Shown here piece by piece: positions 1 to 64,000 of a stretch of 64,000 nucleotides of DNA. The DNA is from an uncultured Gemmatimonadales bacterium. GTDB lineage: Bacteria; Gemmatimonadota; Gemmatimonadetes; Longimicrobiales; RSA9. Below the pieces are notes generated by a model. The model saw nothing but the letters and a program-made list of their open reading frames with translations. It searched no databases and was not told the DNA's origin. Every line of letters starts with the position of its first letter. Positions within the stretch are counted from its first letter, which is position 1. The stretch spans positions 96,001-160,000 of the forward strand of contig CAWCRS010000009.1 of the NCBI GenBank assembly GCA_963798085.1. Direction: 5' to 3'. Both the position numbers and the translations under genes were made by a program.

Positions 1-791
1 ATCGCGGCCTGTTCCGGGTGCGCCAGCGGCACCTTGATGACTTCAATGCGGAACTTTGCCGAGGCCGGATCCTTGTCGGGCGAAGCGTCCACGCAGCCCG
101 GCAGCTCCGCGGCCGGGCGCACACCGGCCGAGCCCGAGATGTAGACGTAGACGTTGTCCGGGTCCTTCGGGTCGACTAACACGGAGTGCGTGTGCGAGCC
201 GCGGCAGGTCTGCACGTTGCCCACGTTGCGCGGGTGCGCGATGTCGCTGATGTCGAAGATGCGCAGTCCGCGCAGGCGGTCCTTGCTCACGGTTTCGGGT
301 ACGCCCTGCCCACCGCAGTCGAGACGTCCGGTCTGACCCTCGCCCGAGACAAACAGCAGGTTACGGTACACGGAGACGTCGCTCTGCGAAGCCGGGCAGT
401 AGTACGCGGTCTCGATCACGGGATGTGCAGGATCGGAGATGTCCCAGACCTGGTAGCCGTTGTAGCTGCCCTGGATCGCGAACCTGCCGAGGAACGCCAG
501 GTCGGAGTTGGTGGCGCCGAGGAAGCGTGCTGTCGGCTGCGTGCGCGAGAGGACGCGCACATTCCAGGTGGCCTCGGCCGCATCCATGAGGCCGGCGCGC
601 AGGCCGACGCGCGGATCGGGGCTGGGCTCGCCGGCGGACACTACGCTCGCGGCGGGCGAAGGCGAGCGCGCCCCGCCCGATGATGCGCTCGAGCCGGCGC
701 ACGCCGCGAGCAGGGAGCAGGCGAGCGCGCTCAACGCGAGTCTGCGTGCGCTTCGCTGCGACGATCCATTAGTCGGATACACGTGTGCCAT
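1..791 (-). CDS. LVIVD-repeat lipoprotein (N-terminal part; runs off the window start)
   Basis: Hand translation from ATG 791: lipobox-like LLAAC, then TNSDLAFLG, YQVWDISDPAHP, SQSDVSVYRNLLFVS, GLRIFDISD, VQTCRGSHTH. Absent from the ORF track because it has no stop in the window. Confidence 0.85.
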   Translation of the reverse strand, partial: MAHVYPTNGSSQRSARRLALSALACSLLAACAGSSASSGGARSPSPAASVVSAGEPSPDPRVGLRAGLMDAAEATWNVRVLSRTQPTARFLGATNSDLAFLGRFAIQGSYNGYQVWDISDPAHPVIETAYYCPASQSDVSVYRNLLFVSGEGQTGRLDCGGQGVPETVSKDRLRGLRIFDISDIAHPRNVGNVQTCRGSHTHSVLVDPKDPDNVYVYISGSAGVRPAAELPGCVDASPDKDPASAKFRIEVIKVPLAHPEQAA

Positions 792-845
792 GGAGAATTC
801 CTCAGTCGGGTCAAGTGAAACGGGAAAGATCGTGGAAAAAGCCTG

Positions 846-1532
846 CTACGGAGAGTGCCGCTCGATCTCAATGGCGAAGAGCATGCGCTCCATCCGTGCG
901 ATTTCCGTCGTCTGATCGACATTGACGTCGGAGGCGAACTTGAACACGAGTTCGTCCTGCCCGGCGCCGTCCGTATCGAACAGATCCTTCACCATGGCCA
1001 CAGCGCCGCGGTGGTGCTGAATCATGTACTTGAGAAACAGCCGGTCGAACTCCTGCCCGCGTGCTGCATCCAGCTCCTTCATCTGGGCATCGGTCAGCAT
1101 GCCGGGCATGCGCATGACGTGCTCCATGCCGTCCATCTGCATCTTCATGCCCGATGGGTTCGCATCAGGCACGGGCTGGTTCCGGTCGCGCAGCCACGTC
1201 TGCATGGTGCGGATCTCATCGGTCTGCGCATTGATGATGCGCTCGCACAGCGTGCGCACGGAGCTGCTGGCGCCGTGGCCGGGCGCCCATCCCGCCATCA
1301 CGAGCGCCTGCGCGTGATGGCTGATCATGCCCGACATGAAGCGGATATCGGCGGCCGTGTACGGGTAGCGTGCGCTGTCCGCGCGAGCTTTCGCTATGGC
1401 CGACGGACTGCTGGTGCCGACGGTCGCAGGCATGGGCGCGACCGGCTCCGCTGTGCGCGCGTGATGCGCGCACGACGCCCCGAGAGCGACTGGCAGCAGC
1501 ACAGTCGCGAACCGCCCGATGCGTGATACCAT
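846..1532 (-). CDS. DUF305 (ferritin-like) lipoprotein
   Basis: Paired motifs DIRFMSGMISHHAQA and FDRLFLKYMIQHHRGA; Met-rich MPGML; LGASC lipobox. Start chosen at MVSRIG. Confidence 0.9.
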   Translation of the reverse strand: MVSRIGRFATVLLPVALGASCAHHARTAEPVAPMPATVGTSSPSAIAKARADSARYPYTAADIRFMSGMISHHAQALVMAGWAPGHGASSSVRTLCERIINAQTDEIRTMQTWLRDRNQPVPDANPSGMKMQMDGMEHVMRMPGMLTDAQMKELDAARGQEFDRLFLKYMIQHHRGAVAMVKDLFDTDGAGQDELVFKFASDVNVDQTTEIARMERMLFAIEIERHSP

Positions 1533-1728
1533 TACCGCGAAGCTTTCCCGGGGGACTGAAGTCGGCCTGGCGTTTGCGCCACCGGAAAATACGGTGAAGC
1601 AGGCCGCGAGGTAAGCGGTCCGGCCGGGGACTGTCGATTTCATGCCCCGTCATTCGACGCCTGTATGAGTCGGGGCCAGCCGATCCGATCGGCGGCGGGG
1701 CAGGAACCCACAACAATGGGAGACGGAA

Positions 1729-2154
1729 ATGCGAGTCATGGTACTGGTGAAGGCGACGAAGGAGTCAGAGGCGGGCGTGCTGCCCGACGAGAAGCTCCTG
1801 ACCGACATGGGCAAGTTCAATGAAGAGCTGGTGAATGCGGGCATCATGAAGGCCGGTGAAGGGCTCCAGCCAAGCTCGAATGGAGCACGCGTCCGCTTCT
1901 CGGGCGCCAGGCGGACCGTCATCGACGGACCGTTCGCCGAAGCGAAGGAGCTGATTGCGGGCTTCTGGCTCTGGGAAGTGAAGTCGCTGGCCGAGGCGAT
2001 CGAGTGGGTGAAGCGTTGCCCCAACCCGATGGACGGCGACTCGGAAATCGAGATCCGGCCCGTTTTCGAGGCCGAGGACCTCGGCGAGGGCTTCACGCCC
2101 GAGTTGCGCGAACAGGAAGAAAAGCTGCGCGCCAGAGTGGCCCAGGCGAAGTAG
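1729..2154 (+). CDS. YciI/DGPF family protein
   Basis: VIDGPFAEAKELIAGFW and EIEIRPVFE motifs; GGAG RBS upstream. Confidence 0.92.
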   Translation: MRVMVLVKATKESEAGVLPDEKLLTDMGKFNEELVNAGIMKAGEGLQPSSNGARVRFSGARRTVIDGPFAEAKELIAGFWLWEVKSLAEAIEWVKRCPNPMDGDSEIEIRPVFEAEDLGEGFTPELREQEEKLRARVAQAK

Positions 2155-2372
2155 TCCGCGGTTCAGGCGAAATGGCGCACGGGCGGCGAGATTGGACTGG
2201 CCCGGGCGATTAGTAGTCTGCAGACAAGCAAAGTGGCGCACGCGCGGCGAGGCCCGCCAGTTGGACGAAGCCGTACTGCTGCGAGCCAGGCCAGGCGAGG
2301 GAGTGATCCGCGCGCCCGGTCAGCGATTTCCGATGGGTGCGCCGCGCCTGCTCCGTTACGCGCGAGCAGGCC

Positions 2373-2600
2373 TCAATCGCGGGGCGGTTCCTGTAGCGGA
2401 GCCCGTTCTACTCCTGGAGCGGGAGGGAGGTCAGCCGGGGCCGCCGGTTGCAAATGCGCTGCCTCCTCCCGGATGATGTCGTTGCACAGATCCACGCAGT
2501 TGTCGCAGATGCATGCGCGTGGGCCGGAGATGAGCTTCTTCACCTCCGACTTCGATCGACCGCAGAAGGAACAGTAGTGAAAGAGGTGTCTCGCAGGCAC
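2373..2600 (-). CDS. Stand-alone ClpX-type C4 zinc-binding-domain microprotein (75 aa)
   Basis: [37 protein letters not shown] at 2600 preceded by AAGGAG; no AAA+ domain follows. Confidence 0.8.
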
Positions 2601-2673
2601 GGGACTCCTTGGGTCCGGGGGTTCGGCGCTTCGGAGCGGGGTCCGTCGATGACACCGCCCTGCGGCAGCGAGC

Positions 2674-3297
2674 TCATGGAAGCGGGTCGCTGTCGGGCGT
2701 GTCGGAGGCGAGCATACCGCCCACACTCGCGCCCATGAGGTAAAGGGTTCCTGGCAGTATAAAGGATTGTAGCGGCAAACCGCCAACCGCGAAGTTCGCG
2801 CCCACCCCAAACGCGCCCCACAGCCCTAACAGCTCGGTTTGGAATTCGCGCACCGTTCCGCGCGAGCGGTGACGCCGGATCAGGTCCAGCGAGCGGGCCA
2901 CCATCAGGCTCAGGGTGGCGATCACACCGATTCCCGCGCCCGGGGCACGATAAGCGAAGAAAGCGGTGGCCACGCCCAGGACGAGGCCGGACGTGGCGAG
3001 ACGCAGCACGCGAATCCAGCGGTCCCGCGTGGACTGGGCGGGGAGAGTTCGGGCGGCAGCGTCCGCTGTAAGGTCATGCCCAGTCCGGCCGGCATGGGCG
3101 GGCTGCTGCGACAACTCGACCATGGCCTGCTGCACCGCTTCCTGCGAGATGCCGGCTTCCTGCGCCACCTTCCACAGCTCTTCCGCGCTGAGCGCGGCAC
3201 TGCGAAGAGCATCCAGCTCTGAAGCGCGACTCAGGACCTGGCGAACTTCAGCTTCCGATAGAAGCCGATCCGGGGGAATCCGCCCACTCAGCGACAT
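2674..3297 (-). CDS. Hypothetical membrane protein
   Basis: 207 aa ORF; helical N-terminus (VLSRASEL...[13 protein letters not shown]) and about four hydrophobic C-terminal segments. Confidence 0.65.
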
Positions 3298-3368
3298 GGC
3301 CCACCTGCGGCAGAGTGCAAACGGCAGGAACTACTACATTCATAAGGAACAACCGGGGCGCGTAATCG

Positions 3369-4200
3369 TCAAGCCTGCCGGTCCGCTAGCACCCCCCGGC
3401 TGGCCCGCGCGCCGGACGCCAGCCGGCCGGAGTCCAGCTGCACGCGCGGCCACTTGTCCAGGGCGCCGGCGTTGATGCCGCCCGCCGGGTCCACGTTGTC
3501 GTTGGCGAAGGGCTGTACCGGCTGCACCCGACCGTCTACGCGGGCGTGCCGCAACGCAGTGTTAGCGCCACTGCCGCCCATCGAGCCGCGGTCGTTGCTC
3601 TCGTCCATGCCGACGCGCGCCATGATGCGCTGCGCGATGAAGTCCTCCCACGTCTGGCCCGACACCGCCTCGATCACCTCGCCGGCCACGCCGTAGAGCA
3701 CGTTGTCGTAGGCGCAGGCGCTGCGGAAGCTGGTGGCCAGCGGGATGTACTGCAGGCGGCGCACGATCTCCTTGCGGTCCAGCGTCGACGGCGGCCACCA
3801 CAGCAGGTCGCCGGCGCCCAGACCAAGGCCGCTGCGGTGGACCAGCAGGTCGCGCACCTGCAGCTGGCTGGTCACACAGGGATCCGACAGGCGGAACCAG
3901 GGCAGATACCGGATGACGGGCGCGTCCCACTGCAGCTTGCCTTCTTCCACCAGCAGGCCCAGGGCCGTGGCCGTGAAGGCCCTGGTGTTGGAGGCAATGC
4001 CAAACAGCGTGTTTGCGTCGACCGGCGAGGCGCCGCCCAGACGGCGCACGCCGTAACTCTTCGCCAGCACCAGCTGCCCGTCCTTCACGATGGCCAGCGA
4101 CAGTCCCGGCCCCTCGAACGTGCGCATCACCTCGGCGACGTAGGCGTCGAGACCGGGCGGCGGCTCCGGTCCTGAGAATGGACTCGCCGTGCGGCGGTAT
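3369..4200 (-). pseudogene. Truncated serine hydrolase (beta-lactamase/AmpC-like) remnant
   Basis: FGIASNTRAF (SxxK lysine replaced by Arg), DLLVHRSG, AYDNVLY. No signal peptide or clear start; homology ends near VQLDSGRL. Confidence 0.7.
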
Positions 4201-4309
4201 CGGATTGCGCGACAAAGCCGCTCCGGGTTGCCTGCGCCTCGTCCGGCACGCGGCAGGCGCCGGCCGCTGCAGCTTTCACCGGCGCTGGACCGGCGTTGTC
4301 GCATACCCC

Positions 4310-4340
4310 TTGCTCCTCACGTAACGTAAGGTCTTAACCT
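4310..4340 (+). promoter_or_regulatory. MerR-type promoter with 19-bp spacer and dyad operator
   Basis: TTGCTC (4310-4315), 19 bp spacer, TAACCT (4335-4340); near-perfect dyad CCTCACGT-A-ACGTAAGG at 4315-4331. Confidence 0.85.
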
Positions 4341-4398
4341 CGAACGCACACGATGGCATGTGCGATACGCGGGACCACCACACACCAGGAGCCGGGTC

Positions 4399-5136
4399 GT
4401 GCAGAGCTGGAAGGTAGGCGAGCTGGCGAAGCGGACCGGTCTCACGGTGCGAACGCTGCACCACTACGACGAGATCGGGTTGCTGCGGCCGTCGCAGCGT
4501 TCGCGGACGGGGCACCGGCTGTACGACGAGACCGACGTCGAGCGGCTCCAGCGCATTGCATTGCTGCGGCACCTGGGTTTTTCGCTGGATCAGGTGGCGG
4601 CGGTGCTGGACGGACCGCAGGGCACGCTGGAGCGCGTGCTGGAGCGGCAGGTCGCGCATCTGCGCGACGTGATCGCGGTGGAGTCCGAGCTGTGCGACCG
4701 CGTGCAGCACATGACGCAGTGGCTGCGATCGAACGGGACGGTCTCGGTCGACGCGTTGCTCGAATTGATGGAGCGCATGATGAAAGCGGAGAGCTACTAC
4801 ACACCGGAGCAGCTGGAGTACCTGAAGGAGCGGCGCCAGCAGATCGGCGAGGTGCGCATGCAGGAGGCGGCCGGCGACTGGGAGAAACTGATTGCCGAAG
4901 TACGCGCCGCCATGAACGCGGGTACGGACCCGACCAGCCCCGCGGTGCAGGCACTGGGCAGGCGCTGGATGTCACTGGTGCACGAGTTCACCGGTGGCAA
5001 CACTGGCGTTAACCAGTCGCTGAATCGCTTCTATGGCGACATGCTCGAGCAGCCTGGCGGTTTTTCGGGCATTGACCAGGCGATGGCCGCGTACATCGGG
5101 AAGGCCATGAAGGCGGCCCGGGAGGCTGCTGAGTAA
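4399..5136 (+). CDS. MerR-family transcriptional regulator with TipAS-like ligand domain
   Basis: WKVGELAKRTGLTVRTLHHYDEIGLL HTH; C-terminal DPTSPAVQALGRRW...FTGG; GTG start with AGGAG RBS. Confidence 0.92.
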   Translation: MQSWKVGELAKRTGLTVRTLHHYDEIGLLRPSQRSRTGHRLYDETDVERLQRIALLRHLGFSLDQVAAVLDGPQGTLERVLERQVAHLRDVIAVESELCDRVQHMTQWLRSNGTVSVDALLELMERMMKAESYYTPEQLEYLKERRQQIGEVRMQEAAGDWEKLIAEVRAAMNAGTDPTSPAVQALGRRWMSLVHEFTGGNTGVNQSLNRFYGDMLEQPGGFSGIDQAMAAYIGKAMKAAREAAE

Positions 5137-5310
5137 CATCGTATTAGCAGGGCCCGGGCTGGGGCCGGGGCTGAGGGCGAATATCGGTTGGCCGGCGGCG
5201 GGCGACGCCGGGGCGACCGGGTAGCGTCAGTCCCCGGCCCGCCCGCCCACGTGGTGTTACCGCCATGGCGTGCTCGCCTGGCGACCGCGGTTCCGGTATC
5301 TTGCGCTGCC

Positions 5311-8166
5311 GTGAGCGACTTTCAGACCCGACTGCAAGACACGCTGGGCAGCGCGTATCGCATCGAGCGAGAGCTCGGCGGCGGGGGGATGAGTCGCCTG
5401 TTTCTCGCGCACGAGGCCACGCTCCACCGCCAGGTGGTCGTAAAAGTGTTGCCGCCCGAGCTGGCCAGCGACATGAGCGTGGCGCGGTTCAAGCAGGAAA
5501 TCGAGCTGGCGGCGCAGCTGCAGCATCCCCACATCGTACCGGTTCTCGGGGCGGCATCGGGCAACGATCTGTTGTACTACATCCTGCCCTACCTGCCCGA
5601 CGAGTCCCTGCGGCACCGCCTGGACCGCGAGGGCCGGCTGCCCGTGGCCGCGGCCATGGTAATCCTCAATGACATCGCCGATGCGCTGGCGTACGCACAC
5701 GCGCGCGGCGTCATCCATCGCGACCTCAAGCCTGAAAACATCCTGCTGGCCGCGGATCATGCCGTGCTCACGGACTTCGGCGTGGCGCGCGCGCTGGCGG
5801 AGGCGCGGTCGGGCGGGCAAATGACGACTAGTGGTTTCATCGTGGGCACGCCCGGTTACATGTCGCCGGAGCAGGCCGCGGGCGAGCGGCGGATCGATGA
5901 GCGTGCCGACATCTACGCTCTTGGCGTGTCCGGCTACGAGATGCTCGCGGGTGCGCCTCCATTCGAGGGCGCAACCGCGGCCGCGCTGCTCGCGGCACAC
6001 CTCACCCGCACCCCGAAGCCGTTGCACGAAGTCCGGCCCGAGGTTCCGCGTCACGTGAGCGCGGCCATTCAGCGCGCGCTCGCCAAGGAGCCTGCGCAAC
6101 GCTTTCAGAACGCGAGCGAGCTACGCCGTGCGCTTTCGCCAGACCGGTCCCGTCGGGCCTCGCCAGGAATCCGGCCTGCACGCTGGATCACCGCGTTGCT
6201 CGGGCTTGCGGTCGCGGTGACGGCGGGAAGCACGGCGTACTCGCTGCTGCACGGGCGGAAGGCCGCGCGCCTGGACGCGAACCTGATTGCGATTGCGCCG
6301 TTCAATGTGCTGGACCCGCAGCTCCAGCTTTGGCGCGAAGGGATGGTCGACCTGCTGGCGCGCAACCTGGACGGAGCCGGGCCGCTGCGCACCGTGCCGC
6401 CGACGCTTTCCATTCGACGTTTCCACGGGCGGGCGGACCCGCTCTCGGCGCAGGCGTTGGGCAACACATCCGGAGCCAGGCTCGCGGTGTTCGGGACACT
6501 CGTGCGCTCGGGACAGGACTCGGTCCGCATTACAGCAAGCATCATCGACGTGGCCAGCCGTGGCAGCCTCGGCGAAGTCGAGTTGCGCGGTGCCACGGAT
6601 CGACTGGATGCGCTGGTCGATTCGGTCACTCTCGGTCTGCTGCGCGAGCTGGGGCGCACACACGCCATCGGCGCCGCGCGGCTGGCTTCGCTCGGCTCAC
6701 GCTCGCTGCCCGCGCTCAAGCTGTTCCTGCAAGGCGAGCAGTTTTTCCGCCGCGCCGTGTGGGATTCCGCGCTCGTCTATGAAGAACGCGCCATCGCCAG
6801 CGACAGCAATTTCACGCTCGCGCTGCGCCGTGCGGGACTGTCGATTCAATGGGCGCGCACCAACATGGATTCCGTCGGTCGCGCCTACCTTGCCCGGGCG
6901 GGTGCGTTGAATCACGGGCTGGCGCCGCGCGACAGTGTGCTGGTTGCGGCCGACTCCGTGGCCAGCTCGATCTGGTCGCTGCGTGGCGATCTCCCATGGT
7001 GGCGTGATGTGCGGCGTCTGCTTACGACGCTCGAGAACGCCACGGCCCGCTACCCCGACGATCCGCAGATCTGGTACGAGCTGGCCGACGCGCGCGGGCA
7101 CTGGGCCTATGTCCCCGGCGCCCAGCTGCCGCTGTCCGAAATCGTCCGCACGTTCGACCGCGCCATCGCGCTCGACAGCGCCTTCGCGCCCGCATACTAC
7201 GACGCTATCCCGCTGACACTCGACATAGGCGACTCGGTGGCCGCACGCCGTGATATGTCGCGTTATCTCGCACTCTCGCCCACGGCCGTACAGGGGCCGG
7301 GACTGCGCCTGGCCGCCGAACTGCTGGACGCGCCGAAGCAGGCGCCCGACGCTGTCACGCGCGTGCTGGCCAATGCCTCGGAAGCGGCACTCTATGATGG
7401 CGCGGCCGTGCTGGGCCGCTGGCCCGACTCGGCCGAAGTGGCCGTGCAGATCATGCAGGAGCGGATCAGACGCGGCCTGCCCGTGTCGCCTGCGTGGCAT
7501 CTGCTGCGCGGACATCTGCGCGAGGCGGCGGAACTGCTGCGCAACCGTCGGCGCAGCCTTCGGGAGGAGGGCATTCAGCTGGCGATGCTGGGTGGCTCCA
7601 CGGAAGCGGCAGTGCGAACGGCGCGCGACTGGATCGCCGGGCCGACGCCGTCCTACTCGCTCGCGCTCGCCTGGTGGGCCATGGCGCACGACACCGCGTC
7701 GCTGCGCGCGGCGGTGGGTCGGGCCGACTCTACGGTGAAGGCGGCGACGTCGAGCTGGGCCGGGGACATCGCCCGCTACACGGCCGTCAGCGCGCGCGCC
7801 TGGCTGGCGCTGGCCCGCAGTGACACGGCAGAAGCCGTGCGTGTATTCGATACCGTGCCGGACACGATGTGCGCCTGGTGCTACATGATGGACGCCTGGC
7901 CGCGCGCCCGCCTGCTGGCCGCCGCCGGCCGACTGCAGGACGCCGCCGCGCTGCTCGAGGTCCAGCCCGCCGAATGGATGAACCCCATCGACATCGCGCG
8001 CGTGCTCGACCGGGCGCGCGTCCACGAACGACTCGGCAACCGTGCGCGCGCCCGCTCCGAATACACCTTCGTGGCGAACGCGTGGCGCAACGCGGACCCG
8101 GAACTGCAGCCCCTGGTGGCAGAAGCCAGAGCCGGCGCAGAGCGGTTGCGGGGTGCACTGCGTTGA
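5311..8166 (+). CDS. Membrane Ser/Thr protein kinase with TolB_N-like and TPR C-terminal regions
   Basis: LGGGGMS, VVVK, HRDLKPEN, DFG, GTPGYMSPE, DIYALG; one TM segment; helical repeat C-terminus. Confidence 0.92.
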   Translation: MSDFQTRLQDTLGSAYRIERELGGGGMSRLFLAHEATLHRQVVVKVLPPELASDMSVARFKQEIELAAQLQHPHIVPVLGAASGNDLLYYILPYLPDESLRHRLDREGRLPVAAAMVILNDIADALAYAHARGVIHRDLKPENILLAADHAVLTDFGVARALAEARSGGQMTTSGFIVGTPGYMSPEQAAGERRIDERADIYALGVSGYEMLAGAPPFEGATAAALLAAHLTRTPKPLHEVRPEVPRHVSAAIQRALAKEPAQRFQNASELRRALSPDRSRRASPGIRPARWITALLGLAVAVTAGSTAYSLLHGRKAARLDANLIAIAPFNVLDPQLQLWREGMVDLLARNLDGAGPLRTVPPTLSIRRFHGRADPLSAQALGNTSGARLAVFGTLVRSGQDSVRITASIIDVASRGSLGEVELRGATDRLDALVDSVTLGLLRELGRTHAIGAARLASLGSRSLPALKLFLQGEQFFRRAVWDSALVYEERAIASDSNFTLALRRAGLSIQWARTNMDSVGRAYLARAGALNHGLAPRDSVLVAADSVASSIWSLRGDLPWWRDVRRLLTTLENATARYPDDPQIWYELADARGHWAYVPGAQLPLSEIVRTFDRAIALDSAFAPAYYDAIPLTLDIGDSVAARRDMSRYLALSPTAVQGPGLRLAAELLDAPKQAPDAVTRVLANASEAALYDGAAVLGRWPDSAEVAVQIMQERIRRGLPVSPAWHLLRGHLREAAELLRNRRRSLREEGIQLAMLGGSTEAAVRTARDWIAGPTPSYSLALAWWAMAHDTASLRAAVGRADSTVKAATSSWAGDIARYTAVSARAWLALARSDTAEAVRVFDTVPDTMCAWCYMMDAWPRARLLAAAGRLQDAAALLEVQPAEWMNPIDIARVLDRARVHERLGNRARARSEYTFVANAWRNADPELQPLVAEARAGAERLRGALR

Positions 8167-8182
8167 CATGCAGCGGCGTTGC

Positions 8183-8309
8183 CGGGGCTGGGGCCCGGGC
8201 TCGGGCCGGGAACTCACGAGTCTTCCCCCGCTTCAGTTGGAGACGTAGTTCAGATCCGCCGGAAGCCGTTCCCCAGCAACCAGCCCGAGCAACCAGCCCC
8301 AGCAACGCC
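8183..8309. repeat. REP-like dispersed repeat cluster
   Basis: GGGGCTGGGGCCCGGGCTCGGG, plus a 43-bp unit at 8267-8309 that matches 18509-18551 with one mismatch. Confidence 0.8.
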
Positions 8310-8322
8310 TTTCAGGCTGTTC

Positions 8323-8910
8323 CTACCGCCCACCCGCCGCGGCCAGAACGAACTTGAGGACCGCCACCGGCACGTCCGTACCGGCGACGAACCGCAACAC
8401 CTCGTTAGCCGCCGGCCGGCCGTTGACTTCGACGAAGATGTGGTTGAGCGGCACGGAAATCCCAATGCGGGATACGCCGCGAATGCGGCTGACGGGGCGC
8501 AGCACGCGCAGCCAGCTGGACAGCTGGGTCCACGTGTACTCGCCATGCTGCACGAGCACGCTGGCGTCGCGGCCGCAGCGGTTGGATTCCACGTAGCGGC
8601 GCAGGTACGGCGAGAGCACGTCCTTCGCCAGCTCGCTCTGCTCGAGATCCGTCAGCACCACGTTCAGGTTGCAGGCGCGGTCGAACCAGAAGCCGCCGAA
8701 GCCGGGAATCTCGGCCGACAGCTTGTCGAACAGCGAGCCATCCGGATCGCCGGCGTCCAGCGCCGCGAGATCGAGTGTGCCGCCTGCCGCAAGGTCTGCC
8801 GTGGCCAGTGCCGGCTCCTCCGGCGCTACCAGCGAGGGATTGTCCCTGCAGGCTCCGAGCATGGGCCCCAATACCAGCACCAGTGCCAGGGTCGTCGTGC
8901 GCGTTTTCAT
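8323..8910 (-). CDS. Hypothetical lipoprotein
   Basis: Signal peptide ending LGAC; GAGGAGG RBS; 195 aa. Confidence 0.8.
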   Translation of the reverse strand: MKTRTTTLALVLVLGPMLGACRDNPSLVAPEEPALATADLAAGGTLDLAALDAGDPDGSLFDKLSAEIPGFGGFWFDRACNLNVVLTDLEQSELAKDVLSPYLRRYVESNRCGRDASVLVQHGEYTWTQLSSWLRVLRPVSRIRGVSRIGISVPLNHIFVEVNGRPAANEVLRFVAGTDVPVAVLKFVLAAAGGR

Positions 8911-8971
8911 GGTGTCGCCTCCTCCTCACGGTGATGCAGTTTGCGCCGGCCCTCCGGCGCGTTCGCACTGT

Positions 8972-9000
8972 TGGAATCACTGGCCTGGCCGCTTTCTGAC
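8972..9000 (-). promoter_or_regulatory. Putative ECF-sigma promoter box, copy 1 (faces the lipoprotein gene)
   Basis: Minus strand reads GTCAGAA-N9-GCCAGTGATTCCA; the same motif recurs at 9074-9102 on the plus strand. Confidence 0.65.
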
Positions 9001-9073
9001 GCTCGCCCCGCCCCGCCGCAGGCGCTCGACGGAACGCGCGCACCGCATGGCTCTCACCCGTGCGCGCGGTGCT

Positions 9074-9102
9074 GTCAGAAGACCCGGATGCCAGTGATTC
9101 CA
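9074..9102 (+). promoter_or_regulatory. Putative ECF-sigma promoter box, copy 2 (faces the TonB/ECF operon)
   Basis: GTCAGAA-N9-GCCAGTGATTCCA. Confidence 0.65.
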
Positions 9103-9254
9103 TGAGCGGGGGGAGGACCGGGACGGGGTGTCCGATACTCAGGAAGGGGCAGAGAAACGGCGGCGAGCCGGAGCGGCATCGTCGCCTGCAATCCGCTGCC
9201 AACGCGCACCCGCAGTCAGAACGGTCTGTTACAGGCGCTGATCGGAGCCGATGG

Positions 9255-11792
9255 ATGCGTCACGCGATCCTCATCACGCTGCTGCTGCTGTCAGGCGAGG
9301 CTGCACGAAGCCGTGCGGGCCTGCAGGCGCAGCTGCGCGCGACCGAGGGCGAGGTGGCAGGCGTGGTAGTGGACGCGGCGACGGGCGGGCCGCTGCCGCA
9401 GGTCATGGTCAGCCTCGAGCCGATGCCTTCGGGCCTCGTATCGAGCTCGGGGTCCAACACGCTGTCAGCTGCGCGCGTGACCGAAACCGATGCGCACGGC
9501 GGCTATCGCTTCGCGGGCGTAACGCCGGGACGCTACCGCTTGCGCGTGGCGCGCATTGGTTATCGGTCGACGACGCTGGACGTCAATGTGCGCCGCCCGA
9601 TGGATGCGCGCGTTTCCGTCGCGCTCGAGCTGGAGCCGGTGCAGCTGGAGGCGGTGAGCGTGCACGAGTCCGCGCAGCCGCCGTTCCGCCGCGTCGCGGA
9701 CCGCCTGGATGAGCCGGCCGCCGCGCGCACCCTTTTCGAGCGCGATCGCCAGGCGCAGTTCGTGACGGCGGACGCACGCGCGCTCACGTACGCCGATGTC
9801 GTCGAGAGCGTGACGCTGGGCGAGACCGACGTGTTTCGCGCGCTGCAGCGGTTCCCGGGCGTGGCCACGCGCGATGACTACACGGCCGAGCTGTGGACGC
9901 GCGGCGCGCCCTGGGCGCAGACGCGCGTGACGTTCGATGGCCAGCCGCTCTTCAATCCGGTGCACGGCGTCGGCGTATTCTCCGCTGTGCCGCCCGAGAT
10001 CCTGGGCGCGGTGTTCTTCCAGCCAGGCTACCGCTCGGTTTCCATGGGCGAGGGCGCGGCTGGCGTGGTGGATCTGCGCACGCGCGGCGGCGGCGGCCAC
10101 GGTGAGCTGCGCGGCGCGGCCGACGTGTCGATGGCGAGCGCGCGACTCGAGCTGGACCAGCGCCCCGCTGATCGCGTCGGCTGGATCGTGTCGGCGCGTC
10201 GTTCGTACTTCAATGTGCTGAAGGGCGGCCTCGATTTCCTGGGTGTGCCGCAGCTCGATCTGCCCTACGAATTCCACGACCTCAGCGCCCGCGTCGATGT
10301 GCAGCTGGACGCGCGCCGCTCGCTGGAGACCAGCGCACTGCTCGAGGATGACAGGCTGTTTGGCGATGTGCAGGGGATCCTGGCCAGCACGCACGCGGAG
10401 TGGGGCAACGCCGTGGCGCGCATGACCCTGCATTCGCTCATCGCCTCACTGCAGGCGACGCACACGCTGGGCATCTCGCGCTACCGCTCGAGCGTGCAGG
10501 AGGCGGGGGACAGCACACCGGACGGCCGGCCGGGCCCATGGGTCGAGCCGGCCGCCGATAACCGCGTTGTCAGCATTCGCTGGTCGACGACGCTGGAGCC
10601 GTCTTCGTCGCCGGGGCGATCGCCTGCGTGGAGCGCCGGCCTCGAAGTGGTTTCGCAGAGCCTGCACTACGACGGACCCGAACCGCGCTTCTATCCTGTG
10701 CGGCCCGACACCACCGTGCGCGTGCTGCGCGCTGACGCCGGCTGGAATGCCGGCGCCTGGTTCGAATTGCGCCGCCAGTACGCGCGGCTCACGCTGGTGC
10801 CGGGACTCAGGCTGGAGGGCGGCAGCGCCATCGCGTCCTTCAATGGCGCGGCCGGGCTGGCGGGCGTGCCGCGCACGGGCGGTGTACAGCAAGGCTCGCT
10901 GCGTGCGGCGCCGCGACTGGCCGCACGGCTTGCGCTGACACCGCTGTTATCACTCTCCGCATCGGCCGCGCGCAGCTGGCAGTACCTGCAGGCCATTGCG
11001 CTGGCGGGACCCAGTGCGCACCCGCTCTTTCACGCCAGCCAGTTCTGGCTGCTCGCAGGGGATGCCGCGCCCGCGATCCGCGCCAATGCCGTTACGCTGG
11101 GCGCGGAGCAATGGCTGGGCAGCGGCTGGCTGGCATCGGCGACCGCCTACGCGCGCCACGCGGTGGGTGTCGCGCTGCCCGATCCGAGGCCGGGCTCCAC
11201 CGAGGGCCGCCCGCTGTTCGTGACCGGCGAGAACCAGGCGAGCGGACTCGAGCTGGGACTGCGTCGCGTGGCGGGTGGCTGGACCGCCGCGCTCGGCTGC
11301 ACGCTGGGTCGCTCCGCGATGGAAGCGGCGGGATTGCGGTTTCCGGCCAGCACGGATCGCGCGCGCCGGCTGGACGCGACGGCATCCTTCCGCATCGGGC
11401 GCGCGCTGCAGCTGGGCGGCGCCTACTCCGCCATGAGCGGCGCGCCGTACACACGCGTGCAGACTCGGCTGCGCAACGCGGACTGTCAGGAGTTCGGCTT
11501 CGGCTGCAGCGGCCCGGCGGGTGTGGTCGAGGCGCCCAACACGCGCCGCACACCCGCGTGGCAGAGTCTGGACCTGAGCGCCACGCTGACACGGGCGTTC
11601 GGGCGCACGCAGGCGAGTCTGTACCTGCAGCTGCGCAATGTCACGGGCCGCGACAACGCGGTCACCTATTCGCACAGCTACTACACACCGGTCCGCCGGC
11701 CCGATGGCACGGGCGAAGAAATCCTCTGGCAGGATCAGTTCGAGCGTGGCCTGCCCCGCCTGCCACTGGTGGGCGCGCGTGTCACCTTCTGA
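9255..11792 (+). CDS. TonB-dependent receptor with carboxypeptidase-regulatory-like N-terminal domain
   Basis: Signal peptide, GVVVDAATGGPL domain, plug (DVFRALQRFPGV...RG), beta-barrel pattern, C-terminal Phe. Confidence 0.88.
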   Translation: MRHAILITLLLLSGEAARSRAGLQAQLRATEGEVAGVVVDAATGGPLPQVMVSLEPMPSGLVSSSGSNTLSAARVTETDAHGGYRFAGVTPGRYRLRVARIGYRSTTLDVNVRRPMDARVSVALELEPVQLEAVSVHESAQPPFRRVADRLDEPAAARTLFERDRQAQFVTADARALTYADVVESVTLGETDVFRALQRFPGVATRDDYTAELWTRGAPWAQTRVTFDGQPLFNPVHGVGVFSAVPPEILGAVFFQPGYRSVSMGEGAAGVVDLRTRGGGGHGELRGAADVSMASARLELDQRPADRVGWIVSARRSYFNVLKGGLDFLGVPQLDLPYEFHDLSARVDVQLDARRSLETSALLEDDRLFGDVQGILASTHAEWGNAVARMTLHSLIASLQATHTLGISRYRSSVQEAGDSTPDGRPGPWVEPAADNRVVSIRWSTTLEPSSSPGRSPAWSAGLEVVSQSLHYDGPEPRFYPVRPDTTVRVLRADAGWNAGAWFELRRQYARLTLVPGLRLEGGSAIASFNGAAGLAGVPRTGGVQQGSLRAAPRLAARLALTPLLSLSASAARSWQYLQAIALAGPSAHPLFHASQFWLLAGDAAPAIRANAVTLGAEQWLGSGWLASATAYARHAVGVALPDPRPGSTEGRPLFVTGENQASGLELGLRRVAGGWTAALGCTLGRSAMEAAGLRFPASTDRARRLDATASFRIGRALQLGGAYSAMSGAPYTRVQTRLRNADCQEFGFGCSGPAGVVEAPNTRRTPAWQSLDLSATLTRAFGRTQASLYLQLRNVTGRDNAVTYSHSYYTPVRRPDGTGEEILWQDQFERGLPRLPLVGARVTF

Positions 11793-11808
11793 TCGGCAAC
11801 AGACTGTT

Positions 11809-12303
11809 ATGGACGCCGCCAGCCTGTACGCAGAGCATCACCCGGCGCTGCTCCGCTATCTGGTGCGCCTCACCGGTGACAGCGAGCTGGCGGCGGACGC
11901 GGCGCAGGAGACGTTCACCCGGCTGCTGGAGCGGCCGCCGCGCGATGAGAAGCCGCGCGCCTGGCTGTTCACGGTGGCGACCAACGTGGTGCGCGCCTGG
12001 TCCAACAGCCAGCGTCGGCGGCGCGAGCTGGTGCTGGCCAACGGCGAGCGCGCCACGGCCGGCAATGCGCCACTCTCGCCGCATGCCGCGACCGAAGCGA
12101 ACGAGACACAGCGCATGGTGCGCGCCGCGCTGGACACACTGACCGACAGGGAGCGCACGGTGCTGCTCATGCGCGAGGAAGGCTTCTCGCACCGCGAGAT
12201 CGCCGACGCCGTGGGCACGACCACCGGCTCGGTGGGCACCATGATTGCCCGTGCGCTGGACAGGCTGGCGGCGCGACTGCCGCTTGACGCGGAGGACCTG
12301 TGA
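11809..12303 (+). CDS. ECF sigma-70 factor
   Basis: LAADAAQETF, AWLFTVATN (region 2); EGFSHREIADAVG (region 4). Confidence 0.93.
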   Translation: MDAASLYAEHHPALLRYLVRLTGDSELAADAAQETFTRLLERPPRDEKPRAWLFTVATNVVRAWSNSQRRRRELVLANGERATAGNAPLSPHAATEANETQRMVRAALDTLTDRERTVLLMREEGFSHREIADAVGTTTGSVGTMIARALDRLAARLPLDAEDL

Positions 12304-13142
12304 CCATGACGACGACGAATCCATCTCCGGGTCGCGCCGCGACTGACGCGGACCTGGTTCGCTACCTCGATGGCGAGCTGAGCGCAGCCGAGCGCGCCGC
12401 CCTGGAGGCCGTGCTGGCCACGGATGCGGCTTCGGCCGCACGGCTGGAGCAGCTGCGCCGGCGCAGCCGCCGCCTGCACACGCTGTTAGCCGCGGCCGAT
12501 CCCGTGGCGGACACGTCCGTGCAACCCGCCGTGGACGTGCCGGAGCCGCACGCGGCAGCGCCGGCGGCTGCGGCGCGCCCGGTCCTCTCGCTGGGCGAAG
12601 TGCGGGCGGCACGCACCGGCGCCGCGGCCGGCTCGGGGCGGGTCTGGCTGCGCGCGGCCATCTTCATCGGTGTGCTGCTGACAGGTGTGTTTGCGGTGCC
12701 GCCGGTGCGCGCGTGGGTGCTGGATCGGCTGGACCATGTGCTGCATGGATCAGGCGACGCTGCCGCCGCCTCGCCTGCTCCGCTTCTGCCGGCCGTGGAA
12801 CCGGATCCCGGTCTGGGCATCAGCTTCCCCGCCGCGGGCGCCAGCTTCGACATCGAGCTGACCCGTGCCCAGTCCGGCGGGCGCCTGGCGCTGCGCGCCG
12901 GCCGCGCGGATTCGGCCGGCATCGTGATCCGCGGCAATGGTGTGAGCACGCTCAAGCTGCCGCAGGGTGTGCGCATCGAGAACGCGACGGCCGCAACAGC
13001 GAGTTATACGGTGACCGTGCCCGCCAGTGCGCAGCGGGTGACGGTTCGCGTACCCGGCCGGCCACTGCTCACGTTCACACACGAGCAGCTGGCGCAGCAA
13101 CCGGTGATCGAGCTGGGCCGGACGGCGCCGCCCGGGCGCTGA
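12300..13142 (+). CDS. Membrane anti-sigma factor-like protein
   Basis: DLVRYLDGELSAAER anti-sigma N-terminus; one TM; GTGA overlap with the sigma gene. Confidence 0.8.
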   Translation: MTMTTTNPSPGRAATDADLVRYLDGELSAAERAALEAVLATDAASAARLEQLRRRSRRLHTLLAAADPVADTSVQPAVDVPEPHAAAPAAAARPVLSLGEVRAARTGAAAGSGRVWLRAAIFIGVLLTGVFAVPPVRAWVLDRLDHVLHGSGDAAAASPAPLLPAVEPDPGLGISFPAAGASFDIELTRAQSGGRLALRAGRADSAGIVIRGNGVSTLKLPQGVRIENATAATASYTVTVPASAQRVTVRVPGRPLLTFTHEQLAQQPVIELGRTAPPGR

Positions 13143-13148
13143 GACGGG

Positions 13149-13745
13149 CTACTTTGCGTCCACCACCGACTGGTACCTCGCCGCATCGGCGGGCCGATTC
13201 CAGTCCGTGTACAGGCGAACCAGGGTGCGCGCAGTCTGCTGCGTGTAGCCATCGCGCGGGCCGCGCTGCCGGCGCAGCGCCTCGAAACCGGAAGTCAGGA
13301 GCGGCTCCGCCTCGGCGAACTGCTGTTGCGCGGCCAGGCAGGTGCCGAGCACGACGCGCGCACGAACCACCCGCCAGTCGTCCGGCGGGTGGGCACGCGG
13401 CTCCGCCGCGTAGAGGCGGCGGAGTACGGCCTCGGCCGGCGGGCGCCGGCCCAGCGCGAGCAGCGCGTAGCCGTAGTTGAACAGCGGCTCCGCGAAACGC
13501 GGATCATCACCGGCCGAGTCCAGCGCCGTCACGGCATCGTGCAGAATGGGCTCGGCCTCCGCAAACCGATTCTGCGCGATCAATGCGGCGCCGAGGTTCC
13601 CTGCCACGAGCGCGGTCGTGACGTGCGAAGGGCCACGCAGGCGGCCATAGAGCTGCCACGCCTCGCGCAGCGGCGGCTCGGCGCGCACCGGCATGCCTGC
13701 ATCGCTCAGAAAGGTCCCGTAATCATTGAGCACGCTGGCCAGGAC
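13149..13745 (-). pseudogene. 5'-truncated TPR-repeat gene fragment
   Basis: LNDYGTFL, NLGAALIAQNRFAEAEP, LGTCLAAQQQFAEAEPLL; homology begins abruptly near 13745 with no start. Confidence 0.7.
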
Positions 13746-14073
13746 CGCGACAGACAGCCATGGCAGCACGGGCACCGCGAGCGTGAGCATTGCGATCGTC
13801 GCGGGCGGAACCGTGACCGGCGAGGTGACCGTGTACGGCGAGCCGGTGCCGGGCACCACGGTGCAGCTGTCGGGTCAGGGCGCGACACGAACGACGACCA
13901 CGGACAACGCCGGCGGCTACACGTTCACCGCCGTGCCCGCCGGCACCTGGACCGTCACGATCTTTCCGCACTACGGGAATTTCGCGTCGACGACTCGGAC
14001 CGTAACCGTCGCCGCGGGGCAGACAGTGGTGGCGAATTTCGCCGGCGTGGCGCTGGTGCTGCCGGCTTCCTGA
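13744..14073 (+). pseudogene. 5'-truncated Ig-like/carboxypeptidase-regulatory-like gene fragment
   Basis: Begins mid-domain at TATDSHGSTGTASVSI, then TTDNAGGYTFTAVPAGTWTVT; no start or signal peptide. Confidence 0.7.
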
Positions 14074-14182
14074 CACGCTGTCAGAGCGATGGCGCGCGCC
14101 GGTCGTCGTGTGCAGGCAAGCCCGGACGAGATCGCACGCCGGCGCCGATCGCACGGCTGTGGCGATGCGCCCGGGCCGGCCG

Positions 14183-14881
14183 TTACGGTTCGCGCCGGCC
14201 CAGCAGCCGCTCGACTTCCTGCTGCGCGGACAGCTCGTGCACCACGTTCTCGACCTCGCGCTTCACGCGACCCAGGGCTTCCGCGTCGCGCAGGATGACA
14301 GCCCCGTGCAGGTCGGAGAGGCCCGAGATCAGCTGGCCGGTACGCGCCTCGAGGAAGTCGATGACATCGGAGAGGCCGCGCGTGCCGGCGCCGCGGTTGC
14401 CCCCCGCCTGCGACGCTTCCTGCAGCAGCTGTACCGTGCGCAGGTCGCGCTGCGTCACGTGCAGGTGCCCGACCAGTTCCGAAGTGACGCGCGCGACCGA
14501 CTCGTCAATGCCCGGGTGGTTGAGGATGCGCTTCGCCATCTCTTCCGCCACGCGCAGCCGCGGATCCGTGGGCGCGCCCGCGATCTCCAGCGACATCTGG
14601 ACGCGCAGCTCATCCCAGCGCCGGATGATCTCGCGCGCGACACGGGCATGGCGCATGGGCGGCAGGAAGTAGATGGTGACCAGCGCCGCCAGGAAGATGC
14701 CCCACCAGAAGATCGGGATGAACTGGTAGCCTACCTCGATGCTGGCAAACCAGTACCACGCCGAGCCCAGCCCCCCCGCCACACCCAGCCCGATGCCCAA
14801 ATGCCGGATCGTCGCTTCCGCCTTCTCGACAGCCTTCGGCTTCTCCAGCTCATCCGCCGGAACCGGCCAATTCTCCTCCAT
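14183..14881 (-). CDS. Hypothetical protein with two TM helices and a coiled-coil C-terminus
   Basis: 232 aa ORF; AAGGAG RBS. Confidence 0.7.
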   Translation of the reverse strand: MEENWPVPADELEKPKAVEKAEATIRHLGIGLGVAGGLGSAWYWFASIEVGYQFIPIFWWGIFLAALVTIYFLPPMRHARVAREIIRRWDELRVQMSLEIAGAPTDPRLRVAEEMAKRILNHPGIDESVARVTSELVGHLHVTQRDLRTVQLLQEASQAGGNRGAGTRGLSDVIDFLEARTGQLISGLSDLHGAVILRDAEALGRVKREVENVVHELSAQQEVERLLGRREP

Positions 14882-14983
14882 GTTGGCCTCTCCTTCGGAG
14901 TTGGCGTGAGGCCCCGGGGGTCAGAGTGGCGAGGCCCATCAGGCACAGCCCAGGATGTTGTGGCTGCCCACGCAAACAACAGC

Positions 14984-15152
14984 ATCACACAGGGGTCACA
15001 GGGGCACAGCGGGCACTGTGGACGACGACGACCTCACGCGGCACGCGGACGCTTCGGCCACCGACCCGGCAGAGGACGGATACACGTCAATGGAGTCGTC
15101 ACCCGCTCCATCCCGTGATCCGTCCTCCGCACCACTGTGTCCCCTGTGTGAT
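14984..15152. repeat. Inverted-repeat-bounded intergenic element
   Basis: ATCACACAGGGG (14984-14995) and CCCCTGTGTGAT (15141-15152); a related half occurs near 38555-38590. Confidence 0.6.
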
Positions 15153-15243
15153 AACAATCCGTCAAGATCCGTTCTCAGCGTCCTCCATCGTCCTCGCGCC
15201 GGTACGCAGCGCCCTCCAGCCGCACTCCGGCCTCCTCAGCCCA

Positions 15244-18172
15244 TCACCGCGACCCGCTGCTCTGCTCCGTGGCCACCTTCTTCTCGGTGACCAGCTCGAG
15301 GCCGAGTGTCCTGCCTTTCTTGATCGCGGGCACGCCATCGGCCATCCACACGGGCATGGGTGTGCCCTTGAGGTAATGGTCGAAGAACTGCTGCATGCGA
15401 ATGGTCCAGTCCTTCCGGTTCTGCGCCTTGGTCAGGCCGTGGTCCTCACCGTTGTAGTCGAGCATCCATGTGGTCTTGCCCAGGCGGCGCAGCGCGGTGA
15501 AGTACTCGATGCCCTGGTACCAGGGCACCGCGCCGTCGGCGTCGTTGTGCATCATGAGCAGCGGCGTCTCGACCTTGTCGGCCCAGAAGATGGGCGAGTT
15601 CTCGATGAAGTGCATGGGCGCTTCCCAGAGCGTGCCGCCGATACGGCTCTGCGTCTTCTCGTACTGGAACTCGCGGCTCATGCCGGTGCCCCAGCGGATA
15701 CCGCCATAGGCGCTGATCATGTCGGACACGGGCGCGCCCGCTTCGGCCGCGGCGAACAGGTTGGTGCGCGTGACGAGATAGCCGACCTGGTAGCCGCCCC
15801 AGGAGTGGCCCTGCATGCCCACGTGCTTTTCGTCGACGTAGCCCTTGCTGATCAGGCTGAGCACGCCGGGCACGATGGCCTTGAGCGCGCTCTCGCCCGG
15901 ATAGCCGTGCGGTAGGGAATGTCGGGCGTGAACACGAGGTACCCGCGGCTCACGTAGAACGCGATGTTGATGCTGGAGCTGCCCGGAGTCGGCGCCACGT
16001 AGTTGTGCAGCTGGTCGGAGAGGCGCTCGTAGAAGTAGACCATCATCGGGCTACTTCTTCGAGGCATCGAAGTTCTCCGGCTTGTAGCAGCACGCCCTGC
16101 AGCATCTCGCCATCCTGGCCGGAGCGCCACTCGACCAGCTCGGACGTGCCCCAGACGTAGTCCTTCTGCTGCGGGTTGGCGTCGCTCATGCGCTTCTGGT
16201 CGCTGAAGTCGGGGCCGCTCACGTAGAGGTCCGGGAATTCCTCGAAGCTGCCGCGATTGTACAGCAGAACATTGGCGTTATCGGCCTTGCGCACACCGCC
16301 GCCGAAGCCGCCGCCGAACGATTTCGGCATCATGACCAGCTTCGAGGGCGGCGCGCCGGCGCCCAGGCGGTCGCGATAGAAGCCCGCGTCCTTGGTCTGG
16401 TAGTTGAACGCGGAGAGCAGCAACTCCTGGTTAGGCTTGATGGTCTGCTCCTCGGGATCGAGGCGCACGTAGCGCAGGCGCAGGTTCTCCCTGCGGCCCA
16501 CGCCGCCCGTGATGTTCTTCGGTTCCGTCTTGCCCGTGGGGTCCACGGACCAGATGTCGTCACGGTCGTAGATCAGGAACTGGGCATCATTGTCAGTCCA
16601 GCCGGCGCTGCCGTAGGCGGGCGGCTGGTCCGGTGTGTCGTGCTCTTCCTGCTGCATGGGGAAGGGAATGGCCTTCGATACGTTGCTGACCTTGTGCGTG
16701 GCCACATCCATGACGTTCCAGTTCTCGTGATCCTCGTCCCACCAGGCCAGGTACTTGCCCGAAGGCGACAGCGCGGCGTTGCTGCCCAGGTGCTCGAGCA
16801 GCTTCTCGTGATCGCCGGTGCGCAGGTTCACGAGGTACACGTCGCTGTACGTCTGGTCCCACGAGATTTCCTTCTGGTACGGCAGGCTGTTGCGGCCCAG
16901 CGCGACATCAATGTCGCCGCGGTCGGCGAGCTGCAGGTCCGGCATCCCGGTGGACGCGAGCTGCAGGAGCCGGCCGTCCTTGAGGCTCACCATCGCCTGG
17001 TAGTTGCGACGCCGCTCCTGGTCCACCTGCTTCAGCTGCATGGGCTGCAGCAGTGGATCCGTCCACGCCCACACGTCCACCACCACCTTCTCATCGTCCG
17101 GCGTGGTGTCCTTCACTTCGGGCTCGGGCTTCGGGGCTGTGCCCAGGAAAAGGCGCAGTCCGTTGTGCGAGAAATTCGGCTCGCGGTATTCGCTCGCCGA
17201 CCAGCCCTGCGGCATGCCCGGCGTGGTGGGCGCGGCCACAGCCTTCGCGGCCGCTGCCTTGCCGTCCCAGTAGAACAGGCTGAACGCCGGCTGCTCCGCC
17301 GCATAGTCGTCACGATTCGTGAGGAAGGCGACCTGTTTGCCGCCTTCATCGATCGCGATGCCCTTGTAGTCACCCTTGCCCGAAGCCAGCGCGGTCACCT
17401 GACCGCTGCCCGTGTCCAGCGCGAAGGCGCCGTCGTTACTGCCATCCTTTGTCGACGTGGTGTAGATCAGCTTCGAGCCGTCCTTCGCAAATTCATAGTT
17501 AGTGACCAGCTCAATGCGCCGTTCCTGGCCGCTCGCCAGATTGCGCAGGACCAGCGGGCTGCCATCGGCCTTGCGGTCCTTGCTCGATTGCGGCCCCGTC
17601 CCTGCGCCGGCCCCACGGCCCGCGCCGCGACCCCGCCGCCGCCCCGGCCGCCCCGGCCATTGCCGCCCCCCGCGCTGTCCGCGCCCGGCTTGACCAGCTC
17701 GTACGCCACCCATCCGCTGTTCTCGGCGGGCAGCTTGAAGTTGCGCAGCTTTTCCGCCCGCGCCACGACCTGGCCCGTGCTCAGGTCCAGGATGCCGAGC
17801 GAGTCCTGCGGCATCTGGTCCGCCTTCACCTTGTCCTTCTTCGCCTGCTTCACCGCCTCCTTCGACGGCTTGATGTGGAAGACCACGAAGCGGGCATCCT
17901 TCGTGAACTCACCCGCCTCGCCGCGTTCGATCACGTGTTCCGTGCCGCTGCCCACGCTCTTCACGTGGAGCTTCGAGTCATTGGCCTCGGAGCTGACCGT
18001 GAAGAGCACCCAGCGGCCATCCGCCGAGATCGACTGTCCCGCGATGCGGTTCCAGAATGTCGTAGTCGCTGTGGTCCAGCGGCTTCTTCGCCTGGGCCGC
18101 GAGTGCCGAAGCGGCGAACAGCGACGTCGTGAGGGAGAGGAGCAGAGTCCGGGTCGTGCGCATTGGCGCCAT
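15244..18172 (-). CDS. S9 (prolyl oligopeptidase family) secreted peptidase; several frameshifts
   Basis: Signal peptide and KKPLDH start; beta-propeller; GHSWGG nucleophile, HNDADGAV Asp, GEDHGL His; stitched from five ORF pieces. Confidence 0.88.
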
Positions 18173-18292
18173 CCTGAGAGGAGGAGATTGGCCTTGCCGA
18201 AGCCTGAGCCGCCGGGGCGGGACGCAGGGCTGCGCAATATGAAGCAATTCTGCATTGCCCGACAAGGAAGGGCGCTATCAACGCCCGATGAC

Positions 18293-18551
18293 GGCGTTGC
18301 TCGGGCTGGTTGCTGGGGCTGGTTGCCTGGGAACGACGGCAACGGATTCAATGGCGTTTCTGCGGCGAGGGCTGGGAACAGAGACTCGCGCTGGATCGGG
18401 AAGCCGCTCGTGCCCGTGCCCGCGTCCGACCCCTGAACCCGACCCTTGCCCTCACCCTTTCCCGACGTCGCTGCGGCTGGGCGCGGGAAAGCGCTTCATC
18501 CGTCAATTCGTTCCCCAGCCACCAGCCCGAGCAACCAGCCCCAGCAACGCC
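18293..18551. repeat. Inverted pair of 43-bp REP-like units
   Basis: 18293-18335 is a near reverse complement of 18509-18551; internal 13-nt period GCAACCAGCCCSA. Confidence 0.8.
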
Positions 18552-18602
18552 GTTCGCCAACCCGCCTTCCCAAGCCGGAAACTATCTTCTATTCTGAAGA
18601 TT

Positions 18603-18616
18603 ATGCGAAAACGCAT
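18603..18616. promoter_or_regulatory. Candidate PadR operator
   Basis: Palindrome ATGCG-AAAA-CGCAT overlapping the PadR start codon. Confidence 0.5.
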
Positions 18617-18971
18617 GCAATCGCTGAGCGAGCAGGCGGCGCAGCGCGTGCCGCTGCGGCCGGCGGCGCTCGCCGTGCTCACGGCACTGGCCAGAGGGCC
18701 GCGCGCCGGGTTCGAGATCCTGGAATTCGTGAATGCGACAATGCCGGGCAGCGGCCTGTTCGGGCCGGGCACGTTCTACCGGCTGCTGCGCGAGCTGCGG
18801 CAGGAAGGCCTGGTGCAGCGTACGACGGCGCCCGGGATGGCGGCGGGCGACGAGCGGCGCACGTACAGCGAACTCACGCCGCTGGGCCAGGCGACGCTGC
18901 AGGCGGAAGCGGCGCGGCTGCGCCGCACATTCAATGCGGCGGGTTTGCTCGATCTGTTGCGTGAGGCGTGA
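18615..18971 (+). CDS. PadR-family transcriptional regulator
   Basis: GPGTFYRLLREL and ERRTYSELTPLG winged helix. Confidence 0.9.
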   Translation: MQSLSEQAAQRVPLRPAALAVLTALARGPRAGFEILEFVNATMPGSGLFGPGTFYRLLRELRQEGLVQRTTAPGMAAGDERRTYSELTPLGQATLQAEAARLRRTFNAAGLLDLLREA

Positions 18972-21580
18972 TGGCGGCGTCGAGCGCACGAGCGGTGCGG
19001 TGGTATCGTCGCCTGCTATGGCTGCTGCCGGGCCACATGCGCGAGGAGAGCGAAGCCGAGCTGGTGGAGTTGTTCGAGGGCCTTTACGCGCGGCGACAGG
19101 TTGGCCCGCTGCGCTTCTGGACGCGACTGATCTTCGACCTGATGGTGACGAGCATGGCGGAGCGATTCAGGCGGGGAGCCGGGGCGCGCGGCGCGGGGGA
19201 GCGCGGCGGGCGCGCGATCGCGCTGGACCTGCGGCTGGCATGGCGGCGTCTGGTGCGCGAGCCGGTGCAGGCGGCGCTCGGATCGCTGGGTCTGGGCATC
19301 GGTCTCGCCGCGACCGTGCTCGTGGTCACCCTGGTGCGCGGCGTACTGCTGGCGCCGCTGCCGTACCGTGACGCGGGACGCCTGGTGCGGCTGCGCGAGC
19401 AGAGTGCGAACGGGCGACTCTGGTATCCGTCATTTCCCAATATCCGCGACTGGCGCGAGCATTCGCGGGTGTTCGCGGGTGTGGGCGCCGTGAACATTCC
19501 GCAGATGACATCGGTGCTGTCCGGTTCCGTCGCGGTGCGCGCGAAAGTGGGCGGCGTCTCGCGCGGCTTCTTTCCGCTGCTCGGTGTCAACCCGGTGCGC
19601 GGTCGGCTGTTCACGGATGCGGAGAATGCGCCGGGAGGGGCCCCGGTCGCGCTGGTGAGCGCGGACTTCTGGCGGAATCAGCTCGCGGGTCGCGCGCTCG
19701 ATTCGCTGACCCTGACGATCGGCGAGGAAACCTACGCCGTGGCAGGCGTGGTGCCGGCGGATTTCCGCTTTCTCGGCGAGCTGAGCGTCTGGGATGAGGC
19801 CGCCGTCTGGCTGCCCATGGAGAGACACGATCTCGGTGGCCGGCAGTCGCACGGCTATCACACGGTGGCGCGGCTGGCGCCCGGTGTGACGCTCGAGGGT
19901 GCGCGCCAGGAGATGAATCGCCTGGCCGCCGACCTGAAGCGGCGCAACGGAGAAGGCACCGAGGCGGACGCCGTACGCATGACCCTGCTCACGGATGAGA
20001 TCGTGGGTGGCGTGCGCGCACCGCTCCGGCTGCTGCTCGCGGCAGCGTTTTTCGTTCTCCTGGTGACCTGCTTCAATCTGGCCGCCGCGGTGCTGGCGCG
20101 CGGGCTGGCGCGCATGCGTGAGCTGGCGGTACGCACCACACTGGGCGCGCGACGCGGCGACCTGCTCCGCTACCTGCTGCTGGAGAGCGCCGTGCTCGCT
20201 CTCCCGGGCGCGCTGACCGGCGTCGCGCTGGGTGAGGCCGGACTGCGCGCGCTGCAGAACGCAGGTTTTGACGTGCCTCGACTGGACCAGGTGCGTCTCG
20301 ATGTCAGCATGCTCGGACTCACACTGCTGCTGGCGTTGCTAACCACGCTGCTGGCGGGCGTATTCCCCGCACTCGCCCTGTCGTCACGCAACCTGTGGGC
20401 GAGGCTGCGTACGCACGGTGCGACCACGGCAGCGCGCGAGCAGCGCGGTCTCTGGACCGGCTTCATCGCATTGCAGGTCGCGCTCACACTCGTGCTGCTC
20501 TGCGGCACGGGCGCGCTGCTGCACAGCTTCGAGCGACTGTTGACCCAGGACCTGGGCTACGACACGCGGCTGCTGGCCGTGGACGTTACCCTGCCGGAGA
20601 CGCGTTACACCGACGCGGGCGCGCGCATCGCGTACTACACGAATGCGCTGGAGCGCATCCGCGCGCTGCCCGGCGTGCGGGCCGCGGGACTGACCAGCAT
20701 GCTGCCCGACATCACCACCGCGTACACGGCTAACACGCAACTTCCTGCCCGCCCGGACCACTTCGTCTATGCAGGATTCCGCGCCGTGGATCCCGGCTAC
20801 TTCGACGCGCTCGGACTGACGCACGGGAGCGGCGCGCCGCTGCTGTCGCAAGCGCGCGCTGCTGTCATCGATGCGCAGCTCGCACAGCAGTTGTGGCAGG
20901 ACAAGTCGCCCATCGGCGCGGCCCTGATCAGCGGCTTTTCGAGCGACACGCTGACGGTGCTGGGAACGGTTTCTTCGCTGCGCGAGCTGGACCAGGATCA
21001 CCCGGTGGGGGTCGTGTACGTCGATTTCCGCACGCAGCCACGATTCCTGTCGAACATGCACCTGGTCGTGCGGCCTGCGACCGTTGCGGTGGCGCGGGCT
21101 GTTGCCGCAGAACTGCGCGCCGTGGATCCGCTGGTGCCGACGACCATCGAGTCCATGGATCAGCGCATCGGGCGCGGGCTGGGCACGCGGCGCTTGCTGC
21201 TGCTGATCAGCGGCAGCTTTGCGGCGGTCACGCTGCTGCTGGCGGCGCTGGGCGTCCATGCCGTGGTGGCCTACGCGGTGGGCCGCGAGCGCAAGAGTGC
21301 GGCGATACGCATGATCCTGGGCGCGCGGCCCATCAGCGTAGTGCGTGTGCTGCTCGGCTTCGGCGTGCGCCCCGTTGCCGTCGGTCTCGGCCTGGGCCTG
21401 CTGCTCACCGTGCCCGCGCTGCTCACCCTGCGCTCCCAGCTCTTCGGCGTGCGCCCGCTCGACCCCCTGTCGCTGCTGGCCGGCGTACTCGTGCTCGCTG
21501 TCGTCGCCGGCCTGGCCGCGTGGCTGCCCGCGCGCGCCGTCATCGGCATCGAGCCTAACGCCGTACTACGCTCCGACTGA
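18968..21580 (+). CDS. ADOP-type duplicated MacB/FtsX ABC permease
   Basis: LPYRDAGRLV, RMRELAVRTTLGA, IRMILGA, LFGVRPLDP; coupled to PadR; no ATPase gene adjacent. Confidence 0.9.
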   Translation: MMAASSARAVRWYRRLLWLLPGHMREESEAELVELFEGLYARRQVGPLRFWTRLIFDLMVTSMAERFRRGAGARGAGERGGRAIALDLRLAWRRLVREPVQAALGSLGLGIGLAATVLVVTLVRGVLLAPLPYRDAGRLVRLREQSANGRLWYPSFPNIRDWREHSRVFAGVGAVNIPQMTSVLSGSVAVRAKVGGVSRGFFPLLGVNPVRGRLFTDAENAPGGAPVALVSADFWRNQLAGRALDSLTLTIGEETYAVAGVVPADFRFLGELSVWDEAAVWLPMERHDLGGRQSHGYHTVARLAPGVTLEGARQEMNRLAADLKRRNGEGTEADAVRMTLLTDEIVGGVRAPLRLLLAAAFFVLLVTCFNLAAAVLARGLARMRELAVRTTLGARRGDLLRYLLLESAVLALPGALTGVALGEAGLRALQNAGFDVPRLDQVRLDVSMLGLTLLLALLTTLLAGVFPALALSSRNLWARLRTHGATTAAREQRGLWTGFIALQVALTLVLLCGTGALLHSFERLLTQDLGYDTRLLAVDVTLPETRYTDAGARIAYYTNALERIRALPGVRAAGLTSMLPDITTAYTANTQLPARPDHFVYAGFRAVDPGYFDALGLTHGSGAPLLSQARAAVIDAQLAQQLWQDKSPIGAALISGFSSDTLTVLGTVSSLRELDQDHPVGVVYVDFRTQPRFLSNMHLVVRPATVAVARAVAAELRAVDPLVPTTIESMDQRIGRGLGTRRLLLLISGSFAAVTLLLAALGVHAVVAYAVGRERKSAAIRMILGARPISVVRVLLGFGVRPVAVGLGLGLLLTVPALLTLRSQLFGVRPLDPLSLLAGVLVLAVVAGLAAWLPARAVIGIEPNAVLRSD

Positions 21581-21664
21581 GCCGTTCCAGCCGCCGGGGT
21601 CTGCGCCGCGAGGGCAGGGAAGCCGGTCGGGGTCCCGGCCCGAGTCCGGCGCCCCGCCGCGCCA

Positions 21665-23955
21665 TCAGCTGCCCGTAGCCGAAACCTTCTCCGCCGCCGG
21701 CGCCTTCAGGTAGCGGTCGTACCAGGCGAGGATGCGCGCGTGGAAGTCGCGCACATTGGCCTCGTTGTCGGTGGGCATGCCGTGGCCGCCATGCGTGTAG
21801 CTCACCCACTCGACGCGTTTGCCCAGGCGGCGCAGCGCGTAGAACATCTCCGCTGGTGGTGCGCTCGGGCACATTGGGGTCCTCGTGGCCGGTCATGAGG
21901 AGCAGAGGCGTCTTCACGCGGTCCGCGAACATCACCGCGGAATGCGCGACGTACTTCTGGGGCTGTTCCCAGAGTGATGCGCCCAGGCGGTCCTGGCTGT
22001 GCTCGGGGGCGTGGATGTTGCGCGTGCCCAGCCGCGGCGAGTCGGTATAGAAGCTGATCATGTCGACCTTGCCGGAGATGTTGATGGCCGCGGCAAAGCG
22101 GTCGGTCTGCGTGACCAGCAGGTTGGTGGCGTAACCGCCGTAGCTGGTGCCGTGCACGCCCAGCCGTTTGGGATCGGCGATGCCCATCTCGATCAGCTTG
22201 TTAGCGGCAGCCGTCACGCCCTTCTCCCACGCCTCGCCCGGGAACCCGATCTCCAGATCCACGGACGGCTGCATCACGGCGTAGCCGTTCGAGGTGAGCA
22301 GGTTGATCATGGCGTTGAAGCGGTCGTCGAAGAAGTCCTCGTAGACGATGAAGATGGTGGGCACCTTCGTGCCCTGCTGATAGTCGAGCGGATAGTTGAG
22401 CACGCCGTACATGTCGTGACCGTCGGCATCCATGTACCTGATCAGCTCGGTGCGACTGAGCTTGGGCTCGATGCCGGGGTTCGCCTGGGTGAGGCGCCGC
22501 ATTGTGCTCAAGTCCGCGTCGGCGGCGTACACATCGCCCGGGTCATTGCCTTTCGCCACCGAGAGCACCATGGAGCGGCCGTCGTCGGCGAGGCGGATGC
22601 CTGTATAGTAGCGGTCATCCTTGACCAGCTCGCGCGTCTGTCCCGTGTTGCGCTGGTAGCGCATGATGCCGCGCTCCCACTTCGTGCGTGACGCGAAGCT
22701 CAGGTAGATGTCGTTCGCGTCCCTGCTCCAGGCGACGACGCTGTAGCGGGGCGCCGTCTTGTCCTCGTCGCTCTGTGGTGCGGCCAGGAACATCGAGCGC
22801 TCACCGCTCGCCGTGTTGATCAGCCAGAAGCCTTCCTTGCTGGTGGCAATCAGCCAGTCGCCTTTTTCGCTGAGTCGCACCGGTGTGAAGCGCTGCTTCT
22901 CGCGCTCCTCGCGCGCGGCCTTGCGGGCTGCGCTGTCGGTCGGCTCATCCGCGGGCTTGGGCGCGTCCACGCCCGCCAGCTTGCGCGGCTCGCCGCCTGC
23001 GACCGTGCCGAAGAAGACCTTGCCTTCCTTCGCGTACACGAAGGCCTGGCCATCGCCCGACCAGCGCAGTGTCATGCCTTTCGTGGTGGGGAACAGCGTG
23101 CGCGTTTCGCCGCCCGCCAGCGGCTTGACCAGCAGTTTGCTCTCACGGCCGAAGATCTCGTCGTAGTCGGTCTTCTTCGTAATGTCCTGTTCGTAGTGCA
23201 GCGTACCGCCGTCCGCGGTCACGGCGTAGTCGCCCAGCATGGTCTCGGGCAGCAGTTCATCGATGCGCCCGCTGTCTGCGTGATACTCGGCCGGGATCGC
23301 GACACTGCCGAGGCGGCGGATGTCGTCCCAGTCGAGGAATGGATCCTCGCTCGAGTTCACGACGAAGGGTGCGGACGTCTCTTTCTGGAAGCGCGCTGCC
23401 GCCTTCTGCTCCCATTCCTTCGTGCGCAGCGCCAGCAGCAGCGTGCGTCCATCGGCGGACCACGAAAGAGGCGGAGTTTTCGGCAAACAGGCGGTTCGAC
23501 GGCGCCGGCACGGTGCGCATGCGGTTGCGGGCACGGTCCCAGAGGGTGAGGCGGAACTCGTCGCCTTCCCGGAGCATGAAGGCCAGCTGCGCGCCGTCCG
23601 GCGACCACGACCAGCCCCTGGCCTGGCGCTTATCGGGGAACAGCTTGCGACTCTCGCCGGAGCGCGTGTCCACCACCGTGATTTCCGCCACGCCGGGCGA
23701 GGTGTAGGTGGGGTCGCCAAACCGGCTGTTATCCACGCCCAGCCGGTCGCGCAGTGAGCTCAGGGTGATCACGGCCCAGCGGCCGTCCGGGCTCACATCG
23801 CCGACCGCCGCGTTGCGCACGGTCAGCACGTCGTCGACCGTGAAGCGCGTCGTCGCCTGCGCCACCTGCGCGGGCAGACTGCGTGCGTGCAGGGCCGCCA
23901 GCAGGAGAGGCAGGCCGAGCAGGATGCGGGGAGAGACGCGTGGCGAGCGCCGCAT
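21665..23955 (-). CDS. S9 family secreted peptidase; frameshifts near 23470 and 21855
   Basis: Signal peptide, propeller repeats (WSPDG), GTSYGG, GHEDPNV, GGHG. Confidence 0.88.
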
Positions 23956-24547
23956 GAAAGCCTCCGTCCGGAGCAGGATGATTCGGGAGCCGTGAACGCG
24001 CGCCGCATGCCGGGGAGCATCTGTCGGACGGCGCGCGAAGGTCGAAGGTAGCGCGTTTTCGATGGGGGCGGCAACGGCGCGCGCCAGCACACGTGCGGGC
24101 GCGCGCCGCCAGCGCACCACCATGGCAGCGCAACCTCCGACCCGGCTGCAGGAGGGTTCTACCGAACTGCGGTTTCTCCCTGCCTGCGGTTCCGCCTGAG
24201 TGCGCGGCTCGGCGCCCAGAAACTGCGCGGGCGCGAGTGGCTGAGCCGACGCCGGCAGGCTATCGCGGGCGCGGTCGTGCAGCGTGCGGGCGGGAAGGTG
24301 AGGTTATCGCCAGTGTCGAGACCTGCCCGGATGGGTTCCTCACGACCGCTTCCTCACGGCTGGCGGCTACCGGCTGGGCCGTGCAGAGTGCCTGCCGGTC
24401 GGTTGCTCGCAACGGCAACAGATAGTGCGGTCGCGACGCCGGCTCGACCCGTCGCGTGCGGCGCATACGAAGCGGGCCCGCCCGAGCTGCCGGCGAGCCC
24501 CCGCCTCTAGCTCGATGTTAGGACGCGGCCGCAGCCGCGGCCTGCGT

Positions 24548-26059
24548 TCAGGACGCCGTGGGTTTGATGTTGGCGTTCAGCCGGAACAGGTTCTTCGGGT
24601 CGTACCGGTTCTTCAGCGCCACCAGCCGATTGTGGTTGGTGCGGTAGTTGTCCCGCACCGCCGCCGGCGTCCTGTCCGGTGTGAGATCGTTCACGTAGAA
24701 GCCGGCGGTGTAGGGTTCGAGCTTCGACCAGTACTGGCGCGACGCCTGGATGTGCGCGTTGCCGTCGTCGGCGGAATTCCAGACAGCCACGACCAGCATG
24801 TTGGCCAGCGCATCGCGCTGGACGAATGCCGTGGCATCGGGCGCCACGCGGCCAATGGCGCCCAGCCCGGACTGGAACGCGACTTCCGTCGTGCGGCCGG
24901 GATCGCCCCGGAACTCGGAGACGATCGCTGACACCAGGTCGGGCGTCATACTCGAGAGGAAGCCGCTCTTCAGATACGTCGCGATCGCTCGCGGATCCGC
25001 AATGTCGCCGGAGCGCTGGAGGACCTCGTATTCCATCGGCTTCACGTCATCGACCAGCGGCGTGCCCAGCTTGCGGATGGGCGCGAGCGCGCGATCGACA
25101 CCATTGGCCGGACCGCAGTAGCACACGCCGAAGGAGAAGATGCCAGCGGCCCCGCCGGGTGGCTGCACCATGGCGGGGAGAATGTCCAGCTCGTCGGGCG
25201 CCGTCCTGAGGTAGTCGCCGTACAGGGCTATGGCGTCGCGGGCGCGCGAGATCGGGTACACGATCGTGCCGGCGTGCACTTGCCGCGACATGGGATTCAG
25301 CTGGAACTCGAAGCTGGTCACGATGCCGAAATTGCCGCCGCCGCCGCGCACGCCCCAGAAGAGGTCGGGATTCTCGCTCGCGCTGGCGTGAACGAACTGG
25401 CCATCCGCGGTCACGACGTCGACGCTCTGGAGGTTGTCGACGGCAAGGCCGAAGCGGCGCGCCACGCGGCCGAAGCCGCCGCCGGTCACGAGGCCGCCCA
25501 CACCGGTGTGCGAGACCGTCCCGAGAGGCGTGACCAGATCGAACTGTGCGGTCTCGTGGTCGACGAGACTGAGCAGGCTGCCGCCCGTGACCCAGGCCCG
25601 GCGTGCACGCGGATCGACGCGCACGGCGCGGAAAGTCGAAAGGTCGATCATCATGCCCTTGTCGCACGTGGACGCGCCCGAGAAGCTGTGTCCACCGCAT
25701 TTCACCGCGAGCAGCAGCCCGCGATTCTCCCGCGCGAAATTCACTGCGGCGCGGATGTCGGCCACGCCCGAGGGCTGCACGATCAGGGCGGGGTGCTTGT
25801 CGAAAGATGCGTTGAGGATGCGGCGGGCGTCATCGTACCCCTGATCGCGCGCCAGCAGCAGCCGACCGCGCAGCCGGGCCCGCAGGTCCGCAATGTCGCG
25901 CCCGCGCAGTGTGACCTGCTGCCCGTCTCCGGTTACGGCATCGATATCGGGAAGCTGTGGCTGCGAACTTCGCAGCACGGCCGCTGCGAGCGGGCGTCGT
26001 GGGAGGGACATGACTGTCGCGGCGGCGACAGCCGAGCGGAGGAAGACGCGTCGCCTCAT
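24548..26059 (-). CDS. Tat-exported FAD-binding oxidoreductase (BBE/VAO family)
   Basis: MRRRVFL Tat signal; KCGGHS; GVRGGGGNFGIVT; C-terminal KNRYDPKNLF. Confidence 0.92.
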   Translation of the reverse strand: MRRRVFLRSAVAAATVMSLPRRPLAAAVLRSSQPQLPDIDAVTGDGQQVTLRGRDIADLRARLRGRLLLARDQGYDDARRILNASFDKHPALIVQPSGVADIRAAVNFARENRGLLLAVKCGGHSFSGASTCDKGMMIDLSTFRAVRVDPRARRAWVTGGSLLSLVDHETAQFDLVTPLGTVSHTGVGGLVTGGGFGRVARRFGLAVDNLQSVDVVTADGQFVHASASENPDLFWGVRGGGGNFGIVTSFEFQLNPMSRQVHAGTIVYPISRARDAIALYGDYLRTAPDELDILPAMVQPPGGAAGIFSFGVCYCGPANGVDRALAPIRKLGTPLVDDVKPMEYEVLQRSGDIADPRAIATYLKSGFLSSMTPDLVSAIVSEFRGDPGRTTEVAFQSGLGAIGRVAPDATAFVQRDALANMLVVAVWNSADDGNAHIQASRQYWSKLEPYTAGFYVNDLTPDRTPAAVRDNYRTNHNRLVALKNRYDPKNLFRLNANIKPTAS

Positions 26060-26242
26060 GTGCGGCTCCCATGTCGGGGGATCGGGAGAGACAACGCAGC
26101 CTATGTCGAGTGGCGACGCAGCGCAACCCGCTGTTGGCGCGCGACCGCCGCGAACCGTCCGGCGCAGCCCGGGATTATGGGGGTGTCACGAAAAGCCGTG
26201 CGGATGGAAATCGCGGACGGCGCTCACGAGCGGAGAGATGCG

Positions 26243-26812
26243 ATGGCGAAGCGGGACGTTGTGGCCTCGATCGAGGCCGAGTTCCGGCGCTACAAGGCGG
26301 CAGCCGAGGCGGCGATGGCACAGCTGGAGACGGAGCAGCTGACGGAGCGCGCCTCCACGACAGACAATTCGATCGCTACCATGGTCTGGCACATTGCCGG
26401 CAATCTGCATTCGCGGTTTTCCGACTTCCTCGCCAGCGACGGCGAGAAGCCGTGGCGTGATCGCGAATCGGAGTTCGAGGCCCGTGCGCCGACGCGCGAA
26501 CAGCTGCTGGAGAAGTGGGAAGATGGCTGGAACATGCTGTTATCAACGGTGGCCGCACTCACGGACGACGACCTGTTCCGGATGGTGTCGATCCGCGGCG
26601 TCGCGCTGCCGGTGCACGCCGCGCTGCACCGCTCGCTGGCGCACGTCAGCTACCACGTCGGCCAGATCGTCTACCTGAGCAAGATGATGCGCAGCGATGC
26701 CTGGCAGTACCTTTCGATCCCGCCGGGCGGATCCGTGGATTACAACCGCGATCCGGCCTTCGAAAAGCCGGCGCAGCACGCGGCACGACTGGCCGCTCCC
26801 GGCTCGAAGTAA
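26243..26812 (+). CDS. DUF1572 / DinB superfamily protein
   Basis: NSIATMVWHIAGNLHSRFSDFLASDGEKPWRDRESEF; HVSYHVGQI. Confidence 0.9.
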   Translation: MAKRDVVASIEAEFRRYKAAAEAAMAQLETEQLTERASTTDNSIATMVWHIAGNLHSRFSDFLASDGEKPWRDRESEFEARAPTREQLLEKWEDGWNMLLSTVAALTDDDLFRMVSIRGVALPVHAALHRSLAHVSYHVGQIVYLSKMMRSDAWQYLSIPPGGSVDYNRDPAFEKPAQHAARLAAPGSK

Positions 26813-26863
26813 CGGGCGGGCGGCGGGCGCGCGCAGCCTGGGGCGCGCGGCGATGCGGTGATG

Positions 26864-27436
26864 TCAGGGTTTGCGCGGCTGCCGGCTCTGGTACTGGCGC
26901 TGGCGGATGTCGACGAAGTTCTCGGCAATGTTGCGGGGAATGGAAAGGTGCTCCTGCAGCTTGCGCAGGAAGTCGCGCTCGGCTTCATCAATGGTGCCGT
27001 CGGCCAGTACTTCGGACACGGTGCGCAGGTACACCTGGCGGGCGACGTTGCGCTGGATGGCATCGCAGGTGGTGGCATCCAGCCCGAACAGGGCGCGCAG
27101 GTGCGCGATGTCGGCCAGCTCGTCATCACTGATGCGGCGATCCTCGAGGCAGTGCACGAGGTAATCGCGGTACACCACTTCCAGCTCGCCGCGGAAGTAG
27201 TTGACCGGATTCACGCGATGGACGCGGGTGATGCGATCGAGGTCGGTCTGCGTGACCGCGCGCGGCGAATCGACGCTGCCCAGCAGGTTCACCAGGTCGA
27301 TCAGCGCGTTTCGGGGCAGCTTCCGCCGCAGCAGCCGTTGCGCGAACGAAGGCCGCTGCAACGCCCGCTGCGGAAACGGTGAGGAGGTCGTCGGCACGTC
27401 GTCGCCTCGAACGAAATCGGTGGTGGGGCGCTGCAA
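26864..27436 (-). CDS. Hypothetical protein with TerB-like helical repeats
   Basis: Two repeats, EDRRISDDE and ADGTIDEAE; start uncertain. Confidence 0.65.
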   Translation of the reverse strand: MQRPTTDFVRGDDVPTTSSPFPQRALQRPSFAQRLLRRKLPRNALIDLVNLLGSVDSPRAVTQTDLDRITRVHRVNPVNYFRGELEVVYRDYLVHCLEDRRISDDELADIAHLRALFGLDATTCDAIQRNVARQVYLRTVSEVLADGTIDEAERDFLRKLQEHLSIPRNIAENFVDIRQRQYQSRQPRKP

Positions 27437-27534
27437 GACAGCAGCGCGGACCGGCAGGGCCGGACCGCACAGCGCGGGTCACGCACCCCCAATGTAGACC
27501 TGAAGTCGAACTACGGTCCAGTGCGCGGCCGGTT

Positions 27535-28689
27535 TCAGTGGCCGGTGATCTGCCGGGCGGCAAGCGGCGCATCGTGGCCGATATTCCGGAGGCCGCCGGT
27601 CGAGTCATAGTTGTGGCCGACGAAGAAGAGGTCGGGGCGGTCCGCGCTGCGCACGCGGTCCGCGCGCAGCGCGAAGCCGGCGGCATCCGTGCGCACGGAG
27701 CCCAGCACGGGCTGCAGCGCCGGCCGGAAGCCGGTGGCCAGAATCACGTCGTCGCATGCGATTTCGGTGTTATCCACGAAGCGCACGCCGCCTGCCGTGA
27801 AGCACGCGATGCCCGGCGCGACGCGCACGCGGCCGGCGCGTATGGCGTCCACCAGGTGGAAGCCGATGAGCGGGATCCGGTCCAGCGGGCCGTACGGCGG
27901 CAGGGGCAGCACGGGCCGGCCTCGCCGGGCGATGACCGCCGCGCGCAGCATGCGGACCACGAGCTGACGGGCCGGCCGCGGCAGCTCGCGCAGCAGATAC
28001 GCCACGTACTGGACGGGCACGCCCAGCAGCGTGAGCGGCACCACGTTGGCGCCCGTGCGCACCGACACGACAACCCTAACGCCGGCGTTAGCCAGCTCGG
28101 CCGCGATCTCGCCGCCCGAGTTGCCGCAGCCCACCACCAGCACCCGCCGGCCCTGGAACGGCTGCGGCCGCCGGTACTCCACGGAATGGAGTATGCGACC
28201 GGTGAACGTCTGCTGCCCGTCGAAACTCGGCGTTATCGGCCAGGACACGATGCCGGTGGCCATGACCAGCGCACCGGCCTCGATCTCGCCGGCCGAAGTC
28301 GCGAGCGTCCAGCCGCCGCCGGCGCGCGGCTCGGCGCGCTGCACATCGACGCCGGTTTCGACACGCAGCGCGAAGCGCTCGCGGTACTGCTCGAGGTACT
28401 CGATGAGGTCCGTGCGCGAAGGGAAGAGCGGCGTGGCGCGCGGGAAGCGCAGACCGGGGAGCGTGGACAGGTGTTTGCCCGTGTGCAGGCGAAGGCTGTC
28501 GTAGAGATTGCGCCAGACGTGCGCGGCGGCGGGACCGCGCTCGAGCACGCGGTACGGCACGCCCCGTTCGGCCAGCGCCCGTGCCGCCGCAAGGCCGGCG
28601 GGTCCGGCCCCCACGACCACCACAGGATGCAGGCGACGCTTCCCGTTCACCCGTGCGGGCGAGGTCAGCGTGGCCGTGGCCTCAGCCAT
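27535..28689 (-). CDS. Flavin-containing monooxygenase (FMO-like)
   Basis: GAGPAG, FTGRILHSVEYR, GCGNSG, ATGF. Confidence 0.92.
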   Translation of the reverse strand: MAEATATLTSPARVNGKRRLHPVVVVGAGPAGLAAARALAERGVPYRVLERGPAAAHVWRNLYDSLRLHTGKHLSTLPGLRFPRATPLFPSRTDLIEYLEQYRERFALRVETGVDVQRAEPRAGGGWTLATSAGEIEAGALVMATGIVSWPITPSFDGQQTFTGRILHSVEYRRPQPFQGRRVLVVGCGNSGGEIAAELANAGVRVVVSVRTGANVVPLTLLGVPVQYVAYLLRELPRPARQLVVRMLRAAVIARRGRPVLPLPPYGPLDRIPLIGFHLVDAIRAGRVRVAPGIACFTAGGVRFVDNTEIACDDVILATGFRPALQPVLGSVRTDAAGFALRADRVRSADRPDLFFVGHNYDSTGGLRNIGHDAPLAARQITGH

Positions 28690-29263
28690 TGTAGATTTCG
28701 CCGCCCTCGCGACCGTACTCGAGCAGCACCCGCCGCGCGTCTTCACGCAAAGGGCCGGCCTCGCAGCGGATCGAGCGCGCGGCCAGGTAGTCGTACGACG
28801 ACTGGAACACCGGGCCCTCGTCGAACTGCAGGCGGCCCGCATCATCGCGCGTCGCGGCCCACACCACGCGCGCCACACCGCTCCATGGCACCGCACCCAG
28901 GCACATGGCGCACGGCTCGCACGACGTGAAGAGCTCATGTGCGGGCATGCCCGCTTCACCCAGCGTGTACGAGCCGCGTCTCGCCTGCGCCAGCATCAAG
29001 GCCACGATTTCCGCGTGCAACACCGAGTTACCCAGCGGGACCACGCGGTTCATGCCCACCGCGACCAGGCGCCCCTTCCCCGCCTCGAAGATGGCCGCAC
29101 CGAACGGTCCGCCCGTCCCTCGCCGCACATTCTCCCAGGAGAGCCGTATCGCCAGCTCCATGCGCTCTTCATCGCTCGCGTACCGCCGATCGAAGTCGAC
29201 GCCGTCACTCACCCAGTCGGGAAGCGAGACTGTGATCGAGGTCGCAGGTTTGGCTTGCAGCAT
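28682..29263 (-). CDS. Zinc-dependent nucleoside/nucleobase deaminase (guanine deaminase-like)
   Basis: GGPFGA, HAE, EPCAMC. Confidence 0.92.
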   Translation of the reverse strand: MLQAKPATSITVSLPDWVSDGVDFDRRYASDEERMELAIRLSWENVRRGTGGPFGAAIFEAGKGRLVAVGMNRVVPLGNSVLHAEIVALMLAQARRGSYTLGEAGMPAHELFTSCEPCAMCLGAVPWSGVARVVWAATRDDAGRLQFDEGPVFQSSYDYLAARSIRCEAGPLREDARRVLLEYGREGGEIYNG

Positions 29264-29271
29264 ATTCGGAA

Positions 29272-29524
29272 GCGTTTCTCGGGCTGGGGTTCGGGTTGGG
29301 GCCGGGTAACGACTACGGATTCATGGCGAATGATGCGTTTGCTGCACAGGATTGAAAAGGACCCATGGGAGTCAGCCAATACGTTCTCGTCCACCCCGGC
29401 CCGCATCGCATTCGATCCGTTGAATCCCTTCCCCGGCAACCAGCCCCAGCAACCAGCGCCAGCAACGCCGTTGATCCATTGATCCGTTCCCCAGCCCGAG
29501 CCCCAGCCCCAGCCCGAGAAACGC
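29272..29524. repeat. Inverted-repeat-bounded element (CGTTTCTCGGGCTGGGG ends)
   Basis: GCGTTTCTCGGGCTGGGG at the left end and CCCCAGCCCGAGAAACGC at the right; the interior holds a CAGCAACCAG unit; same ends as 47194-47422. Confidence 0.8.
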
Positions 29525-29603
29525 CTTTCAACAGGCAGACAGTCACGATGAAGCCGACCTCACGATGACTCAGAGGCGCGCCACAAGGGTAGCAGTCCCC
29601 ACC

Positions 29604-30605
29604 ATGTTCACGCGCTGCGTCTTCTGCCACGTGACACTGCCGGCCAACGAGCTGGTGGAGCGGTTCCCGCATGGACGTCGCATTGCGTTCGATCCGGAGC
29701 GGGGCCGGCTCTGGGTCGTGTGTCCGGCGTGCAGCCGCTGGAACCTCGCGCCCATTGAGGAACGCTGGGAGGCGCTGGAAGAGCTGGAGCGCACCGCACG
29801 CGACCGCGGCAGACTGCTCTCGCAGACCGACAACATTGCGCTGATCCGTGCGGGTGAGATCGAACTGGTGCGCGTCGGCAAGGCGACCCGGCTGCCCGAG
29901 GAAGCGTGGTGGCGCTACGGCAGGGAGCTGCAGAAGCGACGCTCGCGGCACACGCTCGTCTCCATCCTGGAAACCAGCGCGATGGTCGGCCTCAGTCTCA
30001 CCATGGGCGGCTTCTACTGGTATTACGGTGGCAGCTTCGCCAACAACTTCCTGCGCTGGCGCGAGTACGGCAGCACGGCATGGCGAGGTTATCTCCAATG
30101 CCCACGCTGTGGCAGTCTGATCGAAGAACTGAAATTCAACCAGGCCAAACGCATTGTGGTGCTGCCGGAGGCGGACGGCGTGGTGCTTGCCCTGCGCTGC
30201 CGGAATTGCGCCTACGTGGACACGTCCGGCCAGTTGCGCCTCGAGGGCAACACGGCGCAGCACGTGCTCCGGCGTGTACTCGCCTGGCAGAATTATGCAG
30301 GCGCGAGCGATGCGCAGGTGCGCGAAGCGACGCATGCCATCGAAACGGCCGGCAGCGCCGAAATGTTCACCCGCGGCATCGTGAGCACGCCTCTCACTCT
30401 GGATGAGCTGCGCAAGAAACAGAACCGCACGCGCGCCATCGGCCTGGAAATCGCCCTCAACGATGACGCCGAACGCCGACTGCTCGAGCTGGAGCTGTCG
30501 GAGCTGGAGGCGAGATGGCGGGAGGAGGAGGAGCTGGCGTCCATCGTCGACAACGAGCTGACGCCCGTGCCGGCCTTGGAGAAGTTGCGGCGAATGCTGC
30601 GTTAA
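29604..30605 (+). CDS. Hypothetical protein with four CxxC pairs
   Basis: CVFC, CPAC, CPRC, CRNC; FDPERGRLWVVC; C-terminal WREEEELASIVD. Confidence 0.8.
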   Translation: MFTRCVFCHVTLPANELVERFPHGRRIAFDPERGRLWVVCPACSRWNLAPIEERWEALEELERTARDRGRLLSQTDNIALIRAGEIELVRVGKATRLPEEAWWRYGRELQKRRSRHTLVSILETSAMVGLSLTMGGFYWYYGGSFANNFLRWREYGSTAWRGYLQCPRCGSLIEELKFNQAKRIVVLPEADGVVLALRCRNCAYVDTSGQLRLEGNTAQHVLRRVLAWQNYAGASDAQVREATHAIETAGSAEMFTRGIVSTPLTLDELRKKQNRTRAIGLEIALNDDAERRLLELELSELEARWREEEELASIVDNELTPVPALEKLRRMLR

Positions 30606-30820
30606 CGGGGAGCGTTCTGCGGGCTGGCTCACTCGACTGCCTGTCGCCCCGGAAGCGGCTGCGCTCGCCCTGGCACGGCGCTGCGGCACACCCGGGCTTC
30701 GGCGGCATCTTCGTCCTTCGCGTCGGCACCCGCAGAACCGTCTCGCCGAATCGCAGAGGCCGTGCTCGCCAGCGCCTCGTAATGATCTGTTAGAGTCTGG
30801 AGAACCGGATCGCCCGAGGC

Positions 30821-31669
30821 TCAACCCAACAGGATGACATTCCCATCCGGATCCCGGACGGACAGGCCATCCGGACGCTCTTCCGCACGGATACCCTTCG
30901 CCGCAAGCCGCGCGACCAGCTCCTCCCGCGCCGCGGTGGAAGGCAGCACGACTTCATAATCAATGAGGCCGGCATCGTGCGGGGACTGGGGCCGGTGGGC
31001 CCAGGTGTTGAGGCCGATGTGATGGTGGTAGCCGCCCGCGGCGACGAAGAGGGCACCGGGGAAATTGCGCTCGGTGACGGCGAAACCGAGCGCGTCGGCG
31101 TAAAAGGCTTCGGCGCGCGCCAGGTCGGTGACGTGCAGGTGCACGTGGCCCATGCGCGGCGCATCGGCTGGAGCTGCTGCGGACTGCTCGCCGGCGTGGA
31201 GCACGCTCTCCAGGTCCAGCCGCCGTGTGTACATCACGATGCGCTCGCCCTCACGGGGCCACTCGGCGCGCGGCCGGTCGGCGTACAGCTCGATGCCGTT
31301 GCCATCGGCATCCGTGAGATACGCCGCCTCACTGACGCCATGGTCAGCGAAGCCGGTGAAGGGCCAGCGCGCGTCGATCAGGCGGCGCAGTGCGCGGCCC
31401 AGCGCTCCACGGTCCGGGTACAGCAGCGCGAAGTGGTACAGGCCGAGCGTGCCTTCCGGACGCTCCTGCACGCCAGCCGCTTCCGTCAGCGCGAGCAAGG
31501 GCGTGCCCGCCGCGTCTGCGGACAGCGTGACGGACGTTGCCGGCGTGGTCGCCGGCTCCATTCCCAGCAGGCTCTGGTACAGCTGCAGTGCGTGCGCCAC
31601 GGAAGCCACGCGCAGGTGCACGCGCCCAATGTGCGTGTCCGCCGGCAGCAGGTTCTGCGTTTCCAACAT
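30821..31669 (-). CDS. VOC-family extradiol dioxygenase (CatE-like)
   Basis: GRVHLRV, GLYHFALL, DHGVSEAAYL, GHVHLHV, GGYHHHIGLNTW. Confidence 0.9.
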   Translation of the reverse strand: MLETQNLLPADTHIGRVHLRVASVAHALQLYQSLLGMEPATTPATSVTLSADAAGTPLLALTEAAGVQERPEGTLGLYHFALLYPDRGALGRALRRLIDARWPFTGFADHGVSEAAYLTDADGNGIELYADRPRAEWPREGERIVMYTRRLDLESVLHAGEQSAAAPADAPRMGHVHLHVTDLARAEAFYADALGFAVTERNFPGALFVAAGGYHHHIGLNTWAHRPQSPHDAGLIDYEVVLPSTAAREELVARLAAKGIRAEERPDGLSVRDPDGNVILLG

Positions 31670-31693
31670 ACCGTTAGTCCCTCATGATGCGGC

Positions 31694-32548
31694 TCAGCGG
31701 CGCACGCCCACCATCAGCTGCAGCCCGATATCCGGACTGTAATGCAGCAGTCCCTTGATGGCGGTCAGGGAGACAAAAGTGCGCTCGCCGCCACGCAGTC
31801 CCACGCGGATTTCGCTCAGGTCTTCATCGCCGCGCACGAAGCTGCTGTGCAGGTCGGTCTGACCGGTGAACGCGCCCGAGGAAGTGAGCGGGCCGAGTTT
31901 CGCGTCAATGTTGAAGCCGTATGTGAGCACGTCCAGCTGATCGATGCTGGCTGTGCGCGTGCCCAGGATACCCAGTCCCGCGTCCCCGCCCACGCTGAAG
32001 ATGCCACCTCGCCAGCGACCACCCAGCGAGGTGAAGAAATCCGTGCGGTCGCGGTCCATGCCCGGCTCGTTGCTGGTGGTGGGCAGGCGGGTGCCGAAAC
32101 GCAGCGCCACCATGCCGCGATCCTGACCGGCGAGCCGCAGCATGGTCCAGGCGAGGACGTCGCCGGCATCGTGTCGGGGCTTGCCGGTGGGCGCGTCAGT
32201 GCCCTCGATCGGCGCCTGCTCGATCTGCTGATCGTAGTAGCGACGACTCATGGCGCCGGTGAATTCCACGCCGATGCGTCCCGAGCGCCACGTGATGCGC
32301 AGGTTGCCCAGCTCGAGCAGATTGCCGTCGACGCCGGCGAGCGAGGCGCGCTGGTCGTCGAGAAAACCCAACCCCAGACCAACGGTAAAGGGCTCCGGCA
32401 CATTGAAGATGTCCCACGGCATGGGTGAAGTGGGCCGCAACTGCGCGTGCGCTGGCGAGCGCATTGCGCCGCTGACGAGCAGGACGATGGCTGCGCGGGC
32501 TGCGCCACGCATCACGCGCAACGCCCATGGCCGGAGCTGATGCCGCAT
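31694..32548 (-). CDS. Hypothetical exported, beta-barrel-like protein
   Basis: Signal peptide ending AHA; amphipathic strands; RFGTRLP. Confidence 0.7.
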   Translation of the reverse strand: MRHQLRPWALRVMRGAARAAIVLLVSGAMRSPAHAQLRPTSPMPWDIFNVPEPFTVGLGLGFLDDQRASLAGVDGNLLELGNLRITWRSGRIGVEFTGAMSRRYYDQQIEQAPIEGTDAPTGKPRHDAGDVLAWTMLRLAGQDRGMVALRFGTRLPTTSNEPGMDRDRTDFFTSLGGRWRGGIFSVGGDAGLGILGTRTASIDQLDVLTYGFNIDAKLGPLTSSGAFTGQTDLHSSFVRGDEDLSEIRVGLRGGERTFVSLTAIKGLLHYSPDIGLQLMVGVRR

Positions 32549-32622
32549 AATCTCCTGTTATCCGTGCTGAAGGACGCGGTCGGGGCAATGCGCCACGGAC
32601 GTCGCCCAAATGGAAACTGCAA

Positions 32623-33429
32623 TCACGGCGCGGGCCCCGTCCGGGGCACGCTGCCCCGGGCAACGAGCACGAGCCAGCCGATCACGGCGATGGCGGCAAA
32701 GCTGAACCACTGGATGGCGTAGCCCAGGTGCGGGCCCTCATCGAGCGCGGGCAGCGGGGATCTGACAGGGAGCGCGGTTACGCCCGGCACGGGCAGCAGC
32801 GACACGAGCGTGGCGCCCAGCGGATACGGAAACTGATTCCGCAGCGCAGTCTCGTCCATGGCGAACCACACCCGCCGGAAGCCGCCGCTGACCGGCGTGC
32901 CGACGCGCGCGCTCGCGGGCAGGCTGCGACGCCAGGGTTCTTCGCCCGGGAAGCGCAGGACGATTCCGGGTGTCGAGACGAGTGTCGAATCCGGCAGGTG
33001 TTCGAAATCGACGGTGGCGCCATCCGCCGCCGGCATCCAGCCGCGATCGACGAGCACGGCCTCGCCATTGTCCAGTAACAGCGGTGTCAGCACGTGCGCG
33101 CCCGGCGTGCCGCGATACGCGAGTCCGGGGAGAATGATGCTGTGCGGTGTATCCAGCCGGCCGTGCAGCAGCACGCGGCGGTAGAGCCAGCCCGCGCTGT
33201 CGCGGGGCGCGCTGCCCAGCTCCACGGGGGGCGCCGCGAGCCTCGCCTGCAACAGTGTGTTACTTGCGCGCCGCTGGCGCAGCCGGTCGAGCTGCCAGAA
33301 GCCCAGCCGCACGCAGGCGAGGGCCACCAGCAGCACGCCAATGCTTGCCAGCAGACCGCGCGTAGTGATCGATACAGGACGTTGTGCGCCTTGCGTCACC
33401 CAGCGTGGTAACCGTCTGCCCTGCTTCAT
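32623..33429 (-). CDS. SURF1-family protein (cytochrome oxidase assembly)
   Basis: LGFWQLDR, VLVDRGW, HLGYAIQWF. Confidence 0.92.
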   Translation of the reverse strand: MKQGRRLPRWVTQGAQRPVSITTRGLLASIGVLLVALACVRLGFWQLDRLRQRRASNTLLQARLAAPPVELGSAPRDSAGWLYRRVLLHGRLDTPHSIILPGLAYRGTPGAHVLTPLLLDNGEAVLVDRGWMPAADGATVDFEHLPDSTLVSTPGIVLRFPGEEPWRRSLPASARVGTPVSGGFRRVWFAMDETALRNQFPYPLGATLVSLLPVPGVTALPVRSPLPALDEGPHLGYAIQWFSFAAIAVIGWLVLVARGSVPRTGPAP

Positions 33430-33669
33430 GTTCCGGGCGACGATGGGTGGTCCGGCGGCAATTCCGCTGCGCCATCCTTGCCGGGGCGTCAGGTTCCGCG
33501 TGAAGCTGAAGCCGCATCGTCGACTGCGATGAACAAAGGCACCGCCAGCGTGTGCCGTCCGCCGGTGGCGCATCCCCCGCAAGCGGGGAGCGAAGCGTGC
33601 AGCGCCATCACTCGTAGGGGAAGGCCGGACACCCCGGGCGTCCATCGACAATCACCCTGGAGAACCCGC

Positions 33670-34548
33670 ATGAGAACCGACGCGAAAACCGCCGCCGTTG
33701 TCATGTTCCTTTTTTCTGCCGCTTGCAGCCACCGCGCCGCAACGCCGGGCCCGAGTGCCGCATCGCCTGCGGCCACCCGCGAGCCGCCCGTCCTGGCTTA
33801 TGCAGTGCCCTCGCCCAATCCGCTGCTCTACGACGTTGCCGATACCGGTCGCGTCTCGATGAGCTTCTCAGGCACGGATGTGGACGTCGGGTTCATGGCC
33901 AGCGCGCGCATTGAAATGCAATTCGCCGCCCAGGAGACGCCGCCGTTGCACGCAACCGTTCGTTTCACTTCCTTCTCCGGCAGCTTCACCAATTCGATGG
34001 CCGGCGACGATCAGCTGTCCAATGCAGATGCGCCCGCACCCGTGCAGCTCGAGATTACGCCGCGCGGCGCGTTCACCATCATGGGCAGTCCCGAAGTCAG
34101 CACGCGGCTGCGCCAGGTGCTGGGTGGCGACCTGGGCATGCGCCGGCTGTTCACCCGCCTGCCCGCGCGCAGCATTGCCAACGGCACGACGTGGACGGAC
34201 ACCCTCACGACGCGCGACGCGAACGCCGGCCTGACCACGAGCCTGACCGAGATCGTCACATCCACGCTCGCGGGCGATTCCACCGTCGAGGGTAAGCGGG
34301 TCGCGGTCATCCGCTCGAGCATTGCCGGCACCACCGAGATCGTGGGACAGACGCAGGGCGTGGAGCTGCGCCAGACACTGCACAGCACCGCCACGGCGCT
34401 CACGCTGTGGGACTGGCAGAAACACGCGATTGTGGAGCGCACCTCGAGCGGCACCGCGACCGGCAGCATGGACATGCCGGCCATGGGCATGAGCAACCTG
34501 CCCGTGAGCGGTACGACCAGGGAATGGATGCGGCTGCGCCCGAATTGA
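33670..34548 (+). CDS. Hypothetical lipoprotein
   Basis: SAAC lipobox; GGAG RBS; beta-rich sequence. Confidence 0.75.
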   Translation: MRTDAKTAAVVMFLFSAACSHRAATPGPSAASPAATREPPVLAYAVPSPNPLLYDVADTGRVSMSFSGTDVDVGFMASARIEMQFAAQETPPLHATVRFTSFSGSFTNSMAGDDQLSNADAPAPVQLEITPRGAFTIMGSPEVSTRLRQVLGGDLGMRRLFTRLPARSIANGTTWTDTLTTRDANAGLTTSLTEIVTSTLAGDSTVEGKRVAVIRSSIAGTTEIVGQTQGVELRQTLHSTATALTLWDWQKHAIVERTSSGTATGSMDMPAMGMSNLPVSGTTREWMRLRPN

Positions 34549-34567
34549 CCGGTTCCGGCGGCAGGAG

Positions 34568-34602
34568 ACGCGGTCAGCGGAGGTGTGCTCCGCCGACCGC
34601 GT
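34568..34602. terminator. Hairpin between convergent genes
   Basis: ACGCGGTCAGCGGAG-GTGTG-CTCCGCCGACCGCGT; no clear U-tract. Confidence 0.45.
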
Positions 34603-34627
34603 GATTCACATTGCCAGTGCGGCTCGC

Positions 34628-37027
34628 TCAGATTCCGAGGTTGACGCGCAGCTGCACGGAGCGCGGCCTGCCGAGGGAAGCGCCGGAAAAGAATGCGCCC
34701 TTGAGCAGGTACTGGTTGTCGAAGACGTTATCCACGAATAACTGCGTGTTAACCGAAGTCCTGCCCACCCCAAAGGTGTAGCCCGCGGCGTTGTTCAGGA
34801 TGAAACTCGGCGCGACGTGGATACCACTGTTGAAATTGAACAGGCCCAGGCCGATCGGGCTCGTGATGTCGGCGCCGTTGGTCAGGCCACTGCCGTAAAT
34901 GCCGGTGGCGCTGAGATAGAAGCCGCGCGTCGAGTACACGGCCAATGCCAGAGCGGAAACGCGCTGGTCGTGATCAAGATCGAACCACGCGCCCGGAACG
35001 TCGGCAATGTCGGTGGGGAAGAAACCGCCCGTGACCGGACCGCGGCCGTACGCATGGTTGATGGCGAAATTGACGTAGCCGGACAGCGGGCCGGGCGGGC
35101 GGATTTCGATCGCACTCTCAATGCCGCGGATGCGCACCTGCGCCAGGTTGACCGATGTGGTGATGGCGGTTCCCGGAACCGTGTTGTCATCAATGCCGGG
35201 GGTGCTGTTCTTCGCATAGGCGGACAGCTTCGCCACCAGACCGAAAGCAAAGCGATGGATATAGCTGGCCTCGTAGAAGTGATCGCGCTCCGGCAGCGTG
35301 GGTGAGGTCGATGTCGTGTCGCCCTGCTCCGAGACCGTGGTGATCGCGCGCAGGTCCTCGATGTTGGTGGGGATGAACAGGCGGCCGTAGTAGACGTAGA
35401 ACGTGTTCGAGGCATCAGGCAGCAGTGTCAGCTTGATGCGCGGGCTCACCTGGTGCTGATTGCCGGCGAAGGGCGCGATATGCGAGTCCCAGCGCACGCC
35501 GCCGCGCAGCTCGAGCCACTCGACGGGCAGCCACGCCGACTGCGCATAGACACCCAGATCATGACCTGTCAATGCGCTGTTAGAGGCCGGCCCCGTACTG
35601 CCGCCGGCACTGCTGGTGACGAAGTCCTCGTGCCCTGATGTCACGGCAGCCTGCGTCCCCGCCTTGAAATCGAGTGCGTGACTCAGCTGCAGGTTGTAGT
35701 CGATCTTCGTGCCCCAGGTACTGAAGCTGCGGCTCTCGCTGAGATTGTAGGCCGTGGTATCGGGGAAGAAGATGAAGGACGGTTCGTCGTTCAGGCCGGG
35801 CATGTAGTCCAGACTGCCGTGCCGGAAATAGAAGCCGCTGAACAGGTCGGCGCTGCGTCCGGCGAGGGAGCCGTCCGCGCCGCCGAACTGGTGGCGCCAT
35901 GCCAGATTCACGAAGCTGTTGCCATCCTGCTGGCGATCGCGGATGATGCCTTCTGCCGAGTCGAAGGGCACATCGAACCTGGTGCGTGACCAGTTCGCAT
36001 TGAGCGTCAGCGCATCCTGCGAGGAAGGCACGAACTGCAGTTTCCCGAAGGTGAAGGCGTCCTGGCCGTAGTTGTGGAAGTTGAGCGCGTGGTTGGCGAG
36101 TGTGTCGAACACCACGGGTTCCTGCCGCATGTCCGATTCCTGACGCGATGCGGACACCAGCCAGCCCCAGCGACCGGCGTTCGAGCTGAGATCGAGCGAC
36201 TGGCCATCCGTGCCGAACGACCCGCCATACGTCGAGGCATTGAAGTGGAAGCCGCCCACGGGCACACGCGTCAGCACATTGACGACCGCCGTGTTCTTGC
36301 CGCCGTATTCGGCGTCCCAGCCACCCGTCTGGAATTCGATGCGGTTGGCGACAACGGGTGAGAACAGCTCGTTCAGGCTTCCCGAGATCCCGGCGGGTAC
36401 AGGGACGCCATCGATGTAGTATGTGTACTCGGCGTGCTGGCCCCGGATGTGGACCTCGCCCGTGGGCGCACGCGCCGCGCCCACAATCGACTGCTGCAGG
36501 ATCTGTGAGGTCGTGGCCGTGGGCGCGCCATGGTAGTTGTTCTGCTCGAACACCTGGTTACCACTGCGGCTGTCCACGGCAATGGGCGCGCGTGTGACGA
36601 CGCTGAGCGGGCCCAGGCCGACTGGCGCCGTGGCCAGCCGGAAGGCGACGCTCACGTTCCCGCCCGTGTCACCGATGGTCACGCTCTGCTCACTCACACG
36701 GTAGCCGATCAGCCGTGCGCTCAGCGTGTAGCGACCCGGCGGCAGGTCGTGCACGATCCAGCGGCCGAACTGGTCCGCCTCGACATTCGCCACTTCCTGA
36801 TCGCCTCGCCGGACGATGACATAGGCGGTGGGAAGCGGTTGTCCCGTAGTGCTGTCGCGCACGGTCCCGACGACATCGGCGTTGGGCGGGTCCAGATGTG
36901 TTCGCAGTCCGTGAATGTCAGGCGACGATGCGGTCGTCACCTTCGCGTCGGCACCCTGCGGCCGCAGCAGCGTCAGCAGGGACATGGCCAGCAGGATGAT
37001 GCTCCTGCGCAGATCATGAATGCGCAT
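34628..37027 (-). CDS. TonB-dependent receptor, probably for metal uptake
   Basis: Signal peptide, carboxypeptidase-regulatory-like domain, HIRGQHAEYTYYIDG plug, LDHDQR, barrel C-terminus. Confidence 0.88.
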   Translation of the reverse strand: MRIHDLRRSIILLAMSLLTLLRPQGADAKVTTASSPDIHGLRTHLDPPNADVVGTVRDSTTGQPLPTAYVIVRRGDQEVANVEADQFGRWIVHDLPPGRYTLSARLIGYRVSEQSVTIGDTGGNVSVAFRLATAPVGLGPLSVVTRAPIAVDSRSGNQVFEQNNYHGAPTATTSQILQQSIVGAARAPTGEVHIRGQHAEYTYYIDGVPVPAGISGSLNELFSPVVANRIEFQTGGWDAEYGGKNTAVVNVLTRVPVGGFHFNASTYGGSFGTDGQSLDLSSNAGRWGWLVSASRQESDMRQEPVVFDTLANHALNFHNYGQDAFTFGKLQFVPSSQDALTLNANWSRTRFDVPFDSAEGIIRDRQQDGNSFVNLAWRHQFGGADGSLAGRSADLFSGFYFRHGSLDYMPGLNDEPSFIFFPDTTAYNLSESRSFSTWGTKIDYNLQLSHALDFKAGTQAAVTSGHEDFVTSSAGGSTGPASNSALTGHDLGVYAQSAWLPVEWLELRGGVRWDSHIAPFAGNQHQVSPRIKLTLLPDASNTFYVYYGRLFIPTNIEDLRAITTVSEQGDTTSTSPTLPERDHFYEASYIHRFAFGLVAKLSAYAKNSTPGIDDNTVPGTAITTSVNLAQVRIRGIESAIEIRPPGPLSGYVNFAINHAYGRGPVTGGFFPTDIADVPGAWFDLDHDQRVSALALAVYSTRGFYLSATGIYGSGLTNGADITSPIGLGLFNFNSGIHVAPSFILNNAAGYTFGVGRTSVNTQLFVDNVFDNQYLLKGAFFSGASLGRPRSVQLRVNLGI

Positions 37028-37153
37028 GAATTCTCCCATGATTGCAGGCGCGCGGCCCGAGCGGCCGTCGCGCGGTTTCGTCCTGTGATGGCGCACTCGC
37101 GCACCCGCACGGGTGCGTGCGCGCCGATCACGCGTTCGTTGTGGGCTTGTGGA

Positions 37154-37495
37154 TCAGGACGTGGGAGGATCGCGGGAGCGGGGCCGTGCGCGCTGCGCCG
37201 AGAGTTGCGTCGTCCGCGCACCGGGTACTTCGGCGACGCGCGTTGTTGCCGGGACCGAAATCGGAGCGGGCTGGCCCGCCAGCACACTGCTGGTCTGCAG
37301 ATGCTGGCAGATGACGCAGGAGAACGGGCCCTGTGCGGGCCCATCCGGTTCGTGGGAGGCGCTGTGGCTCTCCGCGGCGCGGCTGTGGATGATGGCATCG
37401 ACAGCCGGCGCAGCACCGGATACACACAGCTGGAACGCTGCGAACACCGTGGCCAGCAGGCGCCGCGGATTCTGGCGACCGGAAAGGCTGAACAA
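37154..37495 (-). CDS. DUF2946-like leader protein (CxxC plus C-terminal RxRDPP)
   Basis: Signal-like N-terminus, His-containing linker, CVIC, ends RPRSRDPPTS; TTG start after GAGGT; directly upstream of the TonB receptor. Confidence 0.78.
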   Translation of the reverse strand: MFSLSGRQNPRRLLATVFAAFQLCVSGAAPAVDAIIHSRAAESHSASHEPDGPAQGPFSCVICQHLQTSSVLAGQPAPISVPATTRVAEVPGARTTQLSAQRARPRSRDPPTS

Positions 37496-37659
37496 CCCGT
37501 TTACCTCATGCCATTCACCAGGCGTGCGTTCTGCATCTCACCCAGCAGGACGCGCGACCGCCTGCAACCGTTGGCGCGCCCGATGTGCGCTGGAGACTGG
37601 CCGCGGCGGCCGCGCGAGAGAATCCACGTACACGCGGCCCGCGTCAGTGTTGCGAGCGA

Positions 37660-38292
37660 TCACGCCGGTTCCGTGGCGTCGCCGAGCGCGGCCCGGATGC
37701 CGGCTGGTTCCCAGTCATATTCCATGTAGTGCGCCGCTTCGGCGGCACAATCCCAGCCGTGATAGCGCGCCACCAGATAGAGCGCCGCATCAATGCCCGC
37801 CGCCACGCCGGCCGCCACGATGAGCGGGCCGTTGTCGAGCAGGCGGCGCTGGTCGTGCACGCGGGCGCGCGGCGCCACCTCGCGCAGCAGCTCGAGTGCG
37901 CCATGGTGCGTAGTAGCATCGCACTCATCCAGCAGGCCGGCCCGGCCCAGCAGCAACGCACCCGTGCAGATCGACAGCACCGTCTCCGCCGCCGCTGCGC
38001 GTTCGCTCAGCCACTGCAGGAGCGGCCTGTTGTCCATTTCCCGCCGCGTTCCGTAGCCGCCCGGCACCACGAGCACATCGAGCCGCGGCGCGCTGTCCAG
38101 CGAATGGTGGGGATTCACGCTCAGCCCACCCCGACAGATTACCGGCCGCTCATGCTCTGCAATCGTGACGGCCTGGAACAATGCCCGCCCCTCGCGTCGT
38201 CCCGCCACCGAGAAGACCTCGAACGGCCCGCAGAAATCCAGCACCTCCACTTCATCGAAGATCAGAATGCCGACCATTCGGGTGTCGCTCAT
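37660..38292 (-). CDS. DJ-1/PfpI family protein
   Basis: EVLDFCGPFEVF, VVPGG, SICTGA, AGVAAGID. Confidence 0.92.
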   Translation of the reverse strand: MSDTRMVGILIFDEVEVLDFCGPFEVFSVAGRREGRALFQAVTIAEHERPVICRGGLSVNPHHSLDSAPRLDVLVVPGGYGTRREMDNRPLLQWLSERAAAAETVLSICTGALLLGRAGLLDECDATTHHGALELLREVAPRARVHDQRRLLDNGPLIVAAGVAAGIDAALYLVARYHGWDCAAEAAHYMEYDWEPAGIRAALGDATEPA

Positions 38293-38389
38293 CGTTCCCC
38301 CTTTCCCCGCTGGTGGGCGGTCACTGGCGCCTGGCTGTGGACCGCGTTGCCTGGCCTGCGCTCGGCCCTGCTGGTTCAAGGATTCAACT

Positions 38390-38620
38390 GCGTTGCTGGC
38401 GCTCGCAACGGATCGGCGGCGTTGCTGGCGCTCCCATCGGGTCCCCGGTGTTGCTGGCGCTGGTTGCTCGGGAACGGATTTCGTAAGCAATATGCCGTCG
38501 TTTCTCCATACCTGCTTCTCTCGACCGGGTCACCGTCCCGCTGCTGAACCTGCGCCCCTCGGTGGCCCCTGCGGCCACTGTGTGATGATGAAGTTGTCCG
38601 TATCCGTGAATCCGTAGTGG
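38390..38620. repeat. Cluster of REP-like units
   Basis: Three GTTGCTGGCGCT copies ending GGTTGCTCGGGAACG; also CCACTGTGTGAT and TCCGTATCCGTGAATCCGT. Confidence 0.65.
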
Positions 38621-38638
38621 CGGTTCGCCCCCGATCCC

Positions 38639-39283
38639 TCACTTCCCGAAGGCCCTGCCCCCTGCGCCCGCGTACACGAAGCGGAATGTGACGCACCCGG
38701 GTTCCGCACCGGGGCAGTAGTAGCTGAGGATCTGGAGGCGGGCGTAGCGGCCGTCGGCGGTGCGCACGATCCAGGTGGAGGGACGCGGCCGCAGAATATG
38801 GCTGGTCCAGCTGTAGGCGTACCAGTGTGCTATTGCGGTGTTAGTGGAATCGCCGCGCGCACTGCTGGCCGTGTAGCCGGTATCGGGCGCGACAGGCACG
38901 GAATCGAAGGGCGTGTGCTGCAACTCGCGAATGCCACCCTGGCCGGCGAAACCCGCCCCGCCGTTGGCAATGATGTGGAAGCGGCGGAACGCCAGGTCCC
39001 AGCCCAGCGGGTCGCCGGGGGGGACCACACTGCCGCGCGAGAAGTCGAAATACTGCCACACATCAGGCGACGACGCGTCGATCGTGTACGTCACCGGCCC
39101 CAGCAGGCGGTCGCCGATCTCGACTGGTTGCGGCGGTGTGGGTGTAAAGACGGGCACGGAAGGGCGGCGCAGTGTCGACGCCACGAAGATCACGACGAGC
39201 AGCAGCAGCACCGTGACGATCACGATGCGCGCGGTCCGCCCGGGCGCCGCGCCGGCCGCTGCGGGCGCCCCGGGCTCGCTCAC
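38639..39283 (-). CDS. HmuY-family heme-binding protein with an N-terminal TM anchor
   Basis: WQYFDF, WDLAFRR..I..NGG, WYAY, VRTADGRYARLQILSYY. Confidence 0.88.
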   Translation of the reverse strand: MSEPGAPAAAGAAPGRTARIVIVTVLLLLVVIFVASTLRRPSVPVFTPTPPQPVEIGDRLLGPVTYTIDASSPDVWQYFDFSRGSVVPPGDPLGWDLAFRRFHIIANGGAGFAGQGGIRELQHTPFDSVPVAPDTGYTASSARGDSTNTAIAHWYAYSWTSHILRPRPSTWIVRTADGRYARLQILSYYCPGAEPGCVTFRFVYAGAGGRAFGK

Positions 39284-39323
39284 TGCCCGCGCCCACCCGC
39301 GGTTACGACCCGACCCGCCTCAG

Positions 39324-39530
39324 TCAGCGATCGCGCTCGTAGCCGAGGATGCGATTCAGTCGGCTCAGGTAGAACGCCAGACCCACGGCGAGCACGCCGA
39401 AAACGAGTGAGAAGACGAGCACACCCGCCCCGCCCTCCGCGCGGAACGCACGCGCTTCGTACAGCGAGAACCCCAGGCAGAACGCGATCGCCGTGGCGAT
39501 CAGAAAGCGATGAAAACTGATCAGCGACAA
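39324..39530 (-). CDS. Small two-TM membrane protein
   Basis: FHRFLIATAIAFC...; 68 aa, in operon orientation. Confidence 0.7.
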   Translation of the reverse strand: MSLISFHRFLIATAIAFCLGFSLYEARAFRAEGGAGVLVFSLVFGVLAVGLAFYLSRLNRILGYERDR

Positions 39531-39545
39531 GACTCACCATCCTTC

Positions 39546-39696
39546 TCTTCACCGCGGAGAGCGCGGAGGGCGCAGGTCAATGCTGGAGTAACGGATTGTC
39601 TTCAATGTACCACGCCATCGGTCGACGTTCTATGGGTGGGAACCGCCACAGAAACGCCATCAGCGCCTCGGCCCTCCGCGATCTCCGCGGTAAAGA
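39546..39696. repeat. Inverted-repeat-bounded intergenic element
   Basis: TCTTCACCGCGGAGAGCGCGGAGGGC (39546-39571) matches the reverse complement of 39671-39696 with two mismatches. Confidence 0.75.
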
Positions 39697-39701
39697 AGGG
39701 T

Positions 39702-40667
39702 CTAGTCGGTACCGACGAGCTCTTCTTCGAGGTCGTGGCTGAGGTGCTCGCGCAGTTCGGGATGTTCGTGCAGCAGATAACCGCCCATTACGAGCGCCGC
39801 GATGAGGTTGCCGACGATGATGGTCCACCACTGGATGGCATCCAGCAGCCAGGCGGCGACGATGGCGAGCAGGCCGATGAACATCACCTCGAGGGTGACG
39901 AAGAAGAGCACCATGCCCAGCAGCAGGGGCGGCTCGCGGCGGGCCGCTTCGGTCAGAGCGGACGCGATCAGGCCCACAGCCAGGAACGCGACCACGTGCA
40001 GGCCGGTGTAGCCCAGCACGGTCTCCAGGGTGATCTGCACTTCGTGCACGCCGCGGGCGCCGAAGAAGATCGCGGAGCCGAGGGCGCCGGGTGTGAAGAA
40101 CATGCGGCCGTGCACCAGGTCGAGCACGAGGAACCACACCATCACGGCAACGGCGCCCAGCAGACCGGCGACCAGGCCCTCGCGGATCGTGCGGTGCTCG
40201 CGCAGCGCATCGCGCAGCCGGGCCTTGGGCCAGGGCGATGTCATGTAGAGGTAGCGCATCAGCACGGAGCCGGCGATGAGGTTGCCCGCCAGCACGGCCG
40301 GCCAGCCCAGCTCGCGCACGACATTGGTGCCGGTGACGATCACACCTGCGTAGAAGATCATGTCGAACAGCAGGAACCCGAGCACCAGGCCAAGCAGGAA
40401 GTACGGCGGGATGTGGGCCCGGTCCAGCGTCCATGACACGGCAATGCCGACCAGGATGAACACCGTGAAGTGGAACGCCGTGTACATGGCGAGCAGCACG
40501 GCGCCCGGCTGCGCACCGTGCAGGTTGAGCAGTGCACTGGCGACGAAGGTGGGCGTGTAGAACGGCGTCGCGCGGGCCAGATCGATGGCCAGGAACCAGA
40601 GCGCGAGTGCTGCGGCGCCCACGAGTCCGGCAACGGCGCCCCGGGAAACGGATCCACTCCACTTCAT
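39702..40667 (-). CDS. Internally duplicated polytopic membrane protein
   Basis: Two halves, each G..AGL.GA.....WFL..D......F.TP...YT..H...GNLIA. Confidence 0.8.
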   Translation of the reverse strand: MKWSGSVSRGAVAGLVGAAALALWFLAIDLARATPFYTPTFVASALLNLHGAQPGAVLLAMYTAFHFTVFILVGIAVSWTLDRAHIPPYFLLGLVLGFLLFDMIFYAGVIVTGTNVVRELGWPAVLAGNLIAGSVLMRYLYMTSPWPKARLRDALREHRTIREGLVAGLLGAVAVMVWFLVLDLVHGRMFFTPGALGSAIFFGARGVHEVQITLETVLGYTGLHVVAFLAVGLIASALTEAARREPPLLLGMVLFFVTLEVMFIGLLAIVAAWLLDAIQWWTIIVGNLIAALVMGGYLLHEHPELREHLSHDLEEELVGTD

Positions 40668-40839
40668 GCTCGCCTCCGGGTCAGCACTCCAGCAGCATTC
40701 ACCGCGGCGGGCGCGGCGGATGCTGACAAAGTCGTGGAAACGACACGGCGCTGATTTCAACCATCTTTGCGTCCCGGCACCGGGGAACGCAATGCTGCAA
40801 TGAGACTGTACCCGCGCTTCCGCGTGCGCCGCGGCAGCG

Positions 40840-40998
40840 TCAGCGGTGCGGCGGAGTCGTGCTGGACTGCTGGCGGCTCAGGCGCTGCTGCTTGATGATG
40901 AACACGGCAATGGCCACACCCAGCGCCACGGGCGGCAGTGCCATGACGACGCCACCCCAGAACATGCCGGTCATCAGTGACTGCATCACGTCGTGCAT
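40840..40998 (-). CDS. 52-aa single-TM protein after oxidase subunit IV
   Basis: Hand translation MHDVMQSLMTGMFWGGVVMALPPVALGVAIAVFIIKQQRLSRQQSSTTPPHR; starts 7 nt after the subunit IV stop; below the ORF-track cutoff. Confidence 0.65.
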   Translation of the reverse strand: MHDVMQSLMTGMFWGGVVMALPPVALGVAIAVFIIKQQRLSRQQSSTTPPHR

Positions 40999-41005
40999 CG
41001 GATTC

Positions 41006-41317
41006 CTACCAGTGCTCGCGCAGCACGATCACCACGAGGATGACGGCGAGCGGGAAGGGTGCGGCCGCGAACAGCCAGAGTTTGCGCGGCTCGAACCTCA
41101 GGTGCATGTAGTACATCGCGACGAGCAGCGCCTTCCAGATGGCGAGCCCGACCAGGATGAGGATGAGAATGGTCTCGGGAAGTGCCGACAGGAACGCGAC
41201 ACCCAGTTCGGCCCCGGTCAGCACGCCCAGGATGACCCAGATCAGGTAGTAGTTGGGCGCCGCGTGTTTTGCCGGCTCCGCGGATGGCGAGCCATGATCC
41301 GACATGTTGGATGCCAT
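41006..41317 (-). CDS. ctaF: Cytochrome c oxidase subunit IV
   Basis: YYLIWVILGVLTGAE, KALLVAMYYMHLRFE. Confidence 0.88.
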   Translation of the reverse strand: MASNMSDHGSPSAEPAKHAAPNYYLIWVILGVLTGAELGVAFLSALPETILILILVGLAIWKALLVAMYYMHLRFEPRKLWLFAAAPFPLAVILVVIVLREHW

Positions 41318-41326
41318 GATCGCCTC

Positions 41327-41950
41327 CTAGATCAGGTAAACGATGGTGAACAGGATGATCCAGACCAGGTCCACGAAGTGCCAGTACAGTCCCATGATCT
41401 CGACACCGCCATAGCTGTTCTTCGTGTAGCCGCCTCGCCAGGCCTTGATGAGCGTGAACCAGAGGCAGAGCACGCCGATGGTCACGTGGGTTCCGTGGAA
41501 GCCGGTCATCGTGTAGAACGTGGCACCGTAGAGCGGTCCACCCAGCACGGTCTCGCCACCATGGCGGCCAACAGCGTGATAGAGCGACGCGACCGGGACG
41601 AAGCCTTCGTGCGCCAGCTTGTAGTACTCCACACCCTGAATGCCGAGGAACAGCATGCCGATCAGAGCTGTTGCCAGCAGGTATTTCTTCAGGCCGGCCT
41701 GGTTGCCCTGCTCGATTTCGGCGAACGCCTTCACCATGGTCACGCTGCTGCAGATCAGGATGAAGGTGTTGGCGGCGGTGAGCGCCACGTTCAGCACCTG
41801 GCCCGGCCGCGCGAACTGCTCGGGGTGCGCGAAGCGCAGAATGATGTACGAGCCGATCAGCGCCGTGAAGAACATCACCTCGGACAGCAGGAACACCCAC
41901 ATGCCCAGCTTCAGGTTGTACACACCGAAGCTGGAGTGTCCGCTCTCCAT
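41327..41950 (-). CDS. ctaE: Cytochrome c oxidase subunit III
   Basis: KLGMWVFLLSEVMFF, TGFHGTHV, GLYWHFVDLVW. Confidence 0.93.
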   Translation of the reverse strand: MESGHSSFGVYNLKLGMWVFLLSEVMFFTALIGSYIILRFAHPEQFARPGQVLNVALTAANTFILICSSVTMVKAFAEIEQGNQAGLKKYLLATALIGMLFLGIQGVEYYKLAHEGFVPVASLYHAVGRHGGETVLGGPLYGATFYTMTGFHGTHVTIGVLCLWFTLIKAWRGGYTKNSYGGVEIMGLYWHFVDLVWIILFTIVYLI

Positions 41951-42015
41951 TGTGGCCGCGGCTGCAGTGCGTCATTTCTTCGTGGCTCCTTTGCGTGAGT
42001 GCTGTGTCGCGTCCA

Positions 42016-43814
42016 CTAGTGGCCGCGTGGGGCACGGGCTGCCCCGTCGGCGGCTGCGTCTGCACAGGAAGTCGGCTTGTCCCGGGCGAGCTGTACTCGT
42101 ACGGGCCGCGATAGACCGTGGGCATCGCGTCGCCCCAGTTGCCGTGCGGCGGCGGCGAGGGCGTGGTCCACTCGAGCGAATTGGCTTCCCACGGATTCGT
42201 GCCCGCCTTCTTCCCGGCGAACAAGCTCCAGAAGAAGTTGAACACGAAGATGAACTGCGACAGCGAACAGCAGGAACGCGCTGATGGAAATGAACACGTT
42301 CGTGGCTGCATCGGCTTCAGGAAATGTGCGGATACTGCGTCGGATCGTACAGCCGCCGCATCATGCCCGCCGATGCCGAGCGAGTGCATCGGGAAGAACG
42401 TCAGGTTGAAGAAGATGAACGTGAGCCAGAAGTGGATCTTGCCCAGCGTGTCGTTCATCATGCGGCCGAACATTTTTGGGAACCAGTAACTGATCGCGCC
42501 GAAGATGCCGAACAGGCTGCCGCCGAAGAGCACGTAGTGGATGTGCGCGACGACGAAGTAGGTGTCGTGCAGTGGAATGTCGACCGGCGCTGCGGCCATG
42601 AAGATGCCGGACAGCCCGCCGATCATGAACAGCGCCGACGAAGCCGACAGCGCGTACAGCATGGGCGCGTGGAAGCGGATGTTGCCGCCCCACATCGTGC
42701 CCAGCCAGTTGAACATCTTGATGGCCGAGGGCACGGCAATCATCAGGGTGGTCACCATGAAGAGGCCGCCGAGCAGCGGGTTCATGCCGCTGACGAACAT
42801 GTGGTGGCCCCACACGATCCAGCCGATGAAGCCAATGCCGACGATGGCGCAGACCATCGGCGTGGTAGCCGAAGATCGGCTTGCGCGCGCCGTTGGCGAT
42901 GATGTCGGAGACGAAGCCCATGCGCGGGCAGGATCAGGATGTAGACCTCGGGATGGCCGAAGAACCAGAACAGGTGCTGCCAGAGCAGCGGCTGGCCGCC
43001 GCTGGCCGGCTTGAAGAAGCCGGTGCCGAGAGTCTGATCGAAGAACTGCAGGATCAGGCCGCCCGCGAGAACCGGCACGGCCGAGCAGCATGCAGCATCG
43101 ACGTGATGAACAGCGCCCACGTCGAGAGCGGCAGCCGGAACCAGGTCAGGCCCGGCGCGCGCATGTTGATCGAGCGTGGTGATGTAGTTCACCGAGCCCA
43201 TGAGCGACGAGAAGCCCAGAGGATCAGCGAGGCAGTTCCCACAGTCTGCTGCCCGAGGTGCACGCCGCTGTACTCGGGACTGACGCTGAGCGGCGCATAC
43301 GCCGGTCCAGCCCGGCATTGGCGGCACCGCCCACGCACGAACGAAGCTGGCCAGCATCAGCAGACCGGCCGGGCAAGGCCATCCAGAACGGACACCATGT
43401 TGAGCCGCGGGAACGCCATGTCGGGCGCGCCGATCTGCAGCGGGATCAGGAAATTCGCCCACACACCCGACAAGCAGCGGCATGATGGCGAAGAACACCA
43501 TGATCGTGCCGTGCATGGTGACCAGCGCATTGTAGAACTCCGGCAGCATCACGCCACTGGTCGACCATGGTCTCGGGGAACAGCTGGCGCCGGGCAGCGG
43601 ACGCGCGCGGATTGGACGGCCACGCCAGCTGCCACCGCATGGCCATGGCAAGCAGCCCGCCCACGAGCAGGAAGAACAGGCTCATGAACAGGAACTGGAT
43701 GCCGATGACCTTGTGATCGGTGGAGAAGATGTACTTGCGCAGGAACGGCATTTCTTCGTGCTCCCCGTGAGCGCCGTGGGGCCGGGACTCCTGCGCCATT
43801 GCGGCGGTGCTCAT
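42016..43814 (-). CDS. ctaD: Cytochrome c oxidase subunit I, A1 type; multiple frameshifts
   Basis: [64 protein letters not shown]. Confidence 0.93.
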
Positions 43815-44615
43815 GTTGTCGACTCCTCCGGTCTCTCGGTGCTCATGGCTGGTGGCTCGTCGTGGCCACCGCTGTGGGTGTAGCGGCTGGCGGGGGCGCG
43901 GCATTGCCTGCCGCGGCCAGGCGGGCGGCCTCGCTTCTCGGCGGCGGCCGCCGCCTGCTGCTGCGCGTTCCAGGACGCGAAATCGGCGGCCGAATGCACC
44001 GTCAACGCGCCCTTCATGCGGTAGTGACCCAGGCCGCACAGCTCGGCGCAGCCGATCGCGTAATCGCCGGTTTCCGTCGCCTGGAACCAGGCCTGGATGC
44101 GCATGCCCGGCACGGCATCCTGCTTCAGCCGGAAATTCGGCAGGAAGAAGGAATGGATCACGTCCTCGGACATGAGCGTGACCTGCACGGGCACACCCAC
44201 CGGCACGTGCAGCTGGTTGCGGCGCACGAAATCATCGGGCGTGCCCAGCTGCCCGTCCGCGCCCGGATACGTCACGTTCCACTCGAACTGCTTGGCAGTG
44301 ATGATCAGCTCGAGCCCGGGCGTGGGGAAATGCGCCGGATCCTTGATCCGCAGCCAGATGGGCCGGCTCAGGATGCCGATGTACACCATGATCAGCGCGG
44401 TGGCCGTGGTCCACAGGATTTCCATGCGGCTGTTCCCGTGCGTGTACTTCGCCCGCCGGCCGGGCCGCGCGCGGTACATGATCAGGAACGCGATCAGCAA
44501 CGCCTCGACGCCGAAGAACACGACCACCACGATCCAGTTGACCAGATGGAACAGGTGGTCAATGTCGGCGCCGAACGTCGAGACATTCGTGGGGAAAGTG
44601 CCAGAAGCGATCCAT
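43811..44615 (-). CDS. ctaC: Cytochrome c oxidase subunit II (CuA); both ends frameshifted
   Basis: HGNSRMEILWT, SEDVIHSF, CAELCGLGHYRM; no fused CxxCH domain seen. Confidence 0.92.
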
Positions 44616-44648
44616 GTCGCGTCTCCGTTGGCCTGGGTGCCGTGAGCG

Positions 44649-45531
44649 TCAGCGCTGCGCGGGCGAGGCGGGGACCGCCGCCGCCACGTGCCCGTGCCCG
44701 CCCGTCAGGTCGTGCAGGTCGATCGACTTTCGCCTTCGGCTCGACCGTCGCCATTGATGCGTTGTAGTCGAAGTTCACGGTAACAGTACCGTCAGGCGCG
44801 ACCGTGATCTGCCTGGTCTGCTTGCCGTACTTCTCGTGCCACGCCTCGAGTGTGTAGTCGCCGGGCGGCACGTTGCCGATGCTGAAGCTGCCATCATCGC
44901 CGCTCACCGCGAAGTAGGGATCGGACACGACATTGATCCACATGTGCATCCAGCCGTGCACGTCGCACTTCACGGCGAACGTCTCGGGCGAACTGAACGA
45001 CGTCGTGGTCACCATGGTCGTGGGCTGGCCGCGATTGAACTCGCGGTTGACCGTCGACTCGGTGTGGATGTTGTGCAGGATGCCGTCGCTGTTCTTGATG
45101 TCGACGTTCTCGCCCGCCATCACGCCCAGCACGTGCGGCACATAGATGCAGCCGTTCTGATCGATCGTGGTCTTGCCCGTGGGCGGGAACGTACCGGTCA
45201 GGCCCGCCGTGATGTGAATGAACACATTCTTGAGCTTGCCGTTGTTCGCGACCACGGTCTCTTCGGTCTGCGGCGTGGTGTGCTTGTCCGCGCAGGTCTG
45301 CTCGGCGCTCATGTCGATCGTCTTCATGGCCGGTGCCGTGCCCGCGAAATTGACGACACCACTGATGGTTCCGGCATTGGCGACTGCCGCCGGCGCTGCC
45401 GCTGCACCGCCCGCCGGTGCCGCGCCACCGCCCTGCGCTCCCTGCTGTCCACCACCGCCACCACCGCACGCCGTCAGTGCGCCCGCCAGAATCACTGCCA
45501 CCGCTCCGGTGGAAATGCGTGTATCGAACAT
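44649..45531 (-). CDS. Cupredoxin-like lipoprotein with carboxypeptidase-regulatory-like domain
   Basis: LTAC lipobox; DQNGCIYVPH, NSDGILHNIH, KCDVHGWM, VPPGDYTLEAWHE; 3' end uncertain. Confidence 0.8.
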
Positions 45532-45560
45532 CGTGCCTCCCGTCGAGGTGGTTGGAACCG

Positions 45561-47440
45561 TCATCCCTTGCGCCCGCCCTCGCGTTCCCGTCGCTGCGCG
45601 CGGCCCACGGCGAAAAGACCGAGGCCCGCGGTCAGCAAGGTGGCGAGGAGCGGCGTCGCATACAACGTCCTGGGCGCAGGTTGGCCCAGATACACGAAAT
45701 ACCAGGTGCTGAGCGAGCCCCTCGTGCCGTGCTCGCCATTGTCGCCGTCCCATGCGAAGAAGGCCACAGGAATGGGCTGGCCGGTGGCAAAGGTCAGCGA
45801 ATTCGTGGAATCCCCGGCCTGGAGCGGGCGCTTGAACACCACGCTCCACTGTCCCTGATCGAACTTCGACTGCGACGTGAGCTTGTTGCCGGCGCCCGGC
45901 AGCAGGTCAATGCGGCCCGGTCCCTTGCCCAGGTTCTCCGTGACCTGCCCGTTCATGGCCGTGCCACCCGCGGAACGGCTCTCCCAGCGCCAGAGGTACA
46001 CGGGCTCGCGCGTGTTGCCCATGAAGAAGTACGGCCGCTCCATGCCTGTGGGAATGCGCTGGGGGAACCAGAGTGCGAGCGCGTCCGGCGCAGGCGGCGC
46101 CATGGCCACGGCCCCTGCGGCAGCGGCGGCGGCCGGGCCCGCTGCGGCAGCCGAGGCGGCGGCGTCGCCTTCCTTCGGTTCCATGATCTCGGTCACGCGG
46201 TTGCGCCACTGCGACCAGATCGTGTCCGGGCTGTTCGAGCGATCGTCCCACTCGACACGGAGGGCGAGGTCGGTGCCGTTGTGGACGGCCTGCACCCAGA
46301 GCCCGGTGACGGCCGGCGAGAACCAGCGCGGCTTGACGATGACCTGGCCCACCAGCGGGATCCAGAAGCGCTCGGCCGCGTGCCATGCAGAATCATCAGG
46401 CGACGACGGGACCTCACCTTCGATCTTCTTCGCCTCGATCACTTCCTTCGGTTGCGGGGTGCCGGCGGGGGCGAGGCTGCGCACGTAGTAGGCAATGCCC
46501 CAGAGGTCCTCATCGGACACCACCTTGGCGTCGAGCGCGTCCGAGAAGGAAGGCATGGGCGTGCCGTCGAGGCCCGTGCGCAGGCGACGATAGATGTCCT
46601 CCACCGTGCCGCCGCCATTGAAGTACCAGGGCTGTGTCAGATCGGCGGGCCGGATGGGCCAGTTGTTGGCATCCTTCTGCGTGGGCGCGGACGGACCATC
46701 GCCGCGGCCCGCCTGGCCGTGGCACTTGAAGCACTGCAGCGTCTGATAGCCCTTGCGCCCTTTCTCGATCATGTCGGCGCTGCTGCCCGGCTGCTTGCTG
46801 AACTGCACGAGCTGCGGCTTGTCCGTCTGGAAGAAGTGCGAAAACGTCTTGATGTACGGCGACCAGGTTCTGCCGCTCCTGCGACGCTGAGCGCATCCTT
46901 CCAGCCGGGCATGGCCGTGCCCGGCATGCCGTTGTCGATGACGTGCAGGATGTCGTCATCGGTGGGCAGCGAGCCGGAGGCCGTGACGCGGATCTGGTAT
47001 TGCGCCTGCACGAAATTTCGGGGACGCGGCAACATGTAGTTGGAACCGGGCCCGTTGCCCGTGCCATCCACGCCATGGCAACCCGAGCACCATTTGTCGT
47101 ACGTCGCTTTGCCCGGGGCATCCTGGGCGGTGGCGCCAGAAACCAGGAGCGCAGTTCCTAACAGCATGGTAGACAGCGCGCGAGCCCCAGCAACGTTTCT
47201 CGGGCTGGGGCTGGGGCTCGGGCTGGCAATGACACGACGATTTGCGTTCGCGGCGTGATCCTCCGGCCGGCGCGACTCCGCGCGTGCGCAAACAGCGCCT
47301 GCGAACGCTGTCCGACCAACGGTGCGCTCAGACCGTTGCGCACTGGCTGAAGAGCCGCCCCCACGCGCGGCACTGCCGCAACGCATGTCCCAGCCCCAGC
47401 CCGAGCCCCAGCCCGAGAAACGCCTCTCAAGGTTGATCAC
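45561..47440 (-). CDS. Diheme c-type cytochrome fused to an EbdC/DOMON-like heme-binding domain; frameshifted
   Basis: CSGCH and CFKCH, GTAMP and GTPMP, RPYFFMG, WSVVFKRPL, VAFFAWDG, C-terminal TM. Start uncertain (GTG 47440 or near 47168). Confidence 0.85.
47194..47422. repeat. Inverted-repeat-bounded element at the 5' end of the cytochrome gene
   Basis: CGTTTCTCGGGCTGGGGCTGGGGCTCGGGCTGG ... CCCAGCCCCAGCCCGAGCCCCAGCCCGAGAAACG. Confidence 0.8.
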
Positions 47441-48243
47441 CTGGCGCCTCCCGCGGGCGCTGCTTCTTCCCACGTGCGCGGCGACCAGCCGGTCTGCTGG
47501 TAGAGGAAGATGATGACGGACCAGATCTCGTTTTCCTCAGGAAGTCTTCCCATGCGGGCATCGCGGAATTCCAGGGTGTGCCTTCGTGCGGCAGGCCGAC
47601 GCCGCCCTTGGCGATGCGCCAGAACACGAAGCTCTCGGTGAGCTGCGCGATGGTGCCGTTGTCCTGGAAGTTCGCCGGGGTGGGGCTGAAGCCGTGCGCG
47701 AAGTGACCCGTGCCGTCGAGATGCGTCGCCGTGGCAGGGCAGGCAATTGTGGTAGTAGATCTTCTTGCCGTCCTCGTAGTGCTGCTGCATGGCGGCGGCA
47801 TCGTTGCTGCGCAGCGGATTGGTCAGCCCGGCCAGCGTCATGGTCTTGCCGTGGAACGTGATCTGGATGCGGGCGGCGCCGGGTGGATCGAGCGCAGCGA
47901 AGGCGGCGCGGATACGGACGGGCGCACGCGACCGTACGTGATCCAGCCGACCAGCACCGGGATCAGCACCAGCAGCGCGGCGCGCCGGCTTGCGCTGTTC
48001 GGGGCGCACGAGCAGCGCGTGGATCGGCTCCTTGAACGTCGCGCCAGCGCTCTCGTCCGCGCTCACGTACAGCAGCATGCCCACGAATACGATCATGAGG
48101 TACTCGAACACGACGCTCGCGGGCGCGGGAGCGCTGTGCACGCCCAGCAGTGGCGGGATGTACGGGATCCCGAATTTGATGACGAGCCAGGCCAGCACCA
48201 GGACCATGACGGCCTGCCAGAACGGGTGCCGCAGCAGTTTCAT
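47437..48243 (-). CDS. Membrane-anchored monoheme c-type cytochrome; frameshifted
   Basis: Three N-terminal TMs, RSIHPAPP, CLPCH, WRIAKGG..LP.EGTPWNSAMPAW. Confidence 0.85.
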   Translation of the reverse strand: MKLLRHPFWQAVMVLVLAWLVIKFGIPYIPPLLGVHSAPAPASVVFEYLMIVFVGMLLYVSADESAGATFKEPIHALLVRPEQRKPARRAAGADPGAGRLDHVRSRAPVRIRAAFAALDPPGAARIQITFHGKTMTLAGLTNPLRSNDAAAMQQHYEDGKKIYYHNCLPCHGDASRRHGSLRARLQPHPGELPGQRHHRAAHRELRVLAHRQGRRRPAARRHTLEFRDARMGRLPEENEIWSVIIFLYQQTGWSPRTWEEAAPAGGAR

Positions 48244-48260
48244 GGCCCGAGCCTCCGCCT

Positions 48261-49064
48261 CTATTTCCTGCTCGCCAGGAACTGCACGAGCGCCTCCAGC
48301 TGCGTCGCATTGAACTGCTGGCCGAAGTTGGTGGGCATGATGCCCGCCACGGCCTCGAAGCCCTTCGTCTTGTCCGACTTCGGGTCCAGGATCTTGTGCC
48401 GGATCGCGTCCGCGTTCCGGCGCGATCCCACGTGATCGAAGTTGGGCGCGATGGTCTGCCCTTCGCTGCCCAGCTTGTGACAGGACAGGCACGTTTGCCG
48501 CCTTGATCAGCTCCATCGGATCCGTCGAGCCGCCCGCGAACGCGGCGCCCGCGGCCGCGGGACCGCCCGCCGCGGCACCCGCATCACCGCCCGCAGGCTG
48601 CGACTTCGCTACATCATCGCCGGTCACCGTGACCTCGCCGCCCTGCGACTCGAGGTACGCGATGAGCGACCAGATCTGCGGACCCGAGAGCGGCTTGCGC
48701 ATGTCCGGCATGATCGGCTGATAGCCCGGCACCACGAACGCCGCGGGCTCGGTCAGCGAATGGTACAGGTACGCCTTGCAGTCCATCGCCCGCCACACGC
48801 TTGCCGCAACGACGCCAATGGTGCCCGTGCCCGCCTCATCCGTGAGCAGGTTGGGTGCGCGCGTGCCCAGCCCATGACACGCCGTGCAGCCGCCCGCCCC
48901 TGGAAGAGCTGCTCGCCCGCAGACACCAGCTGCTCGGGCGTCACGGTACCCTCGAAGCTCAGTTCCTGCGGCACCTCCGACTGCACCTGAGGGATGGCGT
49001 TCGCCACCAGCGTATACAGTCCGAGCAGCAGTATGACGATCGCGAAGACCTTGAGATTGACCAT
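48261..49064 (-). CDS. Membrane-anchored diheme c-type cytochrome; frameshifted
   Basis: N-terminal TM, ANAIPQ; CTACH (near 48875-48888) and CLSCH (near 48476-48491) read directly from the DNA; IMP motif twice. Confidence 0.85.
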
Positions 49065-49206
49065 GTCGCCATCCAGTCGTTCTGGCTACAGAGAGAACGG
49101 ATCGAGCGGTCTCTCGCCCGCGACGAGTTGTCGTTTCTCGACCATCGACGGGCGGACCCTCCCGGCACTCGCCCGGTGAATGCGTGATCGCGGGCGAGTG
49201 AAGAGT

Positions 49207-51017
49207 CTAGTCGCCGCCGCCGGCGCCAACGCGGCATCTCAGCGCCACCATGCGTCATGGCCGGCGTATCGCCGGCTTCTCGACCAGTCCGCCCAGCCAG
49301 AAGATGAAGGCGATGAGGCCGAGGAAGATCAGCACGCACGTGCTGATCATGGTGGCCGCGTAGCCGAGCGCCGGCGTCGCCGCCTACGGGCTCGTGTCAC
49401 GCATCACTTCGTAGACGTGCCAGTGCTGGCGGATGCCGCTGCGTGCGAAGCCCATGAGCCCCATGAGCCAGGTGAACGTGACGACGAGCACGAACAGCGC
49501 GTATTGCGAACGCGCCGGCATCTCGACCCCAGCGGATCTCGCCGCGCGACTGCGCGCCCTGCCCATCAGCACATCGATCACCGTCACCATCACGATCGTC
49601 GAGATGACCGCACCGACCTGGTAGACGCTGAAGCCGATGCGCACGATCGCGCTAGACGAAGTAGCCGTAGACGCCGTAGAAGACCACGATCAGCGGCGGC
49701 CAGCCCATGAGCGCGCCCTGGATCAATGCTGCCCGTCCTCGCCCATGCCACGACCGGCGACTTGTTGGCGCGGCGGTACATCAGGAAGCGACAGGAAGGT
49801 CGTCAGGATCATGAGGTTGACGGCGGTGTTCTTCGCGCTCATGACGCCGAGTGCGCCGAGGAACGGGTGGTGTGTGCCGCCCATCAGCGCCAGCTCCTCG
49901 CGGTTGGCGATCATCGTGTGCGGCGTGGCCCACACAATGACGCCGAGCACGAGGACGCAGCAGCATCCACTTCGTGTAGGGGACGAAGCGTTCGCCGCCG
50001 GGGATCCGGCCCAGGCCGAGCCACAGGTAGTAGTTCGCGGCCAGGAAGAGGATGCCGATGAGGAACGCCTGGATGATCCACAGCCAGCTCATGAACCCGC
50101 CCATCATCGTGATGCCCATGGACTGGTTGTAGGCGTAGATCTCGCGGCCCAGCCAGTAGCCGGCGAAGGGCAGGACGAGCAGTGCGCTGATGGCGATGAA
50201 GTTGCCGATGTAGCCCATCCAGTCGTAGTGCGCGCGCTCCTCGTCGGTCTTCGCATTGAGGAATCGGACGGCTGCGTAGCCCGGCGGCGATCGCGCCGCC
50301 GAACACGACGTTGGCGATAATGCGGTGGATGTTGATCGGCATCCACGTGGCGTTCGCAATGGCGCTCCACAGCTTGACCGCGCCCGGTGACGGGTCGGGC
50401 ACGGCCTCCGGCGGCGGGCTCATCATGTAGCTGAGCCAGCTGTCCGCAATGAACATCACCGTCGTGCCCCAGATATTCAGCAGAATGCCGAGGCACAGGT
50501 GTACGATCTTCTTTCCGCCCTTCTTGCAGCGGTCCCAGCCGTAGTAGTAGAGGTAGAGGGTGCCCGATTCGACGAAGAACAGGCCCACGTAGATCCACAT
50601 GGTCAGCGAGAAGACGGCTGTCATGTGGCTCCAGAACTTCGGATACAGCGTGGTCAGGAAGAAGAGCAGCACGGCGCCCCAGATGGCGGTGGCGCTGTAG
50701 GCGATCACCAGCAGGCGCACGAATTCCTTGGCCAGCTTGTCGTAGCGTGGCTTCCTTCGTGCCAGATGCCGATGCCCTCGACCACGACCGCGAACATGGG
50801 CACACCCAGCACGAACGCGGCGAACATGAGGTGCAGCTCGGCCGCGATCCGAGATGGCGTTGCGAGCGCCGATCACGGGGAACTCGCGATAATCGGGCGA
50901 AGCGGCCTGCGCGGCCTGTGCCGCCTGCTGCGCCAGCAGCGGATCGGCCAGGATCACGATCAGCAGCAGCACCGCGGCGCTGCCGAGGACCAGAGCGAAT
51001 GTGCGTCGATTGATCAT
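49207..51017 (-). CDS. Cytochrome bd-like oxidase subunit I (Nitrospira-type, no Q-loop); multiple frameshifts
   Basis: AELHLMFAAFVLG, YDKLAKEF, FFVESGTLYLYYYGWD, WMPINIHRIIAN, HYDWMGYIGNF, TPHT...HHP, GVMSAKN, MGFARSGIRQHWHVY. Confidence 0.85.
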
Positions 51018-51033
51018 GCGGGACCGGCTCCGT

Positions 51034-51267
51034 TCAGTGTCGCGTGCGCCGCCAGCGCACGGCGAAGAAAGCGGCCGCCAACACAAATCCGGTCGCAACC
51101 AGCGGCGCGTCGCGCCACATCATCCAGACCGCGCCATCAGCATCGAAGATGAAGAGAAACGACAGCGCGAAGCACACGAGCGCCAGCGCCAGCGAACCGT
51201 TGCCGCGGCCCACCCGTGACGTGGCCAACCCGTCGTCGCCTGCTCCATTCCGTGTGTGTGCCTGCAT
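51034..51267 (-). CDS. Small two-TM membrane protein
   Basis: 77 aa; AGGAG RBS; lies between the radical SAM and bd-like genes. Confidence 0.7.
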   Translation of the reverse strand: MQAHTRNGAGDDGLATSRVGRGNGSLALALVCFALSFLFIFDADGAVWMMWRDAPLVATGFVLAAAFFAVRWRRTRH

Positions 51268-51320
51268 ACGCTCCTGCCTGCCTTTGTGTCCGCGCCGACC
51301 CGGGCGCGTCTAACCGGGCG

Positions 51321-52708
51321 TTACTGCCTGAGGAAGAACGGCATGCGCTTCGAGAAGTCCACCGGCATTTCGCGGCGCACCGCTTCCATCACTTCAGGCG
51401 TGACTGCGGTGTAGCCGCGGTCGCGCGCGAACTGCTCAATGCGGGCACTCACCACGCCCCGCACGAAGCCGGGCACGCGCTCCAGTCTGGCTTTCGCTTC
51501 CGCCGACCACGCCATGGACGGACTCGCCGGCGCCTCGCCGTACGTGACCGCACGCGCGGGCTGCACCAGCGCTGCCGTGCCGCTCGGCTGGTACGCGCAC
51601 GACGCGTCTTCCGCCATGAAGTCGCCGGTATCGGCATAGGCGCGCGCGCGGCAGCCGCCGCACACCAGGCGATACTCACAGCGCCCGCAACGACCCCCCG
51701 GCTCTTCGCCGCGCAGCCGCGCGAACACGGGCGACCCGTGCCACACATCAGCGAACGATTGCGCGCGCAGATCCCCGGCGACCACGGGCATGTAGGGACA
51801 CGGCGTGAGCTTGCCTTCGGGCGTGATGCGGCAGTAGTGCACGCCGCACGGGCAGCGCGTGCCGTAGTTGAGCAGCGGCGATTCCGCGTCGCTCTCGTAC
51901 GCGTGGCGCATCAGCTGCGGCTGGCACTTCGAGCGCACCAGCATGCGGCCGCGATACACGCGTTCGAGCTGCGCCAGCTCACGCAGCACCGCTTCGTTTT
52001 CTTCCGGCTCGAGTCCGTGCATGGCTTCGCCACGACCGGTCGCGACCAGGAAGTAGACGTTGAACGAGACCGCGCCGCGCTCCGCCGCCCACGCGGCCAG
52101 GGCGCCGATCTCATGGCGGTTCCCGCGTGTGAGCGAGGTCTGCAGCACGAAGTCGAGCTGCTCTTCCGCGAGCCGGTCGATGGCAGCAAGGTGTCGCGCA
52201 GCGCGCCGCCGCCGTGGCGGAAGCGATCGTGGTAGCGCTCGTCCAGCGAATCAATGCTGACGGCCACACCTGTGACCCCTGCCTGCCGGAGCGAACGGAT
52301 GCGCTCGCTTGTGAGGCGAGTCCCGTTCGTGCCCACCACCACGGTGGCGCATTGCCTGCTCGCGTGCGCCGCAATGGTCTCGAGATCGTCGCGCAGCAGC
52401 GGCTCGCCGCCCGAAAGGATGAAGAGCGGCGCGGGTGTGAGCGCCAGGATTTCGTCCGCAATGCGCAGGCACTCGCGGGTCTGCAGTTCGCCATCCGTGG
52501 CGTGCCATGAGCCTGCCGCAATGTAGCAGTGCGCGCAGGCGAGGTTGCAGCGTCTGGTGAGGTTCCAGGCGACGACGTGCGGCAGGAATTCCGTCGGCTC
52601 GCCGGTGGTCTGCAAGGCCGGCGCGTCGCGTGTCGCCGTGGCGGACGTGCCGAAGCCGAGGCGGGCGTCCGCACTCGCGGCGGGCAGCACGGGCAAGCCC
52701 GGCTTCAT
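51321..52708 (-). CDS. Radical SAM/SPASM enzyme (NirJ/AhbD-like) with C-terminal PCP_red-like domain; one frameshift near 52190
   Basis: WNLTRRCNLACAHCY, SGGEP, CPCG..YCRITPEG...PCPY, CGRCEY...CGGCRARA; tail WSAEAKARLERVPGFVR. Confidence 0.9.
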
Positions 52709-54942
52709 GCCTGATGCTCCATTGCGCTGCGCATGCCGGGTGCGTCTGCGAATTGCGTCTCTTCGCTCAACGCGCATCGCCTCCCTGCGTGCTCATGAAC
52801 TGCTCGATGGCGGCTTTCGCATCGCGCAGGCGATGCGGTCTTGAAATCGACCGGGCAGGCGCTCGCCTTCTCCGCGACATCGCGGATCGGACAACGCGTC
52901 ACACCCGCCGCCTTCGCTTCCTCGATGAAGCGGCGCATCTCCGGAGTGAGGCCATCCACACCCTCCGCCGCGGCGCGCAGCTGCTTCGTCTGCAGCTCGC
53001 GGAACATCACGAGCATGGTGTCCATGTCGAATGTGTCGGCCTCGATCATGGCCTGCTTGTTCTCGTCCATCACGTGCGTGGTGACGCGCCAGAAGCTGTG
53101 CTCGCGCGCGAATTTCTCGACCGTATTGCGTGCCAGCGGCCGCGCGATGAGCGGTACCAGCTGCAGTCGCTCGAACGCTTCCCGCGTCCACACGACGGGG
53201 TCCGTGGCATTGCGCTCGCGCGTCTGCACGTGACCCGTGTACGGACACTTCACGGTGATCATGGGCGTCGCTGGCAGGGCGTCGTCGTCCAGACCTTCGA
53301 CCACGGTGCGCGTCATGGCCTGCTGCGCCTTCACTTCCGCGAGCGCCAGCTCCTCCGCCGTGCCAATGCCCATGATCAGCTGCATGTGTGTGGGCAGCAG
53401 CTTGCGGATCGCCTCATCGAGGCGCTCGTTGGTGACCATGGGCAGTGCCGCAGGTCCCGCGGCGCTCGCACCATCGGCCTTGTCGTGGGCGCCGCCGGCG
53501 AAGCGCCGTTGCCGTTCAACTGCGCACCGTTGCCGTTGCCGTTCTCGTGCACCGCGTTCGCCGAAGCGTTGTTGCCGCTCGTGCCGTTCGCGCGGCCGGC
53601 CGCCTCACCGGCGTAGGTGCCGTTCGCGCCGGCGCCGTAGTTGTCGAGCACGAACTCCTCGACCGCCTTGCGCGCAATACCCAGCGCGAAGGGCGGCACG
53701 CGCAGGATGCGCACTTCCGCTTCCGGCGCCCATTCGAGACCGGTCTCGCCGTCTTCCTCGATCCAGGGAATCTCGTCGGGGCGCACATCGGTGGTGCCGA
53801 TCAACAGCACGTTAGTGTCCGTCAGGCGGCACAGGTTCTCCGCCTGCGAGCCGATGTCCGTGCCCTCGATGCGGTGGCCGCCGTGGCGGGCCAGAATGAG
53901 CAGCGACGGCTGCACTTCCTCGACCCACTGCAGGATGCACTGGAACGGCTTGCCGATGAGGATCTGCGTCTTGAGCGGCACGGCGGGATGGCGCTCGTGC
54001 ATCACTTCGGCGCGCTTGAGATTCGCCTGGCAGAGACTGCAGCAGGCCCTTGTCGATGATGTTGTTGTGCAGCTCTTCCTGCTCCTCGAACTTGAACACC
54101 TTCGAGGCCTGCACGGAGAGCACATCCTTGATGTTGCCGAACACGGCGTGGTGGTACTCGACATCGAACGCGGAGCAGGCATAGAGCGTGGCGTCGTACT
54201 GCTCGGCCATCTCCAGCGCCACGCGCATGGCCTTGTAGGCGTAGGACGAACCGTCGATGCAGACCATCCAGCTTGCCGCCGCGCAGCGGCCGGTCGTTGC
54301 GCACGACCAGCACGTCCTTCTCCACATTGCGCAGCACGCGCGCGGTGACGCCGCCCATCTGCGACAGTGGCTGGCGGCCGATGCCGTGCCGCCAATGCAG
54401 AGCAGGTCGTACGCGCGGCCGCTCGCAGCCGGCCAGCTTCTCGTCCTGCTCTTCGTCTTCCGCGATGAGGCGGCCGTTCTCGCCGATCTTCACATCGCTG
54501 CGCACGCTTCGCGCCGCCATCGTACTTGTCCGCGATGTTGGGATCGAAGCCGATCAGGCTGGGCAGCCGGCCCTCGCCCGCGGTTCACTTCGCGGATGAT
54601 CTCCTCGTAGTTGATGCCCTCGAGGAGCTGCCGCGTCATGGGCACACCCGCCGCCTCGCACTTCTTCGACGCCTGGTCAGGAACGAGTCGGAGATGAGCT
54701 GCAGTCCCTTCTCGATCAGCTTGTCGTGGATCTTGCGCTGCTTCCGGATCTCGTCCGGCGTCTGGAAACGCGCGGGCAGCCCCGTCTCCAGCTGGCGGAA
54801 GCGGATGTCGTGCAGGCGGGCAGCGTATACGTGATTGGCGGTGATGCGGCCACCGGTGCGCGGTGCACAGCTCGATGGCGCGGTCGATGGCCAGCAGCGA
54901 CTCGGTCGAATTGTCGACCGGTACAATGACTTCACGATACAT
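52705..54942 (-). CDS. Tandem universal-stress-protein domains fused to two PCP_red-like domains; multiple frameshifts
   Basis: IVPVDNS, CIDGSS, RHG.H......IGSQAENL; EWAPEAEVRILRVPPF and WTREAFERLQLVPLIAR; ATGA overlap with the radical SAM gene. Confidence 0.82.
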
Positions 54943-55253
54943 GACGCCTCGCGCTCGGAGTCAACGAAAGCTCGCCCCGAAAAACGCTGCACGGGCATAC
55001 ACACCACCCGCGTGGCGGCGCGGTCAACTCAACGCGCCGTCCGAGCGCTCCTCGAAGCGTCTATCCCGACAGTTGCGACGTGAACGAACCTCAGATTCCC
55101 GAACTTCCATATCGGTACCAGCGCCGCAGCGCCGGCCGGATTCACTCGAGCGCCTGACTCGCCCCCGTTTGTGCGGTTGGCGAGGCCGATTCGTGCCGGG
55201 CGTCAGAACGTCGTGCTGATGTCGGGAAAAACCCGGCGGCGAAGTCGGGGGTG

Positions 55254-55283
55254 AGAATACCGGGCCGCTTCCGCGAGTGTCAA
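55254..55283 (-). promoter_or_regulatory. Sigma70-like promoter upstream of the USP-to-oxidase operon
   Basis: Minus strand TTGACA (55283-55278), 18 bp spacer, TATTCT (55259-55254). Confidence 0.65.
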
Positions 55284-55327
55284 GGCCACGCGCACGGTGT
55301 TTTCAGGGCGAAAAACGACATTGCGCG

Positions 55328-56056
55328 CTACCGTCCATCGGCGCGGGCAAGGCTGCGCTGCAGGCGGGGCGCAAGCAGAGCGGTGAGTGTGATTGCCAGC
55401 AGGATCCAGGCGACGAGTGCTCGTCCGTGCACCGGCCACGTTCCGGCCTGCGCGCGGAGTGCCTCGTGCAGCGCGCGGAACGGTGCGGCCGCCTGAACGC
55501 GCGCACCCATCGAGTGCGTGACGGGTGTGCGGAAGACGCCCGAAGCGTGCAGCAGCAGCAGTGCCGCCACCGCCGCGAACAACGCGCCCTCGCCCACGGA
55601 CCTGGCCAGCGCGGCGATCCACAGCCCGAGCAGGTTGCTGATGAGCAGCGATCCCAGCAGCACAGCGGGCAGGCCGATCCAGGCGATGCCGGATGCGCGC
55701 GCGGCGACCAGGATCAGCGCGCTGCCGGGAAGCAGCTGGACGAAGTCGACTGCGGCGCCCGCGAACGCCCGGCCCAGCAGCACGCCCGCCGGCGAGAGCG
55801 GCGTGAGTACGAGTCGTCGCACCAGACCGCGCTCCGCATCGCGCAATGCCGGGATGGCGGCGCCGAACGTGCCGAACAGCGTGAACAGCACCGCGTAGAC
55901 CGCGGACGCGTGCACCAGCGGCGCGCCGCCCAGCGCGAGCGCCGCAACCAGCACGGAAGGCACGAAGATGTTGAGCGCGAACAGCCGGCGCCGCCGTGCA
56001 CTGCGCTGCCATTCGACGCGCCAGACCAGCGGCAGCGACCGAACGCGTGAACTCAT
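55328..56056 (-). CDS. ABC-2 type transporter permease
   Basis: RDAERGLVRRLVLTP, SGVF; about six TM segments. Confidence 0.85.
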   Translation of the reverse strand: MSSRVRSLPLVWRVEWQRSARRRRLFALNIFVPSVLVAALALGGAPLVHASAVYAVLFTLFGTFGAAIPALRDAERGLVRRLVLTPLSPAGVLLGRAFAGAAVDFVQLLPGSALILVAARASGIAWIGLPAVLLGSLLISNLLGLWIAALARSVGEGALFAAVAALLLLHASGVFRTPVTHSMGARVQAAAPFRALHEALRAQAGTWPVHGRALVAWILLAITLTALLAPRLQRSLARADGR

Positions 56057-57013
56057 GCGTGCCCGTTTGCTGCTGGCTTCGCGATTGCGTCGTCGGTCCC
56101 GCTGCTCAGCTCTTCGCCGGTGAGGCGGCGGAACACATCGGCCAGCCCGGGCTCGCGCACGCGCACGGACAGGATACGCGCACCCGAGCGCACGAGCGCG
56201 GCGCAGATGTCGGGGAGCACGTCGGCGCCGCGCGCACTCGCGAACACGAGCCCGGATTCGCCCGGCGATGCACGCACGCCAGCGGGCAGATCCGCGGGTG
56301 GCGGAACGGGTGATGTCCAGCTCCACATCGATGCGCGTCTCGCCTGCGACGGAGCGCAGCAGCGCCTGCGCAGGCGAATCCGCGACCTTGCGACCGCGAT
56401 GCAGGAACACAATGCGCGTGGCGAGCGCGGCCGCGGCCGCATCGTTCGTGGCCAGCACCACGGCCGCGCCAGCCTGTGTCCGAGATTGCAGTTCCGCCGT
56501 CAGCGCGAGCAGTGCAGCCGGGTCCAGCCCGATGGTCGGCTCGTCCAGGAGCAGCAGCGCGGGTGCATGCGCCATGGCTTCCACGAGCGCGAGCTTGCGG
56601 CGCATGCCGAACGAGTACTCGCCCGCCGCCACACCGGCATCCGCGGCCAGGCCGAACGCCGCGAGCAGCGCATCGACCGCGCGCGGGCCGGCACCGTTGG
56701 CACGAGCGAAAAAGACGGCGTTCTCGCGGCCGCTCAGCTCGTCGAAGTGGGCCGCCTCATCGGGCGCGTAGCCGAAACGACGCAGAGCCGGAGCGGCATC
56801 GTCGCCTGCAATCCGGTGCCGCGCACCACGCGACGGCGCCAGGTCACCGGCGAGGATGCGCAGCAGCGTGCTCTTGCCGGAACCGTTGGGTCCGAGCAGC
56901 GCCAGCGTTTCGCCCGCGTGCACGGTGAGGTCAATGTCGTGGAGCGCGTCGCGGCCGGAGGCAAAACGGAAGCTCGCGCGCGTGAGAGAGACGAGCGGGG
57001 AAGCCTGCGTCAC
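56053..57013 (-). CDS. ABC transporter ATP-binding protein; frameshift near 56300
   Basis: GPNGSGKS, YSFGMRRK, LLLDEPTIGLD, C-terminal EPGLADVFRRLTG. Confidence 0.9.
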
Positions 57014-57052
57014 GGGTCCCGGCCGCCGGCCGCCTCGCCCGCCTGCACGGCG

Positions 57053-57583
57053 TCACATCCCTTCCAGGCCCAGCTCGGTGCGCGCGCGATCCATGACCTC
57101 GGGCGAGATCACGGCGATGCCGTGCTCTTTCGCGTAGTCCGCGTAGATGCGCTTCACCATGCCGCGCACGAAGCCGGGCACCTTCGCGAGTCGTTCCTGC
57201 GCAGCACCATCCCACGTGACGGACAGGGCAGGCGACGCCACGGTTTCCGTTGCCGGCGCCGCTGCGGGCATGGCCGCGGCCGCGGCAGCATGCGGCGCCA
57301 TCCCGCCCACTAACAGCTCGTGAGGCGACGACTCCGTGAACACATCGCTGCGCGCGTCCGCGAGCGTGCTGCGCGTCATTTCCATGGGCTGCTCGGGCAC
57401 GGCGCGCCCGCCAATGCGCACGCCCAGGCTGCTCACCAGCTGCGTTTCCATGGGATTGGTGAGCATGGCGATCTCGTGGCCGCAGCGTGGACACGCGAAG
57501 ACGGCGGCCAGTGTGCCATCACCCGGCACCTGGCGCTCCGCGAAGGCCATCACTTCGTCGCAACCAATGCAGAGGAATTTCAT
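57053..57583 (-). CDS. Zinc-ribbon plus PCP_red-like domain protein
   Basis: MKFLCIGC...CPRC...MLTNPMETQLV; tail WDGAAQERLAKVPGFVRGMVK. Confidence 0.85.
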   Translation of the reverse strand: MKFLCIGCDEVMAFAERQVPGDGTLAAVFACPRCGHEIAMLTNPMETQLVSSLGVRIGGRAVPEQPMEMTRSTLADARSDVFTESSPHELLVGGMAPHAAAAAAMPAAAPATETVASPALSVTWDGAAQERLAKVPGFVRGMVKRIYADYAKEHGIAVISPEVMDRARTELGLEGM

Positions 57584-58476
57584 GCGGCGTTCCTGCCGCC
57601 GTTCTCGCGCTCGACGCGATCCGCGAGACGGGCGAAGGCGTGGGCCGCGGGCGAGCCGGGCGCCTGCAGCACGAAAGGTTGACCGCGATCCGTCGCCTGA
57701 CCCAGCGCCGGCTCGAAGGGCACATCGGCCCACACCTCGAGTCCCGTCTCTGCGGCCAGCGCGCGCGCGCCATCCGCATCGAACAGCACGCGCGTCTCGC
57801 CGGTGGAGTCGACGTACGCAACCATGTTGGCGACAATGCCGACCGGCGAGATGTTCGCATCGCGCAGCAGGCGAGCGGACTTGGACACGACGAAGCGCGC
57901 GATCTCGGCGGGCGTCGTGACCAGCAGCGTCTGCTGCGGCTGCGGCAGCAGATCGAGCAGCCGCGCAATGCGATCCGTGCCGGGCGGCACATCGAGCAGC
58001 AGATAATCCAGCTCACCCCACACGACATCGGAGAGGAATTCGCGCAGCACGCCCGTCTCCGCGACGCCTCGCCAGATGAAGCCGTCGCCCGTGGGCGCGC
58101 GCCAGCGCAGCGGCGCGTCGTCCTCCTGCAGCAGGTCCATCGACATCACGCGCACACCGCCCGTATTCACGGCCGGCTGCACGCCCTCCTCGTCATCGCG
58201 CAGCTGTGCGCCGGCCACCCCCAGCATGCGTCCCAGCGATGGGCCGTTGAGGTCGGCATCCAGCGCACCCACAAGCGCACCGCGACTGGCGAGCGCCGTG
58301 GCCAGGTTCGCGGTGATGGCGCTCTTGCCCACGCCGCCCTTGCCGCTGAGCACGGGAATGATGGCGCGCACGCCTTCCAAACGGCGTGTCAGGCGGGCGC
58401 GCTGATCCAGCACCTGCTCGAGAATCTGCGAGCCGGTCTCGTGCGCAACTTCGTGGTAGGTACGGATCTTTCTCAT
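57580..58476 (-). CDS. Mrp/ApbC/NBP35-family P-loop NTPase
   Basis: SGKGGVGKS, DADLNGPS, WGELDYLLLDVPPGT, VANM. Confidence 0.9.
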   Translation of the reverse strand: MRKIRTYHEVAHETGSQILEQVLDQRARLTRRLEGVRAIIPVLSGKGGVGKSAITANLATALASRGALVGALDADLNGPSLGRMLGVAGAQLRDDEEGVQPAVNTGGVRVMSMDLLQEDDAPLRWRAPTGDGFIWRGVAETGVLREFLSDVVWGELDYLLLDVPPGTDRIARLLDLLPQPQQTLLVTTPAEIARFVVSKSARLLRDANISPVGIVANMVAYVDSTGETRVLFDADGARALAAETGLEVWADVPFEPALGQATDRGQPFVLQAPGSPAAHAFARLADRVERENGGRNAA

Positions 58477-58736
58477 GGCACCAGCTGTGCGCCGCTCTCG
58501 TCGAACAGCGTCAACGCGGAAACCGGACAGGAGCGACACGATTCGAGCAACCGCTCGCGCTCGATGGTGGCATTGCCATCGCAGAAGACGACGACGCCTT
58601 CCACGCCCATGCGGAACGTCTCCGGCGCCAGGTCGACGCAGGTCTCGAACGCAACGCAGAGGCTGCGGTCAATGCGCACGAGCAGTCCGCCGATGCTGCG
58701 TTCCTCGAAATGCTCCACCGTCGCCTGGTCCGTCAA
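58473..58736 (-). CDS. Single-cluster ferredoxin (3Fe-4S-like)
   Basis: IDRSLCVAFETCVDLAPETF...SCPVSAL. Confidence 0.85.
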   Translation of the reverse strand: MTDQATVEHFEERSIGGLLVRIDRSLCVAFETCVDLAPETFRMGVEGVVVFCDGNATIERERLLESCRSCPVSALTLFDESGAQLVP

Positions 58737-58764
58737 TGCGCGTGGCGAAGCGGTTCGCCCGCGA

Positions 58765-59073
58765 TCAGGTGCGCGAGCCGGGCTCCTCGAAGGGGAACGG
58801 CAATTCCGACTGGCGTGGGCGAGCGAGGGGCGGCACGCGCGGCTTCTCCGGACGTCGCGCCGGACCCTGCCAGCCGCAGTGCACGCAGAAGCGCCACTCC
58901 GCCCAGGGAAGCACCCAGCGCAGCCAGCGCTTGCGCTGCGGGAAGGTCGAACCGAAGCAGGCCGGGCACTCGACTACCGGCCGCAACAGCAGTGCTGCGC
59001 CCAGCGCGAGCAGCAACCCGCGCAGCAGCACGAGGCCGAGAAGCACGAGAACGGCGAGTTCGGAGGGGTCCAC
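58765..59073 (-). CDS. Small membrane-anchored zinc-ribbon protein
   Basis: N-terminal TM, CPAC and CVHCGW; GTG start after GAGG. Confidence 0.7.
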   Translation of the reverse strand: MDPSELAVLVLLGLVLLRGLLLALGAALLLRPVVECPACFGSTFPQRKRWLRWVLPWAEWRFCVHCGWQGPARRPEKPRVPPLARPRQSELPFPFEEPGSRT

Positions 59074-59246
59074 ATTCCACCTCGACGGCCACCGCACACG
59101 GTCGCGCGCGTGTGAGCGCGACCTTCAACTCGCGTACACCTTGCCGACGCGCTGCGTTCGGCGCGCATACGCACCGCACGGAACAACGGGCAAGGAGCGG
59201 ACCAGCACCCCTGGACCGACTCCCACGTTCCCGTGGCAGAGCTCCA

Positions 59247-59543
59247 CTAGTGATGCGCTGCCCTCATGATGCGCACGCCAACGATGCGGAACGCGATCTT
59301 CGCGAGCAGCGGCAGCAGCAGGACGGTCAGCGCGCAGGCGAAGATGACCGCGCCAATGGGCGGCACTACGGAGTTGAGTCCCAGGCGCAGGAGGTACCAG
59401 ACCACGAGGTACAGCACCAGCGTACCCGCCAGGCCGAGCAGATGACGCCCGCCGCCACCACCTTCGATCTGGATCGGGAACCCACCCAGGTACAGTGCGG
59501 CCACGCTCCAGAACAGCGCGAGCGGTGCGAGCCAGGCGACCAC
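59247..59543 (-). CDS. Small three-TM membrane protein
   Basis: GTG start after GGAGG; appears fused to hemL in the ORF track only because of the hemL frameshift. Confidence 0.7.
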   Translation of the reverse strand: MVAWLAPLALFWSVAALYLGGFPIQIEGGGGGRHLLGLAGTLVLYLVVWYLLRLGLNSVVPPIGAVIFACALTVLLLPLLAKIAFRIVGVRIMRAAHH

Positions 59544-59664
59544 GTTGACCTCCGTCAATGCGTCGGGTTGCGTTTGGTGTCGGGAAACGGCCCGCCGGAC
59601 ATGCCGCGGGCCGCGCGGCGAGGATCGTACGCGCTCGGCGCGCGCGTGACAAGCGGCGTGCGGG

Positions 59665-60950
59665 CTAGCGGGCCCGCACCATGGCTTCGCGGGCCGCAAT
59701 GCGGAACCGCTCCAGCTCGGCATCGCCGTGCGCAACCGACACGAACGCCGACTCGAAGGGCGATGGTGCCAGGTAATGCCGCCCTCGAGCATGGCGCGGA
59801 AGAAGCGCGTGAAGCGCTCCCGGTCGCATGCGGCCGCGCCCTCCCAGTCCAGCACCGGCTGCGACGAAAAGAAGAAGCCGAACATGGAGCCGATCGCGGA
59901 TACCACGATCGGCACACCGGCGTCGTTGGCCGCGGCCTCGAGCGCCTGCGCGGTGTTGCGCGCCGTGTCCTCGAGCGTGGGCCAGACGCCGGCCTTGTCC
60001 AGCGCCTCGAGCGTGGCCAGTCCCGCGTGCATCGTGACCGGATTGCCGGAGAGCGTGCCTGCCTGGTAGACGGGGCCGGCGGGTGCGACGCGCTCCATGA
60101 TCTCGCGACGCCCGCCGAACGCACCCACCGGCAGGCCGCCGCCGATCACCTTGCCCAGCGTGGTGAGGTCCGGGGTCACGCCATACCGCGCCTGGGCGCC
60201 GCCCGGCGCGACGCGGAAGCCGGTCATCACCTCATCGAAAACCAGCAGTGCGCCATGCTCGGTGGTAATGCGACGCAGCTCCTGCAGGAACGTGGGCCGG
60301 GGCAGCACCAGACCCATGTTGCCCGCGACCGGCTCGACCAGCACGGCCGCGATCTGACCGGGATTCGCCTCGCACAACGCACGCACGGAGTCCGCATTGT
60401 TGTAGCGCGCCACGAGCGTGTCCGCGACCGTGGCCGCGGGTACACCCGGCGAGTCCGGCAGTCCCAGCGTCGCCACGCCCGAACCTGCCTGCACCAGCAG
60501 CATGTCCGCGTGCCCGTGATAACAGCCTGCAAACTTGATGAGCTTCGTGCGACCGGTGAACGCGCGCGCCACGCGGATCGTGCTCATGACCGCCTCGGTG
60601 CCCGAGCTGACGAAGCGCATGCGCTCGAGACTGGGCATACGCGACTGGATCTTCTCGGCGAGTTCGATCTCCGCTGTGGTGGGCGCGCCGAAGCTGGTGC
60701 CGCGTCTGGCTGCGTCGGCAATCGCGCGCAGGACGGCAATGTGCGCGTGACCCAGAACGAGCGGGCCCCAGGACAGGACGTAGTCGACGAAGCGGTTCCC
60801 GTCCGCGTCGATCACATACGCGCCTTCGCCCCGCTGAATGAACAGCGGGTCGCCACCGACCGAACGGAACGCGCGAACCGGCGAGTTGACGCCGCCCGGA
60901 AACAGCGCGAGCGCCTTCTGGAAGAGGCGGGCAGAGGTCTCGGTCTTCAT
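59665..60950 (-). CDS. hemL: Glutamate-1-semialdehyde 2,1-aminomutase; frameshift near 59770
   Basis: PGGVNSPVRAF, SSGTEA, FDEVMTGFR, LGKVIGGGLPVG, YQAGTLSGNP; C-terminus LAPSPFESAF in a second frame. Confidence 0.95.
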
Positions 60951-61498
60951 GGGGGGAACTTAGCACCCGGACCGTCTTGGCGTTGTTGGGTTGCGGGCTG
61001 TTCCGACATGGGTGGGTCCCACCCTGCAGGTCGAACGGGCCTGGCGCCACGCCGAGCTGGGGCGTGGGGCTATTCCAGCGACTCCGCGTTGCATGGCCGG
61101 GCGCGAGGCCCGGCTCGTCCGATAGCAGGAGCGGCCGCAACCCACGAACGCCAAGACGGTCCGAAAACCGGCGTTCTGGCTCGTCTGCCCATTCCCCACC
61201 CGTTTCGCGCCATACCGCCATTCCGTTGGCGCACGTGCGCATGAAAACGGTTCCACAGCGCCACCCGGGCCCCGATTCCAGCATAGCTGCACCGGCCCTG
61301 AGGAAAGAACCGCGATCCGGCGCGGCCGCAGGCCCAACGCGGAGGCGTGGAGTAGGGCAGACCCGGACGCCGGGTGATCCGGTGAGGTGGAAGGATCAGG
61401 AACATCCCCACTGGCTGCGGAGCCATGCGCATCGAAAGCTCAGGGAGGGATACCGGAGGGGCATCAGGCGCCGCTTGTCACGGCAACGGGAGGTCCGC

Positions 61499-61990
61499 AT
61501 GCGAGGGCTGGCGATTGTGGTTCTGCTGCTGAGCGTGGGCGCGTGCGGCGAAAGCCGGGCCGCGCGCGCGGAGCGCGAGAAGGCCGAGCGCACGGCCGCG
61601 GCGCAGGACACTGTGCGCATGGCCCAGGCTGCGTACGACCCCGCCTTCTTCGATACCATCGTATGGTCGAGGCCGGTGCTCGCGCTGCAGCGCGGGGAGG
61701 TCGTTTGGCAGGTGAGCTGCATGAAGTGCCACGGCAAGGGAGGCAAGGGCGACGCAGGCCTCGTGCTGCACGGAGACACGCTGCGTCCGCCTTCGTTCCT
61801 GGCGCCCGACTGGCGCTTCGCCACCGACCTCGAGGGTCTGCGGAAGTACATCTACGTGGGCAACGACAAGGGCATGCCGCACTGGGGCCTGACGGCTCTC
61901 CAGCTGCACGACATCGACGCCGTCGCCCGGTACATCCAGCAGACGCTGCGCGAGCATGTGGTCAGCGCGAAGGGCGCAGCCGCGAAGTAG
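61499..61990 (+). CDS. Monoheme c-type cytochrome lipoprotein
   Basis: VGAC lipobox, CMKCH, GMPHWG; GGAGG RBS. Confidence 0.88.
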   Translation: MRGLAIVVLLLSVGACGESRAARAEREKAERTAAAQDTVRMAQAAYDPAFFDTIVWSRPVLALQRGEVVWQVSCMKCHGKGGKGDAGLVLHGDTLRPPSFLAPDWRFATDLEGLRKYIYVGNDKGMPHWGLTALQLHDIDAVARYIQQTLREHVVSAKGAAAK

Positions 61991-62173
61991 ACTCACGCGA
62001 GCACCGCGCCCGCAGGCGCGCGGGCGCACCACGCCGGCAGACTCGCCTGAGCACCGCGCCCCCAGAGCTGCCATCAGGCAGGCATTCAGACGTCACGAGT
62101 GCGACGCCTCGCCTGAGGGTCCGGACACCGGATTCGCCGCCGATCGCGTCGACGCGAGACAGGTCCGCAATGG

Positions 62174-62645
62174 TCAGGTGTTGCCGTACAGCTCGCCGGC
62201 GCGCCGTTGCATCTCCTCAGGCGCGACATCCTCCACGTGCGTGGCAATCCACCAGTAGTGACCGAACGGATCCTCGAACTTGCCGCCGCGATCACCGTAG
62301 AACTGGTTCTCGACAGGCCGCAGCACCTTCGCGCCTGCCGCAACGGCGCGCTCCGCCACAGCGTCCACGTCATCCACGTAGATGTGCATGACGACGGGCG
62401 AGCCGCCGATGCTGCGCGGACTCAGCACGCCCATCTCCGGATACTCGATCGGAAAGCATGATGCCGGCATTGCCGATGGACAGCTCCGCGTGCCCGATGC
62501 GGCCGCCCGGCTCCGCCAGCCGGATCACTTCCGTGGCGCCGAACGCGCGCACGTAGAAGTCGACGGCGGCGGCGCCGTCGTTCACCGTGATGTAGGGCAC
62601 GAGCTGCGGGCGGTCCGTGGGAATGGGCTTCACCGGCGGCGTCAT
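62174..62645 (-). CDS. VOC/PhnB-like glyoxalase protein; frameshift near 62455
   Basis: PYITVNDGAAAVDFYVRAFGA, HAELSIG, QFYGDR, DPFGHYW. Confidence 0.9.
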
Positions 62646-62880
62646 TGCGGGCACCTCCGTCAGGGTTGCTGTTGCGTTGCGTCGAGTACACCGGCCGATG
62701 GAGATCGTGCGTCAGCGGGAGGCGGTCCTGCGCGCTGGCGTGAACGTTCCCCTCACAGGCCACCGGTTCGAGTCCCGGCGAGACGGCGGCCTGGTTCGGC
62801 CGATCCACCAGACCGGAAACTCCAGAGCCTGACGCTGAAAGTTGCATCTTCACGGTCGCAGCTGCGCAGTCGCGTTCAGT

Positions 62881-63039
62881 CGAGGGCAACCGCCGGATCC
62901 GCAGCACACTCCGGGCAGCGCGAGGGCAATCGCCTGAACCGCAGGACACCCTGGCAGCGCGAGGGCAATCGCCGGATCCGCAGGACACTCCGGGCAGCGC
63001 GAGGGCAACCGCCCGATCCGCGGGACACCGCAGCGCGAG
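62881..63039. repeat. Intergenic tandem repeat, about four copies of 39-40 bp
   Basis: Units start at 62881, 62921, 62960 and 63000; consensus CGAGGGCAAYCGCCGGATCCGCAGGACACTCCGGGCAGCG. Confidence 0.9.
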
Positions 63040-63064
63040 CGCAGTCGCAACTCCAGACGACGCG

Positions 63065-63458
63065 TCAGCGAAGCAGCGCAATGCCGCCGGAGTGACGGAA
63101 CAAACTCAGTGTCAGGATGAGCCCTGCGAGCCGCCGTCACCGCGCGCACACACACACGGCGTACAGCACGAACGGCGACCAGCGCCTGTGCACCAGCAGC
63201 GCGATGCTTCCTGCCGCACCGGCGATGGGCGACACCAGCGTGAGGAAGAGGAAGGCCACGGATTCGAAGCGGTTCGAGGGCCGCCCGGCAAAGGTGATGC
63301 ACAGCAAGCAGCCGGCAGCGACGACACTCAGCCAGAAGGGCGCGCGCCCCCCGCCGAAGCGGCGCCGCACCCATAGCGCCAGAGCGGGGGAAGACAAATA
63401 CGAGAGCAAACGGATGGACGGGCGCAAACGGGATCCGTACCCAGGTGATCATGTCCAC
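63065..63458 (-). CDS. Small hypothetical membrane protein; frameshifted
   Basis: Hydrophobic segments spread over two or three frames; ends approximate. Confidence 0.45.
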
Positions 63459-64000
63459 TCAGAATGTCAGACGGGCGAGCGGTCCCGCGAACACCTGACA
63501 CAACAACGCACCCACCAGCGCCATCGACACACCCCAGATCAGCAGCCGGCGGAACAGCTGCGTGGCAGCGGGCCCATCGGGCACGGCGGCGAGGCACAGC
63601 GCGCCCAGTGTGCTGAGCGGCGACACGTCCACGAGCGCGGAGCCAACGTTGATGCTGAGCGCGACCGCCAGCGGGTCGCCGCCGCCCAGCTTCTGCACGA
63701 GGCCCGGCACCGTGGGCAGGAACGCGGGCAGCACCACGCCCGATGTACTGCTGTACGTCGAGATGGCGCCCGTGACGAATGCGATCACGCCGTTCACGGT
63801 GGCAGGCGACGCGAGACGGGAGAGGATGCCGGTGAAGAGGTCCATCCCCTTCGTCGCCTCCAGCAGTGCGATGAGCACGGTGACGCCGCTCACCATGATG
63901 ATCACGCCCCAGGGCACGCGGCGCATCGCGGTGCCATCCACCGCGGCGCGCGCGCCGATCAGCAGCGCCACCGCAGCGAAGGCGCTGAGTCCCACATTGA
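63459..64000 (-). CDS. SLC13/DcuC-like (IT superfamily) permease, C-terminal part
   Basis: VPWGVIIMVSGV, YSSTSGVVLPAFLP, VDVSPLSTLGA; runs off the window end. Confidence 0.8.
   Translation of the reverse strand, partial: NVGLSAFAAVALLIGARAAVDGTAMRRVPWGVIIMVSGVTVLIALLEATKGMDLFTGILSRLASPATVNGVIAFVTGAISTYSSTSGVVLPAFLPTVPGLVQKLGGGDPLAVALSINVGSALVDVSPLSTLGALCLAAVPDGPAATQLFRRLLIWGVSMALVGALLCQVFAGPLARLTF

Follow-up and report, generated by a model that had tools for sequence, protein, structure and literature searches.

What does a protein resembling cytochrome bd subunit I do when its gene lies ahead of an ordinary aa3 oxidase in a bacterium lacking NXR? The question is raised by a 22-kb run of genes (38639..60950) in the 64,000-nucleotide stretch of DNA analyzed here (the window), which comes from an uncultured Gemmatimonadales bacterium. 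Two roles have been proposed for such bd-like (OR-N) proteins, that of a terminal oxidase (PMC12342949) and that of a path for reverse electron flow (PMC6606698), and the question bears on Nitrospira, Nitrospina, anammox bacteria, and Mn oxidizers. PMC6606698, PMC3578206, and bioRxiv 2021.11.15.468770 describe the module in Nitrospira, Nitrospina, anammox bacteria, and Manganitrophus, and the first two take conservation of bd-like genes to support a role in nitrite oxidation. In the literature consulted we found no characterized OR-N protein, and the module has never been purified. The presence of a single-copy module ahead of an ordinary aa3 oxidase in NXR-less bacteria uncouples the module from nitrite chemistry and suggests that it feeds that oxidase and has no fixed link with nitrite. 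As the best explanation, to which we give a probability of roughly 45%, we propose that an OR-N2-type bd-like protein and three c-type cytochromes form the quinol-to-cytochrome c front end of a dedicated aa3 oxidase.

Pfam and NCBIfam scans, together with tblastn using intact proteins from a same-genus locus, resolved 23 co-oriented genes, all on the minus strand; the initial annotation had counted about 24, in the same order. A single plus-strand frame inside the island, of 124 codons, has a coding-like GC pattern. The nearest named relatives are Gemmatimonadota, which agrees with the host first suggested. Because the GC content of the island (0.64 to 0.71) matches that of the contigs (0.64 to 0.68), we rejected a compositional island, and a chimeric join is excluded by one line of evidence, collinearity with relatives. 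At least 33 frame switches are spread over eight genes (12 in ctaD, seven each in the bd-like and usp genes, two in cytc1, at least two in cytc2, and one each in the radical SAM gene, cNxrC, and abcA), and the cupredoxin gene, ctaC, ctaE, ctaF, abcP, mrp, and the 8-TM gene have none. It is unlikely that these frameshifts are genuine and that this copy of the operon is decaying. The density of switches in ~14 kb of island genes, compared with nine elsewhere in the genome (in 4 of 17 matches covering ~7,900 residues, where lower-identity queries may undercount), speaks for decay; against it, frame segments are 50 to 100% identical to the congener, mostly >65%, large deletions are absent, the indels are mainly clustered single-base insertions, and other genes of the genome are also frameshifted. 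Decay would bear on this assembly only; the system is intact in relatives.

The bd-like membrane heme protein (49273..51017, minus strand, ends approximate; PF01654, 59 bits) is a member of the OR-N family with CydA homology and fold. Comparison with CydA gave an hhalign probability of 99.6, and the model of an intact relative (pLDDT 92) has the CydA fold, with Z scores of 32 to 34 to CydA chains and 14 helices of at least 23 residues, the first one signal-like. The fold also resembles ACIII ActF (Z 21 to 23) and PsrC (Z 15), although a shared fold shows no function. As in canonical cytochrome bd (CydAB), counterparts of His19 (H61), His126, His186, and Glu107 (E148) are present, and all four are invariant in 77 of 77 bd-like proteins. 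Unlike canonical cytochrome bd, the protein has four extra helices in place of the Q-loop, its E99 counterpart is a tyrosine (Y141, 77/77), and E445, which we take to be a heme ligand in the canonical enzyme, aligns with S523 in 75/77; the M393 position falls, in a low-confidence alignment, on a variable residue. Counterparts of quinol-site K252 and E257 are absent, these positions aligning with nonequivalent residues, and that of D239 is absent as well. No cydB adjoins the bd-like gene, and the only cydB in the genome lies beside a canonical cydA on contig C5. With these differences and a separate clade outside canonical CydA, a canonical quinol-oxidizing cytochrome bd was rejected, and the CydB-less, Nitrospira-type protein recognized in the initial annotation is borne out. 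Standard pipelines label it "cytochrome bd subunit I," and counts of bd oxidases in the phylum may therefore be inflated.

Within the OR-N family, the protein probably belongs to OR-N2. Like OR-N2 as described in bioRxiv 10.1101/2021.01.16.426971, it has 14 helices, keeps His19, lacks quinol-site residues, and has six residues between two proton-channel positions; OR-N2 genes often occur without a second cydA-like gene, and an OR-N1 partner gene was found in none of the carriers among 61 relatives, each of the 22 carriers having one OR-N gene. Identity is ~50% to the cytochrome-flanked Nitrospira paralog (NIDE0901 position, assigned from gene order in PMC6606698 and not by accession) versus 33% to its upstream paralog, and at each of 20 tabulated positions the residue is that of the cytochrome-flanked paralog. 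The tree separates the protein from the upstream paralog (SH 92) but does not make it sister to the cytochrome-flanked one.

Three cytochromes follow on the minus strand: a membrane-anchored diheme cytochrome c (48261..49064; CxxCH at 48888 and 48491, conserved in 73/73), a membrane monoheme cytochrome c (47437..48243; CxxCH at 47745, conserved in 70/70), and a diheme cytochrome c joined to an EbdC/NxrC-like (EB_dh) domain with a C-terminal anchor (45561..47200; CxxCH at 47089 and 46733; PF09459). These five are all the CxxCH motifs of the island. The EbdC/NxrC likeness noted earlier holds for the domain, which matches PDB 6h5l_B (E 3e-51) and 2ivf_C, but not for its heme ligands: at the positions aligned with the axial ligands of 2ivf_C, which we take to be Met and Lys, the Lys is found in 0/66 and the Met in 32/67. 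With TIGR03477 also at 90 bits against a cut-off of 170, a heme b-binding EbdC/NxrC subunit was rejected. Two Nitrospira loci inspected retain a Lys in this motif. The next gene encodes a lipoprotein (44494..45531, minus strand) with a beta-sandwich and a type-1-copper-like His/Cys/His/Met set, invariant in 62/62; its structural match to a blue copper protein is weak (E 0.042), and the cupredoxin assignment rests on the motif.

The oxidase genes, also on the minus strand, are ctaC (43811..44600; COX2, TIGR02866 over cut-off), encoding a subunit II that has CuA but no fused cytochrome c, ctaD (42016..43811, ends approximate), encoding subunit I, and ctaE and ctaF (41006..41950; COX3, COX4_pro), encoding subunits III and IV. 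By its sequence the linked enzyme is an A1 heme-copper O2 reductase: six His, PEVY, the D-channel Asp/Asn, and the K-channel Lys are invariant in 60/60 CtaD relatives, and the CuA ligands H, C, C, H, and M are present in 60/60 CtaC. We take the six His, PEVY with its cross-link Tyr, and the D- and K-channel residues to be marks of A1 oxidases; CtaD scores 638.7 bits with TIGR02891, slightly below the cut-off of 670.75. A caa3 type was rejected, CxxCH following the CuA motif in 0/60 CtaC; among 20 other A1 operons, 18 of 18 readable CtaC tails carry cytochrome c. As module-linked CtaC lacks this domain, an outside electron donor is needed, and one is encoded directly upstream. In sister genomes, ACIII heads the A1 operon in 6/6 loci chosen for an ActD match near ctaD, and a same-strand cytochrome b occurs in 4/4 A1 operons chosen likewise, directly upstream in two, which suggests that the module occupies the slot held there by ACIII or cytochrome b. 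The module is not itself ACIII, a candidate rejected since it has no ActA-F homologues and resembles ActF in fold only.

Gene order is conserved far beyond chance. The conserved unit comprises Mrp, a PCP_red zinc finger protein, ferredoxin, USP, radical SAM, the bd-like protein, the three c-type cytochromes, the cupredoxin, and ctaCDEF. Where at least 8.5 kb of downstream sequence is available, the genes from the bd-like gene to ctaF are collinear in 56 of 57 related loci; where at least 4.5 kb is available upstream, 64 of 65 keep the usp-radical SAM-bd-like order, the exception in both counts being one locus not titled Gemmatimonadota. Of the 251 genomes sampled from the phylum, 73 (~29%) carry the bd-like gene. 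The linked oxidase clade occurs in 68 of these (67 detected plus this frameshifted genome), and the loci of the other five are cut by contig ends, so that none of the 73 carriers was shown to have the module without this aa3 oxidase; the conserved coupling to an A1 oxidase proposed earlier is thus upheld. The oxidase clade occurs without the module in three genomes of one family, and since these are nested inside the module clade, we read them as a module loss.

The genes upstream of the bd-like gene form a conserved cassette, again on the minus strand: a single-cluster ferredoxin (58473..58736; Fer4_13; 51/54 loci), an Mrp/ApbC-like P-loop NTPase of the Fe-S carrier type (57580..58476; PF10609, 223 bits; 52/54), which scores below NCBIfam equivalog cut-offs, a zinc-ribbon and PCP_red protein (57053..57577; PF08369 over cut-off, Zn ribbon weak; 52/54), a triple-Usp, double-PCP_red protein (52705..54942; seven frameshifts), and an AhbD/NirJ2-like radical SAM/SPASM enzyme with a C-terminal PCP_red domain (51321..52777; one frameshift). 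Among the 61 relatives, 24 have the USP gene, and every one of the 22 carriers is among them. Radical SAM and SPASM cysteines are conserved in 74 to 75 of 75, and AhbD and NirJ2 are the best NCBIfam matches, but the scores are about half of the cut-offs (TIGR04055, 288 bits, and TIGR04545, 274 bits, both against 500) and the PCP_red tail is additional; AhbD heme b synthase proper was rejected on TIGR04545. The genome also has ferrochelatase and a chlorite-dismutase/ChdC-family gene. The cassette, first proposed to be a dedicated maturation cassette, is conserved, but it cannot build the heme a of the A1 oxidase because ctaA and ctaB are located elsewhere. It was not seen within 10 kb in 80 Nitrospira-type loci.

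According to the front-end model, menaquinol would reduce the b hemes of the bd-like protein via a noncanonical quinone site, and electrons would pass through the mono- and diheme cytochromes to the diheme part of the EbdC-like protein, whose heme-less domain may serve as a scaffold, and then through the cupredoxin and CuA to O2. The module would act as a further kind of complex III, with the PCP_red-tagged cassette (Mrp, ferredoxin, USP, and AhbD-like radical SAM) most likely making or tailoring its heme; the gene set and its order, co-inheritance, residue states, and fold are observed, and direction of flow, quinone chemistry, complex formation, and cassette product are inferred. Favoring this model are the shared operon slot, the lack of cytochrome c in module-linked CtaC with a donor encoded directly upstream, an asymmetric dependence in which the module was never shown without the oxidase among the phylum carriers and the oxidase can stand alone, and the altered canonical O2 site without an OR-N1 partner. 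PMC3578206 already suggests that bd-like proteins might act like alternative complex III. Against it stand the missing canonical quinol-site residues and the published view that cytochrome c is the electron donor of OR-N (PMC10839748). This genome has ACIII (ActD on contig C10), as do 59 of the 61 relatives, so nothing is being replaced. One ancestral acquisition followed by block losses would explain co-occurrence without functional dependence, the kin behind the co-occurrence counts not being independent. The residue match with the Nitrospira paralog proposed as a terminal oxidase also counts against the model. In a complete genome (G037) and five other carriers, no A1 subunit I other than the linked ctaD was found, so this oxidase is presumably also fed by ACIII there. 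Moreover, the module lacks an adjacent aa3 in 80/80 Nitrospira-type loci, many of them short, in one further locus (L279), and in a Gemmatimonadota clade of paralogs (L271-L273), and one genome (G029) has the USP gene but neither the bd-like gene nor the oxidase clade.

Some of these points fit a parallel branch, which we regard as a serious possibility and which corresponds to the branched chain first suggested: the bd-like protein would itself be a cytochrome c:O2 oxidoreductase, perhaps of high affinity and perhaps a homodimer, and an ACIII-fed pool of shared cytochrome and cupredoxin would split between it and aa3. The four invariant His and Glu counterparts are consistent with this, as is the residue set, identical to that of a Nitrospira paralog proposed as a terminal oxidase in work that includes cultured strains with that paralog and no other oxygen reductase (PMC12342949). 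Absence of the quinol site agrees with cytochrome c as the donor (bioRxiv 2021.01.16.426971), canonical cydA was not detected in 12 of 22 carriers, and the near-universal ACIII lies 23 to 39 kb from the module in five carriers. However, the E99 and E445 counterparts are lost, CydB and OR-N1 partners are missing, and among the 73 phylum carriers the module was never shown without aa3, while the converse occurs. To our knowledge, it would be unusual for one operon to encode two oxidases that differ in affinity. The module also occurs in anammox bacteria, which are described as strictly anaerobic (PMC3578206).

Decidedly less probable is a branch point for a periplasmic high-potential donor, such as a metal, sulfur, or nitrogen compound, whose electrons would enter at the EbdC-like protein and then divide, flowing downhill to aa3 by way of the cupredoxin and uphill to quinone by way of the bd-like protein. 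A cupredoxin gene before coxB recalls the rus operon of iron oxidizers, and all three narG-type genomes among the 61 relatives are carriers, though this genome lacks the gene. PMC6606698 and bioRxiv 2021.11.15.468770 propose the same role for the module of nitrite and Mn oxidizers. Yet the entry heme ligands of the EbdC-like domain are lost, no donor-oxidizing enzyme recurs in the 80 loci, judged by a reference set and by inspection of several loci, and periplasmic type II DMSO reductase (TIGR03479) is over cut-off in 0/61 relatives. This last count, the loss of the EbdC Lys ligand, and the restriction of narG-type genes to 3 of 61 relatives also favor the front-end model.

The succession of a bd-like gene, two c-type cytochromes, and an NxrC-like protein resembles the Nitrospira bd-like_2/alt_NxrC_1 and bd-like_3/alt_NxrC_2 loci and Manganitrophus TO_1, and cupredoxin-like and zinc-finger genes are shared with the Nitrospina/Kuenenia cluster (PMC3578206). 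Unlike the Nitrospira, Nitrospina, Kuenenia, and Manganitrophus clusters, this one has no NXR or OR-N1 partner, ctaCDEF lies directly downstream, and it has its own cassette. In its placement of a putative quinone-side membrane module ahead of ctaCDE, it is analogous to ACIII-caa3 and Rieske/cytochrome b-caa3 operons, but it has no Act sequence homology, no Fe-S or Rieske subunit, and an aa3 without cytochrome c. The taxa named in the main text of the OR-N2 study, so far as seen, are Nitrospira, Manganitrophus, and Chloroflexi, and that text mentions no connection with a heme-copper oxidase; the supplement of the study may list Gemmatimonadota. Because PMC3578206 already describes the module together with cupredoxin and zinc finger, the initial claim of an undescribed system narrows to the aa3 coupling in NXR-less Gemmatimonadota and the cassette, which look undescribed in print. 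More doubtfully, the OR-N2 module could be a third complex III architecture built on a cytochrome bd scaffold, running forward from menaquinol to aa3 via cupredoxin in ~29% of sampled Gemmatimonadota and in reverse in nitrite oxidizers and anammox bacteria, with a heme that the module's radical SAM cassette perhaps tailors. The compact Gemmatimonadota operon is offered for expression and assay.

Several minus-strand genes that the initial annotation had placed in the 22-kb unit lie outside its coupled core. These include hemL (59665..60950; glutamate-1-semialdehyde aminomutase; NF000818, 608 bits, cut-off 398; frameshifted close to its C-terminus), adjacent in 6 of 54 full-flank loci, and an ABC exporter ATPase with one frameshift and its ABC-2 permease (55328..57013), variable passengers found in 16/54. 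Two small genes identified by tblastn (58765..59543), encoding a 97-aa membrane protein and a ~110-aa protein with a CxxC pair, occur in 10/54 and 8/54 loci and have no Pfam match; a 567-aa ORF (59247-60950) is a frameshift fusion of hemL with the next small membrane gene. The variable tail (39324..41001) encodes a 53-aa membrane peptide, an 8-TM duplicated membrane protein, and a 69-aa membrane protein, present in 6, 23, and 30 of 42 loci; the gene for the 69-aa protein goes together with ctaCDEF and sits after ctaF in module-less operons too. The gene for an HmuY-family heme-binding protein (38639..39283; PF14064) is loosely linked, occurring in 21/42 loci, often upstream and inverted.

The bd-like respiratory operon on the minus strand of the window is real and highly conserved. 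Frame analysis, profile scans and tblastn recovered 23 minus-strand genes between 38639 and 60950 in the order given by the initial annotation, and that order is kept well beyond this genome. Among the best 80 of 597 genome loci, nearly all from Gemmatimonadota, the run from the bd-like gene to ctaF was collinear in 56 of the 57 loci with enough flank, and usp, the radical SAM gene and the bd-like gene followed one another in 64 of 65; the sole exception in both counts was one locus not titled Gemmatimonadota. A separate metagenome scan targeted Nitrospira-type genes. Where upstream flanks were complete (54 of the best 80 loci), Mrp and the PCP_red zinc finger were each present in 52 and ferredoxin in 51. 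The hemL gene and the ABC pair, which had been counted as part of the unit, fell outside it, with 6 and 16 occurrences in the same 54 flanks, and HmuY was found at 21 of the 42 loci having both flanks.

Because genes for a ferrochelatase and a chlorite-dismutase/ChdC-family protein lie on the same strand, 15 to 18 kb past the window end (G000:C9:175546-177900), elsewhere in the source genome and outside the operon, hemL may be part of a broader haem-synthesis region. Other minus-strand neighbors are a DJ-1/PfpI-family gene (37660-38300), a glyoxalase-family gene split over two frames (62174-62711), a frame at 32623-33400 that we take to be SURF1-like, and, 1.5 kb past HmuY, an 822-aa outer membrane barrel protein with a carboxypeptidase-regulatory-like domain (34628-37096) that was absent from the best 80 of 597 related loci.

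The source assembly (6.2 Mb in 12 contigs, 90% complete), of which the window is G000:C9:96001-160000, has at least 33 frame switches across 8 genes of the operon region, compared with 9 in the rest of the genome, in 4 of 17 matches, a tally that omits an eighteenth row, the region's own ctaD. The indels are for the most part clustered single-base insertions and the frame segments remain highly identical to those of a congener, which makes sequencing error the likelier cause, judging from these reading frames. Residue-level tests used intact relatives rather than the frameshifted genes. GC content is ordinary for the genome, and a compositional island was rejected. An Rfam scan gave no matches, a plasmid search returned nothing at E 1e-12, and a promoter scan found one site upstream of usp where 1.8 would be expected. 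The suggestion of a Gemmatimonadota-like host held up, as the closest named relatives among the best 80 of 597 loci are Gemmatimonadota. One record titled Gammaproteobacteria (L106), whose operon and protein nest within Gemmatimonadota, is probably a mislabelled bin.

Across the phylum, the bd-like gene and the module-linked aa3 oxidase travel together. The bd-like gene was present in 22 of 61 relatives and, in a phylum-wide sample of 251 genomes, in 73. The ctaD clade (at least 66% identity) occurred in 24 of the 61, namely all 22 carriers plus two genomes in which the contig breaks off within the EbdC-like gene, and in 70 of the 251, a count that missed the frameshifted source genome; the five carriers there with no full oxidase match are cut by contig ends. 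The oxidase occurred without the module in three genomes of one family, f8 (L301, L302 and L303); there ctaCDEF forms an operon of its own, together with ctaA and, in two of them, ctaB. In a FastTree phylogeny of 42 rows (FastTree was used for all trees), these oxidases nest within the module-linked clade; their operons have lost the module, cupredoxin and cassette. The USP gene was likewise found in 24 of 61 relatives, all 22 carriers plus G030 and G029. The latter, 96% complete, has a USP-PCP_red gene at G029:C88:4937-6913, yet the searches of the 61 relatives recovered from it no bd-like gene and no member of the oxidase clade. In the source genome, all three PCP_red matches fall within the operon.

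The predicted structure of an intact bd-like relative (P0001; pLDDT 92, 14 long helices) matched CydA chains best (Z 32 to 34), then CydB, ActF of alternative complex III (ACIII; Z 21 to 23) and PsrC (Z 15). Counterparts of Escherichia coli CydA His19, His126, His186 and Glu107 are kept in all 77 bd-like proteins, while the Glu99 position is Tyr in 77 of 77 and Glu445 aligns to Ser in 75 of 77. Lys252, Glu257 and Asp239 have no counterparts, and the position of Met393 is uncertain; we take His186, Met393 and Glu445 to be ligand positions of CydA. In the bd-like protein, the invariant residues H381, M390, K393, M515, M518 and H530 are candidate ligands. As the initial annotation proposed, the protein stands outside canonical CydA, and the genome's canonical cydAB sits on a separate contig. 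Each carrier among the 61 relatives has one bd-like gene, whereas Nitrospira-type loci have two paralogs, one flanked by cytochromes (about 50% identity to the bd-like protein) and one upstream (about 33%). Given this difference, and the agreement of the cytochrome-flanked paralog at all 20 tabulated positions, sequence comparison makes OR-N2 membership likely. The protein fits the OR-N1/N2 description in the accessible part of bioRxiv 2021.01.16.426971. An Atlas search returned Nitrospirota-dominated bd clusters, with no model among them. In P0122, P0126 and P0137 the bd-like protein is naturally fused to a cytochrome c at its C-terminus, which supports the view that the module's first two genes are physically linked. 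Three genomes (G170, G116 and G137) carry a second, paralogous module at L271, L272 and L273, in a separate clade at about 49% identity; no cta genes adjoin it, and the main operon is present in all three. Cupredoxin genes lie upstream of this paralogous module in L271 and L272, the latter also having an 850-aa protein with a single CxxCH.

The five haem c sites in the window are invariant across relatives. The third cytochrome matches PDB 6h5l_B, presumably an anammox dihaem protein, over its N-terminal half (E 3e-51) and EbdC over its C-terminal half; with Lys at the EbdC Lys position in none of 66 proteins and Met kept in just 32 of 67, the EbdC-like domain is probably haem-less. The cupredoxin-like lipoprotein keeps its His/Cys/His/Met set in 62 of 62, and CtaD keeps every A1 motif in 60 of 60. 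The module-linked CtaC has CuA and, in all 60 cases, lacks cytochrome c. Twenty other A1 operons, hand-chosen (10 because an ActD or cytochrome b match lay close by, 10 as carriers' second oxidases), had cytochrome c on 18 of 18 readable CtaC tails. NirJ2 and AhbD are the closest matches to the radical SAM enzyme, which scores under both cut-offs. The cofactor-building genes had been read as a dedicated set, and a self-contained oxidase maturation cassette was rejected, as ctaA and ctaB lie on contig C3.

Accessory A1 operons of the phylum, in the hand-chosen loci, often start with, or are linked to, a quinol:cytochrome c oxidoreductase, and the bd-like module, placed in front of an aa3 oxidase without cytochrome c, takes that slot. 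We favor, at a probability of roughly 0.45, a series arrangement in which quinol would reduce the bd-like module, the module would pass electrons to the cupredoxin, and the cupredoxin would deliver them to aa3. The shared slot, the CtaC without cytochrome c, the failure to see the module without the oxidase, the loss of two O2-site glutamates and the lack of an evident periplasmic donor all argue for it. The last of these points away from a module serving as a branch point for an outside donor, which we consider improbable. The lost glutamates likewise sit poorly with a module that reduces O2 in parallel with aa3, a somewhat weaker candidate than the series arrangement but a serious one: the Nitrospira counterpart, identical at the tabulated residues, is proposed in the accessible part of PMC12342949 to be an oxygen reductase, even in strains having no other. 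Also against electron flow in series, a quinone site is not identifiable, ACIII is present alongside the module, the module occurs elsewhere without an adjoining aa3, and co-occurrence is inflated by shared ancestry. A complex prediction for the EbdC-like cytochrome, cupredoxin and CtaC scored 0.00, giving no answer and evidence neither way.

The module itself is known. The accessible portions of earlier reports describe it in Nitrospira (PMC6606698; bioRxiv 2020.07.02.185504), in Nitrospina and Kuenenia, where cupredoxins and a zinc finger accompany it and the alternative complex III idea was raised (PMC3578206), in Nitrospinota (PMC10839748) and, as TO_1, in Manganitrophus (bioRxiv 2021.11.15.468770). 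Similarly limited views of two others give additional cydA copies in anammox MAGs (PMC9325076) and the name of the OR-N class, nothing further (PMC13189123). Four Gemmatimonadota surveys (PMC9426454, PMC11651109, PMC10581226 and PMC11316326) mention caa3, cbb3 or bd and, in the keyword-matched passages, not this operon; one of the four raises the possibility of novel complex III modules in this phylum. The fixed union of the module with aa3 and a PCP_red/radical SAM cassette in bacteria lacking NXR is a variant for which we found no description: literature including few subscription papers yielded none on module-aa3 coupling and no paper in which an OR-N protein was purified, and the supplement to bioRxiv 2021.01.16.426971 may cover the coupling.

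The source genome also encodes ACIII, a cytochrome b, cydAB, a caa3 and a ba3-like oxidase. Linkage of the module to NXR or Nar was rejected, as searches of this genome for narG and type II DMSO reductase gave no match; a narG-type gene occurs in 3 of 61 relatives (G002, G011 and G024), all module carriers and too few to interpret. With ActD of ACIII in 59 of 61 relatives and 33 of the 61 matching cytochrome b, there is no mutual exclusion, and the module is not a replacement for ACIII or bc. Inspection of translations by eye identified a [NiFe]-hydrogenase operon, maturation genes included, at G000:C7:963000-973500 (L154), adjoining a 1000-aa molybdopterin protein of unclear family. In five relatives (G037, G043, G057, G049 and G021), one contig carries both actD and the bd-like gene, 23 to 39 kb apart, and no A1 subunit I was found besides that of the operon's oxidase.

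Follow-up and report, generated by a model that had tools for sequence, protein, structure and literature searches.

The window, a stretch of 64,000 nucleotides, carries a gene cluster on its minus strand in which a set of putative helper genes lies immediately upstream of a bd-like oxidase module of the Nitrospira TO_1 type (Table 1). Apparent assembly frameshifts were recognized from ungapped matches to an intact orthologue, about nine frame changes in the USP gene and one in the radical SAM gene. The gene for HemE is likewise in pieces in the assembly. Pseudogenes were considered and rejected, since the housekeeping genes for HemE and HemB and the oxidase gene are broken up to the same degree and the relatives are intact. 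The two PCP_red copies of the USP protein sit in different ORFs in this assembly; judged by the intact relatives, they most likely belong to one protein of ~700 aa. The ABC-2 exporter genes were present in some relatives only (3/6 loci inspected).

Table 1. Features of the gene cluster, in positions of the window
Feature	Position	Strand	Basis or remark
Two membrane cytochromes c and a cytochrome c/EB_dh haem-b protein (TO_1 or alt_NxrC module)	45561..49064	-	PF13442, PF09459
Cytochrome bd-like (OR-N type) oxidase subunit, frameshifted	49260..51020	-	PF01654 N-terminal match; likely client
Radical SAM/SPASM enzyme, AhbD/NirJ2-like, C-terminal PCP_red, one frameshift near 52188	51321..52708	-	PF04055, PF13186
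PCP_red copy 1, C-terminus of radical SAM enzyme	51375..51509	-	PF08369 61-65 bits
Tandem USP-USP protein, histidine-bearing helical insertions, two PCP_red, three Cys-Pro motifs, frameshifted	52705..54942	-	PF00582; 706-aa intact orthologue; conservation; tandem-USP fold
Three Cys-Pro motifs of the USP tail, Cys codons ~53247, 52893, 52857	52852..53247	-	Seen in sequence
PCP_red copy 2, second in USP protein	53056..53190	-	PF08369 37.5-40.3 bits
PCP_red copy 3, first in USP protein	53392..53732	-	18.8 bits, E 0.0016, model positions 1-28, start 53732
ABC-2 exporter ATPase and permease	55328..57013	-	PF00005, PF01061
Zinc-ribbon (CxxC...CxxC)-PCP_red protein, 176 aa, overlaps Mrp stop codon	57053..57583	-	Four invariant Cys, 16/16 aligned
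PCP_red copy 4, C-terminus of zinc-ribbon protein	57080..57214	-	PF08369 50-53 bits
Mrp/ApbC-like P-loop ATPase, distinct subfamily	57580..58476	-	PF10609 223 bits, cut-off 27
Single-cluster ferredoxin	58473..58736	-	PF13370; adjoins cluster in most relatives
HemL glutamate-1-semialdehyde aminomutase, ORF end runs on via probable frameshift	59247..60950	-	TIGR00713 560 bits, above cut-off

The sequence-only reading had reported the pattern W..EA..R...VP.F.R......E.FA four times in three neighbouring proteins and likened it to the C-terminal domain of BchB/ChlB; all four occurrences were found, on the minus strand, and the likeness held. In a profile search with the Pfam family PCP_red (PF08369, gathering cut-off 32.5 bits) three of the four copies passed with 61, 50.3 and 37.5 bits. 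The remaining one, the first copy in the USP protein, stayed below at 18.8 bits, because an Asn/Gly/Ala-rich insertion of ~50 aa sets its third helix apart; an assembly frameshift crosses the same copy. The AlphaFold model of an intact USP orthologue places helices of this copy at 405-411, 416-433 and 490-500 around a stretch of pLDDT<50, and in distant orthologues the copy is unbroken. When the four segments were aligned pairwise, 6/6 pairs scored above every one of 2000 shuffles, and together with the Pfam scores this rules out a chance or low-complexity match. The DNA identity among the segments is only 44-61%, so the copies are old and a recent duplication is ruled out. The model of a zinc-ribbon protein orthologue superimposed on 2KRU (probability 1.00, rmsd 1.4 A, E 0.0024) and showed the three-helix fold of 2KRU/2L09. 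The number of copies in USP proteins ranged from 0 to 6, while the copy on the radical SAM enzyme was retained wherever the gene was complete. Small stand-alone PCP proteins from three loci carry KKCPF or KCPL at the C-terminal end.

With BchB/ChlB of DPOR (2KRU, 2L09, 2YNM chain D) the present copies share the sequence family, the three-helix fold and, on the radical SAM protein, the position as a C-terminal appendage of an Fe-S enzyme. Unlike DPOR, the system has no nitrogenase-like subunit, places 1-6 tandem copies on USP, zinc-ribbon and stand-alone proteins, and is linked to respiration, not photosynthesis. Neither DPOR nor COR was recognized: a whole-genome Pfam search returned PCP_red matches for the three strong copies of the cluster only, and no Oxidored_nitro match was obtained among the 22 ORFs scanned. 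The confinement of the matches to this cluster also rules out a remnant of a photosynthesis cluster.

The USP protein has the fold of the tandem ATP-binding proteins Rv2623, TTHA0350 and UspE (target-normalised TM 0.72-0.82) and shares their ATP motif, at 14-18% identity. The glycines of G-x2-G-x9-G were conserved in 57/57/57 of 57 sequences in domain 1 and in 53/57/57 of 57 in domain 2; each domain here contains G-x2-G-x9-G-(S/T), which we take to be the ATP-binding USP motif. The USP protein differs from the three known proteins by a helical insertion with conserved histidines in each domain and by its tail, which bears PCP_red together with inserts of the Cys-Pro or rubredoxin-like kind. 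Six histidines were conserved in 56-57 of 57 distant homologues. The cysteines of the three Cys-Pro motifs in the tail were invariant in all 121 aligned close homologues; such sites occurred in only 15/52 distant PCP-bearing homologues. A lone Cys was followed by Pro in 19/65 cases in PCP-bearing tails vs 3/213 in the USP core, a comparison of related sequences against a crude null. The motifs sit in a flexible region, where haem binding via Cys is putative, and several of the sites read GxCPxxH, resembling GCPWHD, the haem-binding motif of Irr (PMC11442138). Some USP homologues contain rubredoxin-like and HypA-like inserts, and two have an apparent PNPOx-like N-terminal fusion (a Pfam match in P0148, a similar sequence in P0137). 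Seven of 62 USP proteins were devoid of PCP_red, and such proteins lay beside the oxidase module in three loci.

The radical SAM enzyme matched PF04055 and PF13186 above cut-off, and its CxxxCxxC and SPASM cysteines were invariant in 14/14 aligned orthologues. The best NCBIfam matches were AhbD and NirJ2 in all three intact orthologues tested, families which, like NirJ, combine radical SAM and SPASM domains; tetrapyrrole side chains are the target of AhbD and NirJ (PMC7242693). The scores remained below the equivalog cut-offs, with 272, 311 and 272 bits for the haem b synthase AhbD (TIGR04545, cut-off 500), 271-320 bits for NirJ2 (TIGR04055, cut-off 500) and 154-179 bits for NirJ (TIGR04051, cut-off 515); one intact orthologue gave 272 bits for AhbD and 271 for NirJ2. 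Many peptide-modifying SPASM families matched as well, and the peptide maturases GeoRSP, mycofactocin and PqqE reached at most 192 bits vs 272-320 for the tetrapyrrole families. Unlike AhbD, NirJ2 and NirJ, the enzyme bears PCP_red, is tied to an oxidase operon and occurs without AhbA/B (PF17805), which was absent in 5/5 genomes searched (control positive in 3/14). No other match to it was found in the genome at E<=1e-8. Its gene followed the USP gene in 72/80 loci, and 7/8 of the misses fell at contig ends. When the radical SAM enzyme was modelled in complex with residues 1-436 of the USP, which span the core and the first PCP_red, the prediction returned 'no answer' (score 0.00) and is silent on binding.

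An orthologue of the oxidase subunit is 49-50% identical to bd-like proteins of Nitrospira, and its His and Glu positions align with those of solved CydA. The module has what distinguishes OR-N/TO_1: N-terminal helices that resemble CydA and bear haem ligands, a pair of cytochromes c and a haem-b subunit. It matches in arrangement TO_1/bd-like_3 with alt_NxrC_2 of Nitrospira and Manganitrophus, i.e., a bd-like subunit, two cytochromes c and a periplasmic haem-b protein. In contrast to those, the host here belongs to Gemmatimonadota, and the module forms one gene run with the helpers and a canonical A-type haem-copper oxidase. Service of the helpers to this downstream A-type enzyme was rejected, because it has canonical ligand motifs in a relative and the neighbour shared with other phyla is the bd-like module. 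The accessible passages on TO_1 and OR-N modules mention no helper genes.

The order USP, radical SAM, oxidase, three cytochromes was kept in all 13 relatives fetched. In Rhodocyclales, Thiobacillaceae and some Nitrospirota, too, the USP gene adjoins TO_1 genes. In Nitrospira the USP/radical SAM pair lies >10 kb from the oxidase, with a bd-like gene in only 3/80 loci; there the pair stands behind a B12 radical SAM gene and a methyltransferase gene, presumably UbiE-like. The genes co-occur with bd-like oxidases, as the sequence-only reading had expected. Among 41 relatives PCP_red and the oxidase were found in the same 19 genomes and neither in the other 22. All oxidase-positive genomes were PCP-positive in the host phylum (59/59, 201 genomes) and carried the USP in Pseudomonadota (12/12, 301 genomes), and all 40 in Nitrospirota (121 genomes) had a USP-family member, in 36 at E<=1e-80 and in four divergent (3) or fragmentary (1); these counts come from kin genomes and overstate independence.

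We consider the chances about even that the helper set is a haem-modifying and haem-delivery kit for the bd-like oxidase, in which PCP_red serves as a lid or tether and not as an Mrp docking tag. A haem-type tetrapyrrole would be the substrate of the radical SAM enzyme; once modified, it would be held by the tandem USP with its many histidines and passed on to the oxidase. PCP_red would be the small lid or tether, with one copy fixed on the radical SAM enzyme as on the tetrapyrrole enzyme BchB; the extra copies (0-6) and the optional Cys-Pro or rubredoxin-like inserts of the USP may add avidity or transient haem sites. Mrp, the zinc-ribbon protein and the ferredoxin would form an optional arm, probably loading or reducing the Fe-S clusters of the enzyme. 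The data show the identity of the domain, the gene order, the co-occurrence and the conservation of histidines, ATP-binding motifs and Cys-Pro sites, whereas substrate, product, haem binding and hand-over are inferred. The reading is favoured by these data, by the near-constant radical SAM partner with its AhbD and NirJ2 likeness, by the two apparent PNPOx-like fusions and by the haem genes of the region: HemL is the immediate neighbour, and genes for HemE, ferrochelatase, a ChdC-like protein, HemB and HemA are found 15-22 kb outside the window. Against it count the separation of the pair from the oxidase in Nitrospira, the limited spread of Cys-Pro sites among distant homologues and the scores of the radical SAM enzyme, which lie far below the AhbD and NirJ2 cut-offs and are accompanied by peptide-SPASM matches. 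A more specific proposal, which we put forward tentatively and at well under even chances, is that OR-N oxidases use an undescribed haem from the dedicated radical SAM enzyme, loaded by the USP as a new class of ATP-driven, histidine-ligating haem chaperone, with PCP_red and Cys-Pro tails forming together a module that passes tetrapyrroles on. Both this proposal and the haem kit are weakened by the fact that OR-N oxidases are described as retaining ordinary haem ligands, so that they need no special haem.

Somewhat less probable, and in our view unlikely, is a plain supply of haem b at low oxygen, with a divergent AhbD replacing the peroxide-dependent ChdC and the USP buffering or delivering ordinary haem b, so that no new cofactor is involved. 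In its favour, HemE, ferrochelatase and a ChdC-like gene occur without HemF in the host, two relatives and one Nitrospira, a combination which points to a route through coprohaem, and among the NCBIfam families AhbD ranks first or second. Against this supply stand the AhbD scores of 272-311 bits vs 500 and AhbA/B in 0/5 genomes. Furthermore, one Rhodocyclales carrier has HemF, which points to the protoporphyrin route, where coprohaem is no intermediate. A general source of haem b is also unlikely to track one oxidase family this closely.

Rather improbable is the maturation of a protein or metal centre, in which the SPASM enzyme would cross-link or modify the oxidase or a partner while the handling of a non-haem metal (Cu, Zn, Fe or Fe-S) would fall to the USP with its many histidines, to the zinc ribbon and to Mrp. 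The full SPASM cysteine set, the many matching peptide-maturase families and the rubredoxin-like and HypA-like inserts would suit it, and so would a CopD-like gene that follows the USP/radical SAM pair in Nitrospira and the genes in front of the Nitrospira Mrp pair, which we take to be Rrf2-like and sulfite-reductase-like. The higher scores of the tetrapyrrole families than of GeoRSP, mycofactocin and PqqE, the enrichment of Cys-Pro and the nearby hem genes argue against it.

Very unlikely, to our judgement, is that PCP_red is a common docking tag through which all four proteins gather on the Mrp ATPase, in the way that BchB cooperates with BchL. This was the assembly proposed by the sequence-only reading, which had called the domain a shared docking or tetrapyrrole-handling tag; the tetrapyrrole link is likely, given AhbD and NirJ2 as best matches and the conservation and Cys-Pro enrichment of the USP, while the assembly role was not supported as worded. 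The Mrp gene does adjoin the zinc-ribbon-PCP gene in the host phylum and in 2/2 Nitrospira genomes checked, and 2YNM, a structure of DPOR with ChlL bound, resolves the domain (48 columns, rmsd 1.5 A). However, Mrp was absent from 80/80 and 16/16 USP loci, and in two Nitrospira genomes the Mrp/zinc-ribbon pair is far from the USP/radical SAM pair. The zinc-ribbon domain was found in none of 15 USP-positive Pseudomonadota genomes and not in the one Nitrospinia genome searched, several of the genomes being incomplete; among 20 genomes searched it matched in four, none of them one of those 15, and one of the 15 has only a generic Mrp. The PCP-less USPs beside the oxidase in three loci do not fit a shared tag either. 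The Mrp of the cluster shares the GKGGVGKS P-loop and overall family with Mrp/ApbC/Nbp35 (PF10609), scores below the ApbC and MrpORP cut-offs and differs by its own N-terminal helix and its fixed zinc-ribbon-PCP neighbour. A C-terminal CxxC, presumably the Fe-S cluster-bridging feature of Mrp/ApbC, is present in 15/18 aligned sequences and absent in the window and two relatives (3/18), which also speaks against a machine centred on this Mrp. The host genome encodes a second, generic Mrp. An atlas search of the zinc-ribbon domain gave its own family only, with scores <0.9. Mrp and the zinc-ribbon protein are an optional pair, and the core is the USP with the radical SAM enzyme, a smaller set than the sequence-only reading had supposed.

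Least probable of all is regulation instead of synthesis, with the USP as an ATP, haem or redox sensor switching the oxidase or radical SAM enzyme on and off: neither ATP-binding motif is damaged, transient haem binding of a regulatory kind typically involves Cys-Pro motifs, and in one Rhodocyclales locus the pair is followed by a gene of the Crp/Fnr type, whereas the near-obligate radical SAM partner would be left unexplained and the probable Nitrospira moscoviensis orthologue NITMOv2_0498, matched by size and annotation only, is transcribed at a steady high level (rank 152, 9.3x median).

We found no published account of the helper set in the literature on PCP_red and on USP and radical SAM with bd-like oxidases and haem; subscription papers and bioRxiv supplements, including that of Murali et al., who reportedly describe the OR-N operon, could mention the genes. 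In Nitrospira the OR-N bd-like oxidase has been proposed as the terminal oxidase, and its transcripts rank with the most abundant (PMC6606698); its oxygen affinity is given as still unknown in PMC12342949. A helper set that tracks the oxidase over three phyla tells which genes should be expressed along with it to reconstitute it in a heterologous host, and opens the nature of its haem to direct testing. Since helpers, oxidase module and hem genes lie in one region of the host, an intact relative gives a compact test cassette. If the haem kit is real, PCP_red would have a role outside photosynthesis and a USP family a role in handling cofactors; if the undescribed haem and its USP chaperone are real as well, the set would supply the genes so far missing for a reconstitution of what is presumed to be the Nitrospira terminal oxidase.

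The four motifs noticed in the sequence-only reading were present at their described places in the window, and the likeness among the segments was borne out, all 6 of 6 pairwise alignments scoring above 2000 of 2000 shuffles. Their identity as PCP_red, the helical domain of BchB/ChlB, held for three of the four copies at the PF08369 cut-off of 32.5 bits (Pfam): 61 bits in the radical SAM enzyme, 50.3 in the zinc-ribbon protein and 37.5 for the second copy of the tandem USP-USP protein (USP), while the first USP copy, split by a low-complexity insertion, scored 18.8 bits and fell below it. The four-copy feature is genuine. As frameshifts are numerous in the window assembly, the analysis was based on intact relatives. 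Judging by the organisms from which close homologues come, the host is probably a member of Gemmatimonadota, Longimicrobiales. A model of a zinc-ribbon orthologue, folded without alignment (mean pLDDT 62; PCP_red domain 78-95), matches 2KRU, 2L09 and chain D of 2YNM. The consulted parts of the DPOR reviews and of the cryo-EM paper give no role for the PCP_red domain. A PVDF motif kept in the host phylum occurs both at the C-terminus of the radical SAM enzyme (MPVDFSK) and in the tail of USP (CPVDFK).

The genes on the minus strand run HemL, a small Cys-bearing membrane protein, ferredoxin, Mrp-like ATPase, zinc-ribbon-PCP and an ABC-2 pair, then USP-USP-PCP-PCP, radical SAM/SPASM-PCP, a small membrane ORF and the bd-like subunit, followed by two cytochromes c, cytochrome c/EB_dh, a carboxypeptidase-regulatory-like protein, CoxB and CoxA. 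The order from USP through CoxB was identical in 13/13 PCP-positive relatives whose loci were compared; of these, 11 had Mrp upstream and 12 had the zinc-ribbon gene there, the misses being contig ends. The same gene set was found in three further genomes of the class. The helper genes have a small membrane ORF on either side, one of the two containing CxxC pairs. Most relatives also encode, within the cluster, a conserved membrane protein of 133 aa that has no match in Pfam or NCBIfam; none was found in the window. Downstream of the bd-like module, on the same strand, lies a canonical A-type haem-copper oxidase; a common electron supply may serve both. Haem genes cluster 15-22 kb past the window end; in two genomes, G031 and G025, HemA and HemB divergently adjoin ferredoxin.

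Coordinates of features in the window, the host genome (G000) and loci from relatives or other carriers (L numbers)
Feature	Location	Strand	Remark
PVDF motif sites	window 51340-51365 and 52840-52860	(-)	sequence
CoxB, CoxA, CoxC	window 40986-44600; L025 2094-5266	(-) in window	CoxB in 13/13 relatives
SURF1-family cytochrome oxidase biogenesis gene	window 32623-33651	(-)	~7 kb downstream of CoxA region
Small membrane ORFs flanking helper genes	window 58765-59097 and 51034-51267	(-)	no useful family match
133-aa membrane protein	L025 15354-15752
Ferrochelatase/HemE/ChdC-like/HemB/HemA cluster	G000 contig C9:175546-182345		host genome
Di-haem peroxidase-like/Rieske/AioA-like genes	L053 17339-21380		Rhodocyclales
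UbiE-like/Slr0320-like/CopD-like flank	L097 6693-14165		Nitrospira
Stand-alone PCP_red proteins	L186 5811-6095; L187 12587-12886; L197 2422-2640

According to the parts of the sources consulted, the oxidase module corresponds to TO_1 of Manganitrophus (bioRxiv 2021.11.15.468770) and to the bd-like_3/alt_NxrC_2 cluster described in Nitrospira moscoviensis (PMC6606698), and modules of this type belong to the OR-N family (bioRxiv 2021.01.16.426971). In its bd-like subunit three residues line up with those of solved CydA chains: the His of the first helix, a channel Glu and a His further on. The co-occurrence proposed earlier was supported, the PCP_red/USP family being found in oxidase-positive genomes of three phyla. 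PCP_red and oxidase were both present in the same 19 of 41 relatives, and four others had a CydA match only (23-27%); these and the following counts come from kin genomes, hence not independent. Among 201 genomes of the host phylum, 59 carried the oxidase, all 59 with PCP_red, and nine had PCP_red without it. Five of the nine were inspected: in two the helper cluster was cut by a contig end, two encoded a ~540-aa protein ending in PCP_red, presumably BchB, and one was left unresolved. The two outer samples each include their centre genome, itself picked as a carrier: in Pseudomonadota (301 genomes) USP was found in 12 of the 12 with oxidase and in 16 overall, the extra four comprising two weak paralogues that lack PCP_red and two matches at contig ends, and in Nitrospirota (121 genomes, strict threshold) both were found in 36, USP only in two and oxidase only in four, whose USP of this family is divergent or a fragment. 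Two genomes of the host phylum (loci L176 and L177) bear a second bd-like module that is closer to those of Nitrospira (51-53% identity) and had no PCP_red gene within the surrounding 20 kb.

No radical SAM or SPASM cysteine is missing from the radical SAM enzyme, whose scores of 271-320 bits against AhbD and NirJ2 place it outside both families (cut-off 500); it likely works as they do. We give roughly even credence to a haem-modifying and haem-delivery helper set for the bd-like oxidase, the mechanism of which we infer. Plain AhbD-like supply of haem b is an unlikely alternative. HemE, ferrochelatase and a ChdC-like gene are present in the host and relatives (4/5 genomes) and AhbA/B in 0/5, therefore routine haem b is covered there. 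HemF was found in a Rhodocyclales carrier. Maturation of a protein or metal, another task that the cysteine-complete enzyme might serve, seems decidedly improbable.

Among the best 80 of 589 USP loci (from 15 of 64 collection parts, mostly Nitrospirota), a radical SAM gene followed USP in 72, a bd-like gene lay inside only 3, and Mrp or zinc-ribbon genes in none. The zinc-ribbon domain occurred in 4 of 20 genomes searched, with 0/15 in Pseudomonadota. Thus the four-protein machine around Mrp, as first proposed, is lineage-specific at best, and PCP_red as a docking tag for Mrp, which the adjoining genes of the host phylum would suit, is very improbable. The CxxC of Mrp is kept in 15/18 orthologues and absent from the window's Mrp. 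USP homologues bear 1-6 PCP_red copies in 55/62 and none in 7/62, some of which may be fragments; of 9 Nitrospirota loci compared, 3 have a PCP-less USP adjoining genes of the oxidase module, and the radical SAM partner there keeps its copy. On these locus, copy-number and CxxC data, USP and radical SAM-PCP make up the fixed core. Two Nitrospira genomes gave 12 PCP_red matches each, the carriers being USP, the radical SAM enzyme, a four-copy protein, a two-copy protein and, elsewhere, an Mrp/zinc-ribbon-PCP pair; in the one inspected, the two-copy protein lies just upstream of bd-like_4. Downstream of the core pair in a Rhodocyclales locus stand di-haem peroxidase-like genes, a Rieske subunit and an AioA-like large subunit, an arrangement which we take to be iodate reductase (Idr). 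In a Nitrospira locus the neighbours of the pair are a UbiE-like methyltransferase, a Slr0320-like B12 radical SAM gene and a gene for a CopD-like membrane protein, which hints at a connection with quinones.

USP is modelled with the tandem-USP fold common to Rv2623 and TTHA0350, with helical insertions (pLDDT 84). Across 57 homologues (mostly 32-61% identity to the first sequence), six histidines and the two ATP motifs hardly vary, and across 121 close ones three Cys-Pro sites in the tail are invariant. In distant homologues lone Cys-Pro stood at 19/65 in tails against 3/213 in cores, and it occurred in only 15/52 of them; a binomial test of the difference against the frequency of proline gives p 5e-10, a significance that kinship overstates. 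Cys-Pro is the classic haem regulatory motif, as in GCPWHD of Irr, according to the part of PMC11442138 consulted; regulation as the role of the set, which that motif would fit, is the least probable reading. In the haem-modifying and delivery set, the radical SAM enzyme would receive Fe-S and electrons from Mrp, zinc ribbon and ferredoxin in genomes that have them, and would change a side chain of haem. Capping the product or handing it on would fall to its PCP_red; USP histidines would ligate the product, Cys-Pro sites would stage it, and ATP turnover by USP would release it to the oxidase.

The literature search found no description of the helper gene set, and the OR-N, Nitrospirota and Nitrospina main texts searched mention neither 'universal stress' nor 'radical SAM'. 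The supplement of PMC6606698 ranks a 2106-base 'UspA (Modular protein)' at 152, taken as the USP orthologue by size only. Stand-alone ~75-aa proteins, one PCP_red plus a C-terminal KKCPF or KCPL, lie between USP and radical SAM genes and are a minimal object for testing haem binding. The helper system would comprise undescribed cofactor maturation genes of an oxidase, a known type of system made of unusual parts.
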